This document shows positions 1-64,000 of a stretch of 64,000 nucleotides of DNA, piece by piece. Both the position numbers and the translations under genes were made by a program. Origin of the DNA: a virus. Lineage: Duplodnaviria; Caudoviricetes. Numbering within the stretch: the stretch's first letter is position 1; each line of letters begins with the position of its first letter. The stretch lies in the IMG/VR virus record IMGVR_UViG_3300050015_000990, positions 1,912-65,911 of that record, one strand, 5' to 3'. The notes below the pieces were generated by a model. It saw only the letters and a list, made by a program, of their open reading frames with translations, ran no database searches and was not told the DNA's origin.

Positions 1-1
1 A

Positions 2-928
2 AACATAAATGATCTATCAAAGAAAACTATTGAATATCAATCCTTAGTTCGATCTCTTGCAACTGTTGCTTATGAGAATAGTGCTGTTATGGCAGCTCCT
101 AAATATCGTATTCGCGGATTCTTCCCAATACCGGATCCAGTAGGAATCCCTCTTCAGCAAATTATCCAATTTGAATATGCTTATCGTTATCTTAAATTAG
201 ATAATACTGGAATAACTTTGAATACGTATGAACATGCTGATCCAAGTACAGGTCAAATTGTTAGAGGGGTATTCACTGATTGGAATGTTATTCAGTCAGC
301 AATTAAGCAAAAAGTATTTGATGCTTCAACACAAGCTTTTATTTGGCAAGAAGAAAATATTGCTGATGGAAATAAAAACAATATCAATCAAATTGATATT
401 GCAATACAAAAAGGTGAAAAGGTTCAACTTAAAATTAGATCTATTTCTGAAGCTGGTTGGCCAAATAACCCTCTAAAATCTGATTGGTCCGAATCTGTAA
501 CTATTGAATTCCCTTCAAATCTTGAAGGATCAGATCAAATAGTTAATATTCTTTCTGATGCTGCAACTGAAGAAACAGCCATTAAATTAGATCAAACACT
601 TAGTTCAGCTGGGGTTTATACTCACTTAGATGATAGTATTCCAAATCCAAATTCGGGATCGGGAACATATTTTAAACATCAAGCAGTTAATCTTGCTTTT
701 GATCTTAAAATTAAAAAAATTGATGGAATTATAACTGTAGTTAATACAACAGATTTGCAAACACAACTAGAAAGATTGTCAGAATATACCTATGTAACTT
801 TGACAAAACCTACAGCAGCAACCGATACAAATACATCAAAAACAGTTACTCTTCAGCAATTATTACAAGCAATGATCGATTCAAGTGCATTTGGTGCAGC
901 AATTTATGATCTTTTACCTATAATATAA
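2..928 (+). CDS. Virion structural protein, C-terminal part (5' end outside the window); FnIII-like segment
   Basis: The frame of ORF 89..928 stays open back to base 2. 'VQLKIRSISEAGWP..SDWSE' resembles the end of an FnIII domain. Lies in the structural operon. Confidence 0.55.
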   Translation, partial: NINDLSKKTIEYQSLVRSLATVAYENSAVMAAPKYRIRGFFPIPDPVGIPLQQIIQFEYAYRYLKLDNTGITLNTYEHADPSTGQIVRGVFTDWNVIQSAIKQKVFDASTQAFIWQEENIADGNKNNINQIDIAIQKGEKVQLKIRSISEAGWPNNPLKSDWSESVTIEFPSNLEGSDQIVNILSDAATEETAIKLDQTLSSAGVYTHLDDSIPNPNSGSGTYFKHQAVNLAFDLKIKKIDGIITVVNTTDLQTQLERLSEYTYVTLTKPTAATDTNTSKTVTLQQLLQAMIDSSAFGAAIYDLLPII

Positions 929-932
929 AAAT

Positions 933-3900
933 ATGAAGCAATTCAACAGTACAGCTATATTAACTTCTAAAAATCCAGAAGCATTTTTAAATTTTGTTCA
1001 CGAAACAACCGATTATCTAATTATTCCGGAATGCTCTATTGGATTAAAAATACTTTACGTTAATGGGTTAGATGTGAATGCTTATTCAGCTTCTTTAGGA
1101 TATGCTCTCCAACTTAATGCAGCTAATGATTTAGCTTCATTTAATATTTATACGAGTATAAACTCTTCTTTTGATGCTAACCTTGTATTTCATTTTTATG
1201 ATTCTTTTTTAAATCCTGTTCCTTCTCAAGATGTTTCCATTTCAATTTGGAATAGACCATTTTTTGTTTCTTCAGGAGTAGTAAACACCTTTAATAATGA
1301 AGATATTCTTGTAGATGACGAAGCATCTTATTTGTTAATGAGAAGTAATCCTAAATTTACAGGAAATATTAAATTGCGTGTTAATGAAAAGAATGAACTA
1401 TATTTAGACACTTTTAAAGTTTCTGATATTCTTTCAAATAAAAAATATCGTAAGCAAAAAGTTTCTGGAAATAGCGTTCTTTCAAGTGATATAAGAAATA
1501 CATTCCAAACATTACCTTTAGGAGAACTTTATCGAGTCGATGTAGATAATACTCTTTTGATTGGAGTTCCTAAAACTGATTATAAGAATCAATATAATAC
1601 AACTTATAATTACGGAGCATATCTTATTAAAGATGAATTATATACCGAGGATAATGCCCTATTAGCTCCCCTTTGGATTAATTCGAAATTACCAAATTAT
1701 TTTGCTATATTCAGATTAGATGGAGTTTATAATCAAGAAACTTATGATGTATCCTCTTTAACTAATTTGGCATTTAAATATTTTGAGCAAAGTGATATAG
1801 TAAAAAGCTGGAGTTTACGTCCGGAAGCTCCTTTAGGAAAATATTTAAATACTCACTTAAAAGATCTTGTAAAGATTCAAGCTCCTGTATTTTTATCATT
1901 AACAGATCCTGATGCTTCTATAGCTGATTCCAATGACGATCCAAATACATGGTATGGAATAGCTGTTGATAAAGGCGTACTTACAGGAAGATCCGAAACT
2001 CCATATTTCTTTAATCAGAAAGCAAGCAACTTTACAGATTTAAATGCTTTCGTTTCCCAGGGATTTGAAAGACAATCATTATTAATTCCAAACATTATTA
2101 ATCTTGAATATGTTTTTGATGATAATGATGTAAGCCTTTATTCTATGAAAAGATATTTCGGTCTTTACTTAACCGAAAATATTTTATATAATATTGCATA
2201 TTATTCTGATTCATCGAGCGGTCCTATTCAAATTTTATCTCTTGATGGCAATGATAGTAGTGTTTTCATGCATTCTTCTATTTTTGATTCAAGCGGAAAT
2301 ATTCTTTCAGATTATGCAAATAGAATTTTTGTGTTAAATGATGAAGTCCAGTTAAAAAGATTTAAAAATGTAAATGAAATTAATGAAACTGTATTTAATG
2401 AATATGTAAGCAAACCTTATAAAAATTTATTTACTATTCCTGTTGAAAAAGTAAACATTAATCCTTTCATTACTTTAACTCTTAATAATACTCTCGAACA
2501 AGGAGAACATTTAAGAATTATAAATAAAACTCAAAACAAGATCTGGGAGATCTTTAGTGTTGATGCTTCTCAATTTAAGTGTGACAAATATTGTACAATT
2601 TCTGAAAATCCAGGTTATCCAACTGTTTATAGAACTTATTTTGACTTTAATGGAAATATTTCATATCAGATAAAACAAATTCAAGAAGCTTTTGATCTTT
2701 TTGGAGAATATGAAGGAGCTCAATTTAGAGCTGGGGTTAGAGGATCTAATTGGGTATCCCTTATCCTCAATGATGATGCAAGTACTACAGAAGAATGGGC
2801 ATTCCAGAGAATTACATCTTCAACTTTAAATAATTTTGGTGATTCTTCTTCTGGATTTAATAATGCAGCATTCCCAGGAGATATTACATTTTTTGGAAGA
2901 CTTACACCAAATTCGAGTGATTTTGAAATAATCCCTCCTAATTCTTCTTATGGCCCTATTGATTTTGAATTATATGGGGCTCGCCAATCCATTAAGATTA
3001 ATTTATTTAATAGAGGGTCTAGAAATCTTTATAGCTTTGATTCCTCTGATAATATTTTACATAAATTTACAAATCCTACTTTATACCAGGGAATGGATAT
3101 GTGGTATAGAAAAATTCAGGGTTTTAATATAACAACTCAATCATCTTCAGATAATTATCAATATGTCAAAGATCCTTATCATATTATTGATAGAGTTCTC
3201 GTTATGACAGATGTAGATATATTAACTCTTAAAGACCAGTGGAATGCTTCTAGCATTTATCCACTAAAAATCTCTTTAATGGGGGTTAATCCGGTCAAAG
3301 ATATTGATTATACAGTTTATGATGCATCCTTAGGATTCCAAAGCGAATACTGGTATGCAAGAAATGATGATGTTAGTAGTTATTATATTGTTGTTGATGT
3401 CTGTTCAAATTATATTGTTGATATTCCAGGATCCTATGTTATTAAATCAGGAACAGGAATTATTGAAAAAGATAATTCTTCTCTTTCATATGGGCCTCTT
3501 ACTTTATTTAATACTTTTAATTCAAGTATAAATTTAGTGGCTGCATCTCAAACTTTAGTAACTTATGCTATTTTAGATGGGTCTTTTAATTATAAATCTC
3601 TTAATAGTTCCACCAAAGAAGAAAATATTAACGATTATTATGCTTCTAATACTTTATTAAAATATGGGTTAACTATTCCTCAAGTTTCGAAATGGGTAGG
3701 CCTTGGAACCGATGTTCGAAATAATCCCCTTCGATTGATTTTAGATAGCTCTATTTTTGATGTTAGCACTAATTTTATTCCAACAAGTACGAGCTTTTCA
3801 CAAGAAATCTCTTATTCTTCTTTCAAATATCTTGGAACTAGCGGAAGAGCATGGGAGAGTTATGTATTCTATGATATAAATGATGTAATCCCGGATGCAA

Positions 3901-5603
3901 GTTCTTTCATAACTCTCAAAGATGCTATGTTTAAGTATCCATATGTGGATTATTTTTCTAAGCTTTTATATTCTAATTATAATGTAGATGCTACAAAGAC
4001 TCGTTCTTCAATAGTTTATTACAATGGATATAAAAATACTATTGATACAATTTTGCTAGGGTTAAATTTATCCCTTAAAATTGAAAATGTTGCAAAGAGT
4101 GTTTTAGACATAAAGAACTATGATAGATATAGATTTTCTTTCATGTCCACAACTTCTAGAAATAAAGATAACAAACGTCCTATTGAAGTTATTATCAATG
4201 AAAACACCAAAACAATCTTAATGATTTGGTACCAGGGAAATGACGAGCTTAATTACAATATGAGATATTCTTCATTTCTTCCAGGAAAAGCTTTATTAGA
4301 CCCTTCTGATAATGGTTTTATTTCAGGAGCAAACCAAGAATTATTTTCCTTTGTTAAAACCCCATATTATGTAAATAATTCTACAATTCAGAAATCTATT
4401 TTAAAATTTTATGATACTCTTGCCACATATGATTCTTCAACAGCTCGACTATATGCTCAATTAAATAAGAATTTAAATGGATTTAATTCTGCTTGGAATG
4501 CTCCTGGAGCAAACACTATTACTGGCAGTGTATTTACTGTAAATGGTGATAGCTATAATACCTTTTCTCAATATGTAGATTATATTTATAACCAAAATGC
4601 TAATGCTTTTGGAGATTATGTAGAAAATTATGGATATAATTATAATAGCAATACCAACTGGTATGTAAACAATACTACAAATATTGACACATTAAAATAT
4701 TTTCTTTCATCATCTTTTAATTATGTGATGTATTACATATTGCGTGGGGATGAGGTTTATAATAGCTATGATTTTGGAATACTTAATCCTATGACTATCA
4801 CAATTAATCCTCCGAGAACATATAGAAATATGTATACTTACAATGGATGGTTTAAACCAAAATTTAATTCCATTCTAGATTTTAAATCAGATGAAAATGC
4901 AGAATTAATTAATGCAGCTGATAAAGATTTTATATTCAGCAATACTAATTTAAGATTATATAATAGCATTCCTCAATTATGGTATAATAAAGTTGTAACT
5001 GCTGTTTCTGCCAATGATATTAGTATAGGAAATGCTATTTCATATGTTTCTAATTTTAATGTCTTTAAAGCTCTGTGGGATGCAGATTATTATTTTAATT
5101 CGCAATTAGGCTCTTATATTGATGGCTATGAATCCCCAAATGAGCTTCCAGCTTTCTTTGGTTCAAAACTTGTAAAATTACCAGACCAATTAACTCTTGA
5201 AAATTGGGATATTACTACAGCATCTTTTTCAAAGACAGCTACCGAAATTACTTTGTCCTTTAATTTATCAAGGATAATTTTGAATATGTTTAAAAATAAT
5301 TCTGCTTTTACAAGTAACTGGAATGGATTATCAAATGCAGATAATATCATAGATTCCTATATCAGGAATACCATCATAACTTACTATAATTTTAGTACTC
5401 CAAAGATTAGGGTAGATTTTTATTACAAACCATATATAACACAAACTCTATTCTATACTTATGATTCAAATTTTATTAATGACGGAAAACAGAATTTTAA
5501 TGGTCAATTAGTATATGAAAATGATGAATACATTTATCGAATGGTTGTTCCTATTACAGGAAACTATTCTTATTTTGCAAAATTTACAATGACGGAGAAA
5601 TAA
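933..5603 (+). CDS. Large (1556 aa) putative virion/baseplate protein
   Basis: Long ORF rich in N/S/Y/F with beta-type composition. It sits among structural genes and has many D-x-S motifs. Confidence 0.6.
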   Translation: MKQFNSTAILTSKNPEAFLNFVHETTDYLIIPECSIGLKILYVNGLDVNAYSASLGYALQLNAANDLASFNIYTSINSSFDANLVFHFYDSFLNPVPSQDVSISIWNRPFFVSSGVVNTFNNEDILVDDEASYLLMRSNPKFTGNIKLRVNEKNELYLDTFKVSDILSNKKYRKQKVSGNSVLSSDIRNTFQTLPLGELYRVDVDNTLLIGVPKTDYKNQYNTTYNYGAYLIKDELYTEDNALLAPLWINSKLPNYFAIFRLDGVYNQETYDVSSLTNLAFKYFEQSDIVKSWSLRPEAPLGKYLNTHLKDLVKIQAPVFLSLTDPDASIADSNDDPNTWYGIAVDKGVLTGRSETPYFFNQKASNFTDLNAFVSQGFERQSLLIPNIINLEYVFDDNDVSLYSMKRYFGLYLTENILYNIAYYSDSSSGPIQILSLDGNDSSVFMHSSIFDSSGNILSDYANRIFVLNDEVQLKRFKNVNEINETVFNEYVSKPYKNLFTIPVEKVNINPFITLTLNNTLEQGEHLRIINKTQNKIWEIFSVDASQFKCDKYCTISENPGYPTVYRTYFDFNGNISYQIKQIQEAFDLFGEYEGAQFRAGVRGSNWVSLILNDDASTTEEWAFQRITSSTLNNFGDSSSGFNNAAFPGDITFFGRLTPNSSDFEIIPPNSSYGPIDFELYGARQSIKINLFNRGSRNLYSFDSSDNILHKFTNPTLYQGMDMWYRKIQGFNITTQSSSDNYQYVKDPYHIIDRVLVMTDVDILTLKDQWNASSIYPLKISLMGVNPVKDIDYTVYDASLGFQSEYWYARNDDVSSYYIVVDVCSNYIVDIPGSYVIKSGTGIIEKDNSSLSYGPLTLFNTFNSSINLVAASQTLVTYAILDGSFNYKSLNSSTKEENINDYYASNTLLKYGLTIPQVSKWVGLGTDVRNNPLRLILDSSIFDVSTNFIPTSTSFSQEISYSSFKYLGTSGRAWESYVFYDINDVIPDASSFITLKDAMFKYPYVDYFSKLLYSNYNVDATKTRSSIVYYNGYKNTIDTILLGLNLSLKIENVAKSVLDIKNYDRYRFSFMSTTSRNKDNKRPIEVIINENTKTILMIWYQGNDELNYNMRYSSFLPGKALLDPSDNGFISGANQELFSFVKTPYYVNNSTIQKSILKFYDTLATYDSSTARLYAQLNKNLNGFNSAWNAPGANTITGSVFTVNGDSYNTFSQYVDYIYNQNANAFGDYVENYGYNYNSNTNWYVNNTTNIDTLKYFLSSSFNYVMYYILRGDEVYNSYDFGILNPMTITINPPRTYRNMYTYNGWFKPKFNSILDFKSDENAELINAADKDFIFSNTNLRLYNSIPQLWYNKVVTAVSANDISIGNAISYVSNFNVFKALWDADYYFNSQLGSYIDGYESPNELPAFFGSKLVKLPDQLTLENWDITTASFSKTATEITLSFNLSRIILNMFKNNSAFTSNWNGLSNADNIIDSYIRNTIITYYNFSTPKIRVDFYYKPYITQTLFYTYDSNFINDGKQNFNGQLVYENDEYIYRMVVPITGNYSYFAKFTMTEK

Positions 5604-5606
5604 AAT

Positions 5607-7541
5607 ATGAAATTTGAATATTCACCTGGTTTAATAGGATACGGGGCTAAAGGAGCTGATGGTTCTTCTGGCTTACAAGGATTGGCAATTTACTTTACCG
5701 ATTACAATCCTCTTAGTGATAGAATTACACTCAAAAGTGCAATAGAAAATAATGAAGTACTCTGGTCCACTGCTATCCCGGGAACAAAACTTCCAGGTGA
5801 AAGAAAGTATGCTATTAATGATTTAACAGTTGATTCTAGAGGATTTGTTTATAGAATTACGGATTCGGTAAATGGTGATTATATCAATACCGGAATGTCC
5901 CTAAACAAATCATCGTTTTTCCAATTGGGTACAGAATCGGATAATGGCTTTTCAAGATATTTTAATAAACTAGATACTTCTTTAAGATATATTATTGATA
6001 ATGTTTTTACAGATAGTTTAGGAATAAATTATATTTTATCCCCTTCGAAAATATATGGAATAGCTCCTAAGAATTTTGCAAGAATTGAATATTCAAATGT
6101 TGATGCATCTTATTATAATGCTTTTTCTCTTTATTCATCAGGAGAAAATGTAAATTCCGATGATCATAAATCGTTAGCAATTGTTGAAGAAATTGCTTCA
6201 AATAAATTTCATATAGGAAATATAGATAGCAGTAATTTATTTAGAGATGTAGATTTGATATTAGATGTTTCTTCTTTGAGATATACAAGAGAAATCGGAA
6301 ATCAATTTAATAAAAATACAATAGTTGGAACTGTTTTAACAAATGCTGAAAAAAATCCAAATACTTTATTTGATAATAGTTTTACATCTTTGCCTGCATC
6401 TTTTTCATGTATATCCGCTCCTACCCATGTAACTATTAATTGGGTACTATCTGATTTTTGCTCAGATCCATGCTCAGGTATACTTTATTTTTATAAAAAA
6501 GAGGATGCTTCGGGAAATTATACAATGGATCCTTCGATGCTAAGGCCTTTAGTATTTCATAATGTTGACCCCGTTGGAAATATAACCATAAGCGCTTTAA
6601 CACTAAATCAGACTTATGAATATTTCATGAGTGTTTGCAAAAATGGATGGGAAAGAAATTCAAAAATTCAGCCGATTGCCACTACTGATACTCTCGGCTT
6701 TTTTACTATTATTAATCCGGCTCCCCCAGCATTAATTCTTCCGGCAATTTCTTCTAAAAATGCAATATCTATTACAACAAATTCTTTTACTGGATGGACT
6801 CTTGCAGTTGATAAAAATTGGATTTCTGCTCTTCAAAAAGATACGACAATTCCAATTACCGGAAATCCTGTTGCAGGACCTTATATTTTTGATGTAAGTC
6901 TTTCAGCATATAATGGATATACTCAGAGAACTGGAACTCTTACATTTAATTCAGAAGCAGGTATAAAAACAATTGGGATTACACAAAATAGAAGATTGCC
7001 AATGTCGCATTCGGTTTATATGAGTTCCTATATTAATACTGTCTCCGATGCTAGGAGTCGAATTGTATTTGATCCTCCTTTAACTACAGGACAATCAGTA
7101 ACGATTAATGCGTATATACATGCTAAATCTAGAGCAAGAGGGGGAAGTCATACTGCGGATACTCATACTCAAATTTCAGTTTATAAAAATGGTATTTCAG
7201 TTGCAAATACATTAGCATATGCTCATTCAGCTACCAATACTAATCATTGTGAAACACAAGAACTATATTTTACTCTTGCTGGTATTACAAGTGCTGATAT
7301 TATAGAAGTAAGACAAGGTCCTGCATTTGATTGTGTATATTGGACATCTGGAACAAATGGATGGGAAGAGGGGGCTGCTTATATAGAACTAAATAGTGTA
7401 ACTGATGGATATGATACATTTAATATCGACTCAACAAGAAAAATCTGGAATGTCACTAGAATATCTTGTAATTGTGGAACAAACTGTAATTTTGTTTCCT
7501 GGATTGATTTAATTCCTACCGCACTTCCGACATGTACTTAA
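5607..7541 (+). CDS. Putative tail fibre/decoration protein with BACON-like domain
   Basis: N-terminal ~350 aa is paralogous to 7563..9608 (KFEYSPGLIGYGAKGADGSSGLQGLAIYFTD). BACON-like 'TTN..WT...NWIS...RTGTLTF...ITQ'. Cys-rich C-terminus. Confidence 0.6.
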   Translation: MKFEYSPGLIGYGAKGADGSSGLQGLAIYFTDYNPLSDRITLKSAIENNEVLWSTAIPGTKLPGERKYAINDLTVDSRGFVYRITDSVNGDYINTGMSLNKSSFFQLGTESDNGFSRYFNKLDTSLRYIIDNVFTDSLGINYILSPSKIYGIAPKNFARIEYSNVDASYYNAFSLYSSGENVNSDDHKSLAIVEEIASNKFHIGNIDSSNLFRDVDLILDVSSLRYTREIGNQFNKNTIVGTVLTNAEKNPNTLFDNSFTSLPASFSCISAPTHVTINWVLSDFCSDPCSGILYFYKKEDASGNYTMDPSMLRPLVFHNVDPVGNITISALTLNQTYEYFMSVCKNGWERNSKIQPIATTDTLGFFTIINPAPPALILPAISSKNAISITTNSFTGWTLAVDKNWISALQKDTTIPITGNPVAGPYIFDVSLSAYNGYTQRTGTLTFNSEAGIKTIGITQNRRLPMSHSVYMSSYINTVSDARSRIVFDPPLTTGQSVTINAYIHAKSRARGGSHTADTHTQISVYKNGISVANTLAYAHSATNTNHCETQELYFTLAGITSADIIEVRQGPAFDCVYWTSGTNGWEEGAAYIELNSVTDGYDTFNIDSTRKIWNVTRISCNCGTNCNFVSWIDLIPTALPTCT

Positions 7542-7562
7542 AATTAAATATATAAATAGAAT

Positions 7563-9608
7563 ATGACCGATAAATTTAAATATGCTCCAGGTATGCCAGG
7601 TTTTGGCACAAAAGGTTCCGATGGTTCCACCGGTAACCAGGGGCTTGCTATGTATTTTACTGATCTAGATCCAGTTACTGAAATAATTTTATTAAATACA
7701 AAAATAGAAAATGATTGGGTTCTTTGGGAAGGATCATCAACTTCATTACCAGATGGTAGACCTTATACTACTGGAGATTTATTTTTTGATAGTAATGGAA
7801 AAGCATATGAAATAAATGCTGAGACAAATACATTTTCAAGTATAGGGGGTAATTTAAATATGGGGGGATTTTTTGTTCCTCTTGGAATAAATGCAGATAA
7901 TGGATTTCAGAGATATTTTAATAGTAATAGTTCTCCTAAATATATTATAGATAATATTTATACAGAGGTCGGAGCCATTAATTATACAGGATCCCCATTA
8001 ACTATTTATGGCATAACCTCAGAAAATTTTGCTAGAATAGAATTTAGTAATGTGGTTTTAGGCCAATATAATCCATTTACCGTTTATTCTTCTGGCGTAA
8101 CTGGAGGAATAGACGATGCTTCAGCTATAGCTATTGTTAGAGATGTATCTCTCAATTTATTTAGAATTGGAAATCTTGATGATGCAGGTAATTTAAGAAA
8201 TGTTAACTTAGTATTTGACGTTTCTTCATTAATCCACACAAAACAACCAGGAAATTATTTTAACCCAAGTACTGCTCAAGGTTCAATATTAACTAATTAT
8301 GAAATAGCTGCAAATTCGCTTTTTGATCCTAATTTTAATAGTAATCCTGCCAGCTTTATAGGAGTTATGGGAACGACCGATATATCAATAAGTTGGAATT
8401 TATTAGATTTTACAAATGATTCATTAGTAACAGGGGATTTATATTTTTATGAAGATTTATTTCCTGTTTATAATGGGAGTACATTTAGAATTGATTCATC
8501 TGCAGCAAGACCATTAATTTTTTCTCATTTAGATTCTTCTAGTTCAATTCATATAATTGGGGTATCTCCTATAAAAGCTTATGGATGTTACATGAAGTTA
8601 ACCAAAAATGGATGGACTAGAAATTCGGCTAGCAAAAATTTATTTGCATCAAGCTTAGCTGTTACCCCTTTGAGCTATTCTGATGTATCAGCTGCTGAAA
8701 CTTCTATAGGTTTTAATGTTATTACTAATATTGGCTGGGATGTTTCTCTTTATAATAACCCAGGAAATTTTATGTCTATTTGGCAAGGTATTTGCCCAAG
8801 TGGAGGTAATCTATCACATCCTTATGACGGATCTGTTTATATTCATCTTGCTTCCAATGCTTTATCTACGGTTTCAAGAACAGGTTATGTAAAAATCCTG
8901 AATCTCTTGGGGGGGACATTTCAGAATGTTTCTATACAGCAAAAATGGGGAATTCAACCTCAAACATTGCCAACTCTGATTTCTAGTTTTTACGCTATCC
9001 CTAGACAGAGTCCTACTATCCCATATCCAGGACAATCTGGAATACGATACATAACTGATTCAGGTAAATCCAATTATGTGTGGACTATAACTCCTGATAG
9101 CGGAATGACTGTAGCTATTACAAGTGGTGGATTAACAACAGATAGTTCTATTACCGTAACTTGGGGAACCCCTGGGGGTGCAGAAGGAACAGGATCAGTA
9201 ACTGTTCATTATACTGATGGGGGAGGAATTTCTAGTAATAAAACTTTACCAGTTTCTATAGAACATTTTACAATAGTAGAAGATACAAATGGAGCTTCTT
9301 ATAAATATTATAATGCTACTACAGGTGCAGCATGTCAGGGAAATAATACTTTATCTGTATATATAAATCCCGGAAATACTTGGCATGCTAATGTAGTGGG
9401 TTCTAATAGTGCAAAAGTATTTTTATCTGCATATGATCATACTGACACGAGATATCCTAGTGTATCGGGGGAAACAAGCAATAGTTTCTTATCGGTTAAT
9501 ATAGATCCTCCTACTACATCTGGTAGTAGTTCGGATATTAAAATTTATTCGAAGCATTCTTTATCCCCAGAAATATCAATTGTTGCATTATCATCTTGCC
9601 CAATATAA
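7563..9608 (+). CDS. Putative tail fibre/decoration protein with BACON-like domain (paralog of 5607..7541)
   Basis: Shared N-terminus KFKYAPGMPGFGTKGSDGSTGNQGLAMYFTD. BACON-like 'VITNIGW...RTGYVKI...VSIQQ'. Divergent Ig-like C-terminus. Confidence 0.6.
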   Translation: MTDKFKYAPGMPGFGTKGSDGSTGNQGLAMYFTDLDPVTEIILLNTKIENDWVLWEGSSTSLPDGRPYTTGDLFFDSNGKAYEINAETNTFSSIGGNLNMGGFFVPLGINADNGFQRYFNSNSSPKYIIDNIYTEVGAINYTGSPLTIYGITSENFARIEFSNVVLGQYNPFTVYSSGVTGGIDDASAIAIVRDVSLNLFRIGNLDDAGNLRNVNLVFDVSSLIHTKQPGNYFNPSTAQGSILTNYEIAANSLFDPNFNSNPASFIGVMGTTDISISWNLLDFTNDSLVTGDLYFYEDLFPVYNGSTFRIDSSAARPLIFSHLDSSSSIHIIGVSPIKAYGCYMKLTKNGWTRNSASKNLFASSLAVTPLSYSDVSAAETSIGFNVITNIGWDVSLYNNPGNFMSIWQGICPSGGNLSHPYDGSVYIHLASNALSTVSRTGYVKILNLLGGTFQNVSIQQKWGIQPQTLPTLISSFYAIPRQSPTIPYPGQSGIRYITDSGKSNYVWTITPDSGMTVAITSGGLTTDSSITVTWGTPGGAEGTGSVTVHYTDGGGISSNKTLPVSIEHFTIVEDTNGASYKYYNATTGAACQGNNTLSVYINPGNTWHANVVGSNSAKVFLSAYDHTDTRYPSVSGETSNSFLSVNIDPPTTSGSSSDIKIYSKHSLSPEISIVALSSCPI

Positions 9609-9627
9609 TTATTAATACTAATATAAA

Positions 9628-10500
9628 ATGGAAACAATTAAAAAAATTTTTAAAGTAATCTGGACATTTATTAATTCCAAATTTTTCGGATATGCTGTTG
9701 TTTTGGTACTGGTTCTTTTTATTGCACAAACGTGTCATAATTTAAGTAAAGCAAAACAGAAGGTGACTAATTCAGAGCAAAATATTATAGCTTTAACCGA
9801 TACCATTCACAAAGAAAAACTCAAAACTGGAGAACTACAATTTAGCATTGCTGGATATATTGCTAGTGTTAAGGATCTCAAAAATGTAAATAAAAGTCTT
9901 TATGATGAAGTAGAAAAGCAAAAAGGAACAGTGATAAATCTTAATCGTCTTACAATACTTTTACAACAGGATAAAGAAGATCTTAGTCATTTTATTGACT
10001 CATTAAAAATGATTATTAATCAGCCAATGAAAGTTAATGATACAACCTATATTGTTCCTTGGACACTTCCATTCACTTATGATTCAACTAATTTTGATAT
10101 TTGGAGTGGGCAAACAAAAATAGGATTAACATTATCAAAAACATCGCTTAAAACTTATACATTAAGAACCATTGGTAATACTATAGAACTTCCTAGATTT
10201 GATTTTTCTCAGATAGCAGTTACTAATTTAGGATCTGAAATGATTTCTAGAAAAACCCAAATAGAATTAGTTTATGGCCAGAAATATGTAAATGGAAAAT
10301 TGATAGTATTTGCTAATAGTAAATATCCTGGATTTAGCGTTCTAAATTTAGAAGGATGGACAGTTCCTGATCCCCCTAAAAAACATTGGTTTACAGGATT
10401 TAATGTAAGTTTGGGAATAATGCCAAGTTATGATTTTCTTTTGGCTAAACCTACAATTGTAGTAGGTCCTTGCATTGGGTACTCAATCTATCAGTGGTAA
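9628..10500 (+). CDS. Membrane-anchored coiled-coil protein (spanin-like lysis protein candidate)
   Basis: N-terminal TM helix, a coiled coil, and a C-terminal beta-hairpin ending in an aromatic residue (GYSIYQW). Confidence 0.45.
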   Translation: METIKKIFKVIWTFINSKFFGYAVVLVLVLFIAQTCHNLSKAKQKVTNSEQNIIALTDTIHKEKLKTGELQFSIAGYIASVKDLKNVNKSLYDEVEKQKGTVINLNRLTILLQQDKEDLSHFIDSLKMIINQPMKVNDTTYIVPWTLPFTYDSTNFDIWSGQTKIGLTLSKTSLKTYTLRTIGNTIELPRFDFSQIAVTNLGSEMISRKTQIELVYGQKYVNGKLIVFANSKYPGFSVLNLEGWTVPDPPKKHWFTGFNVSLGIMPSYDFLLAKPTIVVGPCIGYSIYQW

Positions 10501-10514
10501 AATAAATATAAATA

Positions 10515-12293
10515 ATGGCTACAAATCTCAGTAAATATATCCAATTAAATGATTTTCTCTTATTAGAATACGAATTCGATAAGAGCGGGATCGATACCTC
10601 CCTTGGTTCCATTGGGATTTCCTCAGTGGTAGCAACAAATCTTTTTGGATCTTTACAATATTTCAATATCGGAGGGCAGGGTGTTACTAATAATGATCTT
10701 AATCTGAATTCTGTTCCAACTAATGCAGCAAGATCATCGTGGTATTTTTCTTATGATACTTCTAACTATGGCTCACATTTTGACAGTTCTATCGCTATTT
10801 CTATTTCTGAATACCCTTTAGATACAATTCGAGTTCATATTGTTTCAGGATATAATTTTGATGACATTACAGGATTCTTATTACAGGTTAAAGCACAAGA
10901 TATATCCAGTAATTTAGTTGACCTTGCTAATTTTACATGGGCAAAACAAATTCAGGGAAGTAATGATGTTTTAAAATTTAGCCCTAATACTCTTCTTTTA
11001 GGAAATAGATTCTATGATAAGTATGTAGAATTTAAAGTACCCTCTGTTCAAAATTTAGGAGGGGATACAGGGACTTCATTAGGTCAAGCTTTAAATATAA
11101 AAACATTATCGGATATTTTCTTGACTTATAGTACTATTCCGGAAATGGATGTAGACACTTATATTATTTCAGAAGCTATTTCTCTTCAACTTCCTGTTTC
11201 AAGTCCAGCAGATGATTTTAATTGCTTAATAGCTGAATCAACTGGAGGAGATTATATTGAATTTTATGCAACATTTAGGGATCTTATTATTGGAGAAAAT
11301 ATCGGAGAAATAGAAAGCGGTCGAATTCCTCTTTATACTTCAAGTAATCCAAATGATAATTATCAGGATTTCGATAATCAATATGGAGCAAGAACAGCTA
11401 AATGGGTTCTTATGCATGAACTTTATGTTTATGAGCATATCGGCTTAACTACCTCATTGCTAACTCAAAAATATGTTTTTACACAAGAAGATAATTTTAT
11501 GCTTCCTAATACATTTAGACCTGTTCTAAAAAATGCTGATATAGATTCATCATATACAATTCAATATGTTTGTAGATTAATGAATAGAATGGATGGAACG
11601 CAAATTATTCGAAAAGCCTCTTTTGCTTCTCAAAATCCTAAAAAATATGGGTTATATTTTACAAGAATAAATGTTGATAATTATATTCCTTATAAAGTAT
11701 TTAATAGATTAGCTGCTGAAGCAAGTCCTAATATTGGAGGAGCTGGGGCTCAAAGAACTAAATTTGTAAAAGTTTATTATGATTCTGTTGATGTTATGCT
11801 TAATATGAATAATGAAGTTCTTCCTCAAGGAACAGGGCCTTTATTCTTAAAACAATCTGATGGGGCTTACTTATTTAAATTTAATAAAGTAAATACGGAT
11901 TCTGGTAATCAATCAACAAATGTAGATTTATCTGGTGCTTATAATTATGCTATTGTATTTGTTCTTGATGATTTAACCAAGATTGAAATAAGCCCTACTT
12001 TTTCTGCAAATATGAATACTACTTTAGGACAGATTGAATTTAAAATTTTAGAATCCCAAGCTCAAAAGCTTCTTATTCAAAAGGGCAATTCATATTCTAT
12101 AGTAGTAAAAAATCCAGATGGAACTCAATATACGTTTTATGAAGGGATTTATTACTCATATAAGAATTTTAATCAAGTTGTAACTCAATTTCAGAGTTTA
12201 TTCGATGTAACCTCGCTTAATACTCAGATAGCAGCTCTTCAGACAGAAAATAAGATTTTATCAGATCGAATAAGTGCTTTAAAAATTAAATAA
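10515..12293 (+). CDS. Putative virion structural protein
   Basis: 592-aa ORF in the structural operon; beta-rich with a C-terminal coiled coil. Confidence 0.5.
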   Translation: MATNLSKYIQLNDFLLLEYEFDKSGIDTSLGSIGISSVVATNLFGSLQYFNIGGQGVTNNDLNLNSVPTNAARSSWYFSYDTSNYGSHFDSSIAISISEYPLDTIRVHIVSGYNFDDITGFLLQVKAQDISSNLVDLANFTWAKQIQGSNDVLKFSPNTLLLGNRFYDKYVEFKVPSVQNLGGDTGTSLGQALNIKTLSDIFLTYSTIPEMDVDTYIISEAISLQLPVSSPADDFNCLIAESTGGDYIEFYATFRDLIIGENIGEIESGRIPLYTSSNPNDNYQDFDNQYGARTAKWVLMHELYVYEHIGLTTSLLTQKYVFTQEDNFMLPNTFRPVLKNADIDSSYTIQYVCRLMNRMDGTQIIRKASFASQNPKKYGLYFTRINVDNYIPYKVFNRLAAEASPNIGGAGAQRTKFVKVYYDSVDVMLNMNNEVLPQGTGPLFLKQSDGAYLFKFNKVNTDSGNQSTNVDLSGAYNYAIVFVLDDLTKIEISPTFSANMNTTLGQIEFKILESQAQKLLIQKGNSYSIVVKNPDGTQYTFYEGIYYSYKNFNQVVTQFQSLFDVTSLNTQIAALQTENKILSDRISALKIK

Positions 12294-12294
12294 T

Positions 12295-12873
12295 ATGGGA
12301 AATAGTTTTTCTGGAATTTATAAAATACAATCCAAAATTAAACCAGAAAGAATTTATATCGGAAGTGCTGTTAATTTTAAAAATAGATGTTCTGTTCATA
12401 TTATATGTTTGAGAAAAAATAAACATAATAAAAAACTGCAATCCCATTATAATGAATTTGGTGAAAATGATTTAGAATTTTCTATATTACTAAAATGTGA
12501 TCCAAAGAAATTAATAAAAAATGAACAAAATTTTATAAATGAATACAAACCATATTTTAATATATCTAAAAAAGCCGGGAGCACATTAGGTATAAATTAT
12601 TCTGATGAAGTTAAATTAAAAATGAGTAAAGCACAAAAAGGGTTAAAACATCCTTGGAGAAAAAATCTTACAGAAGAAAGCAAATTAAAAATCAGTAATT
12701 CATTAAAAGGACATAAGGTATCTGAAGAAACTAGAAATAAATTAAGCAAAGCTAAGATTGGAAAACCTAGATCAGAAGAAACAAAAAGAAAAATAAGTCA
12801 AGCTACTACAGGGGAAAATAACCCAATGTATGGAAAAACCAAATTTAAATTATTCCAAAATCTTAGAAGCTAA
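12295..12873 (+). CDS. GIY-YIG homing endonuclease with NUMOD3 repeats (free-standing)
   Basis: SGIYKI...IYIGSA motif, then 'SEETRNKLS' and 'SEETKRKIS..GENNPMYGK' NUMOD3-type repeats. Confidence 0.9.
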   Translation: MGNSFSGIYKIQSKIKPERIYIGSAVNFKNRCSVHIICLRKNKHNKKLQSHYNEFGENDLEFSILLKCDPKKLIKNEQNFINEYKPYFNISKKAGSTLGINYSDEVKLKMSKAQKGLKHPWRKNLTEESKLKISNSLKGHKVSEETRNKLSKAKIGKPRSEETKRKISQATTGENNPMYGKTKFKLFQNLRS

Positions 12874-12884
12874 CTAAAAACAGA

Positions 12885-12908
12885 AAACCTCTTAGAATTA
12901 GGAGGTTT
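12885..12908. terminator. Hairpin terminator where the + and - blocks converge
   Basis: AAACCTCTTA-GAAT-TAGGAGGTTT inverted repeat between convergent genes. Confidence 0.6.
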
Positions 12909-13021
12909 CTTGTGCAATATAGTTTGAAAGAGATTAGAGAGGATGTTTTTCTTAGACAATGGTTTATATAATAGGGAGATTAAAATTGAGCAGCAAGCTC
13001 CTTATGAGTTTCTGCAAGGTG

Positions 13022-13504
13022 TTAGAAGAGTCCTTTGATGGTATTAAAAAGCCAACTAAGGATAGGCCATTTTACAAGAACAAAAATCAGTGCTCCTGTG
13101 AAAAAAGCACGAGTTAAAACCCATTTTAAAGAAAGAGTATCAAAAGCAAATCTATAGATAACTCCATAAACTAAAGTTGGGGTTCCTTCATCATCATAAA
13201 ACTGATTAAACTCAGGAACAATAGATCCTGCAAACCCTAAATCTGAATCAAGATATTGGTGAAGAGGAGCAAGAATTTCCATTAACCGGAGTCGTTTAAT
13301 ATTTTCAGGTAAAACAGAATCTTCCATAGGAAGAGATACTGGAACATAAAGAACATAAAAGAAATTAAAATCCAATCCAAATTTATTAAACTTGGATTGA
13401 GGATTATAAGCTTCAGCTTGAATAGTCTTTATCCAACTTCTATAATTAGATATATCTCTAATAACCCCAAGCACTGGAAATTTTTTCCAGAGAGGGGTTT
13501 TCAT
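13022..13504 (-). CDS. Hypothetical protein with C-terminal TM helix
   Basis: ORF track 13022..13543. The likely start is MKTPLW, just after the sigma factor stop. Confidence 0.55.
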   Translation of the reverse strand: MKTPLWKKFPVLGVIRDISNYRSWIKTIQAEAYNPQSKFNKFGLDFNFFYVLYVPVSLPMEDSVLPENIKRLRLMEILAPLHQYLDSDLGFAGSIVPEFNQFYDDEGTPTLVYGVIYRFAFDTLSLKWVLTRAFFTGALIFVLVKWPILSWLFNTIKGLF

Positions 13505-13508
13505 TTTT

Positions 13509-14141
13509 CTAATATTCTTCTTCTTCATCATAATAGGCTTCAATAAGATCCGGATGTTTTTCTCTCAACATTTCAGCTACATCTTTTCTTGCTTTTCTAA
13601 GACGAGTCTTAACTGTATTAAGATTCCAACCTAAATCTGCGGCAATATCCTGGAGTCTTTTGTTATTTATTTCTCTTTCTAAAATAACTGTTCTATAAGG
13701 TTCCTCGAGTTTTTCAATTTCCTCAAGAGTTTTTTCATAAAGAGCTAAAGTTAATTTTTCTCCGGATGGACCAATAACTTCAATATTGATCGAGGTTAAA
13801 GGAGTATAAACTTTAAGAAGTTTTGAATGATTTTCTGAAAGTTTATCTCTTGAAAGAGTTTTGCTTTTTAGCCTTAGCTGACCTAAAGCTTCATTCTTAG
13901 CAATAGCATATACCCAAGTACTAAAATTATAGTCCTTGTTGTATTGATCTATTTTTTCCCAAACAGCAATAAATGTTTTCGATACAATTTCTCTTGCGAG
14001 ATCTATATCATGAACATAATTATAAGTAAAAGAAATAAGACCTGGTTTAAGCCTCTTAATAAGATCTGAAAATGTTTTATTATCCTTTTTGTCTAAAAAA
14101 TCAATCGCAAGCGATTGAATCGAAATGATTTCTCTATGCAT
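13509..14141 (-). CDS. ECF-like sigma-70 family RNA polymerase sigma factor
   Basis: Region 2 'DLAREIVSKTFIAVWEKIDQY..FSTWVYAIAKNEAL' and region 4 HTH 'LQDIAADLGWNLNTVKTRLRKARK'. Confidence 0.92.
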   Translation of the reverse strand: MHREIISIQSLAIDFLDKKDNKTFSDLIKRLKPGLISFTYNYVHDIDLAREIVSKTFIAVWEKIDQYNKDYNFSTWVYAIAKNEALGQLRLKSKTLSRDKLSENHSKLLKVYTPLTSINIEVIGPSGEKLTLALYEKTLEEIEKLEEPYRTVILEREINNKRLQDIAADLGWNLNTVKTRLRKARKDVAEMLREKHPDLIEAYYDEEEEY

Positions 14142-14187
14142 ACGAATACAACAATTTTATTATTAGTTAAAAAAGATGTTGAGGATT

Positions 14188-14568
14188 TTACTCCTCAACA
14201 ATTTGTTCAACGTATGAATTAATATTCTGGAGAATTCCCGCAACCTGCTGGTATGGGAAATTTCCTAATACGTTTACGATTTGTTGGAATGTGTTGTGGT
14301 CAACAACATCTACCTGAATTGCATTCATAATACCTGCAATTTGGTTAAAAGGATAAGTGCCAATAGCTTTTAAAACAGCTGCTTTAAATTCTGGTTTTAA
14401 ACGATATGTAGGAACATAGGCATTTGTTTCTACTACTTGTGCTGCATCAACTTTTGGACCTTCGGTTTTTGGAACTTCTGCGATTTCCTGTGGTTTTTGA
14501 TCTTCCATAATTTTATAAGAATTTATTAATTTATTTTTATATATCCGAGCTTCTTTCAATATACTCAT
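14188..14568 (-). CDS. Hypothetical protein with internal duplication
   Basis: Repeat 'IGTYPFNQIAGIM' / 'LGNFPYQQVAGIL'. The true start may be MEDQK. Confidence 0.55.
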   Translation of the reverse strand: MSILKEARIYKNKLINSYKIMEDQKPQEIAEVPKTEGPKVDAAQVVETNAYVPTYRLKPEFKAAVLKAIGTYPFNQIAGIMNAIQVDVVDHNTFQQIVNVLGNFPYQQVAGILQNINSYVEQIVEE

Positions 14569-14607
14569 AAAAGCTCGTTAATTTTTCTCAAAAAAGTTAA
14601 CTTAATG

Positions 14608-14859
14608 TTAAACCTTTACAAAACCATCTTTTTCATACATTTCTATTTGTCTTTCAAAATCCGGTTTGATGATCATACATTCATATGCGAGTACCCCTGT
14701 CTTAGTTTTAAAACGAACAATATTTATCATCCAATCATCTTTTGGATCTTCTAAAAGGAACCAAACTGAAAATGGTGAACGAGGTTTTTCCATCTTAATT
14801 AATGGAGTATACTTTGAATACAAAGAAATATTTTCTACTTTTTTTTCTTTTTTTTCCAT
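14608..14859 (-). CDS. Hypothetical protein
   Basis: ORF packed tightly in the minus-strand operon. Confidence 0.55.
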   Translation of the reverse strand: MEKKEKKVENISLYSKYTPLIKMEKPRSPFSVWFLLEDPKDDWMINIVRFKTKTGVLAYECMIIKPDFERQIEMYEKDGFVKV

Positions 14860-14860
14860 T

Positions 14861-15646
14861 TTATTTATCTATATAGCCGCCATCTTTCCATGCGGCTATT
14901 TTTTCATCAAGAGTACTAAAATCAAAATCCGGATTTTCATCTCCAAATAAAGTATAATCTAGAAGGGGTTTTACATGCATTTTAAATAGATCTTTCGGAG
15001 GAATAACTAAATATTTATCTTTCTGAGCAATGGTACAGGGAATAATTTTACTATTAACCCCTGCCATAATATCTAAATAATTTTGTCTTACTCTTTCCTG
15101 AAATTCAAAATCTGCTTCGTGAATATCTTGTTTTCCATTGAGATAGTCTCTATCTGATCCTTCTCTTTTGGTTTCTAACCTTTCCTTTGTAATTTTTATA
15201 GGGACATCAAAGAATATATTTAAATCGGGATAAGGAAGATTTAAGAAATCAAATTCAAAATTCAAAATCCACGTTCTAATATCATCAGTTTCTTTTGACG
15301 CTAATGGATATTTAGCTGCTTGATAAGCAATATTTGAAAAAACATATCTATCTAAAAGAACAACGTCAACAGTTTTTAATGCTTCTTTAAGAATTGGGAG
15401 AAACATAAAACGATCCATAGCATAAATATTTGCCACAAAATAAGGAGAAACTTTATCTATACCTCCGAATTCGCCACGTAAAAATCTAGCAATAATATCA
15501 CTAAATTCATTATGACCATACATCGGAAAATGAAAGAAGGAAAAAGATAATTTATGATTTTTAAAATATTTTTTGACAAGTTCTACTTGGGTACTTTTTC
15601 CTGCACCATCACAGCCTTCAATAGATATTAATTTACTCATTATCAA
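14861..15646 (-). CDS. tmk: Thymidylate kinase
   Basis: P-loop 'ISIEGCDGAGKST' and 'LLDRYVFSNIAYQ' motif. Confidence 0.92.
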   Translation of the reverse strand: MIMSKLISIEGCDGAGKSTQVELVKKYFKNHKLSFSFFHFPMYGHNEFSDIIARFLRGEFGGIDKVSPYFVANIYAMDRFMFLPILKEALKTVDVVLLDRYVFSNIAYQAAKYPLASKETDDIRTWILNFEFDFLNLPYPDLNIFFDVPIKITKERLETKREGSDRDYLNGKQDIHEADFEFQERVRQNYLDIMAGVNSKIIPCTIAQKDKYLVIPPKDLFKMHVKPLLDYTLFGDENPDFDFSTLDEKIAAWKDGGYIDK

Positions 15647-16110
15647 TTAAATAAGATTATCAAATTTTTCTTTATATCTTTCAGTAAATTGAATACTTTT
15701 ATTATCAATTAATCTTTTTATGTCGGAATATAATAAAAGTTTTGGGGAACAGGTTAATTTATAAATTAATCCTTTATTATTACAAAAAAGTATTGCTGCT
15801 TCTTTTTTTAATTGAACTATTTTTGATCGGAATCTTCTAAATCTAAACTTAATGTTTCTTTCCAACATTCACGCCACCTTGCGAATTCAAGCCAACGTGT
15901 TTCCCCAGCTATTGTAACAGGAACAAACAGAAATCTTTTGTGTTCGATATACCAGGTTCCTGTTGCTTCATCTTTATATTTTTTATCATGCCACGCATAT
16001 TTATAATACCTTAAATAAAAATCCAAAGATTGAAATAAGAAGTATAATTCCCCCAGCAGGTCCTGCGTTTTTTATATTATCTTCCATATTTGTTCATTTA
16101 TTTTTGCCTC

Positions 16111-16443
16111 TTATTTAAAAAATTTTAATCTTGAGATAAGAGAAAACATTTGATTTACAAAAAGACCAACCCCAAAAATTCCTAAAATATTCCAATCTTT
16201 AGAAAGTAAAGTCATTAAACCAAGTCCATATAAGAGAGACATGATAGTTATTTCTCCAAAACTTAATAAAGATGATAAAAACATATAACGCATTGAAGGA
16301 AATTTCGGAACTTCATAAAGTTGTTCTTGATTCATCACAAGAATCCCGGTAAGAGGATTTTGATTCTCAATAATTGGTTTAGGTATTTCTTTCCCCGCCT
16401 TTACCGCATTTAATCTATCTGCTAAAGATCTATTTTTAATCAT
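16111..16443 (-). CDS. Hypothetical membrane protein
   Basis: Two hydrophobic C-terminal segments. Confidence 0.55.
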   Translation of the reverse strand: MIKNRSLADRLNAVKAGKEIPKPIIENQNPLTGILVMNQEQLYEVPKFPSMRYMFLSSLLSFGEITIMSLLYGLGLMTLLSKDWNILGIFGVGLFVNQMFSLISRLKFFK

Positions 16444-16445
16444 TT

Positions 16446-17351
16446 TTATATTAATTCTGCAACATATCTTGCATCTGAATATCCTTCAGTTCTAACTAGA
16501 AAAGTAACCCCATCATCTTCTTCAACATTTGCAATAAAGAATTTTTTAAATGGAAAATCTTCTCCATAATCATCTAAGAAATCCTCATAAGTCTCAAAAT
16601 TTACAACGGGAAGAAGAGATAAAATAGTTTCAAGCTGAGAATCTACTTGTATTTTTTTAGAATAATATAAATCATCCAACCCAGGTTTTCTTGTAAAAGG
16701 AAGGCTGCTAAGATAAGCTAAAGCCTCTGGTTCAAGATCCTGTGTTCCTTCTTGAACTATTTCTAGACCTTCGTTAACTTTTTTTTTAAAAGGTTTAAAG
16801 CCACCTTTCTTTTCTTCTTCCCCCTTTTTTTCTTCGTGTTCTTCGTGCTCTTCTTTTTTGTGTACTTTATGCTCTTCGTGTTCTTCTTTCTTGTGTACTT
16901 TATCTTCTTCTTTATGCACTTTATGTTCTTCGTGCTCGTGTTCTTCGTGCTCTTCTTTTTCTTCAGTTTCTGCAGCTTTTACCACTACACCTTTTGGCTC
17001 TTTTTTTGCAGATTTTTCTCCCGAAGTTTTTGATGCATCCTGTCCTTCTTCTTTTTTTATACCACCTTCGGTATCTGAAGTTTTAACATCTCCAAACATA
17101 CCTGGTTTAAAGTCTTTAACACTTTTAAGATTAGTCTGAAGGTCATAGCCAGGTTCAAATTTTTGACCACCCATTTTCATTTCAACTTTGACCTCGGTTT
17201 TACCTTTTTGAAATTCTTTTTTCAGCCAATTAAAGGTTTTCTTGTTTTCTTCAGGCATAATAATTCCTTCAGCAGGAACCTTAGAATTAACTTCCTTTTC
17301 TTCAGTAAGACGTTCTAGATAATCATCAAGTTTAAAAGATCCAGCTTTCAT
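16446..17351 (-). CDS. Charged low-complexity protein, putative internal head protein
   Basis: E/K/H-rich repeats; 'LTEE' and 'VNEG' are protease-like sites. Confidence 0.5.
   Translation of the reverse strand: MKAGSFKLDDYLERLTEEKEVNSKVPAEGIIMPEENKKTFNWLKKEFQKGKTEVKVEMKMGGQKFEPGYDLQTNLKSVKDFKPGMFGDVKTSDTEGGIKKEEGQDASKTSGEKSAKKEPKGVVVKAAETEEKEEHEEHEHEEHKVHKEEDKVHKKEEHEEHKVHKKEEHEEHEEKKGEEEKKGGFKPFKKKVNEGLEIVQEGTQDLEPEALAYLSSLPFTRKPGLDDLYYSKKIQVDSQLETILSLLPVVNFETYEDFLDDYGEDFPFKKFFIANVEEDDGVTFLVRTEGYSDARYVAELI
16830..16960 (-). repeat. Degenerate coding tandem repeat (EEHEEHKVHKK)
   Basis: Repeated ttcttcgtg(c/t)tc and tgtactttat units. Confidence 0.8.
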
Positions 17352-17396
17352 ATAGTGTAGTTTTATTTTATATATCTTTAATTAAAAAAATATTCT

Positions 17397-17786
17397 TTAA
17401 AAAATTTTGAGTTCAATTTGATTCTTTGCTGCTGCCATAGGATCTACAATTCTAGTTATTTTTGGTTTCGATGGAAAAGAATATCGATTTATATGTTCAA
17501 TCACTACATCAAAAAGAGTTTCAAAAGAACTATAAGGAATTTTTTCGGATTTATTTCTAACTGTAATAATATTATTTTCTTTATCTATTGATACAACAAA
17601 TTGAGGTCTTAAAATTACATTATTAATAAGATTCTGATGCATATCATAGTCTCTTTCTCCTGGTTTTCTTTTTGGGAACAGGTCAATAAGTATTTGTTTA
17701 ATATAATTCTGACCAATTCCCATAGAATGTTTAGGGTCTTGTCCTCTTTCAAAATTTAATATTTCATATATTTTTAGAGCTTTCAC
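17397..17786 (-). CDS. FERG-tag family protein
   Basis: N-terminus MKALKIYEILNFERGQDPKHSMGIG. Confidence 0.85.
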   Translation of the reverse strand: MKALKIYEILNFERGQDPKHSMGIGQNYIKQILIDLFPKRKPGERDYDMHQNLINNVILRPQFVVSIDKENNIITVRNKSEKIPYSSFETLFDVVIEHINRYSFPSKPKITRIVDPMAAAKNQIELKIF

Positions 17787-18169
17787 GAATTTATATAAAT
17801 ATTTAGGGTATTATAAGTAGGATTATCCCAATGATAGGATTCGGTGTCATTATTTCTATTTATATTTGATACTAATTGTTCAAAAAAGAAAACATTAGTT
17901 AATGATTGGGGTAAAGTTATAACAATTCTTCCATCTCCGGGGGTATTTTCATGTTTCTTTTCAAATCTAACTTTAGTAGTAGGCTCCATAATAATTTTAA
18001 CCATGTATTTAAATTCAATTTTTTTATCCTCATCTGATGGATAAGTTGCCGGGTCAGCCATCATGGAGATAAGTTTTTTCTTTTCCCTAGCTTGCCCAAT
18101 TTCCATAGCTTGTTTAGGATCCTGACCTCTTTCAAAGTCCATTTTTTCATATATTTTTATAGCTTTCAT
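17783..18169 (-). CDS. FERG-tag family protein
   Basis: MKAIKIYEKMDFERGQDPKQAMEIG; ATGA overlaps on both sides. Confidence 0.85.
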   Translation of the reverse strand: MKAIKIYEKMDFERGQDPKQAMEIGQAREKKKLISMMADPATYPSDEDKKIEFKYMVKIIMEPTTKVRFEKKHENTPGDGRIVITLPQSLTNVFFFEQLVSNINRNNDTESYHWDNPTYNTLNIYINS

Positions 18170-19740
18170 TTGCAAGAGGTTATTTTCTTAAATTCATCTA
18201 AACTAATATTTTCGTATTCCGAATCTTCAATATCATCAAATAAAATAATTCCTAATTCTTCTACATTTGTAAAATAAAGAGTATATGTTTCTTTAAAGGT
18301 CGGGGTTTTCTTATGAGTTTTTGTTGAAAAAATTATAAATTTAGGTTCGGGCTTATCCCAATCTATCTCTGAAACATCTTTAAAAATTGGGCACATTTTA
18401 GCTAATTGATGCATTTTTTTAAAGAGGTTTATTTTCGGAGCATCTGTTCTATAAGATCCAATATCTATGCTATCTTTAGGATCTAATCCTCGCTCAAAAT
18501 TTATTGATTCTTTTAGATATATTTTATCTAAATATCCTTTAATTATATCTACATAAGTCATAAAAGCCCCGCCTTCTAGTATTAAAGTGAATAAGTTTCC
18601 TATAACCGATCTTGTACTATTAATTCCTTCTTTAAATGGATATTTTTTAATCTCTTCCGTAATAGTGTCTTCAAGTTCTTTTTCGGCGTCTTCTATTTCT
18701 TTAGTTTCGTGTTTGAATTTTTGGAAAGTATCAGATTTAGCATTATCATACTGATCGAGAATATAGCTATTATATTCTGATAGAGAACGAAACCCAACTT
18801 TTTTAACAGCTATTGTAATTTTTTTTATAATCGGCTTTGTTTTTTCCTCAATATCATCGATAATATGAATGGCTAATTCTTCAGCAGTCATATCCCATTT
18901 CCATTTTCTCCCGACTCGTATAGAATCTTTAGGATCTATTCCTCTTTCAAAATTTACTGATTCTTTTATATAGGCTGGATCTAGTTTTTGCTTAATCATC
19001 TCTACATAAGTTTTGTGAGGACCTCCCTCAAGCTCTAAAGTAAAGAGATCCCCAATTAAATTCTTTTTAGCTTTTTCATCTCTGATTGGAAAATTTTCTA
19101 CTTCAGATGCTATAGTTTCTTCTAATTCTTGTTCAGCATCGTCGATTTCTTTAGAGACAAAAGGAAACTTATCATCTTCGTCAAAGCGTAGATAAACATA
19201 TTCTTGATATGTTTCTATATCTTTATACCCGGCTTTTTTGACAGCATCTTCTATTTTATTTAATATAGGCCTTACCTTATCACTTACAGTATCTAAAATA
19301 TGGTTTGCTAATTCTTCAGCAGTCATATTCCAAATATGTTTTCGACCAATTCTTATTGAATCTTTTGGATCTATTCCTCGCTCGAAATTTTGGGATTCAT
19401 TAAAATGATCAATTCCATTGATCTTTGCATAAAATTTATCAAAATGTTTTTTTGTAGGAATTAAATCCAGCGGAAAATCTTTTTCTTCTTCATCACAATG
19501 ATAGCCCCATTCGGAAACTTTATATCCTCCATCTCTTTTAAGAGAAAATGCTCGATAAATTTTATTATTTTTAGGATCCTTAAACCACCAATAATAATCC
19601 CATCGAGGTATTTTTGAAAGATAAAGAACTCCTGAAATCATTTTATCCATGGCTCTTTTTCCAAGACGACCGATTTCCATAGAATCCTTGGGATCTATTC
19701 CTCTCTCAAATTTAATATTTTCTACAAGTTTAGCTCTCAC
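18166..19740 (-). CDS. FERG-tag polyprotein with four tag+cargo modules
   Basis: ENIKFERGIDPKDSMEIG, FNESQNFERGIDPKDSIRIG, IKESVNFERGIDPKDSIRVG and LKESINFERGLDPKDSIDIG. Confidence 0.85.
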   Translation of the reverse strand: MRAKLVENIKFERGIDPKDSMEIGRLGKRAMDKMISGVLYLSKIPRWDYYWWFKDPKNNKIYRAFSLKRDGGYKVSEWGYHCDEEEKDFPLDLIPTKKHFDKFYAKINGIDHFNESQNFERGIDPKDSIRIGRKHIWNMTAEELANHILDTVSDKVRPILNKIEDAVKKAGYKDIETYQEYVYLRFDEDDKFPFVSKEIDDAEQELEETIASEVENFPIRDEKAKKNLIGDLFTLELEGGPHKTYVEMIKQKLDPAYIKESVNFERGIDPKDSIRVGRKWKWDMTAEELAIHIIDDIEEKTKPIIKKITIAVKKVGFRSLSEYNSYILDQYDNAKSDTFQKFKHETKEIEDAEKELEDTITEEIKKYPFKEGINSTRSVIGNLFTLILEGGAFMTYVDIIKGYLDKIYLKESINFERGLDPKDSIDIGSYRTDAPKINLFKKMHQLAKMCPIFKDVSEIDWDKPEPKFIIFSTKTHKKTPTFKETYTLYFTNVEELGIILFDDIEDSEYENISLDEFKKITSCK

Positions 19741-19743
19741 CTT

Positions 19744-20130
19744 TTATATATTTGATTTTTTAAGAATGAAAATTTTACTGTAAAAAATTTCAAACAAAAT
19801 AGTAAATGAACAATAGAAAATAAGAAAATCAGTCCACCAATTAATTAATGGATGATAAAAAACAAGAGCAAACATAATGCAAATTAACATCAGAAATTTG
19901 CAGAAATGCCAAAAATCCGTAGTCCAGACTAAAACTGTACTAGATCCCCAAAATTTTTCTCCAGACCATACCCCATCAATATATTTCCATTTATTCTGGG
20001 AGCTGATAGCAGGATTTATCCATTGCTGATTTTTCCAACTAGAAAAAATCGAAGCATTAAATTTAAATCTTAGAACATCCATGCAAGCATTAAAGATACC
20101 TGCAATGATAAGAAGAATAGCAGAGATCAT
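19744..20130 (-). CDS. Hypothetical membrane protein
   Basis: Three hydrophobic helices; Trp-rich 'GEKFWGSSTVLVWTTDFWH'. Confidence 0.65.
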   Translation of the reverse strand: MISAILLIIAGIFNACMDVLRFKFNASIFSSWKNQQWINPAISSQNKWKYIDGVWSGEKFWGSSTVLVWTTDFWHFCKFLMLICIMFALVFYHPLINWWTDFLIFYCSFTILFEIFYSKIFILKKSNI

Positions 20131-20372
20131 TTTTCTTTTTTGGTTAAGTCCCTAATTGTATTAACTATTCCTGCAATAATAAAAGTTAAAATAGTTAAAA
20201 TTAGATATGCTGCAAATGTTAATCCCACTATATTAAAAATATCTGTAAGAATAGGGGAATGTGTATTTCTAACTATTAATGCTGAGATTATTATCAAAGC
20301 AAATGATACAAGAATTTTTATTAGTCCATTTTTTTGAAACCAATTTTTTAAAAATTCAATTATTTTTTTCAT
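20127..20372 (-). CDS. Small two-TM membrane protein (holin-like topology)
   Basis: Two TM helices with a basic C-terminus. Confidence 0.5.
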   Translation of the reverse strand: MKKIIEFLKNWFQKNGLIKILVSFALIIISALIVRNTHSPILTDIFNIVGLTFAAYLILTILTFIIAGIVNTIRDLTKKEK

Positions 20373-20398
20373 GGGATTCTTTTCTTTATTTATCCCAC

Positions 20399-20428
20399 AA
20401 AAAAAGCTCGCATTGAGGCTGCGGGCAA
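20399..20428 (-). terminator. Intrinsic terminator (degenerate copy of the tmRNA terminator)
   Basis: Minus strand GCCCGCA-GCCTCAA-TGCGAGC followed by a T run. Confidence 0.65.
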
Positions 20429-20431
20429 ATC

Positions 20432-20932
20432 TTATTTTATACCATGTTTTTTCTTATACATTCCATTAAGAGGCCCAGCAACTAAACTTCCGTTATTTTT
20501 CATTCCATTATTTTGACTCCTTTTTTGTCTTGTCTCTAAAGAATGAATCATTCCAAGATTTTTTGATTGGCCCATTTCACTTTTACTAATTTTTATTTTG
20601 GATTCTGCTGAATGAAATTTTCCCTTCATTGGGGATCTTCGGCCTTTTGGGGAACCCCCCTTACCTCCAGGATTTATATTATAGCAAAGTGGATTTTTCA
20701 ATATTTCTTTAGTAATAAATTTAAATTCGAATTCTAATGCTTTCTTAAAATCTTCAAGTTCATGCAAAATTTCTTTTTTAAAATTTTCTCTTCCATATTT
20801 TTTAATAGCTCTTAGAATCATTTTTCCCGAGCCAAGATATTTATCATTTAAACTATTTGACGCATGAACTCCATAATAAAATTTTTCATTTATTAAATTG
20901 GTGGTTTTATAAAAATAGTTAAATTTTTTCAT
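20432..20932 (-). CDS. GIY-YIG (Seg-like) homing endonuclease
   Basis: 'YFYKTTNLINEKFYYGVH..YLGSG', 'CYNINPGGKGG' and NUMOD3 'HSAESKIKIS'. Start taken at MKKFNY. Confidence 0.88.
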   Translation of the reverse strand: MKKFNYFYKTTNLINEKFYYGVHASNSLNDKYLGSGKMILRAIKKYGRENFKKEILHELEDFKKALEFEFKFITKEILKNPLCYNINPGGKGGSPKGRRSPMKGKFHSAESKIKISKSEMGQSKNLGMIHSLETRQKRSQNNGMKNNGSLVAGPLNGMYKKKHGIK

Positions 20933-20933
20933 A

Positions 20934-20960
20934 AAAAAAGCTGGCACTTAGGCTGCCAGC
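20934..20960 (-). terminator. Intrinsic terminator of the tmRNA coding piece
   Basis: Minus strand GCTGGCA-GCCTAAG-TGCCAGC-TTTTTTT. Confidence 0.8.
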
Positions 20961-21200
20961 AAGTCTCCTGAGAAATAGTGCTTCTTAAGCAGCCATTTTC
21001 ATTTCTAAACTATTTTCGCCGTTTATTGCGTTTATTGGAATAATCATCATTTCCCTCAACGTGAAGTCAAAGCTAAGTCATCCCCAAAAAACCGTACTAA
21101 CGCGACGGATTAGCGAATCTTAAGGCAATTGTGGAGATGCTGGGTTCTGCCCCCAGGTGTTTCACGCCTACTCTATAATTAGCTCTTTCGAGCACTCCCA
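20934..21200 (-). ncRNA. ssrA: Circularly permuted (two-piece) tmRNA; tag peptide (A)GENSLEMKMAA*
   Basis: The acceptor piece (~21200-21132, ...CGTGAA-ACAC-CTGGG-GGCAGAA-CCCAG-CATCTCC-A) lies upstream of the 5' end GGGGATGACTTAGCTTTGAC-TTCACG at 21085. The 7-bp acceptor stem has G3:U70 and discriminator A. Tag ORF 21020-20985 follows ATAAAC and ends Ala-Ala-stop. Confidence 0.9.
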
Positions 21201-21230
21201 ATATCTTTTTCCTATTTTAACTTCTTTTTA

Positions 21231-21497
21231 TTATTTATTCTTCATCAAAGTAGTATCTTCAGGACTTACTGCTTTAGTTTTAGGTCCTTTTGAAATCATG
21301 TAAATAAGTACTCCAATAACTAAGAGATCAATCAAAAAACCTATTCCTCGAACAGAATTTTCATCTCCTCCATTAGCTCCAACTAGAAAACCAATTGAAA
21401 CCCCAGTAATTAATCCTATACCCATAGGAAGTAAAGATGACCATTTCCAGCCTTTTCTCCAAGCAAAAATAGTTAAAAGAATTTCAGCAATCCACAT
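21231..21497 (-). CDS. Small membrane protein
   Basis: Hydrophobic helices; preceded by a TATATTTG element. Confidence 0.65.
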   Translation of the reverse strand: MWIAEILLTIFAWRKGWKWSSLLPMGIGLITGVSIGFLVGANGGDENSVRGIGFLIDLLVIGVLIYMISKGPKTKAVSPEDTTLMKNK

Positions 21498-21517
21498 TTT
21501 TTAAAGAATTAGAAAGA

Positions 21518-21525
21518 CAAATATA
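21518..21525 (-). promoter_or_regulatory. Bacteroidota-type sigmaA -7 element TATATTTG
   Basis: Matches TAnnTTTG. The same GTATATTTGT context recurs at 55718-55725 and 61481-61488, each just upstream of a gene start. Confidence 0.55.
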
Positions 21526-21576
21526 CGAAATATACTTTAATTATATGTCTAGAGAATGTTAAGGTTTTGTTAAAAA

Positions 21577-22083
21577 TTATCTTAAATAAGAAAGAGTTAA
21601 ACTATCGAGATAGACTTTAATCTCATTTAATCTATCAAGTTCTTTTTGCTTAGCAATAATACGAGCTTTTAAGCTTAAACCAAAAAGTCTTTTAGCAAAC
21701 CATTTGATTATTTGATTAACATTTGTTGTTGGTTCAATAATAATATCTCCATCCGAATCTGCAATTGAAAAACCATAATAATTTTTCCAATTAGATTCTT
21801 CAGCCCATCCTTCTTCTTCAGCAGCTTTTTTTGAAACATAAGAAAGCTGAACACCAGCAATATCTTCTTCATCATCTTTATCCATAATATTTTCAAATTC
21901 AAAATCAAATACTGGTCCAGCATAATGCTCATCTTGATGAGCTTTAGCTACTATACCAATCTTTTTCAATCCTGCAATAACATCCTGGATATGTTTTTTA
22001 TAAGTAAGCCCAATATCCATAGCTTCCTTAGGATCTAATCCTCGTTCAAAATTTTGAACTTCATTAATAGTTTTAGCTTTCAT
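21577..22083 (-). CDS. FERG-tag family protein
   Basis: MKAKTINEVQNFERGLDPKEAMDIG; start reassigned to 22083. Confidence 0.85.
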   Translation of the reverse strand: MKAKTINEVQNFERGLDPKEAMDIGLTYKKHIQDVIAGLKKIGIVAKAHQDEHYAGPVFDFEFENIMDKDDEEDIAGVQLSYVSKKAAEEEGWAEESNWKNYYGFSIADSDGDIIIEPTTNVNQIIKWFAKRLFGLSLKARIIAKQKELDRLNEIKVYLDSLTLSYLR

Positions 22084-22465
22084 TTCTTTGAAATATTTTA
22101 AATCTATTTTCCATTTGCATTCTTGTTCCATACATTCTTTTCTGCGGTAATATATCTAGTGATTCATTTCTTCTTTTTAAAGCTTCCGGTAAATTCCAGC
22201 ATTTAAAATATTCTAAATGTATAATATGTTTAACTTCTTGAGGGTCATAAAATTTTTGAACCTTTAATATTAGAACAATCATATCTGGCCAAATAATATC
22301 CTGGGAACTTCTACCAGCAACACTGCTAACAAATGCACCTTTGCCATCGATATTAACTTCTTTTTTGGGTAAAAGAATATCTCCAATTTTAATATTATCC
22401 CAGGTTCTTAATCCGATATCCATAGCTTCTTTAGGATCTTGTCCTCTTATGAATTGTGCTCTCAT
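22073..22465 (-). CDS. FERG-tag family protein (short FIRG variant)
   Basis: MRAQFIRGQDPKEAMDIG followed by a 'TWDNIKIGDIL' cargo. Confidence 0.85.
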   Translation of the reverse strand: MRAQFIRGQDPKEAMDIGLRTWDNIKIGDILLPKKEVNIDGKGAFVSSVAGRSSQDIIWPDMIVLILKVQKFYDPQEVKHIIHLEYFKCWNLPEALKRRNESLDILPQKRMYGTRMQMENRFKIFQRNES

Positions 22466-23280
22466 AATACTTTAAAATATTTTGACCAAGTATCTATTGG
22501 AGCTGTTCCCTTTACAGGAGAATATAGGGATGAGAATTTATTGATGTTGATACTTATAGCTTCCTTTTTTGTTTCAAAGGGAATAATAGTAATTCGAAGT
22601 CCTACTTCTTGAAGATCCACAATTGTTTTTATAACTCCTATATTGCCAGGATCAAAAGAATAATCACTATCCCCTAAATATTGTCCGTTAATATAATCTT
22701 TAAAAGTAAGAAAATCCTGATTACTTTTTTCTTCTACAACAGTTCTTCTTATACATTCAATCATATCTCCAACTTTAATACGAGTCCACTTATTTCCAAT
22801 ATCCATGGAAATTTTAGGATCCTGTCCTCTCTCAAAATTTTGAGTTTCCTGGACTTTATTGTATTCTTTTGGCTGAATAATTTTAAAATAATCATCCCAC
22901 TCTTCAATAGAATGATCGACTGTATATGATGGTGGAAGATTTTTAGATGCAAGATCGCCAATAGGCTGTTTAATTCTTTCAGCCATAGAAAGAGCATGAC
23001 GAAAAATCCCTGCCCAAACCAATTCAATTTCTAAGCTAGAAGTTCTATCCAATTCATTGCTCGAACGAATGGATTTAATAATCCAATATTTTTCGGGGCT
23101 TATTCTATCTAAAAAAGTATCATTTGAAACAAATGAAATTTTATTAATATGAAGATATACAGTTTTTTTATTCTGAAGTATATCCCCAGGCTTTAGCTTA
23201 TCCCATGTTAAAATACCGATATTTAATCGTTTAAGAGGAGAACCCTCCCTTTCAAAATCCAATGACTCTCTTACTATCAT
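22462..23280 (-). CDS. FERG-tag two-module protein
   Basis: MIVRESLDFEREGSPLKRLNIG and internal VQETQNFERGQDPKISMDIG. Both cargos start W-x-x-I/L-K-x-G-D. Confidence 0.85.
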   Translation of the reverse strand: MIVRESLDFEREGSPLKRLNIGILTWDKLKPGDILQNKKTVYLHINKISFVSNDTFLDRISPEKYWIIKSIRSSNELDRTSSLEIELVWAGIFRHALSMAERIKQPIGDLASKNLPPSYTVDHSIEEWDDYFKIIQPKEYNKVQETQNFERGQDPKISMDIGNKWTRIKVGDMIECIRRTVVEEKSNQDFLTFKDYINGQYLGDSDYSFDPGNIGVIKTIVDLQEVGLRITIIPFETKKEAISININKFSSLYSPVKGTAPIDTWSKYFKVL

Positions 23281-23283
23281 AAC

Positions 23284-23323
23284 AAAAAATTCCAGTATAG
23301 AATATCTATCTGGAATTTTTTTT
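23284..23323 (-). terminator. Intrinsic terminator
   Basis: AAAAAATTCCAG...CTGGAATTTTTT inverted repeat with T runs. Confidence 0.65.
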
Positions 23324-23346
23324 ACTAGTTTTTTATTAGTTTAATA

Positions 23347-23748
23347 CTAAGCCTTTGCTTTTAATACTAAGGTAACTGGAACTACTCCTTTTCTTTTTGC
23401 AATCCAAGCTAGAATAACCCCAACTGCTAAATCAATAGCTCCCCTGAAAATAAGACCTTCTGATGTCTCATCTAATCCAGGAATATCTACTAAGCTGTTA
23501 ATTAAATTAGCTGATAATGTTTTAACTAATTCAATATCTTCAGCAAAAGCAGCATCTACGATACCAGCTAATTGAATCTTGACGTCTTCTTTTAGCTTAT
23601 CAACAACTTTATCGTCTAAAAGTGTGATAAGGACTTTTGCAAGATATCCATCAACAAGCTCTAGAATAACATTTTTAAATACAAGAACATCATCAGCCAT
23701 TTGAGATAATTTTTGTTCTTGATCCTTTGTTAAAATTCCACTTTCCAT
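23347..23748 (-). CDS. Hypothetical helical protein
   Basis: 133-aa ORF with an AT-rich leader. Confidence 0.6.
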   Translation of the reverse strand: MESGILTKDQEQKLSQMADDVLVFKNVILELVDGYLAKVLITLLDDKVVDKLKEDVKIQLAGIVDAAFAEDIELVKTLSANLINSLVDIPGLDETSEGLIFRGAIDLAVGVILAWIAKRKGVVPVTLVLKAKA

Positions 23749-23928
23749 AATTATTTTTATTTTAGTTTATAGTTTATAGTTTATATATTCATTAAATTAT
23801 TTGTTTTTCTTTCTTATCCTACAAATAATTAAGACGAACACGATACTAGTCACTATTAATATAATCGGCCATAGTAAATGCCATAGATCCAATAATACTC
23901 CTGTTTTCATTTGATTTTTATATTAAAT

Positions 23929-25761
23929 TTATATTCCTAATTCTTCACCACCTCCAGCACCGGCTTCAGCTCCAGCTGCTCCAGCTTCCCCAGCTCCTGC
24001 TTCCCCGCCTAATCCTAAATCTTCTCCTCCAGTTTCACCCCCTAAATCAGCTTCTCCGCCTCCGAATAATCCTCCGCCTCCGCCAAGTCCCCCAGCATCC
24101 CCACCTCCTCCGAGTCCTCCTTCACCACCAGCTCCACCAGCTTGTCCAAGACCCATTCTTTGATAAGCACGAAGAAGTTTTTTAATTTCTTCTAATCTTT
24201 CATTTTTATATTTGGTGTTAAGCTTCATATCAATTTCTGAAAATTCCATAAATTTCTCAACTAAGAATTTTGGATCAAAGAAATTTGCTTCGCCAGGAGT
24301 TCCATCAGGATTAACTGTAGGTTCTTTAACCCCCATAAGAGTAGTAACTGTAGTTGCTCCTTTTTCTGCAATACTCCTTTCCTTCATCATTTTAAAGAAG
24401 TTTTCTTCGATGAATTTAAGGCCAACAGAAGCTTTTAGAGTTTCATCTTCTTTAAACTCAGGATGCATTAAAAGAAATTGGATCCAAAGAGGTTTAAGAA
24501 GTATTTCTTGGAATATAGAACGAATACGAGTAATAAAATTGCTAAATCTTAATTCTTCTCTTGCTATACCTTCACTTCCGGATCCCCATTGTGCTTGTGG
24601 TCCCTGTGTTGAATCCCCACCAAATCTAGAAGAAGGAACTTTTGTTTCGATGATAAATCTCTGCCAAAAATAGGAAAGGGATTTTGTATCCGATAGGTCA
24701 TATCCTTCTGTTTTGATTCCGTCAATTTCAGTTTGAGTTCCATCACGTGTAGGGATAATAAAAGTTTTAGCAAAATTAAATTGAGTACTTCCATTATAAG
24801 TTACTTCCCCAGAATGATCGTCAATATTAAGCTCTTCTTTGTACATACCTCTTAATTCTGAAAGTCTTGTACGAGCTTTAGCATCTGATTGAGTTCCAAT
24901 TGGGACAAGAATCTTAATTCTCATCTGAGCATTCCAAACGTTCCAAATAATACGTGAATTTTCTAAGGTTCTCATCATATTAAATGAACGAACTAATCTT
25001 TCAACGTAAGATAATCTAGAAATAAAGTTACCACGTGCCCAAGACATATAGATTAAGTTGGCATCAAGTAATTCTCTTTGTTTACGAGAATCTCCTCTAT
25101 ACTGAATCCAAACACGATATTCATGACCATCTTCTCCAATACGAACTTCTGGTTCAAGACTAATTGGATCAACTTCTTTAAGAGCTATAATATTCTTGGC
25201 ATCGTTTTCTTCTTCACCATCAAAAATAATTTCAAAGGCAAGAAATCCATCAATAAGGAATTTCTTAAAATAGTGCCAAGCATCATGGGATTGATTAAAT
25301 TTAGAAGCATAGTAAACTTTTCTAAATGCTTTATTTAAATCATCAACAAGCTCTTTAGCTTTTTCTTGTTTTAATACACTTTTTAAATTTTGAGTGTTAG
25401 GATAGGCAAAGTAATTATTTTCATCATAGATAATAGATTCATCTGCTATGATTTCAAGAATGTTTTCAATTTCCCCGTTCATGGCAAATTTACGTAAGAA
25501 ATCTCTTCTTGTAGGATATTCCTTATCGAAAAATGCAATAAATTCTTTTTGACCATAATCTGTACCAGCATAGTTACCCTGATAATAGAGGCCATACATG
25601 GAATCCAGCTGACTCTCGGCAATACCAACAGACTTAGATTGTTTTATAACTTTCTCATCCCATTTCATTCCTATGGAAGAAAGATTTCGGATATTTCTCT
25701 GTATATTTTTAATAAAGCCTAGTCGTCTTGCATCTAGGTTTCTCATGGTGAATCCAGCCAT
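23929..25761 (-). CDS. gp20: Portal protein (T4 gp20-like)
   Basis: 'EIENILEIIADESI', 'FLIDG', 'LSYVERL..FNMMRTLENS', 'VPSSRF', 'IAREELRFSNFITRIR..F'; Gly/Glu-rich tail. Confidence 0.9.
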   Translation of the reverse strand: MAGFTMRNLDARRLGFIKNIQRNIRNLSSIGMKWDEKVIKQSKSVGIAESQLDSMYGLYYQGNYAGTDYGQKEFIAFFDKEYPTRRDFLRKFAMNGEIENILEIIADESIIYDENNYFAYPNTQNLKSVLKQEKAKELVDDLNKAFRKVYYASKFNQSHDAWHYFKKFLIDGFLAFEIIFDGEEENDAKNIIALKEVDPISLEPEVRIGEDGHEYRVWIQYRGDSRKQRELLDANLIYMSWARGNFISRLSYVERLVRSFNMMRTLENSRIIWNVWNAQMRIKILVPIGTQSDAKARTRLSELRGMYKEELNIDDHSGEVTYNGSTQFNFAKTFIIPTRDGTQTEIDGIKTEGYDLSDTKSLSYFWQRFIIETKVPSSRFGGDSTQGPQAQWGSGSEGIAREELRFSNFITRIRSIFQEILLKPLWIQFLLMHPEFKEDETLKASVGLKFIEENFFKMMKERSIAEKGATTVTTLMGVKEPTVNPDGTPGEANFFDPKFLVEKFMEFSEIDMKLNTKYKNERLEEIKKLLRAYQRMGLGQAGGAGGEGGLGGGGDAGGLGGGGGLFGGGEADLGGETGGEDLGLGGEAGAGEAGAAGAEAGAGGGEELGI

Positions 25762-25781
25762 TACTTCAGTATTTTATCTAT

Positions 25782-26459
25782 TTATCTTGCTCTATTATAT
25801 AATTTATAGATTTCTGCTTGATTAAGTTTTCGAAAAGCATCCTTAGGCTCATAGAAAGGAATAAATTTCCATTCACTATATTCCACCATTCTAAATCTAT
25901 TAACTTTTTGGATAAGGTATTTTCTATAAGCAAAATTAAAATTTGCTCCATTTTTTTGATTAAAAAGTTTTAACATAGTCTGTCCACCTCCAGATTTCAT
26001 TAAGCTAATAAATCTTTTATTAAAAGCTTCTTTGTTGTTCTCAGCTAAAATATCTGCTTCCTTTTCTAAAAAATCCTGAAATGTTTCATAAAAGGAACCT
26101 AGGAATTTTAGACGAGCATCCGGAGGTAAAAGATTTAAATTAATTCCAGAAAAATTTCCTATGTCATTATTCATGCAGAAGAGTAGAGGAACAAGATCGG
26201 TATATTCAAATCTCTTATTTTTTATTTCAACAATAACATTAGCTCCTTTATAAAGAAAAGTATAAATAAATCCAGGAACAGGGTAGCCCCCATTTCTTTT
26301 ACCTATTACGGTTTCCTGATCGGTAGAATCTATCTCAATAAGCTTATCTTCTCCTTTAAGATTTTGAATAATATATTTCTCAAACAAGGTAAAGTAGGCT
26401 TGATCCCCTATATTATTAACGTTCTTTAAAATTTTAAATTCATCGCGCGGATGTATCAT
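25782..26459 (-). CDS. gp2: DNA end protector protein (T4 gp2-like)
   Basis: 'PGFIYTFLY', 'PLLF', 'GINLNLLPPDAR', 'AYRKY'; adjacent to gp4. Start reassigned to MIHPR. Confidence 0.7.
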   Translation of the reverse strand: MIHPRDEFKILKNVNNIGDQAYFTLFEKYIIQNLKGEDKLIEIDSTDQETVIGKRNGGYPVPGFIYTFLYKGANVIVEIKNKRFEYTDLVPLLFCMNNDIGNFSGINLNLLPPDARLKFLGSFYETFQDFLEKEADILAENNKEAFNKRFISLMKSGGGQTMLKLFNQKNGANFNFAYRKYLIQKVNRFRMVEYSEWKFIPFYEPKDAFRKLNQAEIYKLYNRAR

Positions 26460-27072
26460 ATCTTCCTCCAATAATTCCAAATCTATGTAACTGATCTTCG
26501 GTAAAAATATAAAAGAAAGCTCCGTTTCTTTTTGCCCATTCTCCAATAGCTGCAAATTTAGCTTCGTTAATAAGATATTCTTTTACAGCATTATTATATC
26601 TTTTGATTACTCCAATAGGAGCATTTTTTTCTGGTTGTTTTGGTTTTCCAAGTTTATGCTGAGGTTTTATTTCTACAAACCATTTTTCAGTAATCCCATC
26701 CGCTTTTTTTACTGTCAGCCAAAAATCGGTATTATAAAATTTAGTAACCCAGTTTTTAGGATTATTAGGATCAAGATTAAGTTTTTTGCATTCTTCTAAT
26801 TTTGAAACTCGATCATAATAGGGGATTCTTACCGGTTCAGAACTCCATCTAAGAATTGATGGAGATGAATCACACCATCTGCAAAATGAGAGTTCCCATC
26901 CACTACGATAAATTATTAGATTCGGATTTCCCATATATTTTTCTGGGAATTGCAATTTATATTTCTCATGGAGATAACCTTGAAGAGTTTGTCCCTTCTT
27001 AAGATTACCCCTTTCATCAAAAGTATTCTTGATTGGAACGTGCCACAATTTATATTGTTCGTTATTAGACAT
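26440..27072 (-). CDS. gp4: Head completion nuclease (T4 gp4-like, TnsA-type PD-(D/E)XK)
   Basis: 'PEKYMGNPNLIIYRSGWE', 'WSSE', 'YNTDF', 'VEIKP', 'INEAKF', 'FYIFTE'. Confidence 0.88.
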   Translation of the reverse strand: MSNNEQYKLWHVPIKNTFDERGNLKKGQTLQGYLHEKYKLQFPEKYMGNPNLIIYRSGWELSFCRWCDSSPSILRWSSEPVRIPYYDRVSKLEECKKLNLDPNNPKNWVTKFYNTDFWLTVKKADGITEKWFVEIKPQHKLGKPKQPEKNAPIGVIKRYNNAVKEYLINEAKFAAIGEWAKRNGAFFYIFTEDQLHRFGIIGGRYDTSAR

Positions 27073-27078
27073 TTAGAT

Positions 27079-27426
27079 TTAAATAGAATAAATTTTATTT
27101 TGAGAAATGGATACCTTTTTGCTCTTTGGCATATTTCCATAGAGTTTTCGCCATCCTTTAGCAAATCCATTTTTAATTATTTGTGTAATATAGGCGAAAG
27201 CATTAGCACTTTTTTCTGGATTGTATCCTCTCCAATATTGATAGCAATCCATAATTGCAAAAGAAATACAATCCTCCTTATCTTCTACATAAATATATTT
27301 AAATTTTGTGCTGAATTTATGAGCCATTAAAATAAACATGTCAAGTGCTATTGGAGTTAATTTATCGGCTGCTTTAGATTTGATAAGTTCTTCTCTCAAA
27401 TCCCTATTTTTCACATGCTGAGGCAT
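27079..27426 (-). CDS. gp55: Late transcription sigma factor (T4 gp55-like)
   Basis: 'VKNRDL', 'DKEDCISFAIMDCYQYWRGYNPEKSANAFAYITQIIKNGF'. Confidence 0.85.
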   Translation of the reverse strand: MPQHVKNRDLREELIKSKAADKLTPIALDMFILMAHKFSTKFKYIYVEDKEDCISFAIMDCYQYWRGYNPEKSANAFAYITQIIKNGFAKGWRKLYGNMPKSKKVSISQNKIYSI

Positions 27427-27462
27427 AATTCAAAGAAATTTTAATGAAATTTTATACAGTAT

Positions 27463-27490
27463 TTATACAAAAAAAAGTACAACGAGTTTT
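27463..27490 (-). promoter_or_regulatory. Candidate phage middle promoter AAAACT-N17-TATAA, overlapping a terminator hairpin
   Basis: One of 7 copies of the motif; hairpin AAGTACAAC..GTTGTACTT. Confidence 0.6.
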
Positions 27491-27533
27491 GTTGTACTTC
27501 TAAGATATTAGATAAAATTATTTATTTTTTAAA

Positions 27534-28145
27534 TTAGATGGATAAAGTTCTTATTTGTCCTTTAGCTAAAGTTCCAAAGACTGGAGTATCGCTATCTATT
27601 CCTCTTATAATTCTAACGGGATCTGCATCTCCAATAATAGATGTATAATCTCCAGCATGAATCATAATATTGGCTGTAGCTTCTCCTGTTTGAGTATCTA
27701 CTTCAACCCCCTCAACATAATCTTGGGGATTAGCAAAATTCTGAGGATCTTCCAAAACCTGAACCTGATCCCTAGGAACTATATTTAAAGCTCCTTCTAT
27801 AAGAATATTTACATTTGTTCCTGGAGTAGATTTTAAATAATCAGAATATCGTATATAGCATCCATTAGTTCTTATAGGAACTGCTTTATAAAAAATCCCA
27901 CATTTAACATATTGTTCAAAAAGAAGTTTCTGAGTTTTTTCATTAAAATTCATAAGAAGAGCTTTGGTGTTCGGAGTATTCTGAGCAAGACCTCTTAAAA
28001 CTTTTAACTCTTTGTCCTTAGCAAACCTAGTTGATCCCTGAATTTGAACAATCCATTGACCATCTGAAGTTTGACCAATAAGAAATCCTCTCTCTTTTCC
28101 GAGAAGAACCTTATCACCTATTTGGGCTTCGTTTAGTTTTGCCAT
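27534..28145 (-). CDS. Hypothetical protein, probably head-associated
   Basis: Starts MAKLNEA (LxE protease-like leader); follows the acidic core-like gene. Confidence 0.55.
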   Translation of the reverse strand: MAKLNEAQIGDKVLLGKERGFLIGQTSDGQWIVQIQGSTRFAKDKELKVLRGLAQNTPNTKALLMNFNEKTQKLLFEQYVKCGIFYKAVPIRTNGCYIRYSDYLKSTPGTNVNILIEGALNIVPRDQVQVLEDPQNFANPQDYVEGVEVDTQTGEATANIMIHAGDYTSIIGDADPVRIIRGIDSDTPVFGTLAKGQIRTLSI

Positions 28146-28170
28146 GTTTGTATTTTATGCTTAATTTTAT

Positions 28171-30372
28171 TTAACTCTTTTTTGCATCAGATTTTAATTT
28201 TTCACGAAAAATCTCCATATTCTTATCTTCTGCGGTTTTATGTTCCCCTGCTTTTATTTTTGCTTGTAACCCCTTACTCTTTTCTGCTGCTGTTTTTTTC
28301 TTTGTTGCTGTTTCGACTACTAAATCTTCTTTAAGAGCTTTCTTTTTTTTTAAAAATACTTTACGTTTTTTAGGAACTTCAGTTTTTTCAGCTGTCGAAT
28401 CTTCAATTGGGGATTTTTTCTTTTTTTCTTCGTCATCTTCATCATCCTTTTCCCCTTCCTCATCACTATCTGATTTATCTTCAATTTTTATTTCATCTTC
28501 TTCACCACCTTCAAGATCTTCTGGACCACCTTCTTCACCTTCTGGTTTTACTTCATCTCCTCCTTCTTCACCTTCTTTTCCCTTAGCTTTTTCTTCAGCT
28601 TCTTTCTTATCTGCATCAGCCTCAGCTTCATCACCACCAAGATTAACAGTATCAGTAGCTATGGTTGGAGTATCTCCAAGTAATTCAGTTTGATCTTGAT
28701 CAAAAGTTACTGCAGAAGCAGGTTGAACATCCATATCTTCTTTTCCAACTTCAGCTCCACCTTCTTCACCATTTCCCCCTTCTATAGATCCTTCCCCACC
28801 GCCTTCTTTTGGAATAGGAACAGTATATTTCTTTCCATCAACATCAACTGTAACAGTAATAGCTTCTCCCAAAGGACGAGTATATTTTTCGGCTTTTGCT
28901 AAATAGTCCTTATATTCATTTTGAACATCATCATGTTCTTCCTGAAGAGCTTCAATAACTTGATTACTCATTTCAGTTCCATAAGGATTTTGTTTAAAAT
29001 CAGACATCTTAGTTTCTAGAAGTTGAATATAATCCCTATAATCTTTTTTAGTTTCTTCAATTTCTTCAATGATTTTCTCATCTTCCGGAAGAAGTCCTTC
29101 AAATAATCTTGAAATATCATAGCGAAGATGTTCCATCATAATACTTTTAGCCTGAATAGGATTAATATTACGATAGAAAGTACTCTTTCCGTCGGTGCTA
29201 TTATGAGTAGCTACATATACATTACCACGTAGCTTAAATACATCTGCTGCATGATTTTCATCTTCTTTTAAGAATACTCTCTTGGCGAAATCAATTTCTG
29301 CAATTTCATTGAAATTTTTTCTCAAAGTTTCAACAAGTACAAGAAGATGACCCTTACCTGTCCAATGAGCTATTTCAGCGCTATTAGAAAATTCCTCATT
29401 AGTAATATCTTTTCCGTTTATAGAAATTTTATCTTCTGTAATAATAGCTTTATCGGTTTTATCATAAATAGAAATAGATTTACCATCGATAACAACATTA
29501 GGATTATTAATAGCTTCGCATAGAGAAACGAAGGTTGGATCTAATTTCTTAGAATCTTTTTCGGTTAATCTAGAAACTACATTACCTTTCTTAACATAAT
29601 AAAGACCTTTGACAGCAAATACTGCTTCGTTTTCTCCTAAATAAAGTATTGGAGAATAAACCTTCTCAATACCGCAAGAAGCATTTGCATGTTCAAGTTG
29701 AAGCTCAGTAGCATCAAGGGTTACTAAATTTATAATATCTCTAATAAAAGGATCATAAGAAAACTTGATAAGACATTCCTTTACAAAACTTTGAGTTTGC
29801 GGGTTTTTATCATCAAGATAATTCTGAATAGTATCTTCAATCAGGGGAACTAGATAACTGCTTTTAGATTCTTTCATAGTATCTACAATCTTTGTTATTA
29901 CAACATCAGTTTTGTAGGTCTTGACCTGATCCTCTATAGCTTTAATAGCATTTCCAACTTTTGGAAAATATGAAAATGATTGCATAGCTGTTAAGAAAGA
30001 TTCATATAAACGAACTTCCAGAACTCCTTCATTAATACTTTCTTTGAAATATTCAAGAGTAGATTTTAAAGCATAATTATCTTTTCCTTCTGTTAAAGAA
30101 AGATTTGAAATTGATTCCCTAACTCCCAGGTTTTTTACTGCCCAAGCTCTTTTTTCTCTTTCAAGCCATTTCTTAGTATCAAGATCCTGCGATTTGCTTA
30201 ATCCTTCAAAAAGCTTAGTTATAGAAAATTTTTCAATTTCATATTTAGCTTCTGGAGTCATACTATTGTACATAGTTGAATTTAATCCTGCAAGTGCAAT
30301 TTCGCATAGAGCTTTAACTTCAGTAGAAGTTGTTTTGCTTTTTAGTTGGTTGATTTTTTCTATCATTGCCAT
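28171..30372 (-). CDS. Large helical/acidic protein, putative prohead core/scaffold
   Basis: Many xxE sites (LFE, VRES, LTE, FKES, LYES, MKES), a coiled coil and a long acidic low-complexity tail. Confidence 0.5.
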   Translation of the reverse strand: MAMIEKINQLKSKTTSTEVKALCEIALAGLNSTMYNSMTPEAKYEIEKFSITKLFEGLSKSQDLDTKKWLEREKRAWAVKNLGVRESISNLSLTEGKDNYALKSTLEYFKESINEGVLEVRLYESFLTAMQSFSYFPKVGNAIKAIEDQVKTYKTDVVITKIVDTMKESKSSYLVPLIEDTIQNYLDDKNPQTQSFVKECLIKFSYDPFIRDIINLVTLDATELQLEHANASCGIEKVYSPILYLGENEAVFAVKGLYYVKKGNVVSRLTEKDSKKLDPTFVSLCEAINNPNVVIDGKSISIYDKTDKAIITEDKISINGKDITNEEFSNSAEIAHWTGKGHLLVLVETLRKNFNEIAEIDFAKRVFLKEDENHAADVFKLRGNVYVATHNSTDGKSTFYRNINPIQAKSIMMEHLRYDISRLFEGLLPEDEKIIEEIEETKKDYRDYIQLLETKMSDFKQNPYGTEMSNQVIEALQEEHDDVQNEYKDYLAKAEKYTRPLGEAITVTVDVDGKKYTVPIPKEGGGEGSIEGGNGEEGGAEVGKEDMDVQPASAVTFDQDQTELLGDTPTIATDTVNLGGDEAEADADKKEAEEKAKGKEGEEGGDEVKPEGEEGGPEDLEGGEEDEIKIEDKSDSDEEGEKDDEDDEEKKKKSPIEDSTAEKTEVPKKRKVFLKKKKALKEDLVVETATKKKTAAEKSKGLQAKIKAGEHKTAEDKNMEIFREKLKSDAKKS

Positions 30373-30398
30373 AAATTTATTTGATAAAATATGTTTTT

Positions 30399-30893
30399 CT
30401 ATATATTATTTAAAGCGCTTTCTTTTTTTCCTTTTTCAGGTATTAAAACTTTTACCCCTGTTAATTTTTCAATGCCATCATATATTTCCTGAACACTTTT
30501 TAGATTTCTTGACTCTGTCAATCCCCGAAGAACAATTTCATTTTCTTCCTCGGTTAATTTTCGAATATTTTCTGAGTGAAAAACTATATTAAAACTACTA
30601 AAGCCATGAGGAAAAAACGTTGAAAGCTTATTCCTTCCCTTTCCAAAAGCATCCTCTATTAGATCCTGAAGTAATCCTACTTCATAAGATAAGACATTAT
30701 TTCTTTTAAAAGAATCCCTAGGATCCCATCGTCTAAGATCCTCTTTGGTTGGAGCTCGTAAAAATACTTCAATCATTATTGAAGTTCCATTCCATCTTCG
30801 ATCAGTTGTAACCAGAGTTCCGGGTCGAATCCCAAAAATAGCTTCCTTAGGATCTATTCCTCTTTCAAAATTAATAGATTCCCTAACAATCAT
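30399..30893 (-). CDS. FERG-tag family protein
   Basis: MIVRESINFERGIDPKEAIFGI. Confidence 0.85.
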   Translation of the reverse strand: MIVRESINFERGIDPKEAIFGIRPGTLVTTDRRWNGTSIMIEVFLRAPTKEDLRRWDPRDSFKRNNVLSYEVGLLQDLIEDAFGKGRNKLSTFFPHGFSSFNIVFHSENIRKLTEEENEIVLRGLTESRNLKSVQEIYDGIEKLTGVKVLIPEKGKKESALNNI

Positions 30894-32221
30894 TACACAA
30901 TAGTAATATTTTCTACAACTCCAAAATGATCTTCCGGGTGATTACTATCAACAATTTCAATCTTTATATTGGAATAATCCAATATTCCAGGAAATAAAAT
31001 AGATGAATCTACTGTGAATGGAGCAGAAGGATCGAGTTCGTTCCATTTAATATTAGCATGAATAGCACCATCAGGACTATATTGTATTTGTCCTGAAGAA
31101 GCATCTTTCATTTCAAGTTGGATATTGATAGAAGCATCATTTGAACCCCCAGTTAAAAAATATCCTGATGAAAAAATAATAAATGAATTAGCATTTATTA
31201 AATTTGTACTTAAATCCGGAATAATTTTAACCACTGGTTCTCTAAAAACAGACACCAAAGAAGTATCTTCCCAAATCATTGTTGGAGGAACATAAGCTGT
31301 AAAAGTTTCAGGAATATTCCAAATATAATATTCGGTATTTGGCTGAAATCGATCTATTTCTTGTCTATCATTAGTTCCGGTATAAAGCCAATAAAGATCT
31401 ACTTTAGGAATAATATAATTTTCTCTTGTATAAGTCCATTGAATCCAAAGAGGAATTCCTTTAGGAACAACAGCTCCTTCTTGGGGAGTAGTTATTACAA
31501 ATTGTGTTTGGGTATTTTTTGCTCCTATTGGATGAATATCATAATTAAATCCCTTAATTTTGGTTGTAGCTTTCATCTCTGTAGTCTTATCAAAAACAGG
31601 TTGATATGATTCAATTTCTAGAGAAAAATTTAATTTGACTTTATTATCAACTTCAAAACTATATTGAATATTTTTATCAATAGCAATATCTTCTGGAAAT
31701 CCTACCGTACATCCAACTCGAAGTCCTTTGTAATAAACATAATAGGTAACATTTTTATAAAAAGTTTCTCTGATTTCTTGTTCTAATTTAAGAGCTGTAA
31801 CCTGTCTATCAATCCACATTTCACAATCAATACGAATCTGAAGAGGAATTGAATAGAGAAATGAAACATAACTTTCAAGTTTGCCATCTACTTCTTTAAC
31901 ATATCGACCCTGAACAAATCGAGAAGTAATTCTTTGAGCATTTATTGTGGATCCTGTATAAGTAATGATCCCTCTAGGAATCATATCAAAATTGCCATCT
32001 ACAGGTCTAGGGGGAAGACATTCTGCATAGTGAGTATAAAAATCTTGCATAAATCTTTCATCTCCGGATTGATTATAAAACCAAGGGACCTTAACAATTT
32101 CTATATCCTCATTCCCCCAAACTTGTTTATATTCAATATGATTATTAAGAATATCCAAGAGTCCTGCAAGAACCGCCCTTATCAAGATATCCTCGTTGTT
32201 ATACTTCTGATATAGTGCCAT
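30893..32221 (-). CDS. gp15: Tail terminator/sheath stabiliser (T4 gp15-like) with C-terminal extension
   Basis: 'VKVPWFY..GDERF', 'IPRG', 'IPLQI..E.....ALKLEQEI', 'FSLEIESYQPVF'; Ig-like C-terminal half. Confidence 0.65.
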   Translation of the reverse strand: MALYQKYNNEDILIRAVLAGLLDILNNHIEYKQVWGNEDIEIVKVPWFYNQSGDERFMQDFYTHYAECLPPRPVDGNFDMIPRGIITYTGSTINAQRITSRFVQGRYVKEVDGKLESYVSFLYSIPLQIRIDCEMWIDRQVTALKLEQEIRETFYKNVTYYVYYKGLRVGCTVGFPEDIAIDKNIQYSFEVDNKVKLNFSLEIESYQPVFDKTTEMKATTKIKGFNYDIHPIGAKNTQTQFVITTPQEGAVVPKGIPLWIQWTYTRENYIIPKVDLYWLYTGTNDRQEIDRFQPNTEYYIWNIPETFTAYVPPTMIWEDTSLVSVFREPVVKIIPDLSTNLINANSFIIFSSGYFLTGGSNDASINIQLEMKDASSGQIQYSPDGAIHANIKWNELDPSAPFTVDSSILFPGILDYSNIKIEIVDSNHPEDHFGVVENITIV

Positions 32222-32262
32222 ATTTTATATATTATGTTAGTCCTATTTTTGTTTTTATTATG

Positions 32263-32643
32263 CTAATCATAATAATAAAAAAGCATTTCTTTATCATCAT
32301 ATTTTAAACCTTGTATAATCTTAGGACTATGAGCATCAATAATGGTTTGAATCCCTTCAAAAAAGAAATAATTCATTTTATGTTCTGGAAGAATAAGTCT
32401 AATACGAGTCTTGTTTGTACCATGATATAGATATAAAGTAGTTAAATCTGGTTCAAAAGAAATTTGAGTTGTAGGTTCCTGTATAATTTCTTTAATTTTT
32501 TTCCAACTATTTGAAAATCCCCCACCAAGGCTTTTTGGAAATAATTGGATGAATTTATTTTTTAAACCAAGATTCATCGCTTCTTTAGGATCCTGTCCTC
32601 TCTCAAAATTATTCATTTTTTCTGATACCAAGTAAGCTTTCAT
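32263..32643 (-). CDS. FERG-tag family protein
   Basis: MKAYLVSEKMNNFERGQDPKEAMNLG. Its cargo resembles that of 17783..18169 (EPTT..FE, FFFE). Confidence 0.85.
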   Translation of the reverse strand: MKAYLVSEKMNNFERGQDPKEAMNLGLKNKFIQLFPKSLGGGFSNSWKKIKEIIQEPTTQISFEPDLTTLYLYHGTNKTRIRLILPEHKMNYFFFEGIQTIIDAHSPKIIQGLKYDDKEMLFYYYD

Positions 32644-32981
32644 TTTTTAAATATTTTTTTAATAAATATAGTAAATTTAATATCTTTTAGTGCTTCTTTT
32701 GGATTTCTATAATTTTGAGTTTGATAATTAGTTGTTGTTGCAAAATATCTTTTATTTTCAGTATCATCATTTTTTCTTAATACTAAGATTGGAAACCCTC
32801 TATAATTTTTAATTAAATCGATAACAGTAACTGCATCTCGAATCTCATTAAAAGGAAAATCCCACGGGGTTTCTTCAATAAATTTTGTATCTAAATAAGT
32901 TTGGCCAATATCCATAGTAGTTCTAGGATTCCCTCCTCTTTCAAAATTATGCAATTTTTCTGATACAAAGTAAGCTTTCAT
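32640..32981 (-). CDS. FERG-tag family protein
   Basis: MKAYFVSEKLHNFERGGNPRTTMDIG. Confidence 0.85.
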   Translation of the reverse strand: MKAYFVSEKLHNFERGGNPRTTMDIGQTYLDTKFIEETPWDFPFNEIRDAVTVIDLIKNYRGFPILVLRKNDDTENKRYFATTTNYQTQNYRNPKEALKDIKFTIFIKKIFKK

Positions 32982-33006
32982 GCTATCATTATTTTAATTA
33001 AAATAA

Positions 33007-33078
33007 GGTTAGGTTTTGCGGAACTTCAATCCACACTCTCCATTTGGAGCGTTCTGTCATTAAACTATCCACCCAACC
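33007..33078 (-). ncRNA. tRNA-like element/pseudo-tRNA without a proper anticodon loop
   Basis: Closing stem GGTTGGGT/ACCTAACC; D-arm TAGTTTAATGACAGAAC; CTCC-AAAT-GGAG; T-like arm GTGGA-TTGAAGT-TCCGC. Confidence 0.5.
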
Positions 33079-33116
33079 TCAGGCGAATAGTTAGTCGCGA
33101 TTCTTCACCATTCAGA

Positions 33117-33953
33117 CTATTTATCCAAATAAATCCAATCAGGAAAGTTTTTATTTATTAATCTATTTCTAATGGTCATCAAAGGAATGTTTAAAATTCT
33201 GAAAGCTTCATGTAAACTCTCATATTCCTTATTTTCGATAAATATTTTTCGACCCGGGATTTTTCTTCCAGCGCTAGCTTTACCTATATTATCTCTATGG
33301 CTTTTTGTAAATGGGGGTTTTGGTTTCCCTTTAAGCAATTTGGATAAGGTGAATTTTCCTATATCGGATCTATTATAATCAGATAATCTTTCTGCATTTG
33401 ATATTTGAGCTAATATTTCTTTTTTGGAAAATCCCGATATTTCGATTCTCTTTATTCTTGAATCTGCAATCTTTCTTCCTCTTTCATTTTCCTCCTCTTG
33501 AGAAAGAGAAGAATGAATATTTATTTGTATTTCAGAAAATTTTTGGCAAATTTCGAAACTTCTTTTTTTCCCTTTATTGCTATTTGTTCTTTTTTTAATA
33601 ATGAATTGTTTATTAGGATTATTTGTTAATGTATCTCCTCCATCTCCTCCATTAATCATATTATATCCATATTTTGGATTTAATGATTCGCTCAAATTAA
33701 TAAAATAGATTTCTAATCTATTTAATTCTTTAGCAATATTATCAGCTGGCAAATAAATTTCTTTTATCTTATGAACAGAAAAATTTTCATATCCATAATA
33801 ATTCATAGCATCATATAATCTTCTATTTATTTTTTTAGAAGCATTTAAAAGATGACTTTGCCATCTTCTTTCAATATAAAATGTTTTTCCATAATAATAT
33901 TTTCCATTAATATGATTAATGATAATATAAATATATCCTTTTCGCAAATTCAT
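33117..33953 (-). CDS. GIY-YIG homing endonuclease
   Basis: 'GYIYIIINHINGKYYYGKT', 'YGYNMINGGDGG'; C-terminal NUMOD1-like 'YESLHEAFRILNIP'. Confidence 0.9.
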   Translation of the reverse strand: MNLRKGYIYIIINHINGKYYYGKTFYIERRWQSHLLNASKKINRRLYDAMNYYGYENFSVHKIKEIYLPADNIAKELNRLEIYFINLSESLNPKYGYNMINGGDGGDTLTNNPNKQFIIKKRTNSNKGKKRSFEICQKFSEIQINIHSSLSQEEENERGRKIADSRIKRIEISGFSKKEILAQISNAERLSDYNRSDIGKFTLSKLLKGKPKPPFTKSHRDNIGKASAGRKIPGRKIFIENKEYESLHEAFRILNIPLMTIRNRLINKNFPDWIYLDK

Positions 33954-33990
33954 TTTTATTATATATACGATTCCTTTTCAGATATACCAA

Positions 33991-35721
33991 TTATTTGTCA
34001 ACAACTATAAATCTATTTAATACTTCTGGGGGAAATGCCTTTCTATTATAATGAATTAAATCTGAAAGAGAAGCATCTAAAACATAGGTAACAGCCCAGT
34101 CATTTTCATTTCTAACTGAACGCCCAATTCCCTGTAAAAATCCCAAAATAGCACGCCACCGATACCACGCGGGATTAATTGCTAATTTTGCTTTAACAAA
34201 ACGATCTCCTAAACTTAAATAAGGAACTTTTGCAAATATTGCAAATCTACTCCAATCATCCTTTAGATCCAATCCTTCAAGGAGAGAAGGGCCAATTAAA
34301 ACTTTATCTTTTGAAAATTTAAGAAGCTCTAATGTTTTCCTTTTTTCTTCGGTTCCATTATAAACAAGAACTCTCTTTCTATTTTTTGGAGTTAGGTTTT
34401 GAAATATTTTCATAGAAAGATCATAGGAAGCTGAATGGATAATTCCGCTCTCTCCCTTATGCTTATCCAAAATATCATTTACCTGTTCGTATAGCCAGGG
34501 TAAATTCTCACTTATATGATTATAAGACATTTTTCTTTTATTATAAAAATAAATAGGGCTTTTGGAAAAATCAAAAGAACTATCCACTTTGATATATTTA
34601 GCTCCTCGTAGAGAAATACTTAAAAGATAATCTGTTGGATCTGCAAAGGTTGCACTCATAAAAACTCTAAACCCTGTCCACCGATGGAAATATTTGTGCA
34701 TTAAATAGGATTCCTTAAGGCAATTAAAAACCAAGGTATCCTCTCCTTGGGGATTTTTTACTAAATTTCTTATTGATGTTTTTTGAATAATATCTACATA
34801 ATCAGCAAATTTATATTCCATATCTGTAAGCCAACTGGAAATCCATAAAGCTTCTCTCCATTCTTTTGGAGGATTATCTTTTGGATAATCTTCCTTAACC
34901 CTATCTTTTAATTTAGATACAGAACCTAAATAGGATGTAAAAATAATTTGAATTTGATCAAGAATATTAAGAAGTTTATCCTGATCCTCTTCAACCCATA
35001 ACGATTGAATAAGCTCTTTTATTTTTACAAAATCTACTGAATGATTACGAACTTTATAAATCTGAAAGAAATCAGTTAGTTTTCTGATTTTTTCTATAGT
35101 TTTATCATCTATCCTTGGACTGTAATTATTTTGAACAATATCTAATATTTTATGTCCTTCATCACAAATAGTAAAGTCTCTGGGCTTAAATAGTTGTCTG
35201 TCCTCACTCATATTCATATTGACATAGTTCATATGGACTAACCAATAAGCATAGTTTAACAATGACGTATTTGAGTGTGACGCACGATCTCGAGCACTAT
35301 AATAAGGACAATCCCCAAAGCAATCCATATTATATGGATTTAGATTTTTTATTCGGCATGTCCCCATACTATTTCTATCCAAATTGTCCATACAAATATA
35401 ATTATCAACCCCTTTTACACTTCCCCAGGATAGATTGAATCTCTGAAAATCTTTTTCGTATTGATCTTGCAAAGCTATATCAGAAGCAAGAATATATCCT
35501 TTCTTTCCTTCTCTGGTTAGAATCCAAGCACTACACATAGCTATAATTGACTTTCCCGAACCAACTGGAGCATCTAAAATAACTGTATCGCAATCAGGAT
35601 CAAAATAAGCATCTATAATTCCTTCAACTGCTTCTCTTTGCCCTCTTCTCCATTCAAATTCTTTGGGAAGAAATGTTTCTTTAAATTCTTTAAAATATAA
35701 TTCAAGCTGAGTTTTATCCAT
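33991..35721 (-). CDS. DinG/XPD-family SF2 helicase
   Basis: Q motif RRGQ, Walker A 'APVGSGKS', Fe-S-type Cys residues, 'DEGH', 'MSAT', 'EGLDL', 'KVPY', 'QGIGRSVR..ND'. Confidence 0.9.
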   Translation of the reverse strand: MDKTQLELYFKEFKETFLPKEFEWRRGQREAVEGIIDAYFDPDCDTVILDAPVGSGKSIIAMCSAWILTREGKKGYILASDIALQDQYEKDFQRFNLSWGSVKGVDNYICMDNLDRNSMGTCRIKNLNPYNMDCFGDCPYYSARDRASHSNTSLLNYAYWLVHMNYVNMNMSEDRQLFKPRDFTICDEGHKILDIVQNNYSPRIDDKTIEKIRKLTDFFQIYKVRNHSVDFVKIKELIQSLWVEEDQDKLLNILDQIQIIFTSYLGSVSKLKDRVKEDYPKDNPPKEWREALWISSWLTDMEYKFADYVDIIQKTSIRNLVKNPQGEDTLVFNCLKESYLMHKYFHRWTGFRVFMSATFADPTDYLLSISLRGAKYIKVDSSFDFSKSPIYFYNKRKMSYNHISENLPWLYEQVNDILDKHKGESGIIHSASYDLSMKIFQNLTPKNRKRVLVYNGTEEKRKTLELLKFSKDKVLIGPSLLEGLDLKDDWSRFAIFAKVPYLSLGDRFVKAKLAINPAWYRWRAILGFLQGIGRSVRNENDWAVTYVLDASLSDLIHYNRKAFPPEVLNRFIVVDK

Positions 35722-35726
35722 AAACG

Positions 35727-35754
35727 TTTTACAACAAAAAAGGTGCTAAGTTTT
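35727..35754 (-). promoter_or_regulatory. Candidate middle promoter AAAACT-N17-TAAAA within a terminator hairpin
   Basis: Hairpin AAGGTGCTAA/TTAGCACCTT with the -35 element in its loop. Confidence 0.6.
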
Positions 35755-35783
35755 ATTAGCACCTTGTTAAATGTTTTATAGGA

Positions 35784-37007
35784 TTATGGATTAATTAAAA
35801 GACCATATTTTTCTTTTATCTGTCTCATAACTTGAAACATTGCAAGCATTGTATCTGTCATTTTTTCTCTAATTACTGCTGGATAAACCTCGGAAGAAGA
35901 AATTTTTTGTAATTCTTCAGTTAAATCTAATAAAGTTCCCATAGGATTTGGATCTGACATATTTGCATGTTCTTCTTTTCCATCACCATCAACATCAGAA
36001 TCTTCAACAAACCATTCATTAACAGATTCATTTTTAGAGCCAAAACCTAGGTCCTTTAATTTTTTAGAGGCTTTAGCTGAATCAGAAGTCCCGCTGGGTT
36101 CAATAGCATCATAAGCTTCTGAGAATTTTTTAATTTCAGTCATATCAACCCCTGTCATAAGAGTTTCTCCTATTTTTTTTGAATCCATGTTCCAGGAATA
36201 TCCTCTTCTCATATCATAGATAATTTTTTCCATAGATTTATCAAAATTATCTATAAGCTGTTGTTTGAAATTGTCCAAAACCTTATCAAGTTGCTTATCC
36301 AATACAGCTCTTTTCTTTTCAGCAAAAATTTCATATCTATCTTTTTGAGATTGAGATTTATCATCACGATACGTACTATTTCCCCCTGCAAGAGGATCTT
36401 CGATACTTCGTATTGAATTCCTCTCCTGTCTTTTCTTTATTCTTTGAGGGTCTTTAAAGATAAGAAAAATTTGATAATTTGAATTTGGCTGTGCTTTTTT
36501 CTGGTTTTCTAACCATTCTTGTAATTGGGGAACAGACATTTCTCCAACATCAGCCGAATCATAACCTCTTTGATTTCTTCTTCCCCCATGTCCCCATCTT
36601 TCATTTATTTCATCGACTTTTGGGGGATTAAAAGATTCATTCTGTTTAGTTTCTTTAGCTTGTTTTTCAGCTTCTATAGCTTTTTCCTTTTCCCTTCTCT
36701 TTTTTATCTCAGAATATTCTCCAGCGGCTTTTTTAACTTGAAATTTATTAGGAGAAATCTTTTCAATCATATATGTAGATTTACCATCCACTTTAATGAT
36801 AGCAATTAAAAGGGTTTCATCTTTTAATTTTTTTAAAAAAGTTTTATAATCTGAACTAGCTGGAAGTTCATCCACTATTGATTCTCTTCCTCCTTGTTTA
36901 CCTGGTTCAAGAAGTTTTTTCTTCCATTCATCCGGAATATCTGCAAATTGTTTTAGGGTTCCTAAATTTTCATTTAAAAATTGATCTAATGATTCAAATA
37001 CAATCAT
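35784..37007 (-). CDS. Hypothetical charged protein, putative internal head protein
   Basis: Leader MIVFESLDQFLNE; internal QNES, INE and KNESVNE sites. Confidence 0.55.
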   Translation of the reverse strand: MIVFESLDQFLNENLGTLKQFADIPDEWKKKLLEPGKQGGRESIVDELPASSDYKTFLKKLKDETLLIAIIKVDGKSTYMIEKISPNKFQVKKAAGEYSEIKKRREKEKAIEAEKQAKETKQNESFNPPKVDEINERWGHGGRRNQRGYDSADVGEMSVPQLQEWLENQKKAQPNSNYQIFLIFKDPQRIKKRQERNSIRSIEDPLAGGNSTYRDDKSQSQKDRYEIFAEKKRAVLDKQLDKVLDNFKQQLIDNFDKSMEKIIYDMRRGYSWNMDSKKIGETLMTGVDMTEIKKFSEAYDAIEPSGTSDSAKASKKLKDLGFGSKNESVNEWFVEDSDVDGDGKEEHANMSDPNPMGTLLDLTEELQKISSSEVYPAVIREKMTDTMLAMFQVMRQIKEKYGLLINP

Positions 37008-37027
37008 TGAGTAAATTATTTTATTTT

Positions 37028-37606
37028 TTATATCCCTGATTTCAAAATCTGAATAGCAACCTTTTCTGAAGAAACTCCTGTATCAAAAAGATTTTGTAGA
37101 TCCCATAAATCCTGATTTTCTTTTATATAATCAATAAGATCCTGATCATCTTCTCCTAAGTAAACTTCTGTTTTTATATAATCAGCAATTTCCTGAATAT
37201 AATCAGAAAAAGTATATTCAGAATCAAAATTCTCATTTATTTCTTCTTCAAGTTCTGGTGTAAAATCTAATCCTAGAATTTGATTTAATCTAATTTTCTT
37301 TATTTGGCCGTCAATTTTAAAAAGAAAATCCCCCGAATTTAATTCACCCATAGGAATCCCATCAATTACTAATCCGTCTTTTAGCATGACAGATAAGGAT
37401 TTTCTAGAATATTCAGGTATATTAAGTTCTGATCTAATTGTTTGTATAATTTCATCCTCAGGGATTTCATAATCAATATCTTCTTCTCCGCTTTCACCTG
37501 TGGTAAATTCATCATCCTCTACAGCTTCAATAGCAGAAAGTTCAGGATCCTCTTCCGGATTCATGAAATCATGAACATTTTCAGATACCATATTTTTCAT
37601 TGACAA
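37028..37606 (-). CDS. Acidic protein, putative internal head protein
   Basis: VSE and INE sites; very acidic. Confidence 0.5.
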   Translation of the reverse strand: MSMKNMVSENVHDFMNPEEDPELSAIEAVEDDEFTTGESGEEDIDYEIPEDEIIQTIRSELNIPEYSRKSLSVMLKDGLVIDGIPMGELNSGDFLFKIDGQIKKIRLNQILGLDFTPELEEEINENFDSEYTFSDYIQEIADYIKTEVYLGEDDQDLIDYIKENQDLWDLQNLFDTGVSSEKVAIQILKSGI

Positions 37607-37610
37607 TTTA

Positions 37611-38474
37611 TTATTTTACTTTGGATTCGGATTCTGTATCAAAATCCTCTTCTCCGGATTCCTTATTGAAAAAATCAACATCATCAAAAGTTAATTGATC
37701 TTCTTCCTCTGGCTTTGGCATTGGCATATCTCCTCTAGCTTCTCCAGCTTTAATTTCTCCAGGTTCAGTTTCAAAATCCCCTAATGAAGGCATTTCAAAT
37801 TCAGAATCATCTAAATCCGGTTCTTCAATTTCGTCTTCTTCACCCTCTTCTCCAGATAATTCATCTTCACCTGGTAGATCCTCTTCTTCTTCTTCTTCTT
37901 CACCCTCTTCTCCAGATAATTTATCTTCATTTGATAGATCTTCTTCACCTGGTAAATCTTCTTCTCCGGATAATTCATTCTCACCTGGTAAATCTTCTTC
38001 TCCGGATAATTCATTCTCACCTGGTAAATCTTCTTCCCCAGATAATTCAGGTCCTTCTATTTCATTTCCTGAATCCTTGGTTAAATCAGTTGCAGGAGTT
38101 TCCTCTGCATCTGGATCATATCCTGAAATAGGAGGCATAGGTTCTGGCAATAAAGTATTTGCGGGTTTTATCCCTGTCTCATCTCCAAGATCATCTCCGG
38201 GTTCTTCTACTTCAGATGGTTGAAGAATAGTAGATTCCTCATCTCCCTCCTCATCTTCATCTTGTCCAAAAACAACATATTTTTTAACCGAATCAAGATA
38301 ATCGTCAGCTTTTGTAAGATAACTCTGAACCCATGCATCAAGTTCTTCACAAGTTTCAATTTTCTCTAAAAGCTCTTCAACATTAGCTTGTATATTCTTA
38401 AGCTGCATTTTAGCCATTTTAACTTCTTCATTACACTGTTTCCAGGCATCTTCAAAAAGACGATTCTTTTCCAT
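37611..38474 (-). CDS. Acidic head-associated protein
   Basis: N-terminal 'MAKMQL...LDAWVQSYLTKADDYL' domain recalled from T4-like head-region proteins; acidic repeat tail. Confidence 0.55.
   Translation of the reverse strand: MEKNRLFEDAWKQCNEEVKMAKMQLKNIQANVEELLEKIETCEELDAWVQSYLTKADDYLDSVKKYVVFGQDEDEEGDEESTILQPSEVEEPGDDLGDETGIKPANTLLPEPMPPISGYDPDAEETPATDLTKDSGNEIEGPELSGEEDLPGENELSGEEDLPGENELSGEEDLPGEEDLSNEDKLSGEEGEEEEEEEDLPGEDELSGEEGEEDEIEEPDLDDSEFEMPSLGDFETEPGEIKAGEARGDMPMPKPEEEDQLTFDDVDFFNKESGEEDFDTESESKVK
37836..38046 (-). repeat. 36-bp coding tandem repeats (GENELSGEEDLP) and related units
   Basis: Repeated tcacctggtaaatcttcttctccggataattcattc. Confidence 0.85.
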
Positions 38475-38541
38475 AATACAATAATTTTATTTATATATTA
38501 ATGCACAAAAAAGTAGAATATATTAATATTCCATATTAGCA

Positions 38542-40248
38542 TTATCCAGAAAAATCTTCATCAAGTTTTTCAACCGTTAAATCTGAAAAACCAGCATTTT
38601 TTGCAATTTCTATTTTATATGAAAAATATTCTACAGGGAGGGGAGAGTGATTTATAATAAAGATATTCATAGAAAGTTCTTTAGCAGTCTTTTGAAGAAT
38701 ACCAATAATGTCATAAATTCCATCACCATCTATAGAGGAAAGAACTTCATCAAGCATAAAAATATTCAAAGAAGGATATTTACGCTTAAGCATACGAATA
38801 ATTGATATAAGAACTGCTAAATCTACTCTTTTCTTTTCACCTGTAGATAATGTTTCTACACCTACTTCAATACCTAATTGATGCAATTGAGGTTCAAAAT
38901 CTGAGTTAAAGTGAAGTTCATAAGGAAAGTGAAGTTCATTAAGAGTGTATTCAATCTCCTTATTTAAAGTAGGAAGATAAGATTCTAGAATTTTTTTCTT
39001 TACTCCATTATCACTATATAAATCCCCGAGTATTGCCATATACTTATATTTGTCATCCAGCTCTACCTTTTCTTCTTCCTTTGTTTTAATAGTTTCGGAA
39101 TTTTTAGATATGATATTTTCAATACTCTGAAATTCCTTAGGCTTATCTGCTTTAAGCTTATCATATTCTTTTTGGAGAGTAGAAAATGCAGAACGAACTT
39201 GGACAATATATTCGTTAATCTTTCCAAGAGTTTCTTGAATTTTTACTAAAGCTTCATCATATTTTGATTCCCCAGCTGTAAGAATATCCAATTCACCTTT
39301 CTTTTTATGAATAAGCTCATCCAATTCCCCGCGAACAAGTTCAAATCTATTATCATTAAATGGGGTTTCACAAGTAGGACATTTATCATGATGATAAAGT
39401 TCAATTTTTTTATTTAATTCTTTAATAGAAGATTGCAGTTTACTTTTTTGATCTAAAAAAGCTCTCTGGGTTCTTCTTATTTCTTCTTGCTTAATTTGAT
39501 AAGTAGTTTGTTTTTTATAAGCATCCTCTAACTTTGGCTTAAACTCCGCCATTTTGGCCAATATAAATTCAATTTTTTTTGTATTATCTTCAGCTACTTC
39601 TTTTTTAAGATTTTCAAGTTCCCTTTCAGCTCCTTTTATAGCACTTTGAAGAGAAAGAATTTCTCTATCGAAAAGATCTATATTTATTTTAGCATCACGT
39701 AAATCCTTCCTAACAAGATCATTCATTCTATTAATAATTTCCATAGCAAAAAGCTTATCGATAATAATACGCTTATCACTTGGGGTCATTGAAATAAATG
39801 ACTTGAAATCATTAACAGACAAAGAAATAATATTAGAAAAAATATGATAGGGAAGACCCGTTACTTCAAGATCAATATAATCTTGATAGTTTTTAATCCC
39901 TGCTTTACCAATATCATTATCGTCATTAGGTTCTTCTCCAGCAAAATATTTCCATACTTTAAGATCCGATGGAGATATATTTCTTTCAATAGTTACAAGA
40001 GTTCCTGGCGAAGTTTCTACTTCCATCTTTATAAAACCATGTTTATTATTCCGGTTAGATATATCTTCTTTTTTGAATTTATCCATTCTACCATAAAAAG
40101 CTACTTTAGGAAGATTTATCAAAGTTGATTTTCCCGCTCCATTTTTTCCAAGAACCATCCACAATCCTCCTTCATCAGAAAATGTGAGATTCTGTAATTT
40201 GTTCCCAAAACTACCGATATTCCGAAATTCAATAGAATTTATGTGCAT
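38542..40248 (-). CDS. gp46: SbcC/Rad50-like recombination ATPase (T4 gp46-like)
   Basis: Walker A 'GKNGAGKST', zinc hook CPTC, signature 'LSTGEKKR', Walker B 'MLDE', 'INH'. Confidence 0.93.
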   Translation of the reverse strand: MHINSIEFRNIGSFGNKLQNLTFSDEGGLWMVLGKNGAGKSTLINLPKVAFYGRMDKFKKEDISNRNNKHGFIKMEVETSPGTLVTIERNISPSDLKVWKYFAGEEPNDDNDIGKAGIKNYQDYIDLEVTGLPYHIFSNIISLSVNDFKSFISMTPSDKRIIIDKLFAMEIINRMNDLVRKDLRDAKINIDLFDREILSLQSAIKGAERELENLKKEVAEDNTKKIEFILAKMAEFKPKLEDAYKKQTTYQIKQEEIRRTQRAFLDQKSKLQSSIKELNKKIELYHHDKCPTCETPFNDNRFELVRGELDELIHKKKGELDILTAGESKYDEALVKIQETLGKINEYIVQVRSAFSTLQKEYDKLKADKPKEFQSIENIISKNSETIKTKEEEKVELDDKYKYMAILGDLYSDNGVKKKILESYLPTLNKEIEYTLNELHFPYELHFNSDFEPQLHQLGIEVGVETLSTGEKKRVDLAVLISIIRMLKRKYPSLNIFMLDEVLSSIDGDGIYDIIGILQKTAKELSMNIFIINHSPLPVEYFSYKIEIAKNAGFSDLTVEKLDEDFSG

Positions 40249-40272
40249 TATTTATGAATTTAAATGTATGTA

Positions 40273-40299
40273 TTTTATAACAAAAAGATTAAAAGTTTT
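40273..40299 (-). promoter_or_regulatory. Candidate middle promoter AAAACT-N16-TAAAA
   Basis: Upstream of gp46. Confidence 0.55.
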
Positions 40300-40305
40300 A
40301 TAAAA

Positions 40306-40331
40306 AGAAAGGAGCGTTAACGCTCCTTTCT
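40306..40331. terminator. Perfect 26-bp palindrome, probable terminator
   Basis: AGAAAGGAGCGTT|AACGCTCCTTTCT, followed by a T-rich tract on the minus strand. Confidence 0.7.
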
Positions 40332-40389
40332 ATAACCTTATGAAGATAATTTTTTGATGTGTTGCTGGCTCTCAAAGAAAACCAGAGAG

Positions 40390-41256
40390 TTATAAAAATT
40401 TCTGTCCGCAATTTGGACAGAACTTATGAGAAGATTTTCTTCTCTTCATACCGCAACTTGTACAAAAAACTGCTAGGTCTTCACTAACAAGTGGTCTTTC
40501 AGAATCTGGAAGAATTTTCCATGTAGTTTTCCAAGTATGATAACTATTGAATGTTGTGTTATCATAAGCAAAAGATTGATTTGAACTGGATCCTTTTTCA
40601 ATTCTTCCTGTTTCTTTTACATCTCTAGAAAGTTTCTGAGAAATTCGCTGGGGATTAACGGAATCAAGAGAACATGACGACCAATTAAATGCATGTACTT
40701 CTCCTGATAAATTTTCGTTTGCTTCAAAACTCTTAGCATTATTATCCATTGTAAAAGAAGGGCTTGCATTCGGAACTTCTCCAGTATGATTATAATAAAT
40801 TCCTGGCTGATAAATACCTGGTTGGGTTACCCCAGGGTTCCACTGATAATCATTTCCCCCCGAATAAGTAACCGTATATGGGATTTGTTTAAATTCTTCA
40901 AAGAATTCAACTTCTACAAGTCCATTTAAACGAATTGCTTGTTCTACATTGGGATTATTTGCTTCAACCACATAAGTTTCAAATAGAAATTTCTTAGCTT
41001 CATCAAAATATCTCTCAAGAAATACTCTTTCTGCAGGACGCAAAATAATGCCTGAACCGAAAGATTTCCCGTTCAAATTAATTTTAGCTAAAACTTTACT
41101 GGTTGTTGGATTAAAGAGTTCTATTTCAAACTCATCGCCATTTTTAAGATAGACGGAGCCGTTACCGTATCCGCTAAGCTGTTTTACTCGTTGATGACCT
41201 TTGGTCACAAATGCTGTGGGTACAGTTACCCTTTGGGTGTAATAATTTACTGTCAT
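40390..41256 (-). CDS. Hypothetical protein with C-terminal zinc ribbon
   Basis: 'FCTSCG...KFCPNCG'; N-terminal beta domain 'EFEIELFNPT'. Confidence 0.75.
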   Translation of the reverse strand: MTVNYYTQRVTVPTAFVTKGHQRVKQLSGYGNGSVYLKNGDEFEIELFNPTTSKVLAKINLNGKSFGSGIILRPAERVFLERYFDEAKKFLFETYVVEANNPNVEQAIRLNGLVEVEFFEEFKQIPYTVTYSGGNDYQWNPGVTQPGIYQPGIYYNHTGEVPNASPSFTMDNNAKSFEANENLSGEVHAFNWSSCSLDSVNPQRISQKLSRDVKETGRIEKGSSSNQSFAYDNTTFNSYHTWKTTWKILPDSERPLVSEDLAVFCTSCGMKRRKSSHKFCPNCGQKFL

Positions 41257-41379
41257 TCCTTACGTTATTTTTATTTGAGGATTTATTTGTTGGTCTTTCC
41301 CCCAACTCAAATGTTCCTAAAGAACACTAAAGCCTCAATCACAAGGTTATATTTTATATATCACAAAAAGCAAAAAGTT

Positions 41380-42012
41380 TTACAAATTTCGTTCTTCATC
41401 TTTTAATTCTTTAAGCGTTTTATCATAAACTTCTATAATTGCTTTTATACCATTTTCATTTATTTCTCTAGTTCCAATTCCAGCATAATTTTTAGTTAAT
41501 ATCGGAGTATCAATTTCACTAAATAACCCTCCGTATATTATGCCAAATAAATTAGTATTTGTTTTCCAAATAAACCATTTATTTTTAACTTGATCAAAAA
41601 CATATGTTGGCTTATTGTGTTGAATAGCCATTTCAACCGCATATCCTGTACCTCCAGCAACTATTTCTTTTTTAGTTTTATTTACATATCCTTTTGGATC
41701 TATTCCTCCAGGAGCAACTATAACTCCAATAGCAAAGATAGCATCAGCATTTTTAACTTGAAACCAATTTCTGCCATGTAAATTATAGTATTTAGATATA
41801 TCAGGTCTCCCTAAAATCCCATAGGTTTTTTTAACTTCAATAATTCCTTCTTCTAATTCAATTTTAGATAATTCGGTATTACCGATAGGGGTTTTATTAC
41901 CACTCCAATAATGTTTATGATTTAAAAATCCTTTAGATTTACCAATAGAATCCCATTTACTATCTCCTCCTATTGCTCCTCCGGAATGATTTATATAATT
42001 ATCGAGATTCAT
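41380..42012 (-). CDS. SLOG/DprA-like superfamily protein
   Basis: 'HSGGAIGGD', 'RNWFQVKNADAIFA', 'GGTGYAVEMA...KP', 'AGIGTR'. Confidence 0.6.
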   Translation of the reverse strand: MNLDNYINHSGGAIGGDSKWDSIGKSKGFLNHKHYWSGNKTPIGNTELSKIELEEGIIEVKKTYGILGRPDISKYYNLHGRNWFQVKNADAIFAIGVIVAPGGIDPKGYVNKTKKEIVAGGTGYAVEMAIQHNKPTYVFDQVKNKWFIWKTNTNLFGIIYGGLFSEIDTPILTKNYAGIGTREINENGIKAIIEVYDKTLKELKDEERNL

Positions 42013-42340
42013 TTTTCCTATATTTTTCCATATCTTTAAACATAGTTCCACATTTCTTGCAAACAAAATATTCATCAATTATCCAAGAAGAATACCCAGG
42101 GCCATAAATACCATTATCGTCTCTTTTTTCAATATGATCTTTACTTGTAGATTTACAAGAAGGACATTTAATTATTCTACTTCGATCCCCTTCTTCTTTA
42201 CGAGTTTTTTCTTCGGCTTTTCTTTTTGCTTCGAGCTGCTTTTCATACCAATCTGGATCAATTTTTACAGGAGTAAATAGCCCTTTTTTTCGAAATTCCT
42301 CTTCTACTGATATTAATTTTGGTTTTTTTATTTTTCCCAT
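41999..42340 (-). CDS. Zinc-ribbon protein
   Basis: CPSC...CKKC. Confidence 0.65.
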   Translation of the reverse strand: MGKIKKPKLISVEEEFRKKGLFTPVKIDPDWYEKQLEAKRKAEEKTRKEEGDRSRIIKCPSCKSTSKDHIEKRDDNGIYGPGYSSWIIDEYFVCKKCGTMFKDMEKYRKNESR

Positions 42341-42813
42341 TGGGACAAAGTATTCATTACAATAAATAATGCTTCAGACATTTCTTCCAAAGAATCTGCA
42401 ATTGCCGTATCCGGTCTTGAAAGTTGAGTTTGTATTACTACATCCTGTTTTCTTTCATATTGAGGATCTACCCCAACAATAATTGGTCGATTTCCTGAAA
42501 GACCATATCTGCCAAGTTCTAAAAGAACAATAGGATTTAAAGATCCCCGAGCAAACCAAAATAAAAGTATATCTGCATTTAAGAGATGAATAAATTCCCA
42601 GGTAATTTGTGCTTCAGCAGCTTTTGGATCTCCTATTGGGAAATCTTTTCGTCGAGGATTATAAATTGTAAGTTTGGGAAGTTCTTTAATATCTTCTAAA
42701 AGAACTGATTGCCAATCAGGGCAATTCGTAATTCCGCCTGCTAAAAAGAGTTTAAAGTTTTCATTATTCTCAAGAGAATAAATTTCATTTGGTGCTTCAA
42801 TTATTAGTGCCAT
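42328..42813 (-). CDS. Nucleoside 2-deoxyribosyltransferase-like protein
   Basis: 'LFLAGGITNCPDWQ', 'YNPRR', 'QITWE..HL..AD', 'PIVLLELG'. Confidence 0.8.
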   Translation of the reverse strand: MALIIEAPNEIYSLENNENFKLFLAGGITNCPDWQSVLLEDIKELPKLTIYNPRRKDFPIGDPKAAEAQITWEFIHLLNADILLFWFARGSLNPIVLLELGRYGLSGNRPIIVGVDPQYERKQDVVIQTQLSRPDTAIADSLEEMSEALFIVMNTLSQWEK

Positions 42814-42816
42814 ATT

Positions 42817-43167
42817 TTAACTTTTTCTACTTAATTTTATTTTTCCCCCGCAAACCGGGCATTTATATTTTAACTTTTTTGCACATTCTTTACAAAAATA
42901 AGTTTCATTAACCATCCAACAATCCCATAATTCTTTCATGTGATGGAGTACTTTTAAAGGTTTTCCATAGCATTCAATAATATATTTCAGAGTAGGGGGT
43001 TCATTATTATATTGAGTATGCTTTCCAAAATGATAATGCTCGGTTTTTTTCCAAGCTTTTCCAGTACATTGATATTCATCATGATACTGCATATTATCAC
43101 CAAATCCAGACCAGAAAGCTAAATTCTTATTACATTTTTTACAATATACGTCGTGTGTGCTGTGCAT
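42817..43167 (-). CDS. Cys-rich zinc-binding protein
   Basis: CKKC, CKEC and CPVC motifs. Confidence 0.6.
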   Translation of the reverse strand: MHSTHDVYCKKCNKNLAFWSGFGDNMQYHDEYQCTGKAWKKTEHYHFGKHTQYNNEPPTLKYIIECYGKPLKVLHHMKELWDCWMVNETYFCKECAKKLKYKCPVCGGKIKLSRKS

Positions 43168-43308
43168 TATTGATTATCATTATAAACATATCCTGAATTG
43201 GGATTACCCCAGAATCCATGCCTCAAATCTTTTTCAATAGATTGAATAGAAGAGGAATAGCAAGTAGGAACATCCTCCTCTTGCATTTTTAGCTCTTTTT
43301 TTTCCTTT

Positions 43309-43680
43309 TTACTGAGCTTCGATTTTTGCAATTGCTTTGTTTTCATAAAGTTTAAAGGCTTGATCTTCATTTTCAAAACGAGCATCCATTTCATAAAGAA
43401 CATAAAGAGGTTCCGCAAGAGCTGTTGCTATTTGCTGAAGTTTCTCCGTATCGAGGGTTAAATCTAAATCCCCATACCAAATTTTTCCTCTGGATCTGGT
43501 GACAATATTTGCATTAAATACCACTTTATTATCCGGATATTTTTCTTTGTATCCGCTTTTGGATCCTGAGATCATTCTTCCCATCATAAATCCAAAATTA
43601 TCAAAAAGCTTATACATATCACCATCTGACATAAATTCGGATGGGAATGTAGGTAAGATTTTAATTTCATCTTTTTTCAT
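43309..43680 (-). CDS. Hypothetical protein
   Basis: Well-formed ORF ('GRMISGSKSGY', 'IWYGDLDLT'). Confidence 0.65.
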   Translation of the reverse strand: MKKDEIKILPTFPSEFMSDGDMYKLFDNFGFMMGRMISGSKSGYKEKYPDNKVVFNANIVTRSRGKIWYGDLDLTLDTEKLQQIATALAEPLYVLYEMDARFENEDQAFKLYENKAIAKIEAQ

Positions 43681-43822
43681 CGATTTGGTGGTTTAAATTT
43701 ATCATAAATAAATTCTATTTCAACTTGTCTTTTTTGATGGCATAGTTTCTCAAGTTTTCGTAAATCCTTTTTGGAGATAGATCCTCCTCCTTCATGAGTT
43801 GTACAAACCCTTATTTTTATTT

Positions 43823-44947
43823 TCATATTATATCAATTACTTCATTTTCTTTTTGAGCTTTCTCATAATATTCTCTATTTAAGAGCTTTAATTTAACTAA
43901 GAATTCCATTTGATGACCCAAATCATCGATAGATTTTTCAAGTAAGGAAATAATATCCTTAATCTCTTCTCCATCCATAAGCTCTCCAAATGTATCATCA
44001 AGCTTCTTCTTTTCACCAACTGTCTCTACCTTCTTATAGGCGCAACCCTCTAAAAGTTCTGTAAAACGAGTTAAATTAAATAAATGAATGTACTTATCTG
44101 GAACTATTATATCTGTATAATTATTCTCAAGGATCTTATGAGCTTTTTCTAAGGTCCATTCTATAAGATCTTCTAATAAAATTCTTTGGAAAATCGGAGA
44201 TGTTTTATTAGTAATAAATTCAATCTTATTTTCTTGAGGATAAAAAGTATAATATCCCTTCTTATTTCCTATATCACTTCTCTTTGTAGAATATGGGGAT
44301 CCCAAATAAAGGGAATCCCTTAATTCCTGTCTTTTATGAACGTGACCAGAGATAACTTTTTTAACCCCTTTAATTCCTCTTAATTTGGATCCTCTCGTGA
44401 TTTGTCTTCCGTTGTCATATTTTAAGCCCATTATATCTGCATGGGCAAAGATAAAATCGCAGGGATTTGATTTTCCAAACATTTCTTCTTTTTCAGGATT
44501 ACCTATCCAAGGAAGAACCAAAATCCTTGTTTTTCCGTTTGTAATAACAGCAGGTTGTTCGTAAATTTTAACATTTGGAATAAAGCGAAAAGCAGCTAAC
44601 GAATTAACATCTGTATCATGTTTTTTATAAATATCATGATTCCCAGTAAGCATATAGACGGGAATAATATCTGCAAGGTCAAAAACCAAATCTATAGATT
44701 TGTTCATAACATTAATATCCAATAGCTGTCTATTATCAAACCAGTCTCCTAGAATAAAAAGAATATCTCCTTCCTTTTTCGTTTCTTTTAAATAGAGAAT
44801 ATAAATTTTATAAAAAAAATCTAATTGGTTTTGAAGCCATTCGAGAGAGTTTGCTCTGACCCCAAAATGAAGGTCAGAGATAAGATAGATTTTATTATAT
44901 GTTATTTGTTCTGTAGGAACTTCATACTCAAATAATTCTACATCCAT
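43823..44947 (-). CDS. gp47: SbcD/Mre11-like nuclease (T4 gp47-like)
   Basis: 'SDLHFG', 'LGDWFD', 'GNHD', 'SGHVH', 'YLGSP'. Confidence 0.9.
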   Translation of the reverse strand: MDVELFEYEVPTEQITYNKIYLISDLHFGVRANSLEWLQNQLDFFYKIYILYLKETKKEGDILFILGDWFDNRQLLDINVMNKSIDLVFDLADIIPVYMLTGNHDIYKKHDTDVNSLAAFRFIPNVKIYEQPAVITNGKTRILVLPWIGNPEKEEMFGKSNPCDFIFAHADIMGLKYDNGRQITRGSKLRGIKGVKKVISGHVHKRQELRDSLYLGSPYSTKRSDIGNKKGYYTFYPQENKIEFITNKTSPIFQRILLEDLIEWTLEKAHKILENNYTDIIVPDKYIHLFNLTRFTELLEGCAYKKVETVGEKKKLDDTFGELMDGEEIKDIISLLEKSIDDLGHQMEFLVKLKLLNREYYEKAQKENEVIDII

Positions 44948-44976
44948 AAGTCGTTATAAGTAGATTTTTGTAAATA

Positions 44977-45004
44977 TTATAGAACAAAAAAGACCAAGAG
45001 TTTT
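44977..45004 (-). promoter_or_regulatory. Candidate middle promoter AAAACT-N17-TATAA within a terminator hairpin
   Basis: Upstream of gp47; hairpin AAAAAAGACCAAGAG/CTTTTGGCCTTTTTT. Confidence 0.6.
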
Positions 45005-45037
45005 TTATTCTTTTGGCCTTTTTTAAAATTAATTAGG

Positions 45038-45406
45038 TTAAGCTTCTTTCCGCCAAACCTTATGTCTTATCTCTACCAGATTTTGTAATTCTTTTAATGA
45101 AACTTCAACATTTCCCAAATTAGTCTTAAAAATTACAATTTCATTTTTCTGATTGTAATTATTAATTGAAAAATCCTCTTCTAATTCTAGATCTTTTACT
45201 TCTTTATAATTCAATCCCAGTTTCTTTAAAAGAAATTCATCTAAAATCATCGGATCAATTGACTCGTTGGATAACTCTTCAGTATCTTCTTCAGAAACTT
45301 GAACTTTAGTAATAAGATTTATTCCTCCAAACATATTCATCTGAAATTCAGTCCAACTAGAATCTTCTTCACTAGGATAATTTTCAAAAATTTTATTAGC
45401 TTTCAT
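45038..45406 (-). CDS. Hypothetical acidic protein with MKAxKIFE leader
   Basis: The leader resembles the first half of the FERG-family leaders. Confidence 0.6.
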   Translation of the reverse strand: MKANKIFENYPSEEDSSWTEFQMNMFGGINLITKVQVSEEDTEELSNESIDPMILDEFLLKKLGLNYKEVKDLELEEDFSINNYNQKNEIVIFKTNLGNVEVSLKELQNLVEIRHKVWRKEA

Positions 45407-45408
45407 TT

Positions 45409-45780
45409 CTAAATATAAATTATTAATTCATCTTCATTAGATTCTTCTAAATCAAATAAATAAGTTCCTTCTGGAATTTTTTGATGTACCTTAAAATTAA
45501 TAACTGTAGATCCCGGTCGTTTTTTATAAGTTAAACCTACATAAGATAAAATAGGTTTTTTAAAAGAAAGAATGTTTTTTTCTTCATTATACTTAATGAT
45601 AAAATCCTCATTATTATTAAACCAATCAGGATAATTTGTTATTTTTATTTCGGATCCACTTGAAGTACTATGTTTTACCTGGTTTTTATAGTTAAAACTT
45701 TGAGTTAAGTGTTCATAATGAGATATAATAATTTTACTTTGCTCTAAAGTTTTAGATCCCTGGATTAATTTTGCTCTCAT
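45409..45780 (-). CDS. Hypothetical protein
   Basis: MRAKLIQG start. Confidence 0.55.
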   Translation of the reverse strand: MRAKLIQGSKTLEQSKIIISHYEHLTQSFNYKNQVKHSTSSGSEIKITNYPDWFNNNEDFIIKYNEEKNILSFKKPILSYVGLTYKKRPGSTVINFKVHQKIPEGTYLFDLEESNEDELIIYI

Positions 45781-45798
45781 AGTTTTTATTTATTTATT

Positions 45799-46248
45799 CT
45801 AAAAGAGTTTTCGAGTTTTAATTTTGTTTTTAACTTTTCCTTTTTCAGAAAGCTCTTTAAGCAATCCTTCTTTATCAAGAACACCTATTTCTGCATACAA
45901 TTGATCATAATTAACTTGAAAGAATTCTGCAAAACTAATAAAAATTTGCATACCTGAATAACTTTTACTTTTATTTAGTTCTCCCTTAAAATAATAATAC
46001 ATTTTAGACATATCTCCTTTATCAACTCTTTTGGGATTTTTATATTTTAAATAAAAAGGAGAATTTTGAAATAGTTTATAAAGGTCCTCATCTAATCTTT
46101 TTTCAGTTCTAACATCAATAAGATTATCTGAGAGCTGATCATCATATAAAGATGAAATTCTATCATCGATTTTCATTGGAGCCGTAAATGCTTCATAATC
46201 AATATCCCCGGTATTGTAAGAATTATTGAGGATTTTATCTTCTCTCAT
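45799..46248 (-). CDS. Hypothetical protein
   Basis: ORF directly downstream of the helicase. Confidence 0.6.
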   Translation of the reverse strand: MREDKILNNSYNTGDIDYEAFTAPMKIDDRISSLYDDQLSDNLIDVRTEKRLDEDLYKLFQNSPFYLKYKNPKRVDKGDMSKMYYYFKGELNKSKSYSGMQIFISFAEFFQVNYDQLYAEIGVLDKEGLLKELSEKGKVKNKIKTRKLF

Positions 46249-46306
46249 GGCTTAATTGTATTAAAATTTTCATATTATAAAAAAAATATCGTTTTGATAC
46301 TATTTA

Positions 46307-47815
46307 TTAAAATAGCATCGCTGCGGTTTGTACAGTTTCTTCTGGCTCCCCAGTTAAACTTAATTCCTGATTTGGATTTGGATAATTACTTATTTTAGCA
46401 GCAATTATACTTTCTCCAGATGGAAAATTATCTGGTCCATTTCCTTTAAAATTGCTGGTAGATCCTCTCTTTTGATATTTATTATTAACAGTATGAGCCA
46501 TAATATATTCCATGTCTTCAATCTGACTGTTGGGATCCTCTTCGATGCGAGAATATTTTCTATCGAAGGTATACAATTTTCGTGTATTTTCCATTCCTGA
46601 AACCCTATCAGCTAAATATTTCAAATAATTTAACCCTTGAGCTTTCATTACTGGATTAGTGACAATACCAAATAAACCATCAACAGTATGCAATAAAGCT
46701 GCAGATTCAGATACATTTGAAATTGATAAGTCTGATGTATCCCAGCCCCCACGATTTGTTTGAGTAGCTGTAATAATAGCCCAGTTTTCTTCTTGAGCAA
46801 TAGCACGTAAGTCTTCACTGATTTGTTTAATCTTCATGTAAAGGTTCTCAGTGTTAGGATTACGCCAGTTCTTCATAATGTTAATATAATCAACAAAAAC
46901 ATTTTCAAATTTGTATCCCAATATTTCTTGAGCTTTTACAAGGTAGGCACGAAGGTCGGTGGTTCCCATTGTTGAAGAAGGGAATTCTTGAATGTGGAAT
47001 TTTCCAAGTGGTTTAAAAGCGGTTGATTGTAACTGATTGAGTTTTGTTCTCATCCGATCAGTATCTTTGGTAGCTTCCTTATATTCATCCATAGGAATTG
47101 AAAGCATATTACTTCCAATACGCATGGCTATAATTTCTTTTTGAAGTTCAACAGTTATGTAAGCAGTATTGAATCCATTATAAACAGAATGAGCTGCTAG
47201 GTTACCAAGCCAAGTTGACTTACCGCATTTTGGGCCAGACAAGAATACAAATAAAGCTCCTTTCCACCATCCACCATCAAGACATTTGTCAATAAATGGA
47301 TAACCAGTTGGTGTTGTAGCTAATCGATCCTGCTTATGAGACATCGGATCGAAGAAGTCATTACCAATTTTAAAAGAAAAATCAATAGCTGTTTCTGTGG
47401 AAAGCATATGTCGAACTTTCTCGACAACTTCTGCTGTATTTTCAACAGTTAATGTAGAGGTTTTGAGGAATGCAACGGATTTTCTCATAACGTATTCCAG
47501 ATTCTTCATTCGAATCCAGGGACCCACGTTTTCTTCAAGCCAGTCCGGAGTATAATTTAAAAGTTCAACTTTCGTATTGTAAAGAGCGATAATAACATCT
47601 TCACTTATTTTATCCGAAACACCCTTAATACGAACTAATTCCCATAGTTGTTCTTTTGATGGGGGTCCTAAATATTTAAGAGAATGATCCTTAGCTATTT
47701 CAAACAACTCTCTTATATTAGGATTTGAAAAGAATTCTTGTTTGCATACATTAAGAAATATTGGATTCCCTAAAATATAGTGAAAAAATATAGTTTCTTG
47801 ATAAGCACCTATCAT
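46307..47815 (-). CDS. gp41: Replicative DnaB-like helicase (T4 gp41-like)
   Basis: 'PTGYPFIDKCLDGG', Walker A 'GPKCGKS', 'VDYINIM', 'ATQTNRGG', 'SES'. Confidence 0.92.
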   Translation of the reverse strand: MIGAYQETIFFHYILGNPIFLNVCKQEFFSNPNIRELFEIAKDHSLKYLGPPSKEQLWELVRIKGVSDKISEDVIIALYNTKVELLNYTPDWLEENVGPWIRMKNLEYVMRKSVAFLKTSTLTVENTAEVVEKVRHMLSTETAIDFSFKIGNDFFDPMSHKQDRLATTPTGYPFIDKCLDGGWWKGALFVFLSGPKCGKSTWLGNLAAHSVYNGFNTAYITVELQKEIIAMRIGSNMLSIPMDEYKEATKDTDRMRTKLNQLQSTAFKPLGKFHIQEFPSSTMGTTDLRAYLVKAQEILGYKFENVFVDYINIMKNWRNPNTENLYMKIKQISEDLRAIAQEENWAIITATQTNRGGWDTSDLSISNVSESAALLHTVDGLFGIVTNPVMKAQGLNYLKYLADRVSGMENTRKLYTFDRKYSRIEEDPNSQIEDMEYIMAHTVNNKYQKRGSTSNFKGNGPDNFPSGESIIAAKISNYPNPNQELSLTGEPEETVQTAAMLF

Positions 47816-47818
47816 ATT

Positions 47819-48277
47819 TTACTGATTATTTTTAAAAGCATCTGTTTCTTTTGGAACAATATCAAAAGAAATAATTTTATAATTCACGACTTCTTTATTT
47901 TCATTTACCTCGCCGGTTCCTCTTGGCCTTACTACAAAAAAAGTTGTAAATTTTGTCATATCATTCTTGATTAAACCCAAAAGTTTATGACCATTAGGTG
48001 TATCAAGAATTTCGAGAGTCCCTTCTATAGCGTGTGATTCGGGATTGATATGAATTTCTTTAATTTTATGCGAAACATCACCTAATTTTCCTTTGAAATC
48101 CTCAGCTTCGGGATATCCTAGTTGTCCTACCATTGGAAATCTGTGATCTAGTTCTTCAAATTGTTTTACAATGTCTTCAGCACACTCTTTGGTGTACATT
48201 CTACCATTTTCATTGACGGTATCGTAATAAATAAATTTTCCTTTTAGATTCATTTTTTCAAATTTTTTCATTGCCAT
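47819..48277 (-). CDS. T4 gp21-like prohead protease paralog, catalytic residues substituted
   Basis: 'NENGRMY', 'GQLGYP', 'VSHKI', 'ILDTPNG', 'RPRGTG', 'ISFDIV'. Confidence 0.75.
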   Translation of the reverse strand: MAMKKFEKMNLKGKFIYYDTVNENGRMYTKECAEDIVKQFEELDHRFPMVGQLGYPEAEDFKGKLGDVSHKIKEIHINPESHAIEGTLEILDTPNGHKLLGLIKNDMTKFTTFFVVRPRGTGEVNENKEVVNYKIISFDIVPKETDAFKNNQ

Positions 48278-48540
48278 GGGTGTTTTAATAAATGATATTT
48301 AGTCCATCCTTTATGCTCTATGTAGCCTAAATCCTGTAGTTTTGATAAATCATCTTCAAGATTTTCTCCAATACGACATCGAGTTTTTAGACTCACTTCA
48401 TATTTAATAAAGTCTTCTTCTAATCGTGATTCTTTTTCTAAGAAGTTTACTATTTCAAAAAGAAGATCCTCATGAGTAGGTTCATCAACAATACCGAGAA
48501 GATTTTTTATCTTTATTTTCTTTTTATTGATTCCTTTCAT
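48268..48540 (-). CDS. Hypothetical protein, winged-helix-like
   Basis: 'LSKLQDLGYIE' resembles a wHTH C-terminus. Confidence 0.45.
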   Translation of the reverse strand: MKGINKKKIKIKNLLGIVDEPTHEDLLFEIVNFLEKESRLEEDFIKYEVSLKTRCRIGENLEDDLSKLQDLGYIEHKGWTKYHLLKHPWQ

Positions 48541-49841
48541 TCTTTTGGAAGTTCATCTGGTATTTCTTCACCAATAATTTCTGTTAATTCTTCGAGATCT
48601 TCTAAGGAATTAATATCAGGTAATTGAAAAGCAGGCTTGATAATTTTTTCATCAAGTTCAACAAGAATATCATGAGTAAGAACCTTTTCGGTAAAAAGAT
48701 CAAGAAGAGAAGTTTCACCTCCTAGATGTTTGCAAATAAGTTGTCTTGCAGTTGCTTTAGGCTGAGCCCAGATAAATTTATTAGGAATTTGCTCCATTTT
48801 TTCGGTTACTTTATTCTTAACAAGATCCCATCCCTGAAATGGAATACAACCTACTTTATCTTCAGTAGTAAGTTTATTATATTCCTTTTCTGTTAACATA
48901 TTTCCTCTCATAATTCCACATACATCCCAAGTAACAAATTTTTCAAGGCCAACAAAAGGATTAGGTGATTTATAAAAAGGAATATGAAGTTGAACCTTAA
49001 TTGGACGAGCAAATCTTTGTTTAACGGGGGTAACATAAATAGTAACCCCAACTCTTACAGGATCGATATTTTTTTTCTTTTGTTTTTCTTCTTCTTCAGC
49101 ATCATCAAGTTTACCTTTTGAAAGAACAAGAATGATTGAAGCATTATATTTTACCCCACCCCCTCCGGAAATTTCTTTTGCAGTAAACATACTCATTGCA
49201 TCGTAAACATGGTTATTTATAATGAAAGGAATTCCCAATTTGGCAAACTTAAGGCCATTAACCCTAAAAAGTTTTCTGATTTGCTGCTGTTTAGTCATAT
49301 CTCTTTTATTTGATCCCGAAGTACTATCTTCAACTTCTTTTTCAGAAGATAAATTTCCAAGAGAATCTAAAACAACCATTGTTTTAGGAGGTTGTTCTCC
49401 CTTAGCAATCATTGCTTCAAACATTGCAGTTATTTGAGCAGCAATATGATTAAATTCTTCAACTGTGTTTACCGGTTGAAGACGGACATGAGATGTATCT
49501 ACACCAAGACGAGTTATGAAATCTATATCAATAGATCCTTCCGAATCAAAATAAATAACATCATATCCTTGATTTTTTATTCCCTGCCGACAAATAGAAA
49601 GAGCTATATAAGTTTTGCCTGTTGACTCTTCCCCAGCAAGAACTAATGATCTTCGATTAGGAAGACCTCCAAATATTGAACCTGAAAGACAAGCATTTAA
49701 AATATAGGATCCTGTACCAATCCATTCATCTATTTTTGCAATGGGGTTAATTTCGATCATTTCCCCATCTGGAGCAATCTTATTCAACATATCATTAAGT
49801 GTTGAAAATGAAGCTTGTCCAGTAATTTTTTTCTTACCCAT
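48537..49841 (-). CDS. uvsX: RecA/UvsX-like recombinase
   Basis: 'TGSYILNACLSGSIFGGLP', Walker A 'GEESTGKT', 'FDSE', 'VLDSLG', 'NHVY', 'SGG.G.KY'. Confidence 0.93.
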   Translation of the reverse strand: MGKKKITGQASFSTLNDMLNKIAPDGEMIEINPIAKIDEWIGTGSYILNACLSGSIFGGLPNRRSLVLAGEESTGKTYIALSICRQGIKNQGYDVIYFDSEGSIDIDFITRLGVDTSHVRLQPVNTVEEFNHIAAQITAMFEAMIAKGEQPPKTMVVLDSLGNLSSEKEVEDSTSGSNKRDMTKQQQIRKLFRVNGLKFAKLGIPFIINNHVYDAMSMFTAKEISGGGGVKYNASIILVLSKGKLDDAEEEEKQKKKNIDPVRVGVTIYVTPVKQRFARPIKVQLHIPFYKSPNPFVGLEKFVTWDVCGIMRGNMLTEKEYNKLTTEDKVGCIPFQGWDLVKNKVTEKMEQIPNKFIWAQPKATARQLICKHLGGETSLLDLFTEKVLTHDILVELDEKIIKPAFQLPDINSLEDLEELTEIIGEEIPDELPKE

Positions 49842-49860
49842 AAAATTATTTATTTATTAA

Positions 49861-49888
49861 TTTTATGGTAAAAATTGTTAAAAGTTTT
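49861..49888 (-). promoter_or_regulatory. Candidate middle promoter AAAACT-N17-TAAAA
   Basis: Upstream of uvsX. Confidence 0.6.
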
Positions 49889-49919
49889 ACATTAAAACTG
49901 ATAGAAGTCGTTAATTATT

Positions 49920-50456
49920 CTATAATCCAAATTCTCCTCCACCCTCTTCTTCGGCTGGTTTTTCTTCGGCCGGCTTTTCTTCTTCTGTAGGAGTTTCTTT
50001 TACTTCTTCAATTTCGTCAAGAATAGGTTTTAGTCTCCAGAAAATTCTTTGTTCAGCTTTATCTTTTAAGATAAATCCAGCCCAATCAATTTCTTTTTTA
50101 TCGGGATCCAGAGCATCAGAAGAAATAGGCTCTGGCGGATTTACTATAAAATAATAAACTCTCTTATAAACTTTACCGGATTTATCTTTATAATCAATAT
50201 TTCTTGGTTCTGTATCTTTAACATCTTTGGGATCAATACTTAGTCCTATCTCTTCTCTAGTTTCACGTATAGCTGCAGTTAAAAGATCTTCTCCTTTTTC
50301 TACTTCCCCTTTTGGAATGCTATAAGTTCCATACCATTTTGAACCGGTTGGATGACCAAGAAGAATACTACCGTTTTGAATTATAGCTAATCCTGCGGAT
50401 AATTTAATAGGATCATTAATTTCTTGTTCAAAGATACTTTCTCTAATTACTTTCAT
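49920..50456 (-). CDS. NUDIX hydrolase
   Basis: Nudix box 'PKGEVEKGEDLLTAAIRETREEIG'. Confidence 0.9.
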   Translation of the reverse strand: MKVIRESIFEQEINDPIKLSAGLAIIQNGSILLGHPTGSKWYGTYSIPKGEVEKGEDLLTAAIRETREEIGLSIDPKDVKDTEPRNIDYKDKSGKVYKRVYYFIVNPPEPISSDALDPDKKEIDWAGFILKDKAEQRIFWRLKPILDEIEEVKETPTEEEKPAEEKPAEEEGGGEFGL

Positions 50457-50461
50457 ATTTT

Positions 50462-51280
50462 TTATAATTTTTTATACCAGTATTTCATCTTATTTATCGC
50501 ATCTTCTAAAGAATCATATGGTATTTCATCTGTCTGAGAATTAGGAAACAATCTGGAGATTTCATATCCTGCTGCCCAATTTGCTCCTCCGTTATCTGGA
50601 TCTGGTTCTGGAACATAAGCTAGATAATAAAAATATGTTGTTGCTCCATCTGTTCTTTCAATTCCTATCTCAATAAAAAGCTTTTGATTAAGCTCTTTAA
50701 TTCTCATATAGGGATTATCTTCATACTCAAGAATATCCGGACCCCACCATTCAACAGCCATTTCTTCAATAGCTTTTCTTAATTGCTTATAAGCTATTTT
50801 CATTTTTCTTCCTTGAACATCACCAAGTTCCATAGCATCTATAGGTTCTATTCCTCTCTCGAAGTTTACAGATTCCTTTAGCTTTGTTTCAGCATAATCT
50901 TTTAATCTTTCTTTTGTACTTTCATCTGTATTTGGCCATAAATCCTGGAGGGCATCTTCAACTTCTTTTATTCTTGGCTTTTCTTTGTCTATCCAATCCC
51001 CGAAAATAGAAGATGAACTAGTAGTTAAATGACCCCTTTTAACACAAAATTCAATATATTTTCTATATCCTTTAGAAGTTCCGGGAGTCATAGCATGATC
51101 AATCCATCTTTGATATTTTTTTATATCATCCTCATCAGCCCATGTTTTATGACCAATTAATTCCTTAGCCGATGGAATCTTATAAATTCCAATATTCATA
51201 GAATCTTTAGGATCCATTCCTCTTTCGAAATTTACGGATTCATTGGCTTTTAAAGGAGGAATAAGTTTAGCTGTCCAATC
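50462..51280 (-). CDS. FERG-tag two-module protein; lacks its own ATG leader and is in frame with 51281..51634
   Basis: Upstream of the track's ATG (51217) the frame reads DWTAKLIPPLKANESVNFERG-MDPKDSMNIG. Internal LKESVNFERGIEPIDAMELG. Confidence 0.75.
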   Translation of the reverse strand, partial: DWTAKLIPPLKANESVNFERGMDPKDSMNIGIYKIPSAKELIGHKTWADEDDIKKYQRWIDHAMTPGTSKGYRKYIEFCVKRGHLTTSSSSIFGDWIDKEKPRIKEVEDALQDLWPNTDESTKERLKDYAETKLKESVNFERGIEPIDAMELGDVQGRKMKIAYKQLRKAIEEMAVEWWGPDILEYEDNPYMRIKELNQKLFIEIGIERTDGATTYFYYLAYVPEPDPDNGGANWAAGYEISRLFPNSQTDEIPYDSLEDAINKMKYWYKKL

Positions 51281-51634
51281 CTATTTATTAAGAAAGATTC
51301 TTGTTTTTAACATTGCTTTTTCTAGAGTTCCAGCAGGATTTTGATCCTCAATATTGTCGGTTTTAATATTAGAATATCCTGCCCAATAATGTTCTCTTTC
51401 TTTGTCATAATAAATCCAATATTTATAAGGATGAACAAGATTTGGTTGTTTGCCATTAAATTCCACTAAAATACCTTCTTCTTTCAGTTGTGTTTGAATT
51501 GTCTTTAAATCAAGATTATAGTCTCGGCAAATTATTCGAACTCCTTGTTCCATTCGATCTCTAATTCGAAGAAATTTATTGCCAATATCCATAGCAGTTT
51601 TAGGATCTTCGCCTCTTATAAAATGTGCTCTCAT
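51281..51634 (-). CDS. FERG-tag family protein (FIRG variant)
   Basis: MRAHFIRGEDPKTAMDIG. Confidence 0.85.
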   Translation of the reverse strand: MRAHFIRGEDPKTAMDIGNKFLRIRDRMEQGVRIICRDYNLDLKTIQTQLKEEGILVEFNGKQPNLVHPYKYWIYYDKEREHYWAGYSNIKTDNIEDQNPAGTLEKAMLKTRIFLNK

Positions 51635-52041
51635 ATATTTTCAATCCATCCTTTTAGTTTAGAAACAGCCGGGTCTAAATTCCTATAGGTACTCATGTCC
51701 GATGCCCCCCTTGCAACTTTAGCCCATTTGGCAACAAATTTTTGGGGTACCTCCTCATTTAAAGGATTTCCTACCCAATTCAAAGAAAAATAATATTCTT
51801 TATATTCTAAGTTCACATCAATTGCATCTGTTTCCCATTGCCCTCTATTTGCAAATCCCTGATTTATTTCTCGATATTCTATTTCAAATTTTGGTTTAAA
51901 ATATGTTTGTATTGAGTTTTCTATAAGCTTTTCGAATTCCTTTACAAGAATATCTGCAATACGTTTTAGTTTTCTTCCTCTAACATCTCCGAGATTCATT
52001 GCATCCATAGGGTCTTCCCCTCTTATAAAATGTGCTCTCAT
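51631..52041 (-). CDS. FERG-tag family protein (FIRG variant)
   Basis: MRAHFIRGEDPMDAMNLG. Confidence 0.85.
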   Translation of the reverse strand: MRAHFIRGEDPMDAMNLGDVRGRKLKRIADILVKEFEKLIENSIQTYFKPKFEIEYREINQGFANRGQWETDAIDVNLEYKEYYFSLNWVGNPLNEEVPQKFVAKWAKVARGASDMSTYRNLDPAVSKLKGWIENI

Positions 52042-52436
52042 ATTATATTAGAATTTTTTTCGTAAAATTCTATTTGTTTAATAAGTGTGTCAATAGTTTC
52101 AAATGCTAAATGATCTTCTCGCCCCCTACTAGAAATAAGAGTCATTTCATATCTTGGAGCAAAATATGTTACTTCTAAGGTATAAGTGTTCATATGTTTT
52201 GTTCTAAAATTTACTTTATAAAAAGAAATATCATCCCTGGTTGTTATATTTTGAGTTTTTCGAGAAAATCTAGAAGATAATTCTTTAGCTGCATTATAGA
52301 TTTCATCTCTTCTTATACTAAATTCTGCTTTTTTTCTCTTACACTCTCTTCCTCCTACATCACCAATCCCCATAGCATCTTTAGGATCTTGTCCTCTTTC
52401 AAAGTTAATATTTTCAAATACTTTCGAAGCTCTCAT
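52038..52436 (-). CDS. FERG-tag family protein
   Basis: MRASKVFENINFERGQDPKDAMGIG; start reassigned to 52436. Confidence 0.85.
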   Translation of the reverse strand: MRASKVFENINFERGQDPKDAMGIGDVGGRECKRKKAEFSIRRDEIYNAAKELSSRFSRKTQNITTRDDISFYKVNFRTKHMNTYTLEVTYFAPRYEMTLISSRGREDHLAFETIDTLIKQIEFYEKNSNII

Positions 52437-52816
52437 TATTTTTTTTGATTTAACCAATTTTCTAATCTATAAGTAGAATCGTCTATTGTTTCATCTAAAG
52501 ATTCTTCGACATCATTTAATTCTTCTACTCCCTTGTTATTATAATCAACATCTTTATACCCAGAATAGAAACGATCTTTCATTGTATCATATCCCATATA
52601 CCAAAAGTAACCCCGGTAATAAAACCCGCATTCAATATATGGACCTTATTGTCCTGTACGATCCTCTATTGGAAACCTTCCATTCAAATTTATGGTTAAA
52701 TCCTTTAAAGCAGCAATAATCGGTCTTTTCCAAGCAAGAGATTTTCTTTGTTCGGCTCTCCCTATATCTAAAGAATCTAATGGATTTTCATTATGTCTTA
52801 TAAATTGAGCTCTCAT
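52436..52816 (-). pseudogene. FERG-tag family gene (FIRH variant) with an in-frame TAA at 52646-52648
   Basis: MRAQFIRHNENPLDSLDIG...RTGQ*GPYIECGFYYRGYFWYMGYD...RFYSGY...RLENWLNQKK*. The distal half resembles neighbouring cargos and ends in a TAATG overlap. Confidence 0.75.
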
Positions 52817-53229
52817 ATTCCTTCTTTGATCCATTTTTTTATCTGTTCTAAACAATCCTCAAGTTTCCCAAGAGTAGAAGGACTCGAACCTTCACGTCTT
52901 TCCCAAATCCAATTTCCATCTCCTAAATTATATCCACACAAAAACATTTTAAATCCTCTATTTCCCTCTGAATATCCTATAATATATTCGCATTCTTTCT
53001 TTTTCATTGTTTCCATAAAGTTCAATCCTACATTTTCTATATTTGATTTTTCATCTTTGTAATAAAAATCCCTTATCTCTCTAGGATTAAATTTATTTTT
53101 TTTCATAAAGGGAATGATAACATCGTTTTTTAATTCTGAAAAGTATTTTCTCATTTTTCTCTCTTCTACTCGACCTATATCTAGAGTATCCAAAGGATTT
53201 TCATTATGTCTTATAAATTGAGCTCTCAT
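52813..53229 (-). CDS. FERG-tag family protein (FIRH variant)
   Basis: MRAQFIRHNENPLDTLDIG. Confidence 0.85.
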   Translation of the reverse strand: MRAQFIRHNENPLDTLDIGRVEERKMRKYFSELKNDVIIPFMKKNKFNPREIRDFYYKDEKSNIENVGLNFMETMKKKECEYIIGYSEGNRGFKMFLCGYNLGDGNWIWERREGSSPSTLGKLEDCLEQIKKWIKEGI

Positions 53230-53660
53230 TGGCATTTTTTGTTTTTGCTGTCTTTAGAGTTTTTTTTCGAATTTGCAGTTATATAACTCTTGATCCTCGA
53301 TTTTAATATTTTAGTAATATTTTGAATACTATTATCATCTGTCCATTTATTTGATTGCCATTCTAAAGTTCCCGATGTCTCATCATCATATCTATACCAT
53401 TGAAGAAAATGTTTATATTTTCCAGCTGGATCATCCGCTAAGTCAAAATGCATTTCAAAAATATATTTTCCTTTTTTAAATATTATTTTTGGATCCAATA
53501 CATTTTTCATATTATTTTTAACTTCCTTATATTCTAAAAAAATAAATCCCGGAAAAGATTCAACAGTAGTTTTGATTAATTTTATTTTTCTACCCTCAAT
53601 ATCGCCAAGATTTAAAGTATCTAAAGGATTTTCATTATGTCTTACAAATTGAGCTCTCAC
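53226..53660 (-). CDS. FERG-tag family protein (FVRH variant)
   Basis: MRAQFVRHNENPLDTLNLG; GTG start. Confidence 0.85.
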   Translation of the reverse strand: MRAQFVRHNENPLDTLNLGDIEGRKIKLIKTTVESFPGFIFLEYKEVKNNMKNVLDPKIIFKKGKYIFEMHFDLADDPAGKYKHFLQWYRYDDETSGTLEWQSNKWTDDNSIQNITKILKSRIKSYITANSKKNSKDSKNKKCQ

Positions 53661-53700
53661 AAGAAGATTTTATTTATTTATTCAATAAAAAAAGGGAGTG

Positions 53701-54438
53701 TTATTCCCTTTCGCCAATTCCATAATCAATTGCTATTTTTTCATCTCCAATATTAGTAGCTTTATTTTGCATAATCTGACAGACCTCATAGAGATTTATC
53801 GGTCTCCATCCCCCTCCTGGAAATTGATGTATTTCTGAATTATCTATACCTACATCAAAGGCAAGGCCAGGAAGCTTGTATCGACCATGTACGTGACCGT
53901 ATAAGTGCCATGCACCGTGAGGTTTTCTATTCCATGATGCAAGGGGATAATGGGATAATACAATGTGTATATTTAAACCAAATTGGGAAAATGTAAAATC
54001 TTTTATTTGGGTAATTTGAGCAAACTGAGGTAAACCTGCAGCACTTTTATCATGGTTACCCAATATCATGAATTTTTCTCCATTAAGTCTATTGATGAAT
54101 TTTTCGGTAGTAACCCTATTTGCAAAGGAAAGATCCCCAAGAATATAAACTGTATGTTTTCTCTGAATCCATTTATTCCAAACTTCTTTAATAAGCCATT
54201 CTTCATGAGCAATATCAATCATTTCCTTATACCACTTATTATTCATATTTCTTTGATCCTCCGGAATTCCAGCAAGATCCTGAGATGATAAGTATACGGG
54301 GCGATTACAGATACTCACTATTTTTGGATGTGCATAATGTAAATCTGCAGTAAACCAGATGGTTTCCATAACCCTCTGTGCTTCTGGTGTTATTAATGAT
54401 AAAATTTTAGAGGTTGAATGATCCATTTTTAAATGCAT
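53701..54438 (-). CDS. Calcineurin-like metallophosphoesterase
   Basis: 'ADLHYAH', 'LGD', 'GNHD', 'SHYP', 'GHVHG'. Confidence 0.88.
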   Translation of the reverse strand: MHLKMDHSTSKILSLITPEAQRVMETIWFTADLHYAHPKIVSICNRPVYLSSQDLAGIPEDQRNMNNKWYKEMIDIAHEEWLIKEVWNKWIQRKHTVYILGDLSFANRVTTEKFINRLNGEKFMILGNHDKSAAGLPQFAQITQIKDFTFSQFGLNIHIVLSHYPLASWNRKPHGAWHLYGHVHGRYKLPGLAFDVGIDNSEIHQFPGGGWRPINLYEVCQIMQNKATNIGDEKIAIDYGIGERE

Positions 54439-54766
54439 GTATTATTTCAATATGTCCGATAATGTTTTTATTAAATTCATTTAGATCCTCGGCCGGAATC
54501 CAATATTCAGTATGTATATCAGCACCAACTTTCTGGACAGAATATTTTTTCAAAAAATTTTCATTAACTTTAAATCGAAGAGTATAACCAGCACCATAAG
54601 CATTTACATTCCAGCATAATGTTATATGATCCGCATATTCTCTATTTGTAATGGGATAAAAAAAGGGTTGTTCTGGCAGTCTTGGGGGAAAAGCCTCCCA
54701 CCTTAATGCTGCGATTAAATCCAATTCCGCTTTATTAACGGGTCTATATAATATTTTTGTCTTCAG
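54407..54766 (-). CDS. Conserved protein of the RLPEQPxFYP family (often labelled ADP-ribosylation/crystallin J1-associated)
   Basis: 'FPPRLPEQPFFYPITNREYA', 'EYWIPAEDLNEFN.NIIG.IE'. The frame extends upstream through KTKILYRPV to a CTG overlapping the previous stop. Confidence 0.7.
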   Translation of the reverse strand: MKTKILYRPVNKAELDLIAALRWEAFPPRLPEQPFFYPITNREYADHITLCWNVNAYGAGYTLRFKVNENFLKKYSVQKVGADIHTEYWIPAEDLNEFNKNIIGHIEIIHAFKNGSFNL

Positions 54767-55683
54767 TTGATTAATCGTGGATAAAATGATTCATTGGCAG
54801 TAGATTCTGCATAATCCTCTTGCGAGTATTCTTGTTCGGATCTATAAGGTATTTCATCCTTTGGTTCTGATAAAGTTTCTGGTTCTTCTACTTTTGGAGC
54901 AAGATCTTTTAGTCTGCTTATGATTGTTTGTTTTTCTCCTCTGAATTCATTATAATCCTTTATTGTAAAAACACAATCGTGAAATTCTTCTTTATCAATA
55001 AATGGAGGATAAGGTCCCTTTAAAGTAAAAGTATTATCCTCTTCATCTACAAATTTCGTAATATTAAAATCACCCCATTGAGTATCTCCGACTCGTCTTG
55101 TAAATATCAATTTAATTTTTCTACGTATTTTATCTCCTTTATTTCCAAAAAAATCTGATTTTTCAGCTGACCTAGCTTGTTCTTCTGCCCAACCTTCTTT
55201 TTTCTTAGCATAGTCATAATCCTTCTTAGAAAATAATTGATCTTTATATTCTAAAATAAGCCCTTTTTCTAAAAGTATAGATTGTATCTTTTGAAAGAAT
55301 TCCTCATCCTTTTCTTTTCTTTGTATCTTATTAGCATTCCAAAACCATATAGAATAACTTTTGACCCTTTCATTATCCCAATCCATATATCGGATATCCT
55401 GATCTCTAAATTGACCAAATTGCCACTTCCAAGCTTTATCTGGATCCTTAGCTTTTCTAGTTATTTCTTTTAAAGGAGCAGAGTTAACTTCAAAATCAGT
55501 ATTGCCTAAGTATTCTTCAGCTTTTTTCTTTGCTTCTTCTAAATCTGTACTTAAAACCTTAACAAGATTATCAAATGGATAATTACCTGAAGCATATCCT
55601 CTAAGGCCTTTAACTCTCAGAACATACATTTTCTCCTTTGCTCCAGGAGTTATATAATATCTTTTGTTGATAATTCCAGCCAT
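54763..55683 (-). CDS. Hypothetical protein with OB-fold-like C-terminal domain
   Basis: 'SDFFGNKGDKI...TQWG...KFVDE...TIKDYNEFRGEKQTIISR'. Confidence 0.55.
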   Translation of the reverse strand: MAGIINKRYYITPGAKEKMYVLRVKGLRGYASGNYPFDNLVKVLSTDLEEAKKKAEEYLGNTDFEVNSAPLKEITRKAKDPDKAWKWQFGQFRDQDIRYMDWDNERVKSYSIWFWNANKIQRKEKDEEFFQKIQSILLEKGLILEYKDQLFSKKDYDYAKKKEGWAEEQARSAEKSDFFGNKGDKIRRKIKLIFTRRVGDTQWGDFNITKFVDEEDNTFTLKGPYPPFIDKEEFHDCVFTIKDYNEFRGEKQTIISRLKDLAPKVEEPETLSEPKDEIPYRSEQEYSQEDYAESTANESFYPRLIN

Positions 55684-55762
55684 AAAGTAATAGATTATTT
55701 TATCTATTTATTTAAGACAAATATACAAATAAAATCCTAATCTATTATAAAATATGGAATTT

Positions 55763-56086
55763 TTATCGGTTATCACCAGATCCGTGTTGAACATTTCTGT
55801 TTAATCTATCCCTAATTTTTTCTAAATTAAGAATAGCAATTTCATCTAAGGTACATTCTAAATTGCCAGCCATTTTTGCAATATACCACATAATATCGCC
55901 TAATTCTTTTTTTAAGAGATTTTTTCTTCCTTCGGTTAATATACCGTCGTCATCTCTCCACATTTTTTTAACATGATCAGCTACTTCTCCTGCTTCTCCT
56001 GTTATTCCTAAAGCACAATAGGTAACATCATCTCCTTCATAAAATGCTGTTTTTTCTGCTGCTTCTTGATACTCGTTTAGCGTCAT
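55763..56086 (-). CDS. mazG: MazG-like nucleotide pyrophosphohydrolase
   Basis: 'LGITGEAGEVADHVKK', 'KELGDIMWY', 'NLEKIRDR..R...GSGDNR'. Confidence 0.9.
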   Translation of the reverse strand: MTLNEYQEAAEKTAFYEGDDVTYCALGITGEAGEVADHVKKMWRDDDGILTEGRKNLLKKELGDIMWYIAKMAGNLECTLDEIAILNLEKIRDRLNRNVQHGSGDNR

Positions 56087-56089
56087 AAT

Positions 56090-56329
56090 TTAATAATATT
56101 CTGATTCAAGATTATATGTATAATTATCTAAAGTTGTTTTTTGAATAATATAGCAACCATAAATAACCTCAGAAGCATTTGATAAATTTTGAAGTTGCTC
56201 AATTATTTCTTCTTTTCGTTCTTTTACAGCTTGTTCCATTGCTAACAATGCAATGCTATTCCAACTTTGGCAATTATCTTTTGCAGCTTGTTTAGAAATT
56301 TCTTCTAATATTTCTTCTAATTTTCTCAT
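56090..56329 (-). CDS. Hypothetical protein
   Basis: Short ORF within the operon. Confidence 0.5.
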   Translation of the reverse strand: MRKLEEILEEISKQAAKDNCQSWNSIALLAMEQAVKERKEEIIEQLQNLSNASEVIYGCYIIQKTTLDNYTYNLESEYY

Positions 56330-56331
56330 TT

Positions 56332-57507
56332 TTAAAATAAGCTTTTTGCGTAAATAAGATTTCCTGGAACTGGACTATAGCCAAGAGCTTCAATAAATCT
56401 ATTGAATGGTTCTACTATAGTTTTTTCAAATTGCAAATCATAATTTATTTCCGGAGCAAATTCATGTGGAAAATTGCCTGGCAAAAATCCAAATACCTCA
56501 TCATCGGATTTACAATAATAAAACTTAATTTTATCTCCAGTTTTTATTAAATTGTATTTTCCTTTCCATTTTGAATTCTGAAGTTTGTGATTATAGACTG
56601 CTCCAGATCTAATGTTTATAGGACATTTTTCAGCAAGTGTTATTTGCTTTTTGTCTTCCAAACAATATTTTTCGTATTCCCCAATTCCCATTCCTTTACA
56701 AATATCATCGGGTTTTTGTAATATGAATTGCTGTTTATATTCTTTAAGTTTTTTCACAGCATCACTATAATTTAATCCTTTTCCTTTTTCAAAAATATAT
56801 TTTGTTAAATCCTTAAGAACTTTACGAGCAAATTTCGGAGTTGAACTTTGAACAATTTCTACTCCAGTTGAAGATATTTTTTCTTGTGGTTTAAATTCTA
56901 CCCCAGGATCTTTCCAAGCCAGATCAAGAACATATTTCTTTTTAGCCATCATTAAAGCATTATAAGAAATCTTTTCAAGTTCAAGATTTTGTAAATTTAC
57001 TGTATTAAATTTTTTAGCATATTCCCCAAATCTTTCTTTAAAATAGCCATTTAGGCGAAGCTTTTTAATTTGGAGAATAAATTCAACAGGATTGCCATTC
57101 CAGTCACATGATTTAAGAACTGGTTCAAAAGTAACATAAGTAGAATCAGTATCATTGTAAATAACTAAGCTCTTATTAGTAATTTGTTGAACTTTTGTTA
57201 ATCCCAATTCCTTATGGAGTTGAGTATCCTTATGCCATATATTAAGAAAATAATCATCCAAAATATTATTTGTATAGTGTATAATATCTTGTCCTTGAAG
57301 AGTTACAGCTTCTGCAACATAAATGTTATATCCAACAAAATAAGGAGAAGCACAAGCTCCATAAATGCTATTTATAAATATCTTTATTGAATGCTGCAAT
57401 CCGTTATATTCATCTACAATTGATCTTAATTTTTGGATTTCTTTTTTAAGTTCTTCTGTAGTACAATTGGTAGGATCAATCTTTGATAATTTGAATTCAT
57501 ATGCCAT
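56332..57507 (-). CDS. Family B DNA polymerase, C-terminal subunit (split gp43)
   Basis: Motif B 'KIFINSIYG', motif C 'YNDTDS', 'KKKY', 'GVEIVQSSTP'. Motif A and the exonuclease domain are absent. Confidence 0.88.
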   Translation of the reverse strand: MAYEFKLSKIDPTNCTTEELKKEIQKLRSIVDEYNGLQHSIKIFINSIYGACASPYFVGYNIYVAEAVTLQGQDIIHYTNNILDDYFLNIWHKDTQLHKELGLTKVQQITNKSLVIYNDTDSTYVTFEPVLKSCDWNGNPVEFILQIKKLRLNGYFKERFGEYAKKFNTVNLQNLELEKISYNALMMAKKKYVLDLAWKDPGVEFKPQEKISSTGVEIVQSSTPKFARKVLKDLTKYIFEKGKGLNYSDAVKKLKEYKQQFILQKPDDICKGMGIGEYEKYCLEDKKQITLAEKCPINIRSGAVYNHKLQNSKWKGKYNLIKTGDKIKFYYCKSDDEVFGFLPGNFPHEFAPEINYDLQFEKTIVEPFNRFIEALGYSPVPGNLIYAKSLF

Positions 57508-57718
57508 ACAAGATTTATTATTTGTATGTTTTGAGAAATGGATAGTTTTAATTTTCACAAACCATTAACGAGCTATTAATTAATGACTTTATAAACTGAT
57601 TTCCACATTTGTTTAATAGAAAGTCTGGATTCTTTAAGTTTACGAGTTACCCATGCAAACCAAATAAAAGCTTCAATTCTTCTAAATATTTTCACTTATT
57701 TAAACTTTATATTTAAAA

Positions 57719-57743
57719 AATTAGGGGCTCAACACCCCTAATT
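57719..57743 (-). terminator. Intrinsic terminator
   Basis: AATTAGGGG-ctcaaca-CCCCTAATT followed by a T run on the minus strand. Confidence 0.65.
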
Positions 57744-57767
57744 CAAAAATAAAATAATTTATCTACT

Positions 57768-58565
57768 TTAAAAATCCGTGATGGATTCGTCATATTTTTC
57801 GTCTTTTACAACCATCGAAGTAACGGTTATGGTTTGACTATCTTTTGATTTATAAATAATTTTTTCATCAGATAAATCAACATCATAATTTTCTAAGTCG
57901 ATCTTTTCAAATTGTAACTTATAAATTGATATACCTGCTTCTGCTTCACCTGAATCCCCTAAAGCAAATTCAAAGGTTTTTCCTCTAACATTTAATTTAT
58001 TTCCCTTAGTTTTAAAATCTAGAAATTTATATTCATTATCCAAAGCACAAAGAGAATTAATCTTTTCTATTTTGAGACTAGGAAGTTCAAATGAAACTTC
58101 TGGAGCAATTTGAGCAATATTATTGAGAAAAAGATTATCCGAAATATATTTAAAAATGTGAAGAGGAGTACAATTGAGATTCATTTTAAGGGTAGGATTT
58201 TTAAGAAGAATGCTTGTTCCAACAAATCCTGCATCTTCTCCAATAACCTCATCATATTTAAATCCTAAATAAAATTCTTCGGAAACAAAATGTTCAAGGG
58301 ATTTCATAAGCCTCGGAATATGATAAATACCTACTTTTATTCGGGTTTTAAGCGAGGGCTTACTGGTAATCTCAAGACCAGCATCTTCAAAAGATATTCT
58401 GGAAAACTTAACTACACTTTTTTCAGGATTATTGGATTTGGCTAAAAATTCTTGAGCTGTTTCATCAATCTCCAAGAGGAGAGAATTGTCAATAGAAGAA
58501 AATCTTTTTAACCATGAAGTAAAAGGTCGAATATTCTTCGCCTTGAACTCTAATACTTTTGCCAT
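57768..58565 (-). CDS. Putative sliding clamp (gp45/PCNA-like)
   Basis: 265 aa, 'LKRFSSIDNSLL', 'VGIYHIPRLMKSL'; next to the polymerase. Confidence 0.55.
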   Translation of the reverse strand: MAKVLEFKAKNIRPFTSWLKRFSSIDNSLLLEIDETAQEFLAKSNNPEKSVVKFSRISFEDAGLEITSKPSLKTRIKVGIYHIPRLMKSLEHFVSEEFYLGFKYDEVIGEDAGFVGTSILLKNPTLKMNLNCTPLHIFKYISDNLFLNNIAQIAPEVSFELPSLKIEKINSLCALDNEYKFLDFKTKGNKLNVRGKTFEFALGDSGEAEAGISIYKLQFEKIDLENYDVDLSDEKIIYKSKDSQTITVTSMVVKDEKYDESITDF

Positions 58566-58599
58566 AGTAATTTTATTTGTAATTATTATATTTTGTATG

Positions 58600-58627
58600 T
58601 TTTATGATGATAGGATAAAGAAGTTTT
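58600..58627 (-). promoter_or_regulatory. Candidate middle promoter AAAACT-N17-TAAAA
   Basis: Upstream of the clamp gene. Confidence 0.6.
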
Positions 58628-58632
58628 AATTA

Positions 58633-59154
58633 TTATCCCTTAAATTTTAATTCTGTATGATCTATTCTATAAACTCCGGAATTAAACCATTTTATCATCA
58701 TACTTTCAAAATTATCTTCAAACCATTCTTCAGTCATTTCATAAAACCATATTTTAGCTTTTGCTGGATCTAATAACCGATCAATTATTTTATTAAAAAC
58801 CTCCGGATTATCCCAAAATGTTGCTTCTTCTTTGTTAAACATATTGGTAGGTTTATTCTGCATATTGTTTAGGGAGAATGGAATTCCTCTAAATTTCCAG
58901 TCTCCAATAAGTCCTTCCCCGTGAAAATATATTGAATCTGCTCTTTGAGATTCATTTTTGGTAGAATAATAAAGATGGGTCCAATAAGTATACTTATTTT
59001 TGAATGAATCTACAACATAGCAGAAATAGGTAAAGAGAATCTTGCCATCATGATCCTCCCTCCATTTTCTATGGAGAATACCTATGCTCATTGCTGTTTT
59101 AGGATCCTGACCTCTTTCGAAGTTTAGAACTTCATTAACCTCTTTGGCTTTCAT
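58633..59154 (-). CDS. FERG-tag family protein
   Basis: MKAKEVNEVLNFERGQDPKTAMSIG. Confidence 0.85.
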   Translation of the reverse strand: MKAKEVNEVLNFERGQDPKTAMSIGILHRKWREDHDGKILFTYFCYVVDSFKNKYTYWTHLYYSTKNESQRADSIYFHGEGLIGDWKFRGIPFSLNNMQNKPTNMFNKEEATFWDNPEVFNKIIDRLLDPAKAKIWFYEMTEEWFEDNFESMMIKWFNSGVYRIDHTELKFKG

Positions 59155-59857
59155 AAAGAAATTCTTCTAATGTTACTGGAGAATAATGCTCATTTACAGA
59201 TTCATTATTCACATAACTTAATAAAAATTCTCGAACAATTTGTTTATAGACAGTTGATTCAAAACCAGGATTCCAATCCTCCCGATGTTCTTCTTCAAGA
59301 AATTTTGAAAAATCTACAATTATTTTATCTTCAGATTCAGGATCATCCAAATCAAATTCCGGCAAATTAGTAAATTTATTAACAAAGAATCCTTTCTCTG
59401 GAAGATATTGATTAAAGAAAAACTCAGAAGCTTTTTCATAATCCCCTTCTGGAATTTTAATACTTTCGCTAATAACTTCTATTTGTGTTGTCTTAAGTTC
59501 CTTTGCAACTAATATAGGATTGATTCCATGAGTTTCAGCATTTTTAATAGCGTCCTCATTTTCTGGATCATTAAGAATAGCATCAATTTCATGTTCTGCA
59601 TATCCTTGACCCTCAAACCATCTCCATATAATATTTAAATAAATATCTAATTTTTGACCAAAAGCTTCATTGACTTTTTTCTTACCTTTCTTTTGAGGAA
59701 GACCTTTATGTTTAGTTTTAGCAAATTTTTCTAGTTCCCCTTTGGACATTTTAACCATTTTAGCAGAAGCAGTTCCTGCTTTAGGTTTTTTACCTTCTTT
59801 TTTAGCTTTTAAAGCTATGGCAGAGGCAATTTGTTGATTTCGGCTGGTTGATGGCAT
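59135..59857 (-). CDS. DUF3008-like basic N-terminus fused to acidic modules
   Basis: 'MPSTSRNQQIASAIALKAKK...MSKGELEKFAKTKHKGLP'; internal VNE, ISES and NNESVNE sites. Confidence 0.6.
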   Translation of the reverse strand: MPSTSRNQQIASAIALKAKKEGKKPKAGTASAKMVKMSKGELEKFAKTKHKGLPQKKGKKKVNEAFGQKLDIYLNIIWRWFEGQGYAEHEIDAILNDPENEDAIKNAETHGINPILVAKELKTTQIEVISESIKIPEGDYEKASEFFFNQYLPEKGFFVNKFTNLPEFDLDDPESEDKIIVDFSKFLEEEHREDWNPGFESTVYKQIVREFLLSYVNNESVNEHYSPVTLEEFLYESQRG

Positions 59858-59876
59858 GACGAATAATTTTATTTAT

Positions 59877-61295
59877 TTATTCGACCTCCTCTTCAAGATC
59901 TTCAACTTTTTCTCCTCCTTTATCAAAAGGATCTTCTCCATCCCATATAAGGACTCCATTTACCTCTGTTAAATCTTCTGAATCAAATAGATCAACAGTA
60001 TTCTTTTTAGAGGAAATTCCTCGAACAAGGGTGGGATCCTTTGCTTTATCAAATGCAATTTTGACTTTAATAAGATCTTTTTCCTTAGCCTTAAGATCCC
60101 TTTCAAGTTCTTTTATTTTTTCTTTTGTAGCAATAAGTTCATCCTTAGTAAATTTCTTAGAGGTAAGTCCTTCGAGACGGCTTTTAATTTCTGGTTGATA
60201 TGGTTTTAAAAACTGATCCAATTCATCAACTGTTCTCTTTTTAAGAAGAATAAAGTTTATAAATTCTTCTTTAGCCCGATTAAAAATTAATTCTGCTGAT
60301 AACCAATTCCTTTCATATTCTATATTTTTCCAAAGAAGTCTTTTTACCTGCCATTTATAATCATCAAGATATTGTTCAATATTTTCATAAACTAGAACCT
60401 GTCCGTCTTTAACAAAAACCGGGGATTCCGTAACTATAATCGAAAAAGCTTTTTCAACATATTCCTGAATTTCTTTCCATTCTTTGGCATTTTTTCCTGT
60501 ATAGATTATATCAATATTAACTTTTTTCTTAGAATTGTTTAATATTTTTATAAGTCCCTCATATCGGTTAAAGAGATAATCAAGGCGTTTAAGGACAGAA
60601 GTATAGTTAAGAATTGGAGGTAGTTCCCTAATTTCTAATCTTTTCTCATTTACATCTATTTTAGAAGAGAGCATCCAGGAATTTTCTAAACCTTTATGCT
60701 TATGAATAGTTCCTTTAAAGTCATGAAAATGAGGGGGAACTTTATCTCTCTTACCTTCGAGATATTCTTTTATATCAGAGAGCTTACGAGGTAAAATAGT
60801 GGTTTTATATCCTACTGCAATACCTACAATAGAAGTAGTTAAGCCAAGGGGAACATCTAGCCAAAATGGATCATAGGGTCCATCAATTTTTCTTGTGGTT
60901 AAATATTTGTATTTTTTAAGGATTTCTGCTGTTTCTTTTGAAAGCTTTACTGAAGTATATCTAGCAGCAGCTGGATCTGGGCAAACTTCACTTCCAAAGA
61001 ATCCATATCCTTCAAGTATTTGAAGAGAAGATCCAAATGGTCTTGCAAGTTTAGAAATAGCTTTTCCCAAACTTAAATCCCCATGATGATAACCATCTTT
61101 AATACTATCTCCGACAACAGATAGAGTTTTTGTTGATCCCTGGGGACAGTTCATAAGAATATATCTTTGAACCGGGGTTAAAGCATCATAAAATGAAGGG
61201 ATGCCCCGGGATTCAAGAACATAAACAGAATAATCCCTAAATTTAGTATCTATAAATTTAGAAATAGGGAGTCTAACTATTTTGGTCTTCACCAT
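59877..61295 (-). CDS. Type II topoisomerase subunit A (T4 gp52/GyrA-like)
   Basis: 'RGIPSFYDALTPVQR', 'YHHGD', 'G.FGS', catalytic 'AAARYT', 'GIAVGY', 'ELP'. Confidence 0.9.
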   Translation of the reverse strand: MVKTKIVRLPISKFIDTKFRDYSVYVLESRGIPSFYDALTPVQRYILMNCPQGSTKTLSVVGDSIKDGYHHGDLSLGKAISKLARPFGSSLQILEGYGFFGSEVCPDPAAARYTSVKLSKETAEILKKYKYLTTRKIDGPYDPFWLDVPLGLTTSIVGIAVGYKTTILPRKLSDIKEYLEGKRDKVPPHFHDFKGTIHKHKGLENSWMLSSKIDVNEKRLEIRELPPILNYTSVLKRLDYLFNRYEGLIKILNNSKKKVNIDIIYTGKNAKEWKEIQEYVEKAFSIIVTESPVFVKDGQVLVYENIEQYLDDYKWQVKRLLWKNIEYERNWLSAELIFNRAKEEFINFILLKKRTVDELDQFLKPYQPEIKSRLEGLTSKKFTKDELIATKEKIKELERDLKAKEKDLIKVKIAFDKAKDPTLVRGISSKKNTVDLFDSEDLTEVNGVLIWDGEDPFDKGGEKVEDLEEEVE

Positions 61296-61461
61296 TTCTT
61301 TTTAAATCTTCAAGTTTCTGAGAAATTTCTCTACAGTCATCATTTAAAATATTCCAGTAAAGAGCTCCACCCATTTGATCCCTAAGACTATAAGCTTCTT
61401 TTAAATTTTTTTCTCCTTGTTCAATTGTTTTAAAATCCCCAAATCTTTCTAAATAATTCAT
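61273..61461 (-). CDS. Small hypothetical protein
   Basis: Follows a TATATTTG element. Confidence 0.5.
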   Translation of the reverse strand: MNYLERFGDFKTIEQGEKNLKEAYSLRDQMGGALYWNILNDDCREISQKLEDLKRNGEDQNS

Positions 61462-61512
61462 AGATATATTATTAGTAGTACAAATATACTAATAATTTCT
61501 CAAATAGAAAAA

Positions 61513-61698
61513 TTATTCATGAACAATATACGGATATCTTACAGAATAAGTTTGTTCGTAAGCGCATTTTGTACATTTATGAGGATATTGAGGGGGATTA
61601 CTTAAAAGGGTAATTCCTGTTGGACGCATCCATCCTTGTCCACATACGGGACAACGTTCATCGACTTGAGATGTTTCCACTTTTCTAACTTCAGTCAT
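61513..61698 (-). CDS. Small zinc-ribbon protein
   Basis: CPVC...HKCTKC, 'SNPPQYPH'. Confidence 0.65.
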   Translation of the reverse strand: MTEVRKVETSQVDERCPVCGQGWMRPTGITLLSNPPQYPHKCTKCAYEQTYSVRYPYIVHE

Positions 61699-61703
61699 AT
61701 TTT

Positions 61704-62054
61704 TTAGTTTTTATTTAATAGATTATTATTTTTACAATATTCTAAGCAGTCATCGGTACTCCCTTCTATCCAATCTTTAGCTCCTTCTTCTAAATGTTTA
61801 TCAACTTCACAAAGAGGACAATATGGATTTTCGTTTTCATCTAATCCCATAATTCCTATACCTGCATCCTTTATTGAAGCTGCAGCAATAGCAAGATTAG
61901 CTGCCATTAGTGGGTCATAAGTAGTTAATTCCTTATTAATTTCCTTTTTAAGTCTATCGGCTAATTCTTCCCCGCTTTTAGAAATTAAATGAGACATTCC
62001 TTTTTGATTAATAGCTTCTTTTAATTGATCCCAGTGAGTTTGACAGATTTTCAT
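61704..62054 (-). CDS. Hypothetical protein (Cys/His, possible Zn binding)
   Basis: 'CQTHW' ... 'CPLC'. Confidence 0.6.
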   Translation of the reverse strand: MKICQTHWDQLKEAINQKGMSHLISKSGEELADRLKKEINKELTTYDPLMAANLAIAAASIKDAGIGIMGLDENENPYCPLCEVDKHLEEGAKDWIEGSTDDCLEYCKNNNLLNKN

Positions 62055-62269
62055 TTATAAGTTTGTTAAATTCAAGGCTGTAAAATATCCATCAGCCCAT
62101 TGAAGACGAGATCTAAAAGATTCATGATTGAATTCTTTAATCAACTTTCCTTTTCCATCCAAGACTTTTGAATGAAATCCTTTAAAATCCTGTTCATTTA
62201 CTTCTGCAGTATCAAAAGTAAGATCCGCAGGAAACCCATTTTCTTTTTTGAAACAAAGCATATTAAAAA

Positions 62270-62551
62270 TTATTTGGATTTTCTTTTTGGAGTTCCGTGG
62301 ATCTCCATTGCGCAAACAGCTAAAGCTGCTATTTTTCTTATAGAAGCTGTAGCTTTCTTGGGTTCCAATGCATATACTGCATGTTTAGCTTCACCTAAAT
62401 GAAACTCAATATAATTAAGCCATTCAGCAATACTTTTTCTTTCATCAAAAATATCAGGTTTGTGATTTCGAGTTTCAAGTTCATTACTCCAAAGACTATC
62501 CTGATAATCTCTTTCACCATCAATGAGATGGTAAACTTCTTTTCTTTCCAT
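62270..62551 (-). CDS. MazG-fold-like helical protein
   Basis: 'IDGERDYQD..W', 'EWL', 'IRKIAALAVCAME.HG'. Confidence 0.5.
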   Translation of the reverse strand: MERKEVYHLIDGERDYQDSLWSNELETRNHKPDIFDERKSIAEWLNYIEFHLGEAKHAVYALEPKKATASIRKIAALAVCAMEIHGTPKRKSK

Positions 62552-62918
62552 TTTCCGATTCTTTAAATTCGTCATTTTCTAACATTACTGATCCATTTTT
62601 AACAGCGGGATAAAAAGTAATGGTTACCCTATGCTGTTTAAATTTTTTCATTAATCTTTCAGCTAAATTTTGAGCTCTCCTTCTAATTTCGGCTTCACTG
62701 TAAGGATATCTAGGATAGTTGATAAAACCAATAATTAAGCCAGGTTCTTCTCCGTGAACATATGCAAAGTGAGTAGGGGAAATTGTCACACATTGTCCTA
62801 TTTCTACACAATATTTTTGAATTTCTTCACAGAGTTCTTGGGATGTAAAAATATTATCTGTATATCCTTCTCTTAAGCCTAGCCAAATTTTAGCTTCATA
62901 ATTATCTACAATTTTCAT
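62520..62918 (-). CDS. Hypothetical protein
   Basis: 'GLREGY', 'GEEPG..IGFINYPR', 'FKQHRV'. Confidence 0.65.
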   Translation of the reverse strand: MKIVDNYEAKIWLGLREGYTDNIFTSQELCEEIQKYCVEIGQCVTISPTHFAYVHGEEPGLIIGFINYPRYPYSEAEIRRRAQNLAERLMKKFKQHRVTITFYPAVKNGSVMLENDEFKESENGKKRSLPSH

Positions 62919-63229
62919 TTAGAAATTTTTATACCATATTTTTTTTCTGCCTCTGAAATTTCAAGAACTTCATCAAAAGAATTTCCCAAATCTTTTTGTT
63001 TATAAAATTCTCCACTCCATTTCCAAAATACCCATTTACGATATAAAGAATGATAAAAAATTCTAACGGAATCCTTATGAACATCTGGATGTTTTACAAA
63101 TCTTATCCAATGGATTTTTAAAGGAGTTTTAAATCTAAAACTAACATCTATTGAAAAACGCTTATTTACATCTTCAAAAGATATTTTTCCATCTTCATTC
63201 GTTGGTTGCCAATTTTTATTATATTTCAT
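62915..63229 (-). CDS. Hypothetical protein
   Basis: ORF coupled to its neighbours by ATGA overlaps. Confidence 0.55.
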   Translation of the reverse strand: MKYNKNWQPTNEDGKISFEDVNKRFSIDVSFRFKTPLKIHWIRFVKHPDVHKDSVRIFYHSLYRKWVFWKWSGEFYKQKDLGNSFDEVLEISEAEKKYGIKISK

Positions 63230-63579
63230 GATTTATAAATTTCAGCCCATTCATCAAGCATCCTGGGATAGCTTTTTCCCGGACCATATGGAACATTTTC
63301 TACAACAACTATCTTTCTTCCATAAGCAAAAGCAACACCCATGTCAAAATGAGTTCCCTGGGAATCTGGATTATAAAAGATATGAACTTCATCGCATATA
63401 GCTATAGCTCGTGCATTCTGGGAACAAATATTATATCCAGTATCATCTTGCTTTGTATCTCTATGAGGAAGATGAACTTCATTTCCCTCGCTTTCAAGTT
63501 TAGTTACATAATCTTCAAGTTTCTTTTTGTACTCCTCGGGAGCTCCCCTAACAGTACAGATAATAAAAATCTTTTTCAT
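63226..63579 (-). CDS. Nucleoside 2-deoxyribosyltransferase-like protein
   Basis: 'VHLPHRD', 'AIAICDEVHIFY...SQGTHFDMGVAFAYGRKI'. Confidence 0.7.
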   Translation of the reverse strand: MKKIFIICTVRGAPEEYKKKLEDYVTKLESEGNEVHLPHRDTKQDDTGYNICSQNARAIAICDEVHIFYNPDSQGTHFDMGVAFAYGRKIVVVENVPYGPGKSYPRMLDEWAEIYKS

Positions 63580-63971
63580 CGTATTTGTTTTTCTAAATGG
63601 TATTTTATAAGAAATTCAGATAATTTTTTTTCATCACAATGAATAAAAAGAAAATAACTCGGCTCTCCTTTCATCGTAGCAAATCCTATTTCCAATTGAT
63701 ATTCTCCGGAAAGAGCTATTCCTTCTCCTTTAAATCCTTTTCGATGAATAAAAACAAAATGGCAATCATCGTCCAGTTTTTTTAAAATCTCTTCAAAGGA
63801 CATTTCTATTTTTTGTCGTGCCCAAGATTTTCTAGCATCTAAAACATCCACATGCCAATTAAAAGAAAGATCACGAGCATCTTTAAGAATTTCTTTCTTT
63901 TGTTCAAGAGTTAATTCCTGAGTATTATAAAACTCATCGGGTTCGTAATTATCATCCATTAACAATTTCAT
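63576..63971 (-). CDS. Hypothetical protein
   Basis: ORF coupled to the downstream gene by an overlap. Confidence 0.55.
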   Translation of the reverse strand: MKLLMDDNYEPDEFYNTQELTLEQKKEILKDARDLSFNWHVDVLDARKSWARQKIEMSFEEILKKLDDDCHFVFIHRKGFKGEGIALSGEYQLEIGFATMKGEPSYFLFIHCDEKKLSEFLIKYHLEKQIR

Positions 63972-64000
63972 TTTTTAAATCTTTTTTATACCAATTTGGA

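Follow-up and report, generated by a model that had tools for sequence, protein, structure and literature searches.

A portable peptide tag on diverse modules of a huge T4-related phage, a candidate cut-and-address signal

A conserved peptide of about 20 residues, with the full consensus [LIV]-x-E-S-[VLI]-N-F-E-R-G-x-D-P-K-x-[AS]-M-x-I-G, heads many unrelated cargo modules encoded by a phage related to T4. Sequence clustering, domain content and structure models support a portable tag over a strand belonging to a single common fold. It was studied in a 64,000-nucleotide stretch of phage DNA (the whole stretch analysed, hereafter the window), in which 22 copies are distributed over 17 open reading frames (ORFs) of the minus strand (Table 1). 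Our preferred reading, held tentatively and with slightly less than even confidence, is that the tag is a two-part cut-and-address signal for putatively head-packaged, possibly injected cargo in a clade of huge T4-related phages.

Results

Occurrence and conservation of the tag

A six-frame scan of the window with the loose pattern F-x-R-[GEH]-x-x-P gave 19 matches, every one on the minus strand and within the five loci named in an earlier note on this DNA. A profile made from these matches and used for further search contributed three more copies, all F-[IV]-R-H-N-E-N-P-L-D variants at 52.6–53.7 kb, the weakest of which (profile E 0.79) was accepted by eye; the pattern and profile searches together thus reproduced the 22 copies, 17 ORFs and five loci reported before. 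The strict pattern F-[EI]-R-G-x-[DNE]-P occurred 18 times in the window, while 200 mononucleotide shuffles gave a mean of 0.005 and a maximum of 1, and it never appeared when the residues of the minus-strand ORFs were shuffled 200 times. Counting from the F, position -1 was N or D in 84 and position +7 was K in 82 of 90 tag copies, and the D-P at +5/+6 was near-invariant. The leader ending in x-x-E that had been described ahead of the tag was found again, with E at -4 in 14 of the 19 canonical window copies and a start Met (three) or K (two) in the others. Coupling of the tag genes by ATGA was likewise seen, neighbours being joined by seven ATGA overlaps and one GTGA.

Two of the ORFs proved to be less regular than first described. 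ORF 50462–51280 does contain two tags, but the first has no start codon and directly follows an in-frame TAG, which recurs unchanged in contigs of runs X3 and X4. ORF 52435–52816 does contain the variant tag, but it is not intact, and its in-frame TAA lies within an X3 contig with zero differences.

Pairwise identity within the tag was 0.71, 0.80 and 0.555 at codon positions 1, 2 and 3, respectively; the third positions are the most variable and the peptide is therefore the conserved entity, the synonymous variation noticed earlier being genuine. Several codons are used per conserved residue (including AGA/CGA and TCT/AGC), with AGA 15, CGA 3 and AGG 1 for the R and GGT 8, GGA 5, GGG 3 and GGC 2 for the final G. 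The tag is not a known family: the Pfam search of the window tag proteins returned zero matches, none of the PHROG models matched the tag and a literature search did not find it described, so that the already characterised domain considered in the earlier note did not emerge.

Table 1. Tag-bearing ORFs of the window and the head-protease paralog
Position	Strand	Description
17397..17786	-	Single tag+cargo gene, 129 aa; GTG start, leader MKALKIYE; GTGA overlap with upstream gene
17783..18175	-	Single tag+cargo gene; likely start ATG at 18169, leader MKAIKIYE; ATGA overlap
18166..19740	-	Four-module chain, 524 aa; internal tags after FNE-S, IKE-S, LKE-S; modules 2 and 3 are paralogs
21577..22131	-	Single tag+cargo gene; likely start MKAKTINE, 22083
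22073..22465	-	Leaderless tag MRAQFIRGQDPK...; cargo predicted as SH3-like beta-barrel (AlphaFold2)
22462..23280	-	Two-module chain, 272 aa; first tag degenerate, FEREGSPLKRLNIG; internal junction VQE-T
30399..30893	-	Single tag+cargo gene; leader MIVRE-S; immediately downstream of 442-aa ORF 30893–32221
32263..32643	-	Single tag+cargo gene; ATGA overlap
32640..32981	-	Single tag+cargo gene; cargo family found again in three loci
47819..48277	-	Diverged S77 head-protease paralog without catalytic His (GQLGYP) or Ser (VVRPRG); context only
50462..51280	-	Two in-frame modules after TAG at 51281–51283
51281..51634	-	Leaderless tag gene MRAHFIRGEDPK
51631..52041	-	Leaderless tag gene MRAHFIRGEDPM
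52038..52457	-	Single tag+cargo gene; likely start MRASKVFE, 52436
52435..52816	-	Variant-tag module MRAQFIRHNENPLD, broken by in-frame TAA 52646–52648
52813..53235	-	Variant-tag gene MRAQFIRHNENPLD; homologs P0030, P0042
53226..53660	-	Variant-tag gene MRAQFVRHNENPLD; opens seven-gene array; E 0.79, by eye
58633..59154	-	Single tag+cargo gene, 173 aa; orthologs found

Cargo modules

The cargos are diverse and mostly unrecognisable, with lengths of 86–148 residues in the window (19 cargos). When they were clustered by BLAST (E below 1e-4), the sole pair within the window was formed by modules 2 and 3 of ORF 18166–19740, and 149 distinct cargos, taken from the window together with 30 related loci, fell into 83 clusters. 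Ankyrin repeats were present in two and GNAT in one of 80 tag ORFs, and Ank_2 in nine and GNAT in three of 76 multi-tag proteins; leucine-rich repeats were recognised by eye. No cargo matched known anti-defence families, and ArdA, looked for in five records, was not found. The cargo pI was mixed (median 6.2, 48% below 6). The statement of the earlier note that the sequence diverges after the tag applies to most cargos, which are unrelated, but not to some distant paralogs (e.g. 22073–22465 and both modules of 22462–23280). Weak paralogy patterns were seen in the seven-gene array at 50.5–53.7 kb and in a W-x-x-I-K-x-G-D group at 22.1–23.3 kb, and members of the cargo family of ORF 32640–32981 were also recognised by eye among the internal modules of two chains, P0002 and P0050.

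The AlphaFold2 model of ORF 22073–22465 had a mean pLDDT of 80.8, with 80–93 for the cargo blocks and 47 and 54 for the tag blocks, and gave weak SH3/EF-P-domain-I-like matches (Z ≤5.8). In the model of ORF 22462–23280, pLDDT was below 50 at the N-terminal tag (residues 1–22) and also at the internal junction (residues 144–151 and 153–162). In both models the tag thus looks like a flexible peptide outside the cargo fold. Together with the 83 clusters and the ankyrin and GNAT domains, this supports a portable peptide heading many unrelated cargos, and speaks against the integral strand of one fold that had been named as the contrary outcome.

Spread among phages and genomic context

The tag marked 1670 metagenome protein clusters (50% identity); it was absent from three other huge phages in which it was sought and nearly absent from cellular genomes. 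The modules (about 100 residues) either have genes of their own or are joined in chains of at most 11. A single protein can have as many as 11 tags, at intervals of about 118 residues, and the spacing is narrow despite the cargo diversity (median 118, quartiles 109 and 131 residues). The tag-bearing relatives are estimated at about 400 kb, and the CheckV completeness of 16% for the window contig agrees with the earlier view that the phage is a huge one. Homologs of the portal, UvsX, gp41, gp45 and gp46/47 relate the window phage to T4. A tag-rich relative (G001) contains 37 tags in 133 kb, and in a metagenome relative the counterpart of ORF 58633–59154 (P0025) is fused with the upstream DUF3008 protein.

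The tag clusters share long minus-strand units with replication genes. TATAAATA, the late box of T4, was not enriched (20 observed, 16.2 expected), and a looser [ATG]ATAAATA box was also found upstream of uvsX and gp55. Two tag clusters are located downstream of the portal gene, in the place of gp67, gp68, gp21 and gp22 in T4.

Junction, head protease and capsid

Statistics of the junction were drawn from 488 internal tags of 150 proteins: position -6 was L, I, V or M in 414, position -4 was E in 475 and position -3 was S, A, N, G or T in 461, the x-x-E being conserved as strongly as the tag core. At the sequence level, the first four consensus residues match the form of a putative T4-type (S77) head-protease site. 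At least 115 of the 150 first tags have a short leader and E at -4, while leaderless genes begin 2–4 residues ahead of the F (MNFERG, MRAQFIRG), and a free N-terminus is therefore always close to the predicted cut. A beta-strand used in binding could account equally well for the conserved E at -4 and the alternation of hydrophobic residues. Inside 611 cargos, [LIV]-x-E-[SAG] occurred at 0.77 of the shuffle expectation (z -3.5), replication enzymes being low too, and in the whole non-tag set it was 1.48-fold enriched owing to a few site-rich proteins.

The tag-rich relative encodes an S77 domain with intact His and Ser motifs, fused to a long scaffold-like tail; its gene adjoins that of a Gp23-family capsid protein, in which LNE-AEMGG aligns with LTE-AEIGG of T4 gp23, the maturation cut site of gp23. 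An active head protease and a capsid gene were not found in the window contig, which contains only the inactive-site paralog (PHROG 207, E 5.8e-15; catalytic positions judged by alignment with T4 gp21); the catalytic His was present in none of the 16 members of its family. Residues 89–145 of the capsid protein, which start 46 residues past its predicted cut, recur as a copy in one of the tag proteins, P0209 (BLASTP 2e-10, 39% identity).

Discussion

Possible role of the tag

The tag looks like a protease site followed by a fixed handle, and the modules would therefore probably be loaded into the head and cut apart there. The [LIV]-x-E with the following small residue would be a site for the T4-type (S77) head-maturation protease of the phage, which would cut the chains into single modules and trim the leader of 4–8 residues off the products of the single genes. 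The N-F-E-R-G...I-G handle would remain at the new N-terminus after the cut and may bind a common prohead partner (core, shell interior or portal), so that the module would be packaged. More speculatively, the modules might exit from the capsid along with the DNA and then act on the host. The form of the junction, the intact S77 protease and gp23-like site of the tag-rich relative, the position of the N-termini, the narrow module size, the place of two clusters downstream of the portal gene and the capsid-protein copy in P0209 favour the cut-and-address reading. Against it count the lack of an active protease and a capsid gene in the window contig, the units shared with replication genes, the late box without enrichment and the mixed cargo charge.

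It seems rather unlikely, albeit worth serious weight, that the tag is instead a cytoplasmic short linear docking motif, through which one host or phage hub would recruit many modules during infection, the chains staying whole or being cut by a non-head protease and nothing being packaged. Like docking motifs in general, the tags have no predicted order of their own, the operons shared with replication genes have no clear late promoter, and the alternation at -6, -4, -2 and 0 fits a beta-strand added to the sheet of a partner; the ankyrin and GNAT cargo would also suit a cytoplasmic host takeover, and the mixed cargo pI is in line with it. However, docking leaves unexplained the exact match to the S77 site type at -4 and -3 of the internal tags, the leaderless starts within a few residues of that site and the narrow module size, and no candidate hub was identified.

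Far less probable is a self-processing or covalent-attachment element that needs no dedicated protease and separates the modules, or anchors them on a partner, either by a self-cut at Asn-Phe or Asp-Pro or by an isopeptide bond via the conserved E, N/D and K. Self-cleavage at Asp-Pro or by Asn is established chemistry, as are the Lys-Asn crosslinks of HK97 capsids, and the conservation of N/D at -1, D-P at +5/+6 and K at +7 would provide the residues; but the known modules of this kind are folded domains of more than 100 residues and the tag has 20 and is predicted to be flexible, no Pfam family resembles it, and a cut at D-P would take off its best-conserved half.

The tandem arrays suggest duplication, and the weak patterns common to several window cargos might point to one expanded single-fold paralog family in which the motif is a conserved N-terminal element and no portable tag; this very improbable reading is already largely refuted by the range of the cargos (ankyrin repeats, GNAT, SH3-like barrel and, by eye, leucine-rich repeats), by their 83 clusters and by the low-confidence, detached tag in both models. 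A repeat at the DNA level, i.e. a recombination or cassette-exchange site or a recent duplication with the peptide conserved as a by-product, is the least credible of all and already disfavoured, for although the cassettes are bounded by tags and short contig pieces from elsewhere in the same metagenomes resemble the tag DNA, with 3–8 differences, codon position 3 is the least conserved, conserved residues are encoded by several codons and the peptide is retained over the 1670 clusters.

Comparison with known systems

Among the closest known systems is that of T4, whose internal proteins are presented in PMC3012670 as a diverse defence-countering set sharing only the capsid targeting sequence (CTS), and in PMC3012670 and PMC5694885 as a variable kit against host defences. 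As with the tag, a short conserved N-terminal peptide is present on diverse small proteins (IPI, IPII, IPIII and Alt), and the CTS ends in a hydrophobic-x-Glu site of the head protease gp21, the same form as the tag junction; no sequence likeness to the CTS MKTYQEFIAE was found beyond M-K-[TA]. In contrast to the T4 targeting sequence, which is removed on cutting, the 16 conserved residues of the tag follow the putative cut and so would stay on the mature protein, a handle downstream of the cut being without T4 precedent. The modules also differ in being often chained, up to 11 per protein, and in their mixed charge, whereas T4 IPII and IPIII are uniformly basic. The repertoire is far larger than that of T4 (22 tags in 64 kb and 37 in the 133-kb relative).

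For giant phages, PMC5694885 and PMC9026906 describe an S77-type protease cutting many internal head proteins after Glu, as well as expanded head paralog families and a diverged head-protease paralog. phiKZ, 201phi2-1 and SPN3US thus resemble the present case in having both the S77-type protease and the paralog, but their propeptides are long (>100 residues) and family-specific instead of one shared 20-residue tag, bead-like chains of unrelated domains are lacking, and their cut sites are S/A/G-x-E or A-x-E, while P3 here is L, I or V. The P3 of the T4 head-protease site is L, I or V. A further difference lies in the Pfam search, in which the window tag proteins had zero matches.

MuF-domain toxins in phage heads, MIX/LXG effectors and encapsulin cargo-loading peptides all use one address for many swappable cargos. 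Only this working logic is shared: they are marked by folded domains or by C-terminal peptides with a different sequence, in none of them does the marker recur as a junction within a chain, and Pfam and PHROG searches found no homology of the tag to polymorphic-effector or encapsulin markers. Viral polyproteins, like the tag chains, have several domains per reading frame and their best conservation at the junctions; however, they are typical of RNA viruses and comprise essential replication or capsid proteins in a fixed order, whereas the tag chains are free in order and content and the same modules also occur as single genes.

If the modules are indeed injected and act on the host, they would constitute a large kit of exchangeable proteins comparable to the internal proteins of T4. 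The extrapolated number of more than 100 different packaged species per genome would be unprecedented and counts against the cut-and-address reading.

Tag Motif and Copy Number

The 22 copies of the tag (a peptide of ~20 residues heading small protein modules) that the earlier note had counted in 17 ORFs at five loci were recovered with a loose pattern, which gave 19 matches, all on the minus strand, and with a profile, which added three variants of the form F-[IV]-R-H-N-E-N-P-L-D. A strict pattern matched 18 times; 200 shuffles of the DNA gave 0.005 matches on average, and the same number of residue shuffles gave none. It had also been claimed that the peptide rather than the DNA is conserved and that the genes are coupled by overlaps, and both claims held: conserved residues were encoded by several codons and the identity at the three codon positions was 0.71, 0.80 and 0.555, so that the varied codons and the least conserved third position indicate selection on the peptide, and adjacent tag genes overlap by ATGA in seven places and by GTGA in one. 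The summed length of the 17 tag ORFs, calculated from their coordinates, is about 9.1 kb of 64 kb.

The tag peptide extends beyond its previous description: the motif derived from 90 distinct copies (from the window plus 30 related viral loci) and 488 internal copies (150 metagenome proteins) reads [LIV](-6)-x-E(-4)-S(-3)-[VLI]-N-F-E-R-G-x-D-P-K-x-[AS]-M-x-I-G, with the upstream positions counted from the F. Among the 488 internal copies, 475 had the E at -4, which is thus no less invariant than F, R and G, 461 had S, A, N, G or T at position -3, and 414 had L, I, V or M at position -6. A short leader with E at -4 preceded at least 115 of the 150 first tags and 14 of the 19 canonical copies in the window, the usual forms being MIVRE-S, MKIVKE-N and MKAxxVxE-x, and a minority of the first tags had their start two to four residues ahead of the F, as in MNFERG and MRAQFIRG. 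The form of a tag leader, without the FERG handle, was also seen at the N-terminus (MKKQLVFE-S) of a 517-aa protein (L018:5689-7239, with counterparts in L019, L025 and L028), which contains an AAA-like Walker B stretch as judged by eye.

Genomic Context and Distribution of the Tag

The window makes up nearly the whole of a 65.9-kb virus contig with a G+C content of about 30%, and contigs from peat metagenomes contain the stretch again. Its T4-type portal protein shares 41–43% identity with the portals of Lak megaphages and a 462-kb uncultured phage, and several of its other genes are likewise of T4 type (see the table). The CheckV completeness was 16% for this contig and 15–33% for four related tag-bearing contigs of 61–133 kb, from which genomes of roughly 400 kb are estimated; a homolog, the metagenome protein P0031, is located on a 376-kb contig. 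The genetic code is standard, since TAA, TAG and TGA all serve as stops and no tRNA genes were found in the window. Three homing-endonuclease-like genes are scattered among the conserved genes, one with PHROG hits (12295-12873) and two GIY-YIG-like by eye (20432-20947 and 33117-33953).

Location of individual features in the window
Feature	Position	Strand	Remarks
S77 head-protease paralog	47819-48277		Between uvsX and gp41-type helicase; catalytic His and Ser absent
UvsX, gp45, split DNA polymerase	window		T4-type; read by eye
gp41-type helicase, gp46/gp47	window		T4-type
gp2-like end protector	window		T4-type
In-frame TAA	52646-52648	minus	Splits one variant-tag module
In-frame TAG	51281-51283	minus	Parts ORF 51281-51634 from two start-less modules

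A search of 1.84 billion proteins with the tag profile yielded 1670 cluster representatives (50% identity) at E ≤0.001, including 478 at ≤1e-10 and 82 at ≤1e-30. The best 150 of these 1670 proteins contained 619 tags, with a maximum of 11 in a single protein of 1511 residues and a median spacing of 118 residues (quartiles 109 and 131). The 30 viral loci, several of which are near-duplicates of one another, gave 172 tag matches, and a 133-kb and a 78-kb relative contained 37 and 24 tags, respectively. No tags were present in Lak-A1 (542 kb), LR756500.1 and LR756501.1 (462 and 735 kb). Across 185,579 prokaryote species, each represented by a single genome, [ND]FERG[QL]DPK, a narrow pattern that would miss variants, matched only a 2.9-kb contig of a metagenome bin, which has the appearance of phage DNA carrying tag chains (ORFs with several tag modules). 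Judging from this distribution, the tag is so far confined to a single clade of huge phages, whose genomes, by extrapolation at an even density, would have more than 100 tags each.

The motif does not correspond to an already characterized domain, a possibility raised by the earlier note: neither a Pfam or PHROG model nor a description in the literature was found. Ten window tag proteins gave no Pfam match reaching the cut-off and nothing in PHROGs v4 at E ≤0.001, and in 80 tag ORFs and 76 multi-tag proteins of the relatives only cargo domains (the modules of ~100 residues following the tag) matched Pfam-A. A tblastn search with 58633-59154 against 50,697 phage records produced no match, and the ESM Atlas search with a 524-aa chain produced no usable match. 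No description of the tag was found in the openly accessible papers covered, PMC12880540 among them.

Diversity of the Cargos and Structural Models

The sequences diverged straight after the final G, as had been noted: 149 distinct cargos with a median length of 104 residues formed 83 BLAST clusters. Pfam detected ankyrin repeats in two and GNAT in one of the 80 tag ORFs, and Ank_2 in nine and GNAT in three of the 76 multi-tag proteins (49,480 residues), while the cargo pI was mixed with a median of 6.2. A cargo family can be a lone gene here and an internal module elsewhere, as was recognized by eye for the cargo of 32640-32981 in the metagenome tag proteins P0002 and P0050. Furthermore, 58633-59154 and its upstream DUF3008 neighbor form one protein in the metagenome relative P0025, and the cargo of P0209 (L006:7450-7908) copies residues 89–145 of the lineage capsid protein (BLASTP 2e-10, 39% identity). 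The gene of the DUF3008 protein (59135-59857) shares 20 nt with the tag gene 58633-59154, and the C-terminus of the protein (...FLYESQRG) resembles a truncated junction. The locus L043 (2-2056 and 2053-2826) encodes a tag chain with a long repeat array, leucine-rich by eye, in which a second, related type of junction, E-S-x-x-F-x-R-x-x-S-E-x-E-I-K...G-x-R-x-G, alternates with the canonical tag. No match to ArdA (PF07275) was obtained in five out of five records, including the contig of the window. An effector or anti-defence role of the cargos is a guess by analogy, prompted by the T4 precedent together with the ankyrin, GNAT and repeat cargos.

In the AlphaFold2 model of 22073-22465 (16 sequences, mean pLDDT 80.8), the cargo blocks reached 80–93 and the two tag blocks 47 and 54. 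The two-module model of 22462-23280 had a mean of 62.0, with 61–88 in the first cargo domain and values below 50 at the N-terminal tag (1–22) and at residues 144–151 and 153–162 of the internal junction; since its second module was poorly modeled, the statement on the internal tag is weaker. The low confidence of the tag in both models, together with the 83 cargo clusters, argues against the tag being an integral strand of one shared fold, the alternative named in the earlier note, and on these models it does not belong to the cargo fold. Its description as a portable, flexible and virus-restricted peptide is well supported. The model of 22073-22465 had no PDB match at E ≤0.001 in Foldseek, and its cargo resembles SH3-like barrels weakly, the best VIA match to SH3/EF-P domain I (Z 5.8, rmsd 3.1, 65 residues) being below the meaningful level of the tool and too weak for naming a fold.

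Possible Processing by a Head Protease

The best available explanation, which we infer with some hesitation, is that the tag combines a site of the T4-type (S77) head protease with a loading handle retained after the cut. The T4 protease site is L/I-x-E, and the [LIV]-x-E-small junction found here has the form of an S77 head-protease site. A cut after x-x-E would, by its position, remove only the leader of 4–8 residues and leave the conserved 16 residues in place, with the mature module beginning just before N-F-E-R-G; the leaderless genes, starting a few residues from the predicted cut, fit such a mature form. [quoted passage not shown] The tag proteins have a similar short N-terminal leader ending in hydrophobic-x-Glu, a putative propeptide comparable to the T4 CTS (MKTYQEFIAE). 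However, there is no likeness in sequence, as the N-termini of IPI, IPII and IPIII share only M1 and one F with five window leaders, and, in contrast to the T4 peptide, which is cleaved off, the conserved 16 residues of the tag are located downstream of the putative cut. Two of the tag clusters are downstream of the portal gene, the place of the prohead-core genes in T4.

In G001, a relative rich in tags, an S77 domain retains intact His and Ser motifs and is joined to a long, charged tail; a capsid protein of the Gp23 family (8e-38) comes after it. The capsid sequence LNE-AEMGG of this lineage aligns with LTE-AEIGG of T4 gp23, the T4 maturation site. Neither an active head protease nor a capsid gene was found on the incomplete contig of the window. 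The protease paralog present there was aligned with gp21 from the T4 record, because phmmer against PDB sequences was uninformative (one chance match, gp21 absent); its His motif reads GQLGYP and its Ser motif VVRPRG. In the paralog family the His is absent in all 16 members and the Ser is kept in most of them (VRSRG). A paralog beside uvsX is also present in a relative (L036), and a diverged protease paralog has been reported for SPN3US (PMC5694885). The predicted complex of the paralog with the tag peptide scored 0.14, with the mark at 0.32, a result that weighs neither for nor against such a complex.

Two further window proteins are candidate head components by sequence. The N-terminus of 27534-28145, MAKLNEAQIG, resembles that of a capsid protein from a relative (MKQLNEAQIVEK, L040:1231) and has an L-N-E-A site at residues 4–7; it is possibly a head protein made with a short propeptide. 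The 733-aa product of 28171-30372, for which no family match was found, has nine [LIV]-x-E-[SAG] sites as well as a long tail, acidic and rich in Gly, and could be a scaffold or core protein cut many times.

Within 611 cargos, [LIV]-x-E-[SAG] was rarer than expected (132 observed vs. 170.9, z -3.5), with no under-representation of the D and Q versions of the motif. In the non-tag ORFs it was 1.48-fold over expectation overall, but heterogeneously, the excess being due to a few site-rich proteins (such as 28171-30372 and the protease-scaffold fusion), with 0–1 sites in the replication enzymes. This test of cleavage-site avoidance is ambiguous and was given little weight.

A wider proposal, which we regard as rather unlikely, is that the N-F-E-R-G...I-G handle would act as a general loading and ejection address for more than 100 different small proteins, encoded by roughly a tenth of the genome of a ~400-kb phage and carried in its capsid, which would be freed from the chains by the head protease and injected with the DNA.

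In-Frame Stops and Regulatory Signals

Both in-frame stops of the seven-gene array were reproduced without differences in contigs of the metagenome run X3, and the TAG likewise in run X4; these runs belong to studies other than the likely source runs, which excludes an assembly error in a single sample. The two stops may represent sites of read-through or pseudogenes of recent origin. Stop-codon recoding was rejected: all three stop codons end ORFs, no tRNA gene was found and the TAG at 51281 is the sole one of 11 TAG stops with a long open frame after it.

The T4 late box TATAAATA was not enriched in the window (20 vs. 16.2). Of 81 ORFs, 14 had the looser box [ATG]ATAAATA in the 60 nt ahead of them, compared to 0.035 per 60 nt overall, a background that includes coding DNA, and this box is found before the portal gene, uvsX and gp55 as well as before the tag operons. 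Among the data sets listed as containing the stretch, none was of RNA. Another element, AAAACT-N15-19-TAWAA, was seen 13 times on the minus strand (58627, 49888, 45811, 45004, 41381, 40299, 35754, 27490 and others), where several copies immediately precede replication genes and gp55 and none is directly upstream of a tag cluster. A terminator-like hairpin (23281-23346; TTCCAG...CTGGAA, then a T run) is separated from the start codon of the tag gene 22462-23280 by only a few bases, with no promoter-like box in between.

Significance

Should the capsid part be wrong, the tag would still be an undescribed, virus-restricted motif on 1670 protein clusters and would still serve as a handle to find its partner. 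If the head-protease reading is true, huge phages would have enlarged the T4 internal-protein idea to one short tag with hundreds of swappable cargos and chains cut in the head. This would explain a sizeable share of their unknown genes (about 9 of 64 kb here), provide a rich source of candidates for host-directed or anti-defence proteins and yield a compact tag with which foreign proteins could be loaded into capsids. If the loading address is also true, the system would constitute a virion-borne effector kit far larger than any other known, and its tag a modular one of natural origin for protein delivery.
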